From an uncultured bacterium (GTDB lineage Bacteria > Latescibacterota > UBA2968), in the NCBI GenBank assembly GCA_964471275.1, contig CAYYGZ010000016.1, positions 1 through 33,155 of the forward strand: a stretch of 33,155 nucleotides of DNA. Reading direction: 5' to 3'. The notes beneath the pieces were generated by a model. That model made no database searches and was not told the origin of the DNA. It saw only the letters and a list, made by a program, of their open reading frames with translations. The position numbers and the translations under genes are program-made. Shown in pieces: positions 1 through 33,155 of the stretch. Positions within the stretch are counted from its first letter, which is position 1. Each line of letters starts with the position of its first letter.

Positions 1-1
1 T

Positions 2-250
2 CGAATCGCGATCAATCCGCTGGTCAGTCGGCTCGGACTCCAACTGCCGAACCTCCTGTCCGGAGCCGTGGTGACGGGTATCGTACTCGGCCTTCCGACG
101 GCCGGACCGATCTTCCTCACGGCGCTCACGTCTCAGGATATGTTCCTAGCAGGCGCCTTCCTGCTGATCTCGGCGACGTTCCTCCTGATGGGAAACCTTT
201 TGGCCGACATCCTTCTGGCCTGGCTCGATCCCCGGATTCGGTATGAGTAA
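2..250 (+). CDS. ABC transporter permease, OppB/DppB family (5'-truncated by window edge)
   Basis: Open frame from nt 2 (RIAINPLVSRLGLQLPNLLSGAVVTGIVLGLP...QDMFLAG...GNLLADILLAWLDPRIRYE); typical OppB C-terminus; stop overlaps the start of the next gene. Confidence 0.9.
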   Translation, partial: RIAINPLVSRLGLQLPNLLSGAVVTGIVLGLPTAGPIFLTALTSQDMFLAGAFLLISATFLLMGNLLADILLAWLDPRIRYE

Positions 251-1382
251 CGTGGAATCCACCACGGCCGTCACCGCCGAAGAGGAGCCGACTGTTGTCA
301 TCACGGCTTCTTATTCCCAATGGAGCCTGATCTGGCGCCGCTTCAAGAAGCACAAGGCAGGTCTCGTTGGCGGATACATCGTCGTCTTCCTCTACGTCGC
401 CGTCTTCCTCGGAGAGTTTCTCGCACCGCACGGTGTCAGCAATCGCTACTACAAGGTTGTGCACTGCCCGCCGCAGCGGGTCCACTTCTTCTCCGACGAG
501 GGCCTCCATCTCAGACCCTTTGTTTACGGGATCAAGGGATCGCTCGATCGGAAGACGGGAATCAAGCAATACACCGAAGATTCATCGAAGAAGTATCCGA
601 TCTATCTCTTCTCCCGCGGCGACGAGTATGAATTCTACAGTCTCTTCAAGTCTGACCTCCACCTCTTCGGCACGGGGAAGGGCAATCCGATGTTCTTCCT
701 GGGAACAGACCGTTTTGGACGCGACATGCTGTCCCGCATCATCGTAGGGGGACGCATTTCCCTCACGATCGGACTGTTTGCGGTCACGCTCAGCTTGACA
801 CTGGGCTCTGTGTTCGGCGTCATCTCCGGCTTCTACGGCGGTACGGTCGACAACGTCATTCAGCGGATGATCGAGTTGATCTTCGCATTCCCCTCAATAC
901 CGATCCTGATGGCGTTGAGTGCGGTCCTGCCGCCTGAATGGCCATCACATCTGGTGTTCATGGGTATCGTCACGGTCCTGGCACTCGTGGGCTGGGGTGG
1001 ATTGGCGCGTGAGATCCGAGGCAAGACGCTATCCATTCGCGAGTCGGATTTCGTGATGGCCGCCCGTGTCTGCGGCGCAAAAGACGGACGCATCCTGTTC
1101 CGTCATCTACTCCCGTCGATGTTCAGTCACATCATCGTCATCGCAACACTCGCGATCCCCGGGTTCATCCTGGGTGAGAGCACACTCAGCTTCCTCGGTC
1201 TCGGGATCAAGCCACCGATGACCAGCTGGGGTCTACTCCTGTCGGATGCGATGAACATCCATTCGTTGAGCCTGTATCCCTGGCTCCTAATCCCGGGCTT
1301 ATGCATCATCATCGCCGTGCTCGCCTTCAACTTCCTGGGTGACGGGCTGCGTGATGCAGCGGACCCGTATTCGAGCCGTTAG
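243..1382 (+). CDS. ABC transporter permease, OppC/DppC family
   Basis: WRRFKKHK N-terminal motif, LGTDRFGRDMLSR, EAA-like loop (ESDFVMAARVCGA), C-terminal NFLGDGLRDAADP. Confidence 0.95.
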   Translation: MSNVESTTAVTAEEEPTVVITASYSQWSLIWRRFKKHKAGLVGGYIVVFLYVAVFLGEFLAPHGVSNRYYKVVHCPPQRVHFFSDEGLHLRPFVYGIKGSLDRKTGIKQYTEDSSKKYPIYLFSRGDEYEFYSLFKSDLHLFGTGKGNPMFFLGTDRFGRDMLSRIIVGGRISLTIGLFAVTLSLTLGSVFGVISGFYGGTVDNVIQRMIELIFAFPSIPILMALSAVLPPEWPSHLVFMGIVTVLALVGWGGLAREIRGKTLSIRESDFVMAARVCGAKDGRILFRHLLPSMFSHIIVIATLAIPGFILGESTLSFLGLGIKPPMTSWGLLLSDAMNIHSLSLYPWLLIPGLCIIIAVLAFNFLGDGLRDAADPYSSR

Positions 1383-1387
1383 GACCT

Positions 1388-2389
1388 ATGAGCGAATCCC
1401 AACGACAACCGCTGCTCGAGATCAACAACCTCAAGACCCACTTCCACACGGACGATGGGACCGTTCGTGCGGTTGATGGGGTGTCGTTCAGCATCGGCAG
1501 GGGCGAGACGCTCGCGGTGGTTGGTGAATCGGGATGTGGCAAGAGCATCACCGCGTTCTCGACGATGCGCCTGATTCCGAGCCCTCCCGGTCAAATCGTC
1601 GACGGTGAAATCCTGTTCCATCAGAACGGATCCGCACCGCTCGACCTGACCCAATGCGATCCGCGGGGTGCCCAGATGCGGAACATCCGCGGCAACGACA
1701 TTGCGATGATCTTCCAGGAGCCGATGACGTCGTTGAGCCCCGTACACACGATCGGGAATCAGATCGGTGAAGCGATCGAACTGCATCAGGGCGTGAACAA
1801 GGAAGAGGCGCGAAAACGGTCTGGCGAAGTTCTGCGCAAAGTCAGACTCCCCGAGCCGGAGCGCCAGCTGGACGCCTATCCGCACGAGCTCAGCGGGGGT
1901 ATGCGCCAACGCGTGATGATCGCGATGGCGCTGTCCTGCAACCCGAGCCTTCTGATCGCGGATGAACCGACAACCGCCCTCGACGTGACAGTCCAGGCGC
2001 AGATCCTCGATCTGATGGTCGCACTGCAAGATGAAATCGGGATGTCGATCCTGCTGATCACGCACGACCTCGGGGTCGTCGCCTGGATGGCGGACAATGT
2101 GGCCGTGATGTATCTGGGCAAGGTCGTCGAATACTCGGATGTGCGGACGATCTTCAAGAACCCGAAGCATCCGTACACAATCGGCTTGATCAACTCTATC
2201 CCGAAGATCGGACAGAAGGAAAAGCTGATCCCGATCAAAGGTTCCGTACCTGACCCGTTCGAGCGCCCGATCGGATGTTCATTCGCGCCGCGGTGTCCGC
2301 ACGCAATGGAACGGTGCAAAAAGGAGCCCGAGTTGAGGGAATTCGAGACCGGTCATCAGGTCAGCTGCTGGCTGGAGGTCGGGGGATAG
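1388..2389 (+). CDS. ABC transporter ATP-binding protein, OppD/DppD family
   Basis: Walker [26 protein letters not shown], Walker [14 protein letters not shown]-terminal HPYT and Cys-rich domain. Confidence 0.96.
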
Positions 2390-2414
2390 ACACCGGTTGG
2401 ATGCGCGAGGAGAA

Positions 2415-2501
2415 CCGTCCGCCCTTCGATACGACGTGTCCCTGTGATACGACTCGCCGAAACCCATTCTGGCTGGGTACGACGTCACTCAGGGTGAACG
2501 G
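2415..2501. repeat. REP-like palindromic element (CCCTTCGATACG...ACTCAGGGTGAACGG type)
   Basis: ccgtccgccct (2415-2425) pairs imperfectly with agggtgaacgg (2491-2501); inner gacgt/acgtc; shares a CCTTCGA...TCAGG core with 11102-11127 and 24556-24573. Confidence 0.6.
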
Positions 2502-2542
2502 GGACCGGACGGGAACAACCAGGTATTTCCACGAACGAGTGA

Positions 2543-3571
2543 ATGGCTGAATCAAACGGAAAATTGCTGGAAGTCGAGGGTCTCAAGACCTACTTCCCGA
2601 TCAAGAAGGGCATCTGGCGGAAGGTCGTCGGGCACGTCAAGGCGGTGGACGGTGTGTCCCTGACGCTCGGTCGCGGGGAGACGCTCGGTCTAGTCGGTGA
2701 GTCGGGCTGTGGGAAGACGACCACAGGTCGATCGATCATCCGTCTGATCGAACCCACTGAGGGAAAGATCACGTTCCATCACGACGATCGTGCAATCGAC
2801 CTGGGCAGCCTGGACAAAGAGGAAATGCGCAGTCTTCGTCGAGAATTGCAGTACATCTTCCAGGATCCCTTCTCGTCGCTGAATCCACGCATGACCGTGT
2901 TCGATCTTGTCGCCGAGCCGCTCGTAATCAACAAGGTCGCCTCGGGGAGTGAGCTGGATGACCGTGTCGAGCAGATGCTTGTTCGTGTCGGGATGCGTCC
3001 GGACCATCTCCGCCGATACCCACACGCCTTCAGCGGCGGCCAGCGTCAGCGGATCGGTATTGCACGCGCGCTATCGGTCACGCCACGCCTTATCATCGCT
3101 GACGAGCCGGTGTCGGCTCTCGATGTATCGGTTCAGGCGCAGGTCGTCAATCTGATGGCTGAGCTGCAGGAAGAGTTCGACCTGACCTACCTCTTCGTTG
3201 CGCACGATCTGAGCGTTGTCGAGCACATCAGCGACCGGGTCGCGGTGATGTATCTCGGTCAGATCGTCGAACTCACCACATCAGATCGCCTCTACGAAAG
3301 GCCGCTCCATCCATATACGGCGGCGCTGATGTCAGCCGTACCGGTCGCAGACCCGGATCACAAGATGCAACGCATCCCGCTCGAAGGAGACGTGCCGGAT
3401 CCGGCGAACGCTCCCTCCGGCTGCAAATTCCATCCCCGCTGCCAGCACGCTGAAGACCGCTGTCGCACGGAGTCACCTGAACTTCGAGAGATCGAACCTG
3501 GTCACGAGACCTCCTGCCACTTCGCCGGCGAGCTGACCTTCCAGAAAATGGAATCCGCGCACGTCGGATAG
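2543..3571 (+). CDS. ABC transporter ATP-binding protein, OppF/DppF family
   Basis: [61 protein letters not shown] and Cys-rich tail. Confidence 0.96.
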
Positions 3572-3596
3572 GTTTCATTCGCGGTACTCACCATCC

Positions 3597-4388
3597 TCAC
3601 ACGGGCGTTCCTGGGAGTGCTGTGTCCACTTGCTCGACGCCCTTCTTGCCCACCGGACAGACTCCCCAGCAGTAGCGGATATACGGGAGTTTACCCTCGG
3701 GGTTCTGTCTCTTGCATAGATCGGAAGGACACGCCCCCGTGAACCGGGCGACAGGCATCTTCTTGCTCGCTACATCCAGTTCGTAGATCTTGCCAAAACA
3801 TTCGTGCGCCCGCATACAGAGTCCACACTCCTCGCCGGGACAAATCGGTGGGCCGCTGTAGAGCGGATCGGGCTCCAACTCCGCTGACGTGATGAGCGAC
3901 TCCAGCCGCACGCGAGGGCCGTACTTCGGTGTCAGCAGCAGATTGTTGAGACCGATTTCCCCCAACCCGGCGGCAACGGCAGCGTGGCGGTGCGAAAAGA
4001 ACGCGTATCGTCCGGCACCGACCTTGCGCCCCCCTGCGGGAAGCGGCAATGCGGAATGACCGTGCTCCTCCAGCAGGAAGCCGACCTGTGACGCGACCTG
4101 CTGAAGCCGCATGTTCGCCGTGTCGTACATGAACTTGAACACCGTCGTCTGGACTTCCCACAACTCTTTGGGAGGAATCAACTCAGATTTCGTGCCAAAC
4201 CGGTCACATTCCAGGACGCTCTGGAAGAATCTGTGCGCAAGCACCACCACAGAACGCGCGCTGCGAAGCAGGTCTGTCGGGTGATGTCCCTTCGGTGCCC
4301 CGTCGAAACGATCGACCGATGCGATCCCGACCAGGTGTGCCCCCTGATCCAGCGCACGCTGTTTGACTTCTGCCGTCAAATCGGACAA
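3597..4388 (-). CDS. QueG (epoxyqueuosine reductase)/reductive-dehalogenase-like cobalamin-binding Fe-S protein
   Basis: GAHLVGIA, SHRHAAVAAGLGEIGLNNLLLTPKYGPRVRL signature, 8 C-terminal Cys (CPGEECGLCMRAHEC...CPSDLC...CWGVCP); TTG start after an AAGGAAGG RBS. Confidence 0.8.
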   Translation of the reverse strand: MSDLTAEVKQRALDQGAHLVGIASVDRFDGAPKGHHPTDLLRSARSVVVLAHRFFQSVLECDRFGTKSELIPPKELWEVQTTVFKFMYDTANMRLQQVASQVGFLLEEHGHSALPLPAGGRKVGAGRYAFFSHRHAAVAAGLGEIGLNNLLLTPKYGPRVRLESLITSAELEPDPLYSGPPICPGEECGLCMRAHECFGKIYELDVASKKMPVARFTGACPSDLCKRQNPEGKLPYIRYCWGVCPVGKKGVEQVDTALPGTPV

Positions 4389-4583
4389 ATCAGCCTTCCT
4401 TTCTCGTCTGCTGGTCGTCGATCCTGCTGTGCTAAGGCTCAGGACCCTGAATCTTCTCAGTTATTCCGGCGTTTCGATGGGTAGGGACACGACACTTGCC
4501 GTCTCTCTACCGGGCACCGAAGGTGATGACGGCACTGGTCATTGGCCACACCGCGGCGCCACGTTCTGAGGCATCGCGAAATA

Positions 4584-4693
4584 CCCGGGGTTTCGGCTGC
4601 GCTGTCGCTGCGCCTGCACCCCGGGCTACTTGGGCCAAGCCCTTTCAGGGCTCCCCCCCCGCCTCTCTTGGTGGGCTTGGTGCCCTTGGTGGT
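4584..4693. repeat. Composite REP-like intergenic element: inverted repeats plus 3x9-nt tandem
   Basis: cccggggt (4584-4591)/accccggg (4618-4625); palindrome agccctttcagggct (~4638-4652); tandem CTTGGTGGG-CTTGGTGCC-CTTGGTGGT (4667-4693). Confidence 0.55.
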
Positions 4694-4707
4694 CAACACA
4701 TTTGGTT

Positions 4708-5001
4708 TCAGATGTTCACGCCCACGGGCCGCTTTGCGTCTTCTGGCCCCCCGGCCAGGCGATTGTAGATCACAGCGATAACCAATCCACCAAACACGCC
4801 GTCTATAACGGCGTAGAGGGTGGCAACAGCGATGCTCCACGCTGTCGGCAGTCCGTCGTAGCCCGGGTATATGGAAGCCACCAGAGCCAGGAAGGCAACC
4901 GCATAGCCGTTCCAAATCAGATTGGTGATCCCCGCCATCAGCACTGCGCCTCCCCATACAATGGCGACGGTAAGCGTGAACGCCTTTGTGTCCAGTTTCA
5001 T
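4708..5001 (-). CDS. Small integral membrane protein (97 aa, about 2-3 hydrophobic segments), function unknown
   Basis: ATG at 5001 preceded by GGGAGGA RBS; MKLDTKAFTLTVAIVWGG...ASIYPGY...LYAVIDGVFGGLVIAVIYNRL hydrophobic pattern. Confidence 0.75.
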   Translation of the reverse strand: MKLDTKAFTLTVAIVWGGAVLMAGITNLIWNGYAVAFLALVASIYPGYDGLPTAWSIAVATLYAVIDGVFGGLVIAVIYNRLAGGPEDAKRPVGVNI

Positions 5002-5219
5002 TTGCTTGTCCTCCCGCTGTGACGTATGAATGAAAACAGGGCATGCCTCTACGAGAGACACCCCCTTCCACACTTCCCCGGACCTATACACGTTAAAGCT
5101 ACTACAACGCCGGTGAGCCTGTCAAAACAGACTGCCGAGAGGCAACCTTGACATCCGGCAACCGATCCATCAAGTACGCCGAGAGCCACAGAATTGCTCC
5201 TTTTCCAAAGAAGGCATGA

Positions 5220-6194
5220 ATGTTATCACGCGAACGTGTCATCGAAACCATCTCATTCCGAAAGCCGGACAGAGTTCCCGTATACGGCTGGGTCCGCTCG
5301 AACCTCGAGCAACCCATAACGGAGAAGTTCGGATCTGTAGAAGCATTCGAGGACCACTACGACTTCGACTACGCACACATCTTCGGGGGCCCGACACCCT
5401 ACGCCTCGTCTGACTTGAAGGCACTGCGCGACCAGTCGGGTGGCACCATCGATCCCGCCGCCCTCCTGGGGATCGACCTGACCGACCCAAACGACGAGGA
5501 ACGCTACCAGAAGGTGCGCGACTCGGTCAGGCATCATCGGGAGGAGCGGGGGCGATTTATCTACGTTCAGACCCCCGGCATCTTCGAATGTCTGAACGGT
5601 CCGTTCGGCATCGAGAATCATCTGATGTATCTGGCGCTGTATGAAGAAGATCTCAAGGAAGTCTACAGACGGCAGGCGGAGTGGAACCGAAGCTTCGCGA
5701 TGAACTGCCTGGATCTGAGTGTCGACATGATCCACATCTCGGACGATTGGGGAGCCCAGAATGCGCTGATGTTCAGTCCCGAGACGTGGTGGAACCTGGT
5801 CTACCCGTATCACAAAGTGACGTGCGACGCCGTTCGGAGTCGGGACGGATACCTGAGCCTTCACAGTGACGGGGACATCCGCCAGGTGCTCGACGGGGTA
5901 GTCGACCTAGGATTCAACGTCGTTCACCCTTGGCAGGAGTCCGCAGGGATGCGTTTCGACGAGTATCGCTCAAATCACGCTGATGATTTTGTGCTGATGG
6001 GCGGGCTCTGTATTCAGACCACGATCGGGTTCGGAAACTACGAGCGACTGCAGAGTGAAATCGAGCGCGTACTCGACACGTTCGCCGACGGCAGACTTCT
6101 GTTCTGCACAACACACTTCGTCCAGGACCATTGCACGATGGAAGAGCTCGTCTTCGCATTCGACCTCATTCACAGGCGGGTCCGTGGAGAGTAG
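5220..6194 (+). CDS. URO-D/MtaA/CmuA superfamily TIM-barrel protein (putative methyltransferase), copy 1
   Basis: N-terminal SRERV...KPDRVP, SDDWG, LHSDG, HPWQESAGM, LMGGL, C-terminal THFVQ. Confidence 0.88.
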   Translation: MLSRERVIETISFRKPDRVPVYGWVRSNLEQPITEKFGSVEAFEDHYDFDYAHIFGGPTPYASSDLKALRDQSGGTIDPAALLGIDLTDPNDEERYQKVRDSVRHHREERGRFIYVQTPGIFECLNGPFGIENHLMYLALYEEDLKEVYRRQAEWNRSFAMNCLDLSVDMIHISDDWGAQNALMFSPETWWNLVYPYHKVTCDAVRSRDGYLSLHSDGDIRQVLDGVVDLGFNVVHPWQESAGMRFDEYRSNHADDFVLMGGLCIQTTIGFGNYERLQSEIERVLDTFADGRLLFCTTHFVQDHCTMEELVFAFDLIHRRVRGE

Positions 6195-6225
6195 CTGCAA
6201 CGCGACACCTGCTCGATCCTGCGGC

Positions 6226-6520
6226 TCTCTCGAACGCGTCCTAACCGCCTTCGACTACCAACGACCCGATCGAGGCCCGCACCGAACCCCATTCCGAGGA
6301 CTTCGATCGACCTTCTTCGATGCCGACCGAAAAATGGGAGATGCGGGAATCGTAGACGTCAGCCTCGAGTTCAATCCGACAGGCTTTTTTGTGGAGCTGT
6401 GTGGATCCGAGAACTTCGCACTGATGTCGGCCACCGACCGCGACGAACGGCACCATCTTGTCACCTGAGAGGAACATTCCCCCAGGATTGACCCGGAAGC
6501 TTCGAACATGGTAATGTGTG
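6226..6520 (+). pseudogene. Internally deleted remnant of a URO-D-like gene
   Basis: Reads ERVLTAFDYQRPDRGP (N-terminal family motif), then after a short linker GDAGIVDVSLEFNPTGFFVELCGSENFALMSATDRDE (mid-protein-like); no start codon, stop at 6468; boundaries approximate. Confidence 0.55.
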
Positions 6521-6604
6521 TGCGTGCCCGCTTGCCGCGCTGCGCGGCAAAACCAGCCGATCCACGCCATCAATGAATAGATCAACCACCCATACGGGGA
6601 AACT

Positions 6605-7687
6605 GTGTTCAAACTGAAACCCGATTTCGAGCAGGTTTTGAACAGATACGAGGCCTGGTGGGAATGTGAGATCATCGACCGGACGCTCGTGTCGATCACA
6701 TATCCGGCAGCACAGCGCCATCCTGTTCCGACTTCCGATCACGCCACATTCCGCGAACGCTGGATGGACACGGAATTCATCGTCTCCCGTCGTGATACCG
6801 AACTCCGGAACACCGTCTTCTTCGCCGACAGCCTACCGGTTGCCTACCCCAACCTGGGACCGGAGGTCTTCTCCGCCTTCTACGGATGCGGTATGGAGTA
6901 TGGTGACCAGACCGCCTGGAGCGAACCGTGTCTGTCTGACTGGTCACCCGAGTCACTGGCTCGGCTACAACTCGACAAAGAGAGTTTCTACCTCCAAAAA
7001 CTCCACGAACTGACCGATGTGATGCTCGAGGTCGGTCGTGGCAACTACATCGTCGGGTATACCGACCTTCACGGCGGAGGGGACGCGATCGCGGCATTGC
7101 GCAACCCCCAGAACCTGCTGATCGACACGCTGGAGTGTCCGGAAAAGATCAAAACCCTCTGTGACCGGATCACGACCGAATTCCTCGGCATCTACGACAT
7201 CTTCCACGAGAAGCTCTCGGCCGCCGGGATGCCGAGCACCACCTGGTGCTCCGCCACCGGTAAGGGGAAGTATCACGTCCCGTCGAACGACTTCTCCTGC
7301 ATGATCTCGGACGCGGCATTCGAGGACCTGTTCATACCCGGCATCATCCAGGAATGTCGGCACATGGACCGCAACATGTACCATCTAGACGGGCCACAGG
7401 CGCTTCGCTTCCTCGACCGCCTGCTGGACATCCCCGAGATCCACGCAATCCAGTGGGTTCCCGGTGCAGGCAACGACTACTGGGGAGACTGGATCGAAGT
7501 CTACCAGCGGATCCAGGCCAGAGGGAAGGCGCTCCAGATCATCAGCGTCCCCATCGAGGATCTGCCGCGACTGGCTGAAGTGCTCGATCCCCACGGCGTC
7601 TGGATCAGTCGTGTAGAGGGAATCGAGAACGAAGCTGATGCGCGTTCCGCTCTGTCCGAGCTGGAGCGATGGACCAGGAGACGGTGA
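6605..7687 (+). CDS. URO-D/methyltransferase-like TIM-barrel protein, copy 2 (divergent subfamily)
   Basis: GTG start after GGGGA; YEAWW..IIDR, PNLGPEVFSAFYG, TDLHGGGD, SNDFSCMIS, YHLDGP, IQWVPGAG, GKALQI. Confidence 0.8.
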   Translation: MFKLKPDFEQVLNRYEAWWECEIIDRTLVSITYPAAQRHPVPTSDHATFRERWMDTEFIVSRRDTELRNTVFFADSLPVAYPNLGPEVFSAFYGCGMEYGDQTAWSEPCLSDWSPESLARLQLDKESFYLQKLHELTDVMLEVGRGNYIVGYTDLHGGGDAIAALRNPQNLLIDTLECPEKIKTLCDRITTEFLGIYDIFHEKLSAAGMPSTTWCSATGKGKYHVPSNDFSCMISDAAFEDLFIPGIIQECRHMDRNMYHLDGPQALRFLDRLLDIPEIHAIQWVPGAGNDYWGDWIEVYQRIQARGKALQIISVPIEDLPRLAEVLDPHGVWISRVEGIENEADARSALSELERWTRRR

Positions 7688-7691
7688 ACCG

Positions 7692-8657
7692 ATGACCCGA
7701 GAGCAAAATCTTATACGATCGTTGACCCACAGCACACCGGAATCGATCCCTGTGTCGGTCGGAATCCTTCCCGCCGCGTGGATGAAGTATCGAGAACGGC
7801 TGGACGAGGTCGCCCATCGCTACCCGGAGATCTTTGGCCGTCAGCGGGTCGCAAACAGGGATTACGACGCCGTGGGAGGAACATATGTAGCAGGAGATCA
7901 CCCGGACGCCTGGGGTTACGTGTGGCGGAACATCAAGACCGGGATGGAAGCGTTTGTCACTGGGCATCCGGTGCCGACGCGGACTGACGTGCACACGCTG
8001 CAAGCTCCCGAGGAGAACACTGGCTTCCCCCACGGTTTTATGTTCCTCAGGCTGACGTATCTGCGCGGGTTCGAGGAAGTGATGGTCGACTTCGCCGAAG
8101 AACCACCGGAGCTGCAGATGCTGATCGACATCGTCCTCGACTACTGCCTGCAGCAGGGCGAGATTCGGCTAACCGACCTGTCCGATCCACCGGCCCTCGT
8201 GACGTTTGGTGACGATCTCGGTATGCAGGATGCGCTTCCGATCAGTCCCGAAAAGTGGCGGCAATACTTGAAGCCGTGCTTCGAGAAGATTTACCGACCT
8301 TTCCGCGACGCCGGGCATTACGTCTATATGCACACAGACGGCCACATTCTCGAAATCATACCCGACCTCATCGACTGCGGTGTCAACGTGGTGAACCCGC
8401 AGGTCGGCGCAAACGGGATCAACAACCTTGCACGTGAGTGCAAAGGGAAAGTCTGTGTCGACCTGGATCTAGACCGTCAGCTGTTCCCCTACTGGGCGCC
8501 GAAAGAGATCGATGCGCATATCCAGAAGGCAGTCGAAACGCTGGGAGCGCCGGAAGGCGGCCTATGGTTGCGGGCTGAGCTGAGTGAGGAGATCCCGTTT
8601 GAGAACATAGAGGCGATCTGCGCGGGGTTGGAGCGCCACAGGTTCGCGTATTCGTGA
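7692..8657 (+). CDS. URO-D/MtaA/CmuA superfamily protein, copy 3
   Basis: ATG 7692 after AGGAG; DAWGYVW, LRGFEE, GDDLGMQ, YMHTDG, NPQVGANG, DLDRQ, PFENIEA. Confidence 0.88.
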   Translation: MTREQNLIRSLTHSTPESIPVSVGILPAAWMKYRERLDEVAHRYPEIFGRQRVANRDYDAVGGTYVAGDHPDAWGYVWRNIKTGMEAFVTGHPVPTRTDVHTLQAPEENTGFPHGFMFLRLTYLRGFEEVMVDFAEEPPELQMLIDIVLDYCLQQGEIRLTDLSDPPALVTFGDDLGMQDALPISPEKWRQYLKPCFEKIYRPFRDAGHYVYMHTDGHILEIIPDLIDCGVNVVNPQVGANGINNLARECKGKVCVDLDLDRQLFPYWAPKEIDAHIQKAVETLGAPEGGLWLRAELSEEIPFENIEAICAGLERHRFAYS

Positions 8658-8693
8658 GATATGTAAAATAAGGCAGAAGGAAAGGGCTGCAGA

Positions 8694-9755
8694 TTGAACT
8701 CCCGTGAACGAATGCTGGCGGCGATCGACCGGGAACCGGTGGATCGCGTACCGACAGATATCTGGGCGACGGCCGAGGTCTGGGACAAGCTGCGACGACA
8801 CTTCGGAGAGGATACCGATATACGGGCCGAGCTCGGGATTGACGGGATTGCCTCGGTGGACGCGAAGTATGTTGGGCCGCGGCTTTCGTCCGTGGGAGAA
8901 GGCGAATCGATCAACTTCTGGGGAATGCGGACGAAATCTGTACCGCACGCAGGTGGCGCTTACGCGGAGCAGTCTTTCTACCCACTCTCCGACGCGCAGA
9001 CGATCGATGACCTGGACGACTACGCCTGGCCGCAGACCGACTGGTTCGACTACTCCGAGATGAGAGAAAGGGCCGAGCAGGCACGCCAGACACAGGCATT
9101 GTCGTGCGGCTATATGGCGCCGTTCTTCTTCCACAACAAGCTCCGCGGTCTCGAGCAGTCGCTGATCGATCCCCTTCTCGGCCCTGATCTGACACACGAG
9201 ATCGTCCGCAGGATCTCCGACTTCTTCTACGGCCATCACCGCCTGATGTTCGAAGCCTGTGACGGTCTGATCGATCTCGCCCAGGTGACCGACGATCTCG
9301 GCAGCCAGACAGGTCCCCTCATCAGCCTCGAGCTGTATCACGAATTCTATGCTCCGCAGCACAAACGGTTTATCGATCTCTGCCACGAGTTCGGGATCAA
9401 AGTCTTTCACCACGACGACGGGAGCATCCGCGAATTTCTCCCTCCGCTCGTCGATATGGGGATCGACATCCTGAACCCGATTCAGTGGCGCTGTCCCGGG
9501 ATGGATATGCGCGAGTTGAAAGATGACTATGGTGACCGGATCTGCTTTCACGGCGCGATCGACAACCAGGCCGTGCTGCCCTTCGGCACACCGGAAGAGG
9601 TCCGGGCCGAGGTACGCCTCTGTATTGATACACTCGGCAGAGACGGGACCGGATACATCCTCGCCCCCTGTCACAATCTACAGGTCATAACTCCCGTGGA
9701 GAACATCATCGCGATGTATGACGAGGCCCGGTCATACGTGAAATTTTCGTCCTAA
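8694..9755 (+). CDS. URO-D/MtaA/CmuA superfamily protein, copy 4
   Basis: TTG start; NSRERML..EPVDRVP, LRGLE, TDDLGSQ, FHHDDG, LNPIQ, FHGAIDNQ, GYILAPCHNLQ, PVENIIAMY. Confidence 0.9.
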   Translation: MNSRERMLAAIDREPVDRVPTDIWATAEVWDKLRRHFGEDTDIRAELGIDGIASVDAKYVGPRLSSVGEGESINFWGMRTKSVPHAGGAYAEQSFYPLSDAQTIDDLDDYAWPQTDWFDYSEMRERAEQARQTQALSCGYMAPFFFHNKLRGLEQSLIDPLLGPDLTHEIVRRISDFFYGHHRLMFEACDGLIDLAQVTDDLGSQTGPLISLELYHEFYAPQHKRFIDLCHEFGIKVFHHDDGSIREFLPPLVDMGIDILNPIQWRCPGMDMRELKDDYGDRICFHGAIDNQAVLPFGTPEEVRAEVRLCIDTLGRDGTGYILAPCHNLQVITPVENIIAMYDEARSYVKFSS

Positions 9756-9830
9756 CTTTACGTCGACAAGTGGGCTGAGGTAGCGTTCAAGAACTTACGC
9801 TTGAGCGTGTGCCTGCCCCGAGAGCCTGGA

Positions 9831-11054
9831 ATGCCACAATACAATGATATCCAGATCCTCCGAGATCTGGCCGAGCGGTATGTCGAAATCTGCACACATC
9901 CCGTGCAGCAGGAACGCCGTGCCCTCTGGCGCCGCCAGAACAGTCTCCAACAGACACGCCCCCTGATTTACGTCCGCGCCTTTGCCTGGCAGGAAATGCC
10001 GGAATCCGTCTGCCTGTCCGAAGACCCGCTCTTCAGAAAGATCGAGAACTTCTTCCGCAACCATCTCTTTTGGAACGACCTCCAGGACGACTCGATCTTC
10101 GAGCCGTGGGTGACGGTACGTGCGAGTTATGCCTGCAGCGGATGGGGTCTCTCGGGAAAACGCAATTTCAGTGACGAGATCGGCGGGTCTTACAAGGAGG
10201 ATTATCCGATCCGTGATCTTGAAGATGCGGACCGAATCACGTCTGCCTGGCACGAGATCGATGAGCCCGCGACGATGGCGAGAGTGGCACGCGTGTCCGA
10301 TGCGATCGGCGATCTCATACCCATAAACGTCGACCGGGCTCCCGCCTACAGGATGTGGTCCGCAGATCTCTCCACCGATCTGGGCCACCTGCGCGGCATC
10401 GAGCACTTCATGCTCGATATGTCGGACAACCCCGAATGGCTCCATCGCTTGATGGGTCGGATGAGCGACAGCGTGCTCCGCACACACGACGAAGCAGAAG
10501 CTGCCGGCGATTGGGGCCTGGGCGCACACCAGAACCAGGCCATGCCCTACGCGGAAGAGCTGACGGATCCGGCCGCAAACCAGAACGGTGTCCCGCGCGA
10601 TCAGCTCTGGTGCTTCATGGCCGCCCAGGAATTCACGGGTGTTTCACCCGCGATGCACGATGAGTTTCTCCTCCAGTATCAGATCCCGATCCTCGAGAAA
10701 TTTGGCCTGACGGCCTACGGCTGCTGCGAAGACCTGACCAACAAGATCGAAATGCTCCGCCAGATCCCGAATCTTCGCCGGATCGGGGTTTCCCCCTTTG
10801 CAGATGCGGCCCGATGCGCGGAACAGATCGGAAAGGACTACGTACTCAGCTATCGACCCAGCCCGGCGGATATGGTCGGATATGGCTTTGATGAGGACCG
10901 CATTCGCACCATCCTCGTGCGCGACCTGACGGCCTGCAAAGACTGCCACGTCGACATCACGCTCAAGGATGTCGAAACGGTTGGCGGGGATCCGAATCGC
11001 GTCAGGGATTGGGTGACTCTGACACGCAGGGTCATCAATGAGGTGTTTGGGTAG
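9831..11054 (+). CDS. URO-D/methyltransferase-like TIM-barrel protein, copy 5 (long divergent subfamily)
   Basis: ILRDLAERY..RRALWRRQNSL..RPLI, LRGIEHFMLDM, AQEFTGVSPAMHDEF, YGCCEDL, IPNLRRIGVSP, LKDVET; alternative TTG start at 9801. Confidence 0.78.
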   Translation: MPQYNDIQILRDLAERYVEICTHPVQQERRALWRRQNSLQQTRPLIYVRAFAWQEMPESVCLSEDPLFRKIENFFRNHLFWNDLQDDSIFEPWVTVRASYACSGWGLSGKRNFSDEIGGSYKEDYPIRDLEDADRITSAWHEIDEPATMARVARVSDAIGDLIPINVDRAPAYRMWSADLSTDLGHLRGIEHFMLDMSDNPEWLHRLMGRMSDSVLRTHDEAEAAGDWGLGAHQNQAMPYAEELTDPAANQNGVPRDQLWCFMAAQEFTGVSPAMHDEFLLQYQIPILEKFGLTAYGCCEDLTNKIEMLRQIPNLRRIGVSPFADAARCAEQIGKDYVLSYRPSPADMVGYGFDEDRIRTILVRDLTACKDCHVDITLKDVETVGGDPNRVRDWVTLTRRVINEVFG

Positions 11055-11101
11055 CGGAGTCGTGCGAATCGAAAGCTGTTCGTTTCATCGGACCGACACC
11101 T

Positions 11102-11127
11102 CCCTTCGACACCGCTCAGGACAGGCT
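11102..11127 (+). repeat. REP-like short element CCCTTCGACACCGCTCAGGACAGGCT
   Basis: Intergenic; same CCTTCGA-N-CTCAGG core as the 2415-2501 element and the inverted copy at 24556-24573. Confidence 0.55.
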
Positions 11128-11322
11128 CACGCGCGTTTGGTGTGACGGTGTCTTGAGGCCGTGCAATCAGAATTCATACATAGATCAGCCTGAGATCGCC
11201 AACATCGGAACAGGACCCTTTCTGCGCCACGCTGACTTCTTCGCGGACGGACCAATCACTTTGGGAGGCGGTAAACGCAATCTGGATTTTCACACCATCG
11301 TTGACGACATTGGTAATGATCG

Positions 11323-12756
11323 TTGTCCCCATGCATTCGACAATCGAGGCACAATCTGGACTCGCGACCCAACTTTCTCGTCATTATGACCGATCAGCAG
11401 CGCGGCGACTGCCTGAGCTCGGCCGGCCACCCGTGTCTGCTGACGCCAAACATAGATGCGATTGGGGGAGCAGGGGTCAGATTTTCCCGCGCTTATTCAA
11501 CGTGCCCCGTGTGCGTCCCGGCCAGACGGTCGTTCCTATCCGGGCAGCACCCCTCGACTCACGGGGTCTATAACAACAGCAGTGTCGAATGGTCGGGACC
11601 GTCTCTGCCGGGTCTCCTGCGGGATGCTGGCTACCAGACGGAGTGGGTTGGCCGAGGCATGCACCAGACCCCGCCGGACAAACGCTACGGGTTCGACCAC
11701 ACGGTCTACAAGGACCACCGGGTCGAGGACGACTACGATTCGTTTATCCGGGGAAACGAGCCTGATGGCGCGGGTGGTTACTACGGAACCGGTGTCATGC
11801 ACAACGACTGGACCGCTCGCCCTTGGCACATGGATGAGTCGCTTCACGCCACAAACTGGGCGATCAACGAAGCATTGCGGTTTCTGGACCGTCGCGACAC
11901 GTCGTGCCCATTCTTCCTCGTGACGTCCATTCTCGCCCCACACCCCCCTCTAGTTCCGCCAGCATTCTACCTGGACAGGTATCTCCGTCAGGAATTGCCA
12001 CCGCCCGTAATCGGCGACTGGGCCTCCCCGCCCGCCAGAGGAGAGATGGACGTCAGCGCTGATCGCGTGGATCTCCAGGGCGAATTGCTTCGGTCCGCCC
12101 GAGCCGGATACTTCGGGTTGATCAATCACGTCGACGACCAGATCCGCCGGCTCCTCAACCCGGTCGATGGCATCCACCAACGAACCAGCCAGAACACAAT
12201 CGTGATCTACCTCTCCGACCACGGCGAGATGCTTGGCGACCACTATCGCTGGCGGAAGTCACTGCCCTACGAAGGGTCTGCACACATACCTTTCGCGATC
12301 CAGGCACCCGACCGGTTTGGCCTGCTGGCCGGCGAGGTCAACGACACTCCCGTCTGTATCGAGGACCTGATGCCGACAGTCCTGGACATGGCGGATGTAG
12401 CCTGTCCGGACGGTGTTGATGGCAAGACCCTCCTGCCACTCCTGCGCGGCGACGCCGTTCTGGACCGCCGGTATCTGCACATTGAGACCGCGCCGACTTA
12501 CCAGTGTCTTACCGACGGTAAGGAGAAGTTCATCTGGTATGTGGCGGACGGCCGCGAGGAATTTTTTGACCTGATCAGCGACCCTCACGAAGAACAGAAC
12601 CGCATCGATTCTGCCGATTATCAGGACCGAATCGTCTGGTGGAGATCAGAGCTTGTAACGGTACTCTCCGGAAGAACCGAGGGATTTACCGATGGACGCG
12701 CCCTGATTCAGGGACAACCGTATCTAGGTCTTGCCGAATGGGTGCGCGATAGATAG
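11323..12756 (+). CDS. Formylglycine-dependent sulfatase (S1, CxPxR)
   Basis: RPNFLVIMTDQQRGD, CVPARRSFLSG, PHPP, SDHGEMLGDH, KSLPYEGSAHIP, FDLISDPHE; start uncertain (TTG 11323, or CTG 11356 after GAGG). Confidence 0.92.
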   Translation: MSPCIRQSRHNLDSRPNFLVIMTDQQRGDCLSSAGHPCLLTPNIDAIGGAGVRFSRAYSTCPVCVPARRSFLSGQHPSTHGVYNNSSVEWSGPSLPGLLRDAGYQTEWVGRGMHQTPPDKRYGFDHTVYKDHRVEDDYDSFIRGNEPDGAGGYYGTGVMHNDWTARPWHMDESLHATNWAINEALRFLDRRDTSCPFFLVTSILAPHPPLVPPAFYLDRYLRQELPPPVIGDWASPPARGEMDVSADRVDLQGELLRSARAGYFGLINHVDDQIRRLLNPVDGIHQRTSQNTIVIYLSDHGEMLGDHYRWRKSLPYEGSAHIPFAIQAPDRFGLLAGEVNDTPVCIEDLMPTVLDMADVACPDGVDGKTLLPLLRGDAVLDRRYLHIETAPTYQCLTDGKEKFIWYVADGREEFFDLISDPHEEQNRIDSADYQDRIVWWRSELVTVLSGRTEGFTDGRALIQGQPYLGLAEWVRDR

Positions 12757-12816
12757 CCGTCTCCTGCCGTTTCGGTGACCTGGCATGGCAATGACTCAAC
12801 CTGCCCGGAGATCTAA

Positions 12817-13869
12817 ATGAGAAAGACACGGATCGGAATCATCGGATGCGGCGGGATGGCGCGTTCGCACGCCTCCAGATTCGAAGACGTGCTCGACCGC
12901 ATCGAGATCACCGCGGTCGTCGATGCCGACCACGAAAGAGCGCAGGGCGTCTCCGAACTGCTTAACGGCGTCCCTGTAGCCGAAACAGATTACAGAAACA
13001 TCTATGATCTCGTCGATGCCGTCCTGGTCGTCGTTCCCCACCACCTGCATCACGCTGTGTCGATGGACTGCCTCCGGGCCGGCAAACACGTACTTGTCGA
13101 GAAGCCCATGGCACTCACCGAGTCGGAGTGTGTAGAGATGATCGTCGAGTCGAAGAAACAGGATCGCGTCCTGATGGTCGCATACTGTATGCGGTTTCAT
13201 CCACTCGTCGTGAAGATGAAGGAACTCCTGGACTCGAAGGCCTACGGCGAGGTGTTCCAGCTGTCGATATGGACCGAACAGTTGACGGAGAGAGATGCCG
13301 GGCACTGGTCACGAAGTGCTGCCACGCTGGGTGGCGGCCAGTTTTTCAGCCACGGCTGCCATTACATCGATCTGCTGCTCTGGATGCTTGGCAGGCCCGT
13401 TCGCGGCAACCACTACGGGACAAACAGGGGTACTCCTTGGATGGAGCGGGAGGGTACTAGCAACGTCACGATTGAATTCGAAAACGGCGTGCTCGGATAT
13501 CACTTCGGGACGTGGGGGGCCCGTGGCACGCGGCTCAAGTACTCGTTCCACGCACACTGTGAAAACGGAATGCTCGAAATCGCTCTGCGTGAAGGACAGT
13601 TGATCGCGCATACACGGGCCGAAGAGCACGACTCAGGGAAGCTGGTCGCACGACAGCAGGAGGAGGTCCTGCTCGAGGTCGAGCACGCGAAACATACGGA
13701 ACTCGAAATGGCGCACTTCATCGACTGTATCGAGCGCGGGGAACGTCCACTGACGGATGGGCCCGGAAGTCTGGAAGGCCTCCAGGTGATCTGGAAACTC
13801 TATGAAGCAGAAGAGAACAATGCGGTTGCAGATCTGAGTGATCTGGGGCTCGGTACCTGGACAGAGTAG
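12817..13869 (+). CDS. Gfo/Idh/MocA family NAD(P)-dependent oxidoreductase
   Basis: IGIIGCGGMA Rossmann motif, AGKHVLVEKPMA, GGGQFFSHGCHYIDL; GGAG RBS. Confidence 0.93.
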   Translation: MRKTRIGIIGCGGMARSHASRFEDVLDRIEITAVVDADHERAQGVSELLNGVPVAETDYRNIYDLVDAVLVVVPHHLHHAVSMDCLRAGKHVLVEKPMALTESECVEMIVESKKQDRVLMVAYCMRFHPLVVKMKELLDSKAYGEVFQLSIWTEQLTERDAGHWSRSAATLGGGQFFSHGCHYIDLLLWMLGRPVRGNHYGTNRGTPWMEREGTSNVTIEFENGVLGYHFGTWGARGTRLKYSFHAHCENGMLEIALREGQLIAHTRAEEHDSGKLVARQQEEVLLEVEHAKHTELEMAHFIDCIERGERPLTDGPGSLEGLQVIWKLYEAEENNAVADLSDLGLGTWTE

Positions 13870-13899
13870 GCCTGTGTCTTGCCTCCAGCATCCTTCAGG

Positions 13900-15980
13900 T
13901 TACTGCGCAGTGGATTTCACAACATCAAGGATCGCATCCCCGTACTTGGCAACCTTCACGGGGCCGATGCCGTGTGTGAGTGTCAGATCGCCTGTGCTTT
14001 CGGGCCGCATCGCCGCGACCTCACGAAGCGTCCGGTCACTTCCGATCACGTAGGGAGGCACGTGTTCCTTGCGGGCCATCTCGACACGCCACGCGCGAAG
14101 CGCCTCAAACAGGCTGCGTCCGCTCTCGTCCAGGTCGATCTCGACAGATGAACGGCTTCTGCTCTTGCTTCGCGACGCTGTACCCTTCACGCGTATCGTC
14201 TTGAGGGGTGGGAGCAGTAGACGGACAGGACGCCTCTCGTGGATTACGTCCTGTCCCTCTTCGGTCAAAACCACGACCGGCCGCTGACCTCCCTGGAAGT
14301 CGACCCAACCGGCGGTCACACACCGGCGCAGAAGCGTAAGCAACCACTCCTCACTATACGCTTCCAGCGTCCCAAAAGTGGGTGTCTGTGCGAGCCCCGA
14401 CCAATTAAGTCGGTCGTCCTCTGCGCCCCTCAGAAGCTTTGCCGCCGCCTGTATACCAAACTTGCCGTGCACACGCGCGACGCCACACAACGCCTTTCGC
14501 ACGACCGTGCTGACTTCCTCGTCATCCGCGGACTCGGCTCCGGTCATATCGAGACAGACATCGCACCGTCCGCATCCGGAGAGCGTTTCCTCCTCGTCAC
14601 CAAAGTAACGCAGGATCGCATCGTGCCGGCAGCTTCCACCTTCCGACCAGCGCATCAGCTCGAGAAAGAGATTCCATTTGTGACGTACGGTATTCTCGTC
14701 TGCCCGGCGACCGTCCACATCGCTCTCGATCAGGTGCCGTCTTAGCGCCATATCACCCGGAGAGACCAGCAGCAGACAGGCTGCATCCTCGCCATCGCGT
14801 CCCGCTCTGCCGGCCTCTTGGTAGTAGGCCTCCACGGAACTCGGGGGTGCGAGATGTGCGATACAACGCACGTCGTGTCGATCGATTCCCATCCCGAAGG
14901 CATTCGTGGCGACAACGACTTCCACCTTTCCGTTCGCAAACGCTGTCTGCACACGATCCCGCTCGCTCGGTTCTATGCCGGCGTGGTAGGATTCTGCTCG
15001 CCATCCGGCCCGGGCCAGTCTTTCCGCTTCCGATTCGGTTCGCTTCCGGGTGGGGCTGTAGACGATCGCTGATCCCTTCCCGCCTCCGGGACTGTGCAGA
15101 AACTCACGCAGAAGCAGATCGACGTGCGTGGTTCCCTCTGCACGGCTCTGGATTTCACGGACACGAAGCTCCAGGTTCGGACGGGCAAAGCCCTTCACGA
15201 GTTGGGGCGTGCCGACAGGCAATCCCAATCGCTCGAGGATCTCATCGCGCACGATCGGTGTTGCCGTGGCCGTGCAGGCAAGCACACGAGCACCGGGGAG
15301 ATCCTGAATCAGCTCGCCGATCCGCATGTAGTCCGGGCGGAAATCGTGGCCGCACGGACGAGGGGGCATGCGATTACTCGCGGCACCTTCCAGAAGTTCC
15401 CCGGCTCCAGCTATTGCAAGCGCTGACGCTCCACACTGACGTCACGCCGGGGGAGGCGGCGGAGGTGGGACTGTGTATGCCANNNNNNNNNNATGTAGTC
15501 CGGGCGAAAATCGTGGCCCCACTCACTGATGCAGTGGGCCTCGTCGATCGCGACCAACGGGCAATTGAGACGGCTGATCATCCCGCGAAATCCGTCGAAA
15601 TTGAGACGCTCGGGCGCGACATAGATCAGCTTGTACGCGCCTCGAGAGGCTTCGGACATCCGTTTTCGCATTTCGTTGGAATCGAGGGTACCGGCTAGAT
15701 AGGTCGATGGTACGCCTCGTTCATCCAAAGCGAGCACCTGGTCATGCATCAGGGCAATCAGCGGAGAAACGACGAGGGTGGTACCCGGTAGGATTGCGGC
15801 AGGAAGCTGATATGTCAGACTCTTGCCACCGCCGGTCGGGGCGACGAGCAGGAGCCGGCCTTCTGAGAGCAATGTCTCCACGGCCTCACGCTGACCGGGC
15901 CGGAAGGACGTGAAGCCAAGTCTTTCCAGACCCGCACCCAGATCCAAATCTGCGGGTTGCGCTTCAACAAGCAAAGACAT
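13900..15980 (-). CDS. recQ: ATP-dependent DNA helicase RecQ (split at assembly gap)
   Basis: FRPGQ, APTGGGKSLTYQLPA, SPLIALM, DEAHCISEWGHDFRPDY, TATAT, VVATNAFGMGID, YYQEAGRAGRDG, RQC Zn Cys (CRH..CGRCDVC), HRDC tail; two ORF pieces flank the N gap. Confidence 0.92.
15483..15492. other. Scaffold gap (10 N) with a duplicated 26-nt overlap
   Basis: atgtagtccgggcggaaatcgtggcc (15326-15351) recurs at 15493-15518 with one synonymous mismatch. Confidence 0.95.
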
Positions 15981-16078
15981 TGAGATCGATCGATAGGAGT
16001 TGTGGTAGGAACAACGCTACGCCCTCAAACATAGTCCAAATCTACAGATCACAAAGCAGGACACCGGATCTCGGCACG

Positions 16079-17197
16079 CTATCGATCGTATCGGCAGTGG
16101 TCCTGAACGGCCTTCATGAACCATCGCATACGGCCGACACCTGTCCCCCCTGCGAGCGAACCGGCCGTGGTCACGTTCAGTCCGCCTCCCGCACCGGCCT
16201 TCTCGAAATCTGAAATAGTCCGAGCTTCGATCTCTTTCGGCCCATCGTTCCTGAGCAGAAATGGTGGCATGTGACCATCGATCCGGGCATCCGGCATCTT
16301 CTCACGAATCAGGCCCACGTCGACCTCTGGACCGTAGTTCACGCCCTTCATCCCGAGCTCAAGCTGTTGCTCGAGCAGGTGCCCCATCGCGCTGTCCGAG
16401 TGCTGGTGCCGAAACGCGTCGCCCGGCGCAAGCGCATCCATGACGGTCTGGAGGACGGGGAAGCAAAACTCACGATAGAGATCGGGACTGAAGAGCGCGC
16501 AGTTGTCATCGGTAATACGCCAGCCGGGCTGGTCGTTCCCGCTGAAGCGCCTCAGTATCCTATTGAATGCGACCATCTTCTCGGCCAGAATGTCCCTAAA
16601 CCGGGCCATCAGATCCGGATGATCGATCGCCCAGAACAGCGTACACTCCGTTCCCAGCACCGACATCATGACCGTCGCGGGGCCTCGACTCCCGCCCCCA
16701 AGCCGCGGTAGTCGTTTCCCTGCGATCTTCCGCGCCTCCCATTCGGATCGATACACCTCGGGTAGACTCCAAACCTCCAGATCGGTCTTCTCTACGTTGT
16801 CCAGGATACGAGCAAACTCATCCGGATCCTCGGTGACCTCGGTCAACCAGGGTGTCCCCCCTTCGTGATAGGCGAACTCGCTCCCAAAAAGATTCTCGAT
16901 GCGGCGGGGGCTCGTTGCCCACGTATCCTCGTCGAAGAACACACGACCAACGTGTTCGAGTGTCATAGCGTTGGCCTGGCGGTGTAAGTCATCCCGGTAG
17001 GCTTTGTCTTTGTAGTACCGGACCGTGGACGAGACATCAAGAAACTCGAAGAGCCAGTGATCATCGGGCGAAAAGGATGCCGAGCACCGGGGTTTGTCGG
17101 TCGTATAATCGCCGCACAGCGCGTTCTCTGCCCAGAAGGTCTCGACATCCAGATCCTTCGTCAGTTCAAAGAACGCTTCTTCTGCAATCGCTCCCAT
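16079..17197 (-). CDS. URO-D/methyltransferase-like TIM-barrel protein, copy 6
   Basis: ATG 17197 after GAGGAG; RGPATV, TDDNCALFSPDLYREFC, HQHSDSAMGHL, VNYGP, IDGHMPPFLL, TAGSL. Confidence 0.8.
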   Translation of the reverse strand: MGAIAEEAFFELTKDLDVETFWAENALCGDYTTDKPRCSASFSPDDHWLFEFLDVSSTVRYYKDKAYRDDLHRQANAMTLEHVGRVFFDEDTWATSPRRIENLFGSEFAYHEGGTPWLTEVTEDPDEFARILDNVEKTDLEVWSLPEVYRSEWEARKIAGKRLPRLGGGSRGPATVMMSVLGTECTLFWAIDHPDLMARFRDILAEKMVAFNRILRRFSGNDQPGWRITDDNCALFSPDLYREFCFPVLQTVMDALAPGDAFRHQHSDSAMGHLLEQQLELGMKGVNYGPEVDVGLIREKMPDARIDGHMPPFLLRNDGPKEIEARTISDFEKAGAGGGLNVTTAGSLAGGTGVGRMRWFMKAVQDHCRYDR

Positions 17198-17241
17198 GAT
17201 CACTCCTCACGTTATTCGCAACAGACATGCTTTAGGTCGGT

Positions 17242-18732
17242 CTACAGATAATCGATCTGCTTGGGACTCGTCGAATTTCTACCGTGCAGCTTCCGGCAAT
17301 CCTCCGTGGGCCAGCGCATCTGATACTGCTTCTGTCGATTCCTCTTGTAGCCGGCGTTGTAGTAGTTGCTGGTCACCATCCACTCCAGCATCCGAATCAG
17401 GAGTGCTTCCTTGATTCTCGCGTGCTCCGTGCTATCCCACCGATTCCACAGCTCATCGCCATCTTCAGCAAGGTCATAGAGCTCACCCTCCTCTTGACCG
17501 GAATAGTATACAAGCTTGTGCGTACCCGTTCGCATCATGATCTGATAGTTGTCCTCACACACGACAAACTCCCGGGGAGCAATATCTTGCCCGTCGAGAT
17601 ACGGCAATAGCGACCGCCCCTCGAAATAGGTTGGGATATCGGCCCCTGCCGCTTCCAGGATGGTCGGCCCAAGATCCATCAACGACACGAGATCATCAGT
17701 CGATGACGCATTCTTCTCTGCCCCGGGCTGCCAGACGATCAGGGGAATGTGGGTGATAGAGTCATACATCAACCACTTGTACGCCAGTCCGTGATCCCCC
17801 AGCATCTCACCGTGATCCGAGCAGAATATGATCAGACTGTTCTCCAACCAGCCCTTCTCTTCCAGGGCCTCCAGTACATTCCCAACCATCTCATCAACCG
17901 TCGTGATCTTCGCATAGTAGTGACGACGCATCATATCGATGTCATCGTCGGTCGCGCCGCGTAGATCGATCTTGGCCTCGCCACCGGCGTCAGCAAAGGC
18001 CTCGAGATGTGCCTGATGCTGCGGCGGCTTTTCTGCCAGTTCACCTTCTCGTATAACGCGCTTGGGCAACGTGATCCCATCATACAGATCCAGGTGTCTC
18101 TGGAGCGGATCCCACGGCTCATGCGGTCCCGTCAACCCCACTTCCAAAAAGACCGGCCTGTCACCGTGATGATCGCGAATCCACGAAACAGCCGAATCGC
18201 CGATAAACACATCGCTGTGATACTTCTCCTCCAGATGCCAAGGAACACTCTGATACTTCGACATCCACTCCGGGTCCGTATCCTGCCGATAGTTCGGACG
18301 CACCTGACCGTTCAGGCTGAGAAAACGTCCCCAGTCGTCATCCGCGTTACCGTTGTCGCGGGCCGTACTTGTTGGATTTTCCACGATCACGCGCTCGTGG
18401 AAACCACCGGAAATATCCCTCGGAGTGAAGTGCATCTTCCCGATGTTCGCGCAGAAGTATCCACTGTCGGCCAGATCCTGGACCCAGTTCCGGTGATTTC
18501 CCCAAGGGTCGAAGCTGTATACGCCGGTCGTATGCGGATACATTCCCGTAAAGATCGCGGCCCTCGACGCGACACACGTCGCTCCCGGGCAATAGGCCTG
18601 CTGGAATGATATCCCTTCCCTGGCAAGGCGATCCATGTTCGGCGTGATCATGTGCTTGTTCCCCCAGGCACCGATCGTGTCAGATCGCTGTTGGTCCGTC
18701 AAGATCAGGATAATGTGTGGCCTGTCAGCCAT
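17242..18732 (-). CDS. Formylglycine-dependent sulfatase with CxAxR motif
   Basis: RPHIILILTDQQRSD, CVASRAAIFTGMYPH, GKMH, PHEPWD, SDHGEMLGDH, YDLAED; ATG 18732 after GAAGGG. Confidence 0.92.
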   Translation of the reverse strand: MADRPHIILILTDQQRSDTIGAWGNKHMITPNMDRLAREGISFQQAYCPGATCVASRAAIFTGMYPHTTGVYSFDPWGNHRNWVQDLADSGYFCANIGKMHFTPRDISGGFHERVIVENPTSTARDNGNADDDWGRFLSLNGQVRPNYRQDTDPEWMSKYQSVPWHLEEKYHSDVFIGDSAVSWIRDHHGDRPVFLEVGLTGPHEPWDPLQRHLDLYDGITLPKRVIREGELAEKPPQHQAHLEAFADAGGEAKIDLRGATDDDIDMMRRHYYAKITTVDEMVGNVLEALEEKGWLENSLIIFCSDHGEMLGDHGLAYKWLMYDSITHIPLIVWQPGAEKNASSTDDLVSLMDLGPTILEAAGADIPTYFEGRSLLPYLDGQDIAPREFVVCEDNYQIMMRTGTHKLVYYSGQEEGELYDLAEDGDELWNRWDSTEHARIKEALLIRMLEWMVTSNYYNAGYKRNRQKQYQMRWPTEDCRKLHGRNSTSPKQIDYL

Positions 18733-18814
18733 GCGGTTCCCTTCGGTGGTTGACGTCTGCAGATGATCGATGACTGCTGTATAACGAACCATTGAGACAC
18801 TGCCTGTGCTCTCT

Positions 18815-20278
18815 TCACTCCTCAGCAACCAATCTATCCGTATACAGCGCCTTCCCATCAACGCTGTAATGCCTGAAAGTCATGGTTGCCTTCCCGTCAA
18901 CACGTGCCACCTCCCCGGCCAGAAACCCGCCTACCACGTTCAGATACTGGTGTTCCGGTCGCACGTCATTCTGCTCCCATCCGCCCGAGTGACCATCGCT
19001 CGCCGGTCCCGTGGAGTATTCACGCACACCGGTCTCATCATCGATCGACACATACTGCCAATGTCGATCGCCACACACCACGACCATATTCTCCTGAGAA
19101 GCAATGAACTCCCGAACCTCATCACCCTCAGTCTTGAACGTCGCGTTCGCGTGATTGTCGCTTTTGCGATCCCGGTCCGGGCCCACGACGGGCGTCGGGC
19201 TCATCAGGATCCTGAACGTCGCGTCCGATACCTCGACAGTCTCAAAAAACCAGTCCTTCTGCTCCTGTCCCCAGATCGTCTTCTCCGGACCGTCCGGATC
19301 TCTGTTCGGGCTTCGATAGTCTCGTCCTTCGACCATCCAGATCTGCAGATCCTTCCCCCAACGTACGGTCCGCCAGGTCCGGTCACCCATCCCGACTTGT
19401 TCACGAAAGACTGCCAATCCCTGCTCGAACGTGAACTCACCCATGAACTTCGTTACCTGGCCTGGCCAGCAGTCGTTCATCAGCGTGTCGTGGTCGTCCT
19501 TGATGAAGTAGCTGGGCACCTCACGATGGAAGTCGAATTGTGACCGTAGACTGAACACACGCTGCCAGTGCCATCGTGCCAGGGGTAGCGTCTTTGCCAG
19601 TGAATCGTAGTAGAGGATGTCTCCCGTGTTAACAAAGAAGTTCGGGTTCAATTTCCGCATCTGTCGATAGATCCTGAAGCCGCGCGGCGAATCCATCCCG
19701 TTGTTGCCCTGTCCGGTAACGACTGTAAAGACAACCTTCTGGACGGATTCCTTCCCGGGCGCCGTCATAAAGCTGCCCGCCAGCATCTGCCCAGCAATAC
19801 CCTCTCTCCGGGACTCCACACGCAGATCGTATGCGGTACCGGCAGCCAGGCCGCTGAGTCGTATCTGTCTCGTGTAATCCCGGTCGGCCTCAACCGCCTG
19901 CCATTCCGACTTTGACCATGCCTCTTCGCTCCCCTGTACTCGGTGACTGACACGAACCTCACCATCGATCCCGGGAACGGCGCCTTCAATCGTGTCGATG
20001 TCGTAGCCCGCAGGCCATTTTACGATCGGCGTCCAGGACGGCCTGCCTCTTCTAGGCACCAGGCCGCCCGTTTTCGGATTCACGTAGAAGACATCCGGCT
20101 TCGGATTGTATTCGCTTGCCCGCTGCGCTTCACGCGACAACCGTGTCCAGACAATCGCTTCGCTCGAGGTCACCTCACAGATCTTCAGCCCCGTCGCCAT
20201 GAAAGGTCGCGTCGGCTCGGAGGCCGCATTCTCTGCAACCAGGATTGCACAGAAGGCAATGACTGTAACGTATTTCAT
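18815..20278 (-). CDS. phoD: PhoD-family alkaline phosphatase/phosphodiesterase
   Basis: EVTSSEAIVWTR, Fn3-like domain, NTGDILYYD, DDHD, RDYRSPN, GQEQKDW, CGDRHWQY; N-terminal signal peptide. Confidence 0.85.
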   Translation of the reverse strand: MKYVTVIAFCAILVAENAASEPTRPFMATGLKICEVTSSEAIVWTRLSREAQRASEYNPKPDVFYVNPKTGGLVPRRGRPSWTPIVKWPAGYDIDTIEGAVPGIDGEVRVSHRVQGSEEAWSKSEWQAVEADRDYTRQIRLSGLAAGTAYDLRVESRREGIAGQMLAGSFMTAPGKESVQKVVFTVVTGQGNNGMDSPRGFRIYRQMRKLNPNFFVNTGDILYYDSLAKTLPLARWHWQRVFSLRSQFDFHREVPSYFIKDDHDTLMNDCWPGQVTKFMGEFTFEQGLAVFREQVGMGDRTWRTVRWGKDLQIWMVEGRDYRSPNRDPDGPEKTIWGQEQKDWFFETVEVSDATFRILMSPTPVVGPDRDRKSDNHANATFKTEGDEVREFIASQENMVVVCGDRHWQYVSIDDETGVREYSTGPASDGHSGGWEQNDVRPEHQYLNVVGGFLAGEVARVDGKATMTFRHYSVDGKALYTDRLVAEE

Positions 20279-20324
20279 GCCAATCTTCCCCTCTCTTCAC
20301 TGGCCAATGGTCATTGGATAATGG

Positions 20325-22265
20325 TTAATGAGCTCTCTCTTCATCCCAGCTCTCCATCTCTGGCCGAACGAAGAGCTGTTCGTGATAGATCGGTCGGCTC
20401 CACCCTCGGTAACCGTCCGATGTCGTAATCTCCTCCGGCACATTTCCGAGACGTGTGTTGAATCCCCAGACGTGATAGGCGAAACCGGCGATAATCAGGG
20501 GGGCCTGGTCGGCGTGAAGTTCACGCACACGGATCATGTTCTCCTCAAGCTTGCTCTCATCCAGCGTATTGTGGGTCTCCAGGATCAGCTCCGTCGCTTC
20601 ACGCAGCCAGTCCGGACCCTCCGTAGCCGCATTTCGATGCCACGTTGGCCGTGTGTCTCCGATTGCCCCCCAGTCTGCAGGACGCGCGACAGGATCCTCG
20701 GACCACCCCCCCCACCAGAAGAATTCGAACTCACCGTTACTCCACTTCGGAAAGATGATATCCCGGAGCGAAACGTTCAAGTGCACCAGGATGCCGATGG
20801 CCTTCCAGTAGTCGATCGCCAGCAGGGAAACGTCGACGCCGATGCCCGGGATCACATCTATAGTCGTCACAAAGGGCGATCCGTCGAGAAGCTCTCGGAC
20901 ACCGTCACCGTCCGAATCTCGATACCCGGCCTCGTCCAGCAATGCACGGGATCGGTCAGGATCGAAGGTCGCGTGTCGCTTTGCCGCCTCGTCGGAGTAG
21001 TAGGCACTGGCGGGACCGTAGGCGTGATTGGCGGGCGTCAGCAGACCGTGGTAGAGGATTTCGCCTATCTCCTCACGGTTTAGCGCATACGACAGCGCCA
21101 GGCGAACCCGACGATCCCGTATCGCTTCCCGCAACTCGGGTCGTGGGGTATCCCAGTTCAGGCGGAACTGAGATACCACGCTTGGTGTGGCCAGCCGGAT
21201 CTTGATTCGCTCGTTTCGTTCCGCCGCCTTCAACGTCGGGAACATGTTGATCTGCGCGTATCTGCCAAGCAGATCCAGCTCGCCGTTCACAAACTTGAGC
21301 AAGATTACCTGTTTGTCCTGGATCACGTTAAAGATCAGCCGATCTGCATACGGAAGCTGGTTTCCTGCGCTGTCCACCTTCCAGTAATACGGATTGCGCT
21401 CGAACACGATCCGCTGCCCCCTTGCCCATTCGACAGGCATCCACGCAGACAGAACGGGTGTTCCCGGTCGGTAGAGTCGCATCGCGTTCGACGTGCTGTC
21501 ACGACACGCTTCGTAGGTCGTCTCAGGATTGCATCTCGGATGGAACTTCGAGAAATAGTGCTTGGGCATCGCGCTCAGATCGGTCGCGAAGGCCTGACGG
21601 ATCCGCCCAAGCGGTTTCCTCCCCCTGAACCGGATCGTGTGGTCATCGATCTTCTCCGCCACAAGGGGCACACCATCCACGAGATGGAAAGACGAGAAAG
21701 AGGCGGCGCTCCTCGCGTCTGAGTCGAGCATCATATCCTCATACCAGAATAGGATATCATCGACCGTGAAAGGGACACCGTCCGACCACCTGATACCCTT
21801 TCGTATCCTGAAGACCGCCGCGTGTCCGTCGTCTTCGTAGAAGAGCGAATCCGAAAGATTGAGGAGGATCCGCTTTGGCAGGGGCCGCTCGTATCCCATC
21901 AGATTCTCACCGAGCGTCTTGCTGACCCCGGGAGTCTGCACAATATCGCCTGTCAGAGCGCGGCGAATTGTGCCGCCGTATTCACCGATCTCACTCACAG
22001 GAACAACGACGAGAGGATTGGTCGGAAGGCGTTCAGAAACGGCAGGGAGGTCGCCGCGCCTGACCCGCTCGGATAACATCGGCGCTTCTTGGAAAGCTCG
22101 GTCAACCAAAGACACTGGATTGAGCTGAGCGGGAGCGGAAGTGTTCTGATCATCCGAAGCGCCGACCCCGTCAACCTTGTCGAGATTCCGCTTGTCATCG
22201 GAAGGAAGACATCCGGAGGAGATACTGAGCAGAGCCGCACATCCGATCATGCGAGCACAAATCAC
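20325..22265 (-). CDS. ABC transporter substrate-binding lipoprotein, family 5 (OppA/DppA-like, sugar-type long form)
   Basis: Lipobox-like ISSGC; EAPMLSERVRRGDLPAVSERLP, GEYGGTIRR, RKGIRWSDGVPFTVDD, ERNPYYWKVDSAGNQLPY; start uncertain (22250/22265/22352). Confidence 0.9.
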   Translation of the reverse strand: MICARMIGCAALLSISSGCLPSDDKRNLDKVDGVGASDDQNTSAPAQLNPVSLVDRAFQEAPMLSERVRRGDLPAVSERLPTNPLVVVPVSEIGEYGGTIRRALTGDIVQTPGVSKTLGENLMGYERPLPKRILLNLSDSLFYEDDGHAAVFRIRKGIRWSDGVPFTVDDILFWYEDMMLDSDARSAASFSSFHLVDGVPLVAEKIDDHTIRFRGRKPLGRIRQAFATDLSAMPKHYFSKFHPRCNPETTYEACRDSTSNAMRLYRPGTPVLSAWMPVEWARGQRIVFERNPYYWKVDSAGNQLPYADRLIFNVIQDKQVILLKFVNGELDLLGRYAQINMFPTLKAAERNERIKIRLATPSVVSQFRLNWDTPRPELREAIRDRRVRLALSYALNREEIGEILYHGLLTPANHAYGPASAYYSDEAAKRHATFDPDRSRALLDEAGYRDSDGDGVRELLDGSPFVTTIDVIPGIGVDVSLLAIDYWKAIGILVHLNVSLRDIIFPKWSNGEFEFFWWGGWSEDPVARPADWGAIGDTRPTWHRNAATEGPDWLREATELILETHNTLDESKLEENMIRVRELHADQAPLIIAGFAYHVWGFNTRLGNVPEEITTSDGYRGWSRPIYHEQLFVRPEMESWDEERAH

Positions 22266-22506
22266 CCGGCAGGTTCTCGCAAACTCGATCACCAGTGACA
22301 GAGAGAGAGCTCGGACCGGCCGGATCCTAGCAGTCATCCAACACCGACGCAACTACGCCCGGCATCGTGTCCAGGGATCTGTTTGCATCTCTGATCGTGG
22401 ACATTCCCTGCGACGATTGATGAACGAGCAAATCACTGCCTCTCCCCAGCGATCCTGGCCCCCGCTTGATCGCACTCTGGCCGGTCCCAACCAATTGGCT
22501 GGAACC

Positions 22507-24414
22507 TCAAGCCAATCCTCCCTTGAGCACATCCAGAATCGGGTGATGCGAAGCGGGCGACATCAGATATGCCCCCGCCCATCCCTGCTGGACAGCCTGG
22601 CACAGTTGCTCAACAGCGATATCGCGCCCTACCTTCGCCTGATCCTGAGGACTTTCGAAGGCAGCCAACCGCAGGTAGACGTCATCTGGAATGACCACCC
22701 CGGGCACCTGTCCCAGACGCCGGGCGTGTTCCAGGCCCATCAGAATCGCCAGCCCTACGAGGATGGAGACACGTGAGCGGTAAGCCTCCAGGCACGCGAG
22801 GGGTTCGAAGCGGAAAGCCGGTTGGGTCAGGATATAGTCAGCCCCGGCATCGATCTTGCGTTCCAGTCTTTCCAACTCGTACTCGAGATTCAGAGCTTCC
22901 GGCTCAAACCCGCTGCCAATAGTGAAATGAGTGCGCGGGTCCCGGTGTTTACCCAGCGGCTGGCCGCCGAAATCGACACCGGCGTTCAAACCGCTGTGGG
23001 CGTAGTGAATCATGGCCACCGAGTCGAGATCGAAGACGGCGGTCGATCGTGGGTAAGTGGGAGACATCTTGGGCGGGTCACCCGTGACAAAAAGCACGTT
23101 GTGAATGCGCCGGGCATGATACCCGATGAGCCGGCTCTGCAAGCCCATGACATTGAGATCGCGGGTCGTGTAGTGGGGTATGAGTTCGAGACCATCTCCA
23201 CGCTCGCGAGTCCATCCCAGACGTTCTCGCACAATTCCGATAAAGTCGCCGGGGGGCATCAGGGGGATCCCGCGCGAGCCGTCAGTGACGTCGAGTGCGT
23301 CAGCCAACCCAGAGGCAGCCAGTTCAGCGACAAAGTCGACCTTGCTCTGCAGCGTCTTGGGCGCGGTGCCCCTGGCTGGGAGCATTTCCACGCTAACGGC
23401 AAACTCGCTGTTCTTGATCTTGTGTGAGAAGCGACCGTTCTGCTTCTTCTCCTCATCGCCGACAGGCGCTTTGCTCAGAGCACGATCCAACTGGACGGCA
23501 CGACTCCCCACCTGGCGTCCCTGCAGATAATTGTGCATCTCGTTGATATGAGCTGGATGGACTTCGCAGCACCCGCCAAGCAGGCAAACTCGGCGCTCCG
23601 CCAGCGTACGGGCAAACTTCCCCATGAACTCCGGGTTGACGTGGCTCATATACCGGTGTCCGATGCGCTGGAAGCCGCCAGCATTGGGCATGGCCGATAG
23701 CAGAACGTGCCCATCCTTGACAACCGCCAGATCCTCTACCTCGTCGACAAAATGAGTGACCTCCCAGGGCGCACAACAGTTAACACCAACTACCTGGGCA
23801 CCCATATCAGCCACCGTCTTCACAAACACCTGGGGATTCTGATCCCAGCCGTTATCGTCCTGATGCAGGGCCATCTGCACGATGACAGGGGGAGGATTCT
23901 CAAAGGTTTGGATAAGATCGAGCAGGGCCATCACGTGCGGCAGCGAGCTGAAAGTCTCCAACTGCAGAGCGTCCACTCCGCCCTCGATCAGGGCGCCGAT
24001 TTGGTCGCGGTAGATAGCGTTGAGCTCGTGGGGTGACTCGTGGCCCTCAGACGTAGGGCCCACCGCACCCAATACGTAGAAGGGCAACTCGATCCCGCTT
24101 TGGGCGCGGAACGCCTCGATAGCCTGATGGGCGACGTCAACGGCAGCCCAGTTGATCTCGACGAGTCGCTTGCCCTGGTCCAATGGTTCGAGGTGGGTTC
24201 GATTTGCGCTGAAGGTGTTGGTGGTCAGACACCGCGCCCCGGCTTGGAGGTAGGTCAGGTGGACCTCGTGGACCAGATCGGCCCGATCTACATTGAGCGC
24301 TTCGTAGACGTGATTAGTTTCCGAGATGCGGCCGGTGCGTTCGAACAGATACGACCCCATGGCACCATCGGATAACAGCGGCTGCGTGCGCAGATCTTCG
24401 ACAAAGTCGATCAT
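22507..24414 (-). CDS. yitJ: Bifunctional homocysteine S-methyltransferase / methylenetetrahydrofolate reductase (YitJ type)
   Basis: LSDGAMGS, AGARCLTTNTF, LETF, GVNCC, PNAG, GGCC Zn ligands; then MetF domain (VTDG, HYTTRDLN, VTGDPP, KIDAGADYILTQP); alternative TTG start at 24432. Confidence 0.88.
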   Translation of the reverse strand: MIDFVEDLRTQPLLSDGAMGSYLFERTGRISETNHVYEALNVDRADLVHEVHLTYLQAGARCLTTNTFSANRTHLEPLDQGKRLVEINWAAVDVAHQAIEAFRAQSGIELPFYVLGAVGPTSEGHESPHELNAIYRDQIGALIEGGVDALQLETFSSLPHVMALLDLIQTFENPPPVIVQMALHQDDNGWDQNPQVFVKTVADMGAQVVGVNCCAPWEVTHFVDEVEDLAVVKDGHVLLSAMPNAGGFQRIGHRYMSHVNPEFMGKFARTLAERRVCLLGGCCEVHPAHINEMHNYLQGRQVGSRAVQLDRALSKAPVGDEEKKQNGRFSHKIKNSEFAVSVEMLPARGTAPKTLQSKVDFVAELAASGLADALDVTDGSRGIPLMPPGDFIGIVRERLGWTRERGDGLELIPHYTTRDLNVMGLQSRLIGYHARRIHNVLFVTGDPPKMSPTYPRSTAVFDLDSVAMIHYAHSGLNAGVDFGGQPLGKHRDPRTHFTIGSGFEPEALNLEYELERLERKIDAGADYILTQPAFRFEPLACLEAYRSRVSILVGLAILMGLEHARRLGQVPGVVIPDDVYLRLAAFESPQDQAKVGRDIAVEQLCQAVQQGWAGAYLMSPASHHPILDVLKGGLA

Positions 24415-24555
24415 GGTCTTATAGCTGTGCAAGGCTGAACAAATGAGCTATGAAATGAGTAACCCAATATCGGTCGGTAGAGGTGCGGATGGTAAGAATA
24501 AACGACTTCTGGCCTACTCAGGGCAAGGAATCTGAGGCTTGCGAGGCGACACGGG

Positions 24556-24573
24556 CCTGAACGTAATCGAAGG
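24556..24573 (-). repeat. Inverted copy of the CCTTCGA...TCAGG REP-like element
   Basis: Reverse complement ccttcgattacgttcagg; a partial ctactcagggc lies at ~24514-24524. Confidence 0.45.
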
Positions 24574-24784
24574 CGCGGCTCTTGATATGCAGGGAGCCTG
24601 TGCGTGATATCGAGCAGCAGCCGTATCGTAGTGAGGCCGGATGAGTGACACGCTCCCGGATTTGGCGTGTAGCTCGTGACCAAACGGCAATGACACGGCT
24701 ACGCACGAAAAAGGTTCTGATGAGCAAACAGGAGGGCGTCATCCTGATGTGCGATGCGCGGCAGGCACAGGACCTGACCCCCCC

Positions 24785-24831
24785 ATCACGGAGACTGGAC
24801 CCTTGTCACAGGAACGTGACAGGGCCGTGAT
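24785..24831 (-). terminator. Stem-loop downstream of fhs (terminator/stabiliser candidate)
   Basis: atcacgg/ccgtgat outer stem and tgtcac/gtgaca inner stem; no clear U tract. Confidence 0.35.
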
Positions 24832-24872
24832 CACTTGCTATCAGTCGATCTTGCTTTCGGATCGGTATATTC

Positions 24873-26612
24873 TTACGACAATCCCACCACGTTGCCATCA
24901 TCGTCCAGATCAACGCGCATGAATGCGGGCAGCGACGGCAACCCCGGCATCGTCCTCATCTCGCCGCAGAGGGGGTAGATGAAGCCCGCGCCACGTGAGA
25001 TGCGAAGGTCCCGGATGGGCAGTGTGAACCCCTTCGGGACACCTTTCAGATTCGGATCGTGGGACAACGACAGGTGTGTTTTGGCCATGTTGATCGGTAG
25101 CTTGTCATACTTCAAGCCCGTGTAGAGCTCGATCTTCCGCTCCGCTTCGGGGAAGTAGTTGACCCGATCGGCCCCGTAAACCTCTGCGGCTAGAGTCTCA
25201 ATCTTCGTCTTGATCGAGGCATCCAGCGGATAGAGGAAGCGGCACTCAGTCCCGCCGTTGCAGGCATCGGCCACGCCTTCTGCCAGCTCGACCCCGCCCT
25301 CCCCACCACGCGCCCAGACGTCATTGGCATACGCGCCGTGGGCACCGGCCGCCACCGCGGCCTCCATAACGGCCTCAACCTCGGCGTCGGTATCGGTCGG
25401 GAACCGGTTGACGGCCACGACCACGGGAGCACCGAACAGGCGTGCGATCCGAATATTCGCTTCCAGGTTCGGCAATCCACGCCCCAACAGCGGCAGATTC
25501 TCCTGACGATACGCGCGGCGCAGCCTGCGGCCCGGCACCACGCGTGGACCGCCACCGTGCATCTTCAGCGCGCGTACAGAAGCAACCAGAACGATGCAGT
25601 CCGGGGCAAGGCCCGACGTCCTGCATTTTATATCGTAGAACTTCTCCAACCCACAATCGGCACCGAAGCCGCATTCAGTCACCACGTAGCCATCGGGTGC
25701 CAGCTTCAGGCCAATTCGATCCGCGATGATTGAGCTGCTCCCGTGGGCAATATTAGCGAACGGGCCGGCGTGCACGAATGCGGGTGTTCCCTCCAGGGTC
25801 TGCATCAGATTTGGTTTCAACGCATCTTTCATCAGCACGGCCATAGCGCCGGCACAGGTGAGATCGTCCGCGGTCACCGGCCTCCCCCATCGGCTCGTTC
25901 CAACCACGATGTCTCCCAGTCGTCGTCTCAGATCCTTCAGGTCTGTTGACAGGGCGAGGATAGCCATCACTTCCGATGCGGCCGTAATGTCAAAGCTGGT
26001 CTCGCGCGGTCGACCATCCTCCGTCGACCCCAGACCGGTCACGATATTTCTGAGCGCGCGATCATTCACGTCCATCACGCGCTTCCAGGTGACATTGTGC
26101 GCGCTGATATCTAACCGGCGGAGGTTCAGGACCTCCATACGATCGTCGCTGAGATGATCTTCGTGCATGATGCGGGCGTCAATCGCGGCCGACAGCAGGT
26201 TGTGAGCGACACCCACGGCGTGTGTATCGCCCGTCAGGTGGAGGTTGAAGTCTTCCATCGGAACCACCTGGGAGTATCCACCGCCGGCTGCCCCGCCCTT
26301 GATGCCGAATGTTGGTCCCAACGAAGGTTGCCGGATACACGCCATGCTCGGTCCGGCAGTGCGGTTCAAGGCCTGGCTCAGACCCACCGTGGTCACCGTC
26401 TTCCCCTCTCCAAGCGGCGTCGGCGTGATTCCGGTGACAACCACATAGTTCCCGTTCGGTCTGTCGGCCAGACGATTCAACACGTCCAGATGCACCTTCG
26501 CCTTGTGCGTGCCGTACAGATCCAGTTCTCCCTCTACAATCCCAAGATCGCCAGCCACATCCAGGATGGGCTTAAGCGTCACAGATCGGGCGATCTCAAG
26601 ATCGCTCAGCAT
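24873..26612 (-). CDS. fhs: Formate--tetrahydrofolate ligase
   Basis: TPTPLGEGKT, RQPSLGPTFGIKGGAAGGGYSQVVP, NLHLTGD, FDITAASEVMA, HAGPFANIAHG, MAKTHLSLS, MPGL; GGAGG RBS. Confidence 0.98.
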   Translation of the reverse strand: MLSDLEIARSVTLKPILDVAGDLGIVEGELDLYGTHKAKVHLDVLNRLADRPNGNYVVVTGITPTPLGEGKTVTTVGLSQALNRTAGPSMACIRQPSLGPTFGIKGGAAGGGYSQVVPMEDFNLHLTGDTHAVGVAHNLLSAAIDARIMHEDHLSDDRMEVLNLRRLDISAHNVTWKRVMDVNDRALRNIVTGLGSTEDGRPRETSFDITAASEVMAILALSTDLKDLRRRLGDIVVGTSRWGRPVTADDLTCAGAMAVLMKDALKPNLMQTLEGTPAFVHAGPFANIAHGSSSIIADRIGLKLAPDGYVVTECGFGADCGLEKFYDIKCRTSGLAPDCIVLVASVRALKMHGGGPRVVPGRRLRRAYRQENLPLLGRGLPNLEANIRIARLFGAPVVVAVNRFPTDTDAEVEAVMEAAVAAGAHGAYANDVWARGGEGGVELAEGVADACNGGTECRFLYPLDASIKTKIETLAAEVYGADRVNYFPEAERKIELYTGLKYDKLPINMAKTHLSLSHDPNLKGVPKGFTLPIRDLRISRGAGFIYPLCGEMRTMPGLPSLPAFMRVDLDDDGNVVGLS

Positions 26613-26685
26613 AGTTCCTCCAAATGGCAGGGCGAGCGCCGGTCGAGCGCCCGCCTCAATTAGCCATCAACGGTGTGATCGTGTA

Positions 26686-26715
26686 GATGCCCGACTGCCC
26701 GGTCAGTCGGGCATC
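26686..26715. terminator. Perfect 12-bp GC-rich hairpin between the fusion gene and fhs
   Basis: gatgcccgactg-cccggt-cagtcgggcatc; a second hairpin at 26631-26655 lies near the fhs RBS; no U tract. Confidence 0.4.
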
Positions 26716-26771
26716 GGGCATCGCGTTATCCACGTGCAAAACTGTTTACTTGGTGGGACTCCTCTTCCGAT

Positions 26772-29309
26772 TCAGTCTCCCGTCGGAACCTCTGTTGGCG
26801 CACCAAGGTCCAGCGGCTCGGGGCAGCGGCTGAGGACTTCATTCCGCCAGGATGACGTATGTACCAGTGATGGGTCCTTCGGCAGTTGTAGTGGGAAAAG
26901 TCTGTCAACAGTGTCTGTCTTCAGCGCTCTCTCTATAACCTCGCCCCAGTAGCACCGGCGCTCGCGATTCACCTCGCACATCCCGGCCTCATCAGCGCCA
27001 CCGCAGGGACCGTTCGTCAACCGTTTGGCACACCCATCGGTCGGCTCTGGGCAAAGATACTGAAGGTCGGCAATCCGGCAGTCTCCGCACATCTCGCACC
27101 CGAGGCTGCTCGTCTTGATGGCCTGCTCGGCCAGCGTCATCATCCTGGCCGTCGCCCCTTCATTCTCGCCACCCATCAGACCTTTCATCAAGCCATAGCC
27201 GATGGTCCCATCCTCGAAGAACCGACGGTGGATCCATCCCATCATCGCGCCGGGTTTGGGGTAGGCTGATCGATCCGGTGTCTGATAAGGCCCGTCGACA
27301 AGCAGGCCATCATCTCCCTCCGGGAACAGGTAGAACGGGTTATCCGGGGCCAACTGCAGCTCACGCTTTCCATCGGCGTCGCGATATTCGGCGTAGCTTT
27401 CCCACCAATCCTGCCCCGACAGGTCCCTGTAGAGTTCCATCACCTCCAGCGCGTCTTTCAGGTCGCTGATGCCCGCCAGGTCGATACCCTGGTAGCCCAG
27501 TCCGCGCACCAGGATATCTGCCAGCAAGGCCGCTCGTCGGATGTATACCTTCCGCTCCTCCTGCGCCGTCTCGACAAAACTCAATTTCCGGAACCCGCTT
27601 CGCTCCTTCTTCGACATGAGCCGGCCGCGGTACTTCGCCTTCAGATCCTCCGGCAAAACAACGCCCGCCACGTGGATACGGTTAAGGGCGAGCACGACCT
27701 GCGGCGTGAGGACAAAAACCGTCCCGATCATCGGCACATCTGACAAGCCCATTCTGGCGGCGACGAGCTTGAGCTCCTGGAACTTCTTCACGTCAAAGCC
27801 GACCTGTGTGATGAAGTAGTCTGCCCCCGCCTGCCGTTTCTTCCAGAGCTTCAGGTATTGGCCCCAGAGATCTGACTCAAGATACTTGAATGGCGAGACT
27901 GCCGCGCCGGCAGTCAGTTCGCCTAGCGGCTGCCCCGGCCTTGGCATCAGATCCGGGAAATTCAGCCCGCGCCGCAGCGTCGAAGTCGCCATGAGAAGCG
28001 TCACCGCATCCAGGTCGAACGCGGCCCGCCCCTGCACCGGGTAGTCCCCAGTAACCGCAAAGACGTTTCGAAGTCCCTGGTTATACATGCCGAGAACGCG
28101 CCGAATGAGGCCATCTCGATCTTCACTCTTGCACGATAGATTGACGATCGGCTGCCGACCCGTGATCCGCGCGATCTCCAATCCGAGCGTATCTGGGCCC
28201 GGGGACCGATTGCCTCCCGGAGTATCAGTGACGCTCAAGGTGAAAGGTGTCTCACGAGTGGCCTCTGCCATTTCCAGGAGGCTATCGACCTTCCCTTCGG
28301 CAGGAGCCAGTTCGAGGATGAAGGCCGGGGCCGTTCCCGCCTCGAGTGTCTGGCGAAACGTATTCGGCATCGGCTGGCGATCGGGGACAGACGGTTTACT
28401 CGGATGGGCCTGGGCGAAGTCCACTAGCTTCGGTAGCACGGCGGAGCCGTCCTCAGCCGTAGCGACATCCTTGACCAGCTTGAGTATACGGGGATCCACA
28501 AGGTCCTTGCCGGTCACCTGCAACACGTCGAGCACCGCAGAGTCCAGACCGTTTTCGATCGCCACACGGAGGTAGGCTCGGTTGATGGCAAGTCGACGCG
28601 GTAGCCCATCCGAGCAGTTGGACAGACCGATGAGGACATGTACGCCCTCCATATCAGGATCCTCGCGGATCGATTTGATACCTTCGAAGGTCCGCCGGGT
28701 GTAACCGACCATGTCGGCGCCCAGCGGCCCGACGGTCGGATCCAGAAACACCTCGCCCGGTGCGAATCCGGATTCTATCGCTTTGTCGAACAGAAACTTG
28801 GCGGTCTCACGGTAGACCTCGGGTCCGGCAATATCGGTGAAGCCCATCCCACTATCCACCCGTTCGAGCAGCATGCCGATTACGGAGAACGCGAACTCTT
28901 TCCTCAACTCAAACAACTCAAGCCGGGTGATGGCAACAGAGTTGCACAGTGGCGGCGGCGCCCCGCTCCCGAGTATCTGGTAATAGTGACGCAGGCCGGT
29001 CTCGAGGATCTCCGAATCTGAACTGTCGATACACGCCGGTATCCCCGGGGCCAGCTCCCCGATCAGTTCCAGGATGTGGTCCATCAACCTGATCGTACCG
29101 TCGCGCCCGATATCGGCGTCGGTCAAAAAATCATCAACGTTGACGTCTAGGTAGTCGGCGCCGGCCACCGCCTGGTCGATCACCAGCTTTCTCAAGTGTC
29201 TCTCGCCGGCAATCTGATCCAATGCATCGCCCTGGAGCCATCTCCGGGCAGACTTCTGGACCGACGGGATGTGGCAGTGTAGCAGTTCGGCGACTCGAAT
29301 CAGACCCAT
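26772..29309 (-). CDS. Fusion: AcsE/MetH-type pterin-binding methyltransferase + MetF + MetV-like Cys-rich domain
   Basis: aa ~1-290: AGADYLDVN, CIDSS, CNSV, FLDP, GLSNCSDGLP, GLDSAVLD; aa ~320-630: SVTDTPGG, NLSCK, VTGDYP, SPFK, AGADYFITQVGFD; C-terminus CEMCGDC..CP..CAKRLTNGPCGG..CE..CYW; AGGAG RBS. Confidence 0.85.
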   Translation of the reverse strand: MGLIRVAELLHCHIPSVQKSARRWLQGDALDQIAGERHLRKLVIDQAVAGADYLDVNVDDFLTDADIGRDGTIRLMDHILELIGELAPGIPACIDSSDSEILETGLRHYYQILGSGAPPPLCNSVAITRLELFELRKEFAFSVIGMLLERVDSGMGFTDIAGPEVYRETAKFLFDKAIESGFAPGEVFLDPTVGPLGADMVGYTRRTFEGIKSIREDPDMEGVHVLIGLSNCSDGLPRRLAINRAYLRVAIENGLDSAVLDVLQVTGKDLVDPRILKLVKDVATAEDGSAVLPKLVDFAQAHPSKPSVPDRQPMPNTFRQTLEAGTAPAFILELAPAEGKVDSLLEMAEATRETPFTLSVTDTPGGNRSPGPDTLGLEIARITGRQPIVNLSCKSEDRDGLIRRVLGMYNQGLRNVFAVTGDYPVQGRAAFDLDAVTLLMATSTLRRGLNFPDLMPRPGQPLGELTAGAAVSPFKYLESDLWGQYLKLWKKRQAGADYFITQVGFDVKKFQELKLVAARMGLSDVPMIGTVFVLTPQVVLALNRIHVAGVVLPEDLKAKYRGRLMSKKERSGFRKLSFVETAQEERKVYIRRAALLADILVRGLGYQGIDLAGISDLKDALEVMELYRDLSGQDWWESYAEYRDADGKRELQLAPDNPFYLFPEGDDGLLVDGPYQTPDRSAYPKPGAMMGWIHRRFFEDGTIGYGLMKGLMGGENEGATARMMTLAEQAIKTSSLGCEMCGDCRIADLQYLCPEPTDGCAKRLTNGPCGGADEAGMCEVNRERRCYWGEVIERALKTDTVDRLFPLQLPKDPSLVHTSSWRNEVLSRCPEPLDLGAPTEVPTGD

Positions 29310-29443
29310 CTAAGATCTCCTGTCAGGTTTCTCAAAAAGTGTTGTAGCGATTGGAATACTTGTTCAGACCCCTCTCTATCGGAGTTTCCTCTGATTGGCA
29401 GTGCTGTTGTGGCCGAGCTGAGCAGTGCATTCATCCCAGGCGC

Positions 29444-29980
29444 TCACGACGCCTGGTTCTCACCGTCGCCTCCCAGCTCCTCAACCTCGACCATCATGTC
29501 ATGGGCAACGGCCTCGATATCCCGTAGAAGATCCTGAGCGGCAAGGGCGTCGGGAAGCTCCAGACGTGCGTCGGCCTTGAACAACGATTCACCCGACATC
29601 GGTGCTGCAACGCACTCGGTGGTCAGCTCTTCGACGTTCACACGATGGCGGGAAAGAACTGTCGAGACCTCTCGGACGATCCCGGGGCGGTCGCTGCTGA
29701 CCAGACTCAGCCGCACCTCGCGAAGCCGGTCACGGACGCTCTCTCCGTCCTGGGCAAATATGTGTAAACCGTTGGCCTCGAGCCCGGTCAACGCCTCGCG
29801 TAATTCCAGGGCCTGGCCCTGCGGGACGCTGACCCGTAACACACCAGCGAACTTACCAGCGAGATGAGACATTCGACTCTCCAGCCAGCTGCCGTCGTGT
29901 GCGGCGATCGTCTCCGCCAGTGATTCGACCAGACCGGGTCGGTCATCGCCGATCACGGTCAATACGAGATAGCCAGGCAT
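29444..29980 (-). CDS. gcvR: Tandem-ACT-domain protein, glycine cleavage system repressor GcvR family
   Basis: LVLTVIGDDRPGLV, WLESRMSHLAGKFAG, DRPGIVREVS, NVEELTT, APMSGESLF; GGAGG RBS before ATG 29980. Confidence 0.85.
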   Translation of the reverse strand: MPGYLVLTVIGDDRPGLVESLAETIAAHDGSWLESRMSHLAGKFAGVLRVSVPQGQALELREALTGLEANGLHIFAQDGESVRDRLREVRLSLVSSDRPGIVREVSTVLSRHRVNVEELTTECVAAPMSGESLFKADARLELPDALAAQDLLRDIEAVAHDMMVEVEELGGDGENQAS

Positions 29981-30354
29981 ACTCGGTTTCCTCCCCTCTG
30001 CTGCGTGCGGGGGCAGAATATTCACTTCTCAGCGGCGCCTGGATTGGCGTCCCCTTTGCGGCGGAAACGACCCGTGCAATGGCCCCGAAGGTCAAGCTAT
30101 TGCGCTTAAGCAAGACCTGTACCACAAGGTGGAAGCATTGCACGATCATACGTGACCAGAGCTTAATCACATTTACTGCAGTAGGTTACGCCTGTTCAAC
30201 AACAACGGAGCACGTCCCCGGCACGAGGAAAAAGGTGGGACCAGAACGTCCCAATGCCCATTCGCAACACGGCCCTGCCGGCGCAGTCAGACGATCTCAG
30301 CCAGATGCCCATAACCGATTGTGTGCCAGCGCAGGAGCAATCAGAATGTGCCGT

Positions 30355-30966
30355 TCATCGACGGATCGAAAGATCGAGTATCACTCCGGGTGAGATGATG
30401 AGTTCCGATGGCGTCGCGACAGCATCCACACGCTCATCCAGGTCATTTTGAGGGACAGCCTCGACAACTTGCCAGTTGTGAGCAAGCCCAATCTTCGGTA
30501 CGGAGAGATCACTGAGAAGTCGATCGTAGAATCCTGCTCCCATGCCGAGCCTGCAACCGGCTCGGTCGAACGCCACGCCGGGCACGATTATCAGGTCTAT
30601 GTCGGCCGATTTCGCTTCATCGCCAGATACGGGTTCACGCCCCCCCCACGAAGTTGTTTGCAGGTCATCGAGATCAGTGATGACTACGCTTCGCATCGTG
30701 CGCTCAGCCACCTGGGCCACCGGCACAAGGACTCGCTTGCCATCCTCGAAGGCGCGCTCGATAATCCAATCGGTGGTGATCTCCCCCGGCAATGCGCCGA
30801 CGTAAGTGTGAATGGTTCTGACCTCTCTCCACGTAGAGTGAGCCGTCACTCGATCAGCGATGGCACGTGACGCAGCGTGCACATCGCCAGCCGGCAGGGC
30901 CACCCGGTTCGCTCGCATGGTTCCACGTAGTCGCCGTTTCTCAATGTCAACGGGGGTATTTCCCAC
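30355..30966 (-). CDS. ygfA: 5-formyltetrahydrofolate cyclo-ligase
   Basis: EKRRLR, GKRVLVP, IDLIIVPGVAFDRAGCRLGMGAGFYDRLL, DERVDAVATP; GTG 30966 after GAGGT. Confidence 0.93.
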   Translation of the reverse strand: MGNTPVDIEKRRLRGTMRANRVALPAGDVHAASRAIADRVTAHSTWREVRTIHTYVGALPGEITTDWIIERAFEDGKRVLVPVAQVAERTMRSVVITDLDDLQTTSWGGREPVSGDEAKSADIDLIIVPGVAFDRAGCRLGMGAGFYDRLLSDLSVPKIGLAHNWQVVEAVPQNDLDERVDAVATPSELIISPGVILDLSIRR

Positions 30967-31052
30967 AATCGACCTCACTTGGGTTGCGGGAGAGTGGTAT
31001 ACACCATGAATTGGCAATCTTGAGTATTGCGAGCTTTGGGACGACTCAATTC

Positions 31053-31207
31053 TACCTGTCCGAGTCCTGCACCCACATCAGGTAAAAGCCGAGATCAGTA
31101 ATCAGGACCCAACCGCACTTCCGGCCTCCTAGACTGTCCAGTGCATTAGGGTGTTGACACTCGGAACCCGAAAAGGAATGCCCCGGTGTAACTCGGAGGA
31201 ACAGGTA
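31053..31207 (-). ncRNA. Rod-shaped structured RNA, 6S RNA candidate
   Basis: Nested pairings tacctgt/acaggta, ccgagt/actcgg, cacc/ggtg, ccgag/ctcgg, accc/gggt, gcact/agtgc over ~155 nt with internal bubbles; lies directly upstream of 5-FCL, the known ssrS-ygfA arrangement; strand inferred from synteny. Confidence 0.5.
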
Positions 31208-31273
31208 CGTGCGGGTAGCGGTTTTGATCTGATACGACGAAACATCCGACTCCAACGAATCTGAACGGTATAC

Positions 31274-31279
31274 ATTATA
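31274..31279 (-). promoter_or_regulatory. Sigma70 -10 box TATAAT
   Basis: Perfect TATAAT on the minus strand in an AT-rich intergenic patch upstream of the RNA candidate and folate cluster; -35 weak (TCGTCC). Confidence 0.35.
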
Positions 31280-31348
31280 CTGAATCACTACATCCTGGAC
31301 GATGCGGCGTCACGGCGAATTCGCCGCAGACTGCCGGATTGCCGAACC

Positions 31349-32908
31349 CTAGTAGTCGTCCAGCGCCGTTGCGTCGATACCAGGCATCGTATCCAGTTTC
31401 CAGATATCCACCTCGGCATCATTCAACTGCCGTTCTCCCGGGGTGCTCCTCCCATCGGCGACTAGCTTCTCAAGAAGTACAATCATCTCCCTGACCTTCG
31501 CCCGGTTGCTCGCCTCCAGATTGATCTGTTCACCGGGATCTGCTTCCATATCGTAGAGCTGAACAAGAGGAAGACCTTCCTCGGCTGCTTCCGCATCACT
31601 CCGAGTCCATCCCCCGGATCCCGGACACAGGACCAGTTTCCAGTTCGCCTCCCTGAGCGCGAACTTTCCTTGTAACGAATGATGGATGACGTGTGACCGA
31701 ATCGGTTCGCCGACGCCGTCGAAAAGGGGACGCCAGCTGACACTGTCCTCTCCCTCGCAATCACACAGCTCTGTCCCAACGATATCGGCACACGTCGCCA
31801 GCAAGTCTGACAGGCAGACCAGTTGGCCACATTCCGACCCAGGCTCGATCACGCCAGGCCACCTTGCGATACACGGGCTTCGATGCCCGCCATCCCAAGC
31901 ATCCGACTTGTAGCCCCGATACGGGCCGCTCGGATAGTGGCCTTGCGCTTCCATCATGTCTGTCCCGATATAGTGCGCGCATCCGTTGTCGGATGTGAAG
32001 ATAACCAGCGTATCATCAGCCAAGCCATTCTCTTCGAGGGACGAGAGTACCCGCCCGAAAACGTCATCCGTTTCCATCACAAGATCGGCGTACAGATTGT
32101 CCAGCCCGCTCTTGCCGATCCACTCCGCATTCACTGACAGCGGTGTATGCGGTGAGGTCATAGGCAGGTAGAGAAAGAAGGACTCGCCACGCGTCGCCCT
32201 GTCGGTGATGTACGCATCAGCCTTTTCCGCCCAGGTCGGGAGAAGTTGCTCGAAGTGCCAGTACAGCATGGCGGGTCCGGATGTGCTGGCCTGGTTGTTC
32301 CCGACTAATTTCGGAGGCAGGAACTCCGAAGGAATGCCAACGGTGGAATCATTCTCGATAAAGCAATACGGCGGCCAGTTCGGCACGTCCACACCGTAGT
32401 AGTAGTCGAATCCACGGGTTGTCGGCCCACCAGTTGTCGGCTTCGAGAAGGTCGCTTCCCAGAGTCTCCGCGTCTCATCGGTCACCTCGGGATTCCCCGG
32501 GTAGGGATTTGCGTTGAACCGATCCCCGTCCGGTCGAAACTCGGACGTAACCTCCAGATCCCATCCCATCCCCAGGTGCCACTTCCCGATACAGCCGGTA
32601 TGGTATCCGTGGTCTTTCAGGTGAGAGGCGACTGTCATCCGGTCCGCGTCGATCAACGGATCACCGTAGGGTCCGACGATTCCCTTCTGCAGCGACGTAC
32701 GCCAGTTGTATCTGCCAGTCAGTAACCCGTATCGTGAAGGTGAGCAGGCGGCAGAAGTCGAATGCGCGTCAGTAAAGACCATTCCCTCTCTCGCCAACCG
32801 ATCAAAGTTCGGTGTGGCAATCTTCCCGTCTGGATTGAGGCACGACACATCCCCATACCCCATATCATCCACAAAGAAGACAACGATGTTTGGGCCTTTT
32901 CTGCTCAT
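31349..32908 (-). CDS. Arylsulfatase A-like formylglycine-dependent sulfatase
   Basis: PNIVVFFVDDMGYGD, CSPSRYGLLTGRY, GKWHLG, SPHTP, FTSDNG, RGYKSDAWDGGHR, LYDMEADPGEQ; AGGAG RBS. Confidence 0.95.
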   Translation of the reverse strand: MSRKGPNIVVFFVDDMGYGDVSCLNPDGKIATPNFDRLAREGMVFTDAHSTSAACSPSRYGLLTGRYNWRTSLQKGIVGPYGDPLIDADRMTVASHLKDHGYHTGCIGKWHLGMGWDLEVTSEFRPDGDRFNANPYPGNPEVTDETRRLWEATFSKPTTGGPTTRGFDYYYGVDVPNWPPYCFIENDSTVGIPSEFLPPKLVGNNQASTSGPAMLYWHFEQLLPTWAEKADAYITDRATRGESFFLYLPMTSPHTPLSVNAEWIGKSGLDNLYADLVMETDDVFGRVLSSLEENGLADDTLVIFTSDNGCAHYIGTDMMEAQGHYPSGPYRGYKSDAWDGGHRSPCIARWPGVIEPGSECGQLVCLSDLLATCADIVGTELCDCEGEDSVSWRPLFDGVGEPIRSHVIHHSLQGKFALREANWKLVLCPGSGGWTRSDAEAAEEGLPLVQLYDMEADPGEQINLEASNRAKVREMIVLLEKLVADGRSTPGERQLNDAEVDIWKLDTMPGIDATALDDY

Positions 32909-33155
32909 TCTCTGCTCTCCTGCCGCAATTCTCCCGCAGCCTGGATTTCCTGATCGATGCTACCGGGCCGAAGTTATGGTGTGTCTGTATGCTTCTGCGC
33001 ATATCTCTTCCGCTTCTGGATGGGCTCGGCCCAAAGGTCACCAGTCACTTCGCATTCAGTCAACCATCACCGTGACTGGCTCACTGCAACTCCTGCTGAT
33101 CTGCCTCGCCAATAGGGCCAGCTAGAGTTCCGTCCGCTTCTCAACCTTGCACTCG

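Follow-up and report, generated by a model that had tools for sequence, protein, structure and literature searches.

The window, meaning the whole 33,155 nt stretch of contig C16 analysed here, belongs to an uncultured bacterium that was assigned to the Latescibacterota as judged from its relatives; the genome is 92% complete and consists of 369 contigs. The window harbors six paralogs with the UroD/MtaA fold (U1 to U6), three sulfatases, parts of an ABC importer and a folate cluster, all as open reading frames at the following positions:

243..3571, + strand: Opp/Dpp-type ABC importer, permease and two ATPases (BPD_transp_1/OppC_N, ABC_tran/oligo_HPY)
3597..4388, - strand: QueG/RdhA-like Fe-S protein, 263 aa (weak TIGR02486 and TIGR00276 matches)
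5220..6194, + strand: U1, UroD/MtaA-fold paralog with SDD and HSDG motifs (PF01208, 1e-11)
6605..7687, + strand: U2, divergent UroD-fold paralog with HLDG motif (ESM-Atlas look-alikes)
7638..8657, + strand: U3, UroD-fold paralog with GDD and HTDG motifs (PF01208, 4e-7)
8694..9755, + strand: U4, UroD-fold paralog with His-x-Asp ... His (PF01208 above cut-off, fold model)
9801..11054, + strand: U5, divergent UroD-fold paralog with GCCE replacing HxD/C (fold match to UroD and MtaA)
11323..12756, + strand: sulfatase, CxPxR (Pfam, motif)
12817..13869, + strand: Gfo/Idh/MocA oxidoreductase, native to the genus and syntenic with recQ in the congener G060
16079..17203, - strand: U6, UroD-fold paralog with TDD and HSDS motifs (PF01208, 2e-18)
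17242..22352, - strand: sulfatase, PhoD-like phosphatase and family-5 solute-binding protein, upstream of U6 (Pfam)
22507..24432, - strand: YitJ-like homocysteine methyltransferase-MetF fusion (HMT and MTHFR)
24873..26612, - strand: Fhs, formate-tetrahydrofolate ligase (PF01268, 818 bits)
26772..29309, - strand: MT2-MetF-MetV fusion, 845 aa (Pterin_bind, MTHFR and DUF5981, the last being MetV)
29444..30025, - strand: tandem ACT protein, GcvR-like in shape only (ACT domains)
30355..31017, - strand: 5-formyl-THF cyclo-ligase, 5-FCL (TIGR02727 above cut-off)

A further importer permease is truncated by the window start. The six URO-D-type genes and the folate cluster described in the initial annotation were present where it had placed them, and U1, U3, U4 and U6 scored above the PF01208 cut-off. 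Mis-binning of C16 was ruled out by a tetranucleotide profile typical for the genome and by the synteny of gfo-recQ in G060 (77-86% identity). The window gave no Rfam match, and a scan for promoters and terminators yielded a signal no better than chance.

None of U1 to U6 is a HemE, as the RQAGR motif of HemE (taken from an alignment with 6W2O) and a TIGR01464 match were both missing in all six. Membership in the MtaA/CmuA family was also ruled out, the best TIGR01463 score being 67 bits at a cut-off of 235 bits. The His-Cys-Cys zinc site is absent from the six proteins, and HxD motifs are found instead except in U5; the accessible text of PMC10418091 describes a carboxylate replacing Cys as a pattern of O-methyltransferases. 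In U4, His-x-Asp ... His occupies the positions of His-x-Cys ... Cys in MtaA. The predicted models of U4 and U5 both adopt the UroD/MtaA barrel fold (Foldseek TM against HemE about 0.65 and about 0.52, respectively), and UroD and MtaA were the best structural matches of the U5 model (pLDDT 92). U2 and U5 had no Pfam match, and their scores against the paralog profile are not independent because both served as profile seeds. The ESM-Atlas look-alikes of U2 include one cluster with PF01208 on 54% of its members; the name 'Trimethylamine corrinoid protein 2 family' given in the Atlas is an automatic label and was taken as a lead only. Homologs of U2 fell into 423 clusters at E<=1e-30, and among the best 150 of these 423 cluster representatives all were 430 aa or shorter and no fused UroD-corrinoid form occurred. 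For U5, 3377 homologs were retrieved, of which the best 120 had 69-100% identity. U5 lacks the HxC/D motif. The view that all six paralogs are substrate methyltransferases (MT1) was not borne out.

The fusion protein comprises an MT2 domain (residues ~1-300), a MetF domain (~320-590) and a Cys-rich MetV domain (~720-812). Its MT2 domain is the only free-standing MT2 candidate of the genome and reached 99 bits against PRK07535 (cut-off 259). The nearest solved structures were 4O0Q, which we take to be the MT2 of a Desulfitobacterium O-demethylase, and AcsE/MeTr (2YCI), and the motifs DVN, IDS, NS, DP and GLSN align between these structures and the fusion. Judged from its sequence, the protein very likely functions as MT2/MetFV. 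The C1-folate cluster as first described, comprising the AcsE-type fusion, Fhs, YitJ and 5-FCL, stood except for GcvR, as the ACT protein scored 25.6 bits at a cut-off of 267 bits. The YitJ-like protein reached 410 bits (YitJ cut-off 453).

Genome-wide, a profile built from the genome's own UroD-fold paralogs detected 47 of them. On other contigs of at least 20 kb (1599 genes), 14% of the genes lay within 25 kb of one or more paralogs, but only 0.9% lay that close to four or more, so the co-location of paralogs and folate genes in the window is unusual; this test was post hoc, and relatives do not share the arrangement. Among 14 loci of relatives that carry the fusion, none contained orthologs of U1-U3, U5, U6, YitJ, the ACT protein or 5-FCL. 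The idea of the window as one conserved unit was therefore not supported, YitJ, ACT and 5-FCL were rejected as conserved operon members, and a part of the ACT protein in a methyl-scavenging system found no support. The same applies to the Fe-S protein, which the initial annotation had called a cobalamin Fe-S protein: its matches to RdhA and QueG were weak (24.4 against a cut-off of 160 bits and 18.8 against 200 bits), and it was rejected as an operon member (0/14 fusion loci). Its Atlas look-alikes carry Fer4 families, and its homologs adjoin a UroD gene at 2/9 loci. A coupling of desulfation to the paralogs found no support either: the genome has 116 sulfatase-like genes, and a sulfatase was near 7/47 paralogs (15%), compared to a background of 18%.

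The corrinoid protein and its activase, expected outside the window, were found on contig C1, and FolD is encoded on C181. The corrinoid protein (C1:14505-15260) has the DxHxxG motif in the form GDLHDIG and is the only free one of the genome. Its gene lies in a separate operon with its own His-Cys-Cys methyltransferase, which scored above the TIGR01463 cut-off and has the His-Cys motif. The RACo activase (PF14574) is also on C1, with its reading frame broken by an N gap. A single MttB homolog is present on C249. AcsB, AcsC/D, CdhD and CooS of the Wood-Ljungdahl pathway were not found in the 92% complete genome, in agreement with the proposed lack of CODH/ACS.

The folate genes could instead run in the reductive direction and serve methionine synthesis by a split enzyme, or the supply of C1 units, leading from formate through Fhs, FolD, MetFV, MT2 and the corrinoid protein to a homocysteine methyltransferase, with no relation to the paralogs. 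YitJ adjoins Fhs, the corrinoid module on C1 lies between two HMT domains, and in the accessible text of PMC12478193 one corrinoid protein of Ruegeria pomeroyi is common to demethylation and methionine synthesis. However, the genome already encodes a full-length MetH of 1228 aa, RACo without any fusion match was found in G060 and in 20/20 genomes of genus g2, and the fusion has UroD genes on both sides in relatives. We consider the reductive reading quite improbable.

While MT1, corrinoid protein and MT2 candidates are dispersed in this genome, they are clustered at 9/14 fusion loci of relatives. Genes for a corrinoid protein (9/14), DUF1638 (8/14), RACo (6/14) and Fhs (9/14) accompany the fusion there, and a conserved UroD gene follows it directly at 10/14 loci; these operon counts, like the co-occurrence counts below, were drawn from kin genomes and are not independent of one another. 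UroD genes from several separate clades lie inside corrinoid-DUF1638-RACo operons, and a UroD gene was present at 11/12 DUF1638 loci examined. Taking at least seven URO-D matches per genome as an expansion, 7/8 fusion carriers but 7/85 other genomes of the class (93 in total) were expanded, and DUF1638 occurred in 10/14 expanded versus 1/79 unexpanded genomes. The predicted co-occurrence of expansion and fusion thus held within the class. It failed outside it, where 25/28 genomes were UroD-expanded without the triple fusion and the three that bear it had 1-2 URO-D matches each. The congener G060 (84% complete) has kept the core corrinoid module, and no fusion, Fhs, YitJ or expansion was seen in it.

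Neither the accessory corrinoid protein of the relatives nor their second RACo and DUF1638 were detected in the present genome. It is very improbable, in our judgement, that this reflects decay of an accessory demethylase operon which left paralogs and fusion orphaned. All seven other fusion-bearing genomes of the class do have DUF1638, and the operon order is broken here, but every open reading frame is intact and of full length. Moreover, the ortholog of the downstream UroD gene (58-65%) lies on C295 near a contig end; in view of this and of the completeness and fragmentation of the assembly, the missing accessory genes may simply be unassembled.

Among the window paralogs, U4 is the best case for an MT1 by sequence and modelling. 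Its clade was sister to the UroD genes located just ahead of a corrinoid gene in operons of relatives (SH-aLRT 98) in a quick tree of genome-derived rows only, with no characterised O-demethylases included; the U2, U5 and U6 clades had no operon-linked member in this tree. A complex model of U4 with the C1 corrinoid protein scored 0.64, compared to 0.00 for the best of three controls, none of them HemE or another protein of the same fold. The runs shared at least 93% of contacts with a partner pLDDT of at least 87, and the mark applied to the score is reached by 116/157 solved complexes and 2/215 mismatched pairs. The pass may echo a likeness to solved complexes of barrels with cobalamin domains.

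In the neighborhoods of U4 orthologs, a corrinoid, RACo or DUF1638 gene was present at 1/80 close ortholog loci, of which just 25 span 10 kb, and none of five U4-like genes from other genomes (39-42% identity) had a corrinoid gene within 1.5 kb. Glycosidases were neighbors at 13/47 ortholog loci scanned, and the neighbors of the paralogs genome-wide include GH29, GH38, GH43, GH78, sugar isomerases, dehydratases and Gfo proteins. The divergent paralogs could be corrinoid-independent carbohydrate or sugar-acid enzymes, such as metal-dependent hydrolases, lyases or decarboxylases on a UroD barrel. The fusion would then serve only the His-Cys-Cys methyltransferase on C1, the MttB homolog and a few operon-type UroDs (C295), and the two halves of the window would be adjacent by accident. 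The number of 47 paralogs for one free corrinoid protein, the lack of corrinoid genes at 79/80 loci with glycosidases common, the native gfo-recQ between the two blocks of the window and the lack of the HxC/D motif in U5 all fit this explanation. Against it stand the several separate UroD clades inside corrinoid-DUF1638-RACo operons, the tracking of UroD expansion by DUF1638 and the fusion within the class, and the passing U4-corrinoid model. We regard it as unlikely, though it is the strongest of the alternatives.

We slightly favor a dispersed four-component corrinoid methyl-transfer system as the explanation for window and genome. Imported oligosaccharides would be cut by glycosidases, and some of the 47 paralogs, with an oxygen-ligand metal site, would act as MT1: they would take a methyl group from their substrate, most likely an O-methyl sugar, and load it on the Co(I) form of the C1 corrinoid protein, which RACo would maintain in the reduced state. 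The MT2 domain of the fusion would pass the methyl group to tetrahydrofolate, the fused MetF-MetV would oxidize methyl-THF to methylene-THF, which FolD and Fhs would convert to formate with ATP gain or which would supply C1 biosynthesis. The homocysteine methyltransferase domains may divert methyl groups to methionine, and CODH/ACS would play no part. MT1 activity of at least some UroD-fold paralogs is probable from sequence and models; methyl sugars as substrates are conceivable, somewhat short of an even chance. We infer that the C1 corrinoid protein is common to the paralogs and that the folate branch runs in the oxidative direction. The initial interpretation as a whole was partly supported: it withstood the refuting conditions it had named on corrinoid protein and activase and, within the class, on co-occurrence, while the substrate class and a marine habitat are putative.

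The proposed system resembles the four-component O-demethylases and haloalkane methyltransferases Odm, Vdm, Mtv, Mto and CdmBCA in its UroD-fold MT1 candidates, corrinoid protein, RACE-type activase and pterin-binding MT2, as compared by component descriptions in the accessible text of PMC13222342 and PMC10418091. It differs in the fusion of MT2 to MetF and MetV, in a Latescibacterota host without CODH/ACS and in 47 paralogs in glycan contexts with one free corrinoid protein. R. pomeroyi, with MtgBCDE, MetF2, RamA and DUF1638, is similar in that one corrinoid protein has both roles mentioned above, the MT2 gene adjoins metF, and THF-linked oxidation takes place in a respiring bacterium, as far as PMC12478193 is accessible; a COX1-family gene is present in our genome. 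Its MT1 is of the MttB family with glycine betaine as substrate, whereas here UroD-fold candidates and one MttB homolog are found, MT2-MetF-MetV forms a single polypeptide, and no DUF1638 was detected. Type 1 mlp gene clusters and the MtaA/CmuA family share several UroD-superfamily genes with corrinoid protein and RACE, and the C1 module fits this pattern; the six window paralogs, without His-Cys-Cys, score far under the cut-off. The mlp clusters lack MT2 in the accessible text of PMC10418091, while the fusion operon of the relatives is built around it. HemE shares the fold, as measured for U4 and U5, and differs from all six in RQAGR and TIGR01464. The cytochrome P450 sugar O-demethylase of marine bacteria has the task proposed here, removal of sugar methyl ethers, but is oxygen-dependent, releases formaldehyde and has an unrelated fold (PMC6292453, accessible text). 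In a literature search that had most subscription papers and supplements outside its scope, we found no paper that describes the triple fusion, this Latescibacterota operon or a demethylation of sugars that depends on a corrinoid, and the only characterised sugar demethylase found was oxygen-requiring.

Sugar catabolism is blocked by methyl ethers, and carbohydrates that carry methyl groups reportedly withstand breakdown both in the gut and in the sea (accessible text of PMC6292453). As a tentative hypothesis, to which we give slightly less credence than to methyl sugars as substrates, the large HxD-type UroD clades that neighbor glycosidases in Latescibacterota, Lentisphaerae, Kiritimatiellia, Chloroflexi and Planctomycetes may be cobalamin-dependent sugar O-demethylases. 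They would offer an oxygen-independent route for methylated glycans, in which dozens of substrate-specific MT1s feed one corrinoid protein and, in this organism, a single-chain MT2-MetF-MetV channels the methyl group into oxidation. The fusion and the operon of the relatives are compact and can be expressed, and their parts lend themselves to direct testing. If the paralogs are MT1s, thousands of proteins labelled 'uroporphyrinogen decarboxylase' would gain a function, and heterotrophs without CODH/ACS would gain a methyl-oxidizing branch.

The window encodes an 845-aa protein in which three Pfam domains were recognized:

26772-29309, minus strand: MT2-MetF-MetV fusion (Pterin_bind-MTHFR-MetV)

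The closest solved structures to its N-terminal domain were 2YCI and 4O0Q, the latter being the MT2 of a Desulfitobacterium O-demethylase, and the folate-binding motifs aligned. Further pterin-binding matches in the genome (G000; 4.63 Mb, 369 contigs, 92% complete) were MetH and a 275-bit match on contig C244, presumably FolP. An MT2/MetFV role of the fusion is well supported. The fusion is rare: 58 clusters were obtained at E<=1e-60 (7999 candidates scored), mostly full length with three domains, and the named ones belong to Latescibacterota or Gemmatimonadetes, except for one partial Dehalococcoidia entry.

All genes named in the initial annotation were found in the window; the matches behind the labels "GcvR" and "cobalamin Fe-S" were far under the cut-off. 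The corrinoid protein, activase and FolD, for which a search elsewhere in the genome had been proposed, were located on contigs C1, C1 and C181, respectively, and a full MetH on C42. The one free corrinoid protein on C1 lies between an MtaA/CmuA-family gene (262 bits) and RACo, the ATP-dependent activase, and two homocysteine-methyltransferase (HMT) domains flank this module. The postulated lack of CODH/ACS held, as AcsB, CdhD and CooS were not found in G000 (92% complete). The UroD/MtaA-fold paralogs, as candidate substrate methyltransferases (MT1), would methylate one corrinoid protein, from which the methyl group would pass to the fusion and then through FolD and Fhs, with a side branch to methionine.

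None of the six window paralogs (U1-U6) is HemE, since RQAGR and a TIGR01464 match were absent, and none belongs to the MtaA/CmuA family (best score 67 bits, cut-off 235 bits). A HemE-level PF01208 match was seen in neither G000 nor its congener G060 (best 229 bits, an MtaA-like gene); in most class members such a match scores 300-450 bits. PF01208 matched four of the six paralogs. The U5 model showed a UroD- and MtaA-like fold (pLDDT 92, Foldseek E 1e-6 to 3e-4), and look-alikes of U2 in the ESM Atlas include UroD. The motif HxDG occurs in U1-U4, HSDS in U6 and GCCE in U5. In a profile alignment of U4 with MtaA (4AY7), HDDG stood opposite HICG and the C-terminal APCH opposite APGC; among 119 sequences D195, H234 and H321 were invariant and D236 nearly so. 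Since superfamily O-methyltransferases have carboxylates or non-ligands for the zinc cysteines (available text of PMC10418091) and a zinc-free MT1 with this fold has been shown (excerpt of PMC13222342), the U4 metal site, judged by its residues, would fit an O-demethylase without being diagnostic of one.

When U4 was modeled in complex with the C1 corrinoid protein, the score was 0.64 (best control 0.00; HemE not among the controls). Runs shared at least 93% of contacts, and partner pLDDT was at least 87. For comparison, 116 of the 157 solved complexes and 2 of the 215 mismatched pairs attained the score mark, counts that carry over only roughly to the alignments used; the pass may be due to resemblance to solved barrel-cobalamin-domain complexes. 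U4 loops 147-156 and 198-208, which adjoin D195, contacted the cap helix of the corrinoid protein (residues 91-103) and residues flanking its DxHxxG loop, and this modeled interface would be the face expected for methyl transfer. In a quick tree of 88 rows, genes preceding corrinoid genes were sister to the U4 clade (SH-aLRT 98); operon-linked UroD genes were spread over several deep clades, none with U2, U5 or U6. The data argue moderately for MT1 activity of U4 and point weakly to it for U2, U5 and U6.

Among 14 loci of relatives with the triple fusion, three of which end early at contig ends, we found an accessory operon with a second-type corrinoid protein (9/14), DUF1638 (8/14), RACo (6/14), Fhs (9/14) and a conserved UroD directly downstream of the fusion (10/14; ortholog in G000 on C295). 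A U4-like gene (39-41%) preceded the corrinoid gene at four loci, and three loci had none of these features. DUF1638 accompanies a RamA-like activase in Phaeobacter (10.1101/192971, in part). Twelve fetched DUF1638 loci contained a UroD gene in 11 cases and a corrinoid gene in five; two, of family f10, carried DUF1638-hydantoinase/oxoprolinase fusions of about 940 aa (L125:8475-11303, L135:1906-4686) directly 3' of the UroD gene. The window did not hold up as a conserved unit: its layout is not conserved, because orthologs of U1-U3, U5, U6, ACT, 5-FCL, the Fe-S protein and full YitJ were absent from all 14 fusion loci.

The C1 module is part of a second, core operon:

C1 of G000, 11950-18475 (L001, L008): core operon; in relatives L030-L034, L040, L041, L126, L127

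Its order, GntR-X-MtaA-corrinoid-RACo-MetFV-AcsE-HMT, was whole or partial in 7 of 12 fetched regions; X is an unknown 210-aa protein, the MtaA/CmuA-family member a His-Cys methyltransferase. MetFV and AcsE are often present and were lacking in G000, G060 and G007. The operon is widespread in Latescibacterota and strongly conserved (about 78-88% identity), and RACo was found in 118 of 121 phylum genomes. It is a candidate methyl-thiol or halomethane scavenging system, separate from the present finding.

Within the class (93 genomes), 7 of 8 fusion carriers had at least seven URO-D matches versus 7 of 85 others (values of 15 mean at least 15; three carriers cut by contig ends, a 92-residue fragment in G114 left out), and the contrast was seen again within genera g14 and g20. 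DUF1638 occurred in 10 of 14 expanded versus 1 of 79 other genomes. Outside the class (28 genomes), 25 were expanded without the fusion and three fusion carriers had 1-2 URO-D matches; DUF1638 still followed expansion (18/25 versus 0/3). The predicted co-occurrence of fusion and expansion thus stood within the class and failed outside it, in counts whose kin are not independent and whose genomes overlap with the 14 loci. G060 (84% complete) gave a single URO-D match, and the fusion, Fhs and YitJ were not found in it. Since gfo-recQ is nevertheless common to G060 and the window, the expansion was gained or kept jointly with the folate branch in G000.

The shared gfo-recQ also ruled out mis-binning of the window contig, C16. 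recQ (13900-15980) seems to be interrupted by a scaffold gap of 10 N (15484-15493) whose flanks are duplicated, and the window's halves are connected across this gap. In G060 the two recQ parts correspond to a single adjoining stretch, and the interruption therefore resembles an assembly artefact. A metagenome contig (L050), 98-100% identical from U4 to recQ, confirms the gene order there and may stem from the same population. A 127-aa membrane protein (4708-5091, minus strand) matched holin_4 (NF037947) at 49.5 bits (cut-off 70), with no phage context seen around it.

G000 has 47 UroD-fold paralogs on 27 contigs (iterated profile, two weak matches left out). Their 56 scanned neighbours outside the C1 module included no corrinoid protein; GH29, GH38, GH43, GH78, GHL10, three Gfo and three xylose-isomerase-like barrels were among them. 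On C249 (1-2019; L015) an MttB-family gene is directly followed by a UroD paralog with 64% identity to a UroD gene adjoining DUF1638 in G091. Close U4 orthologs (70-78% identity) occur in Lentisphaerae, Verrucomicrobia, Kiritimatiellia and Latescibacterota. Of 80 metagenome ortholog loci (25 reaching 10 kb or more), 22 had a second UroD and only L105 had RACo, DUF1638, corrinoid and HMT genes. Glycosidases (GH1, 2, 4, 35, 36, 38, 42, 106, 116, 123) matched at 13 of 47 neighbour-scanned U4 loci, a raw count with some near-duplicates. From gene context alone, methyl sugars are plausible substrates; the specific link to sulfatases needed for the proposed coupling of desulfation to demethylation was not seen. 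An oxygen-dependent alternative for sugar demethylation exists (PMC6292453, in part). Four glycyl-radical (PFL-like) enzymes at most two genes from UroD paralogs (L174, L181, L182; C55, C8, C178), one of them accompanied by a radical-SAM activase, suggest an anaerobic capacity; a COX1-family gene is present in G000 as well.

The literature searched yielded no description of a variant with triple fusion and paralog expansion; PMC8941943, as far as available, merely lists Bacteroides genes of similar annotation, and Ruegeria pomeroyi has a shared corrinoid protein and an MT2 adjoining metF (PMC12478193, in part). We concluded that methyl transfer from MT1 paralogs via the corrinoid protein and the fusion to FolD and Fhs is the most likely reading of the system, which would work in the same mode as known four-component systems but differ from them in carrying the fusion, in its host and in the expansion of the paralogs.
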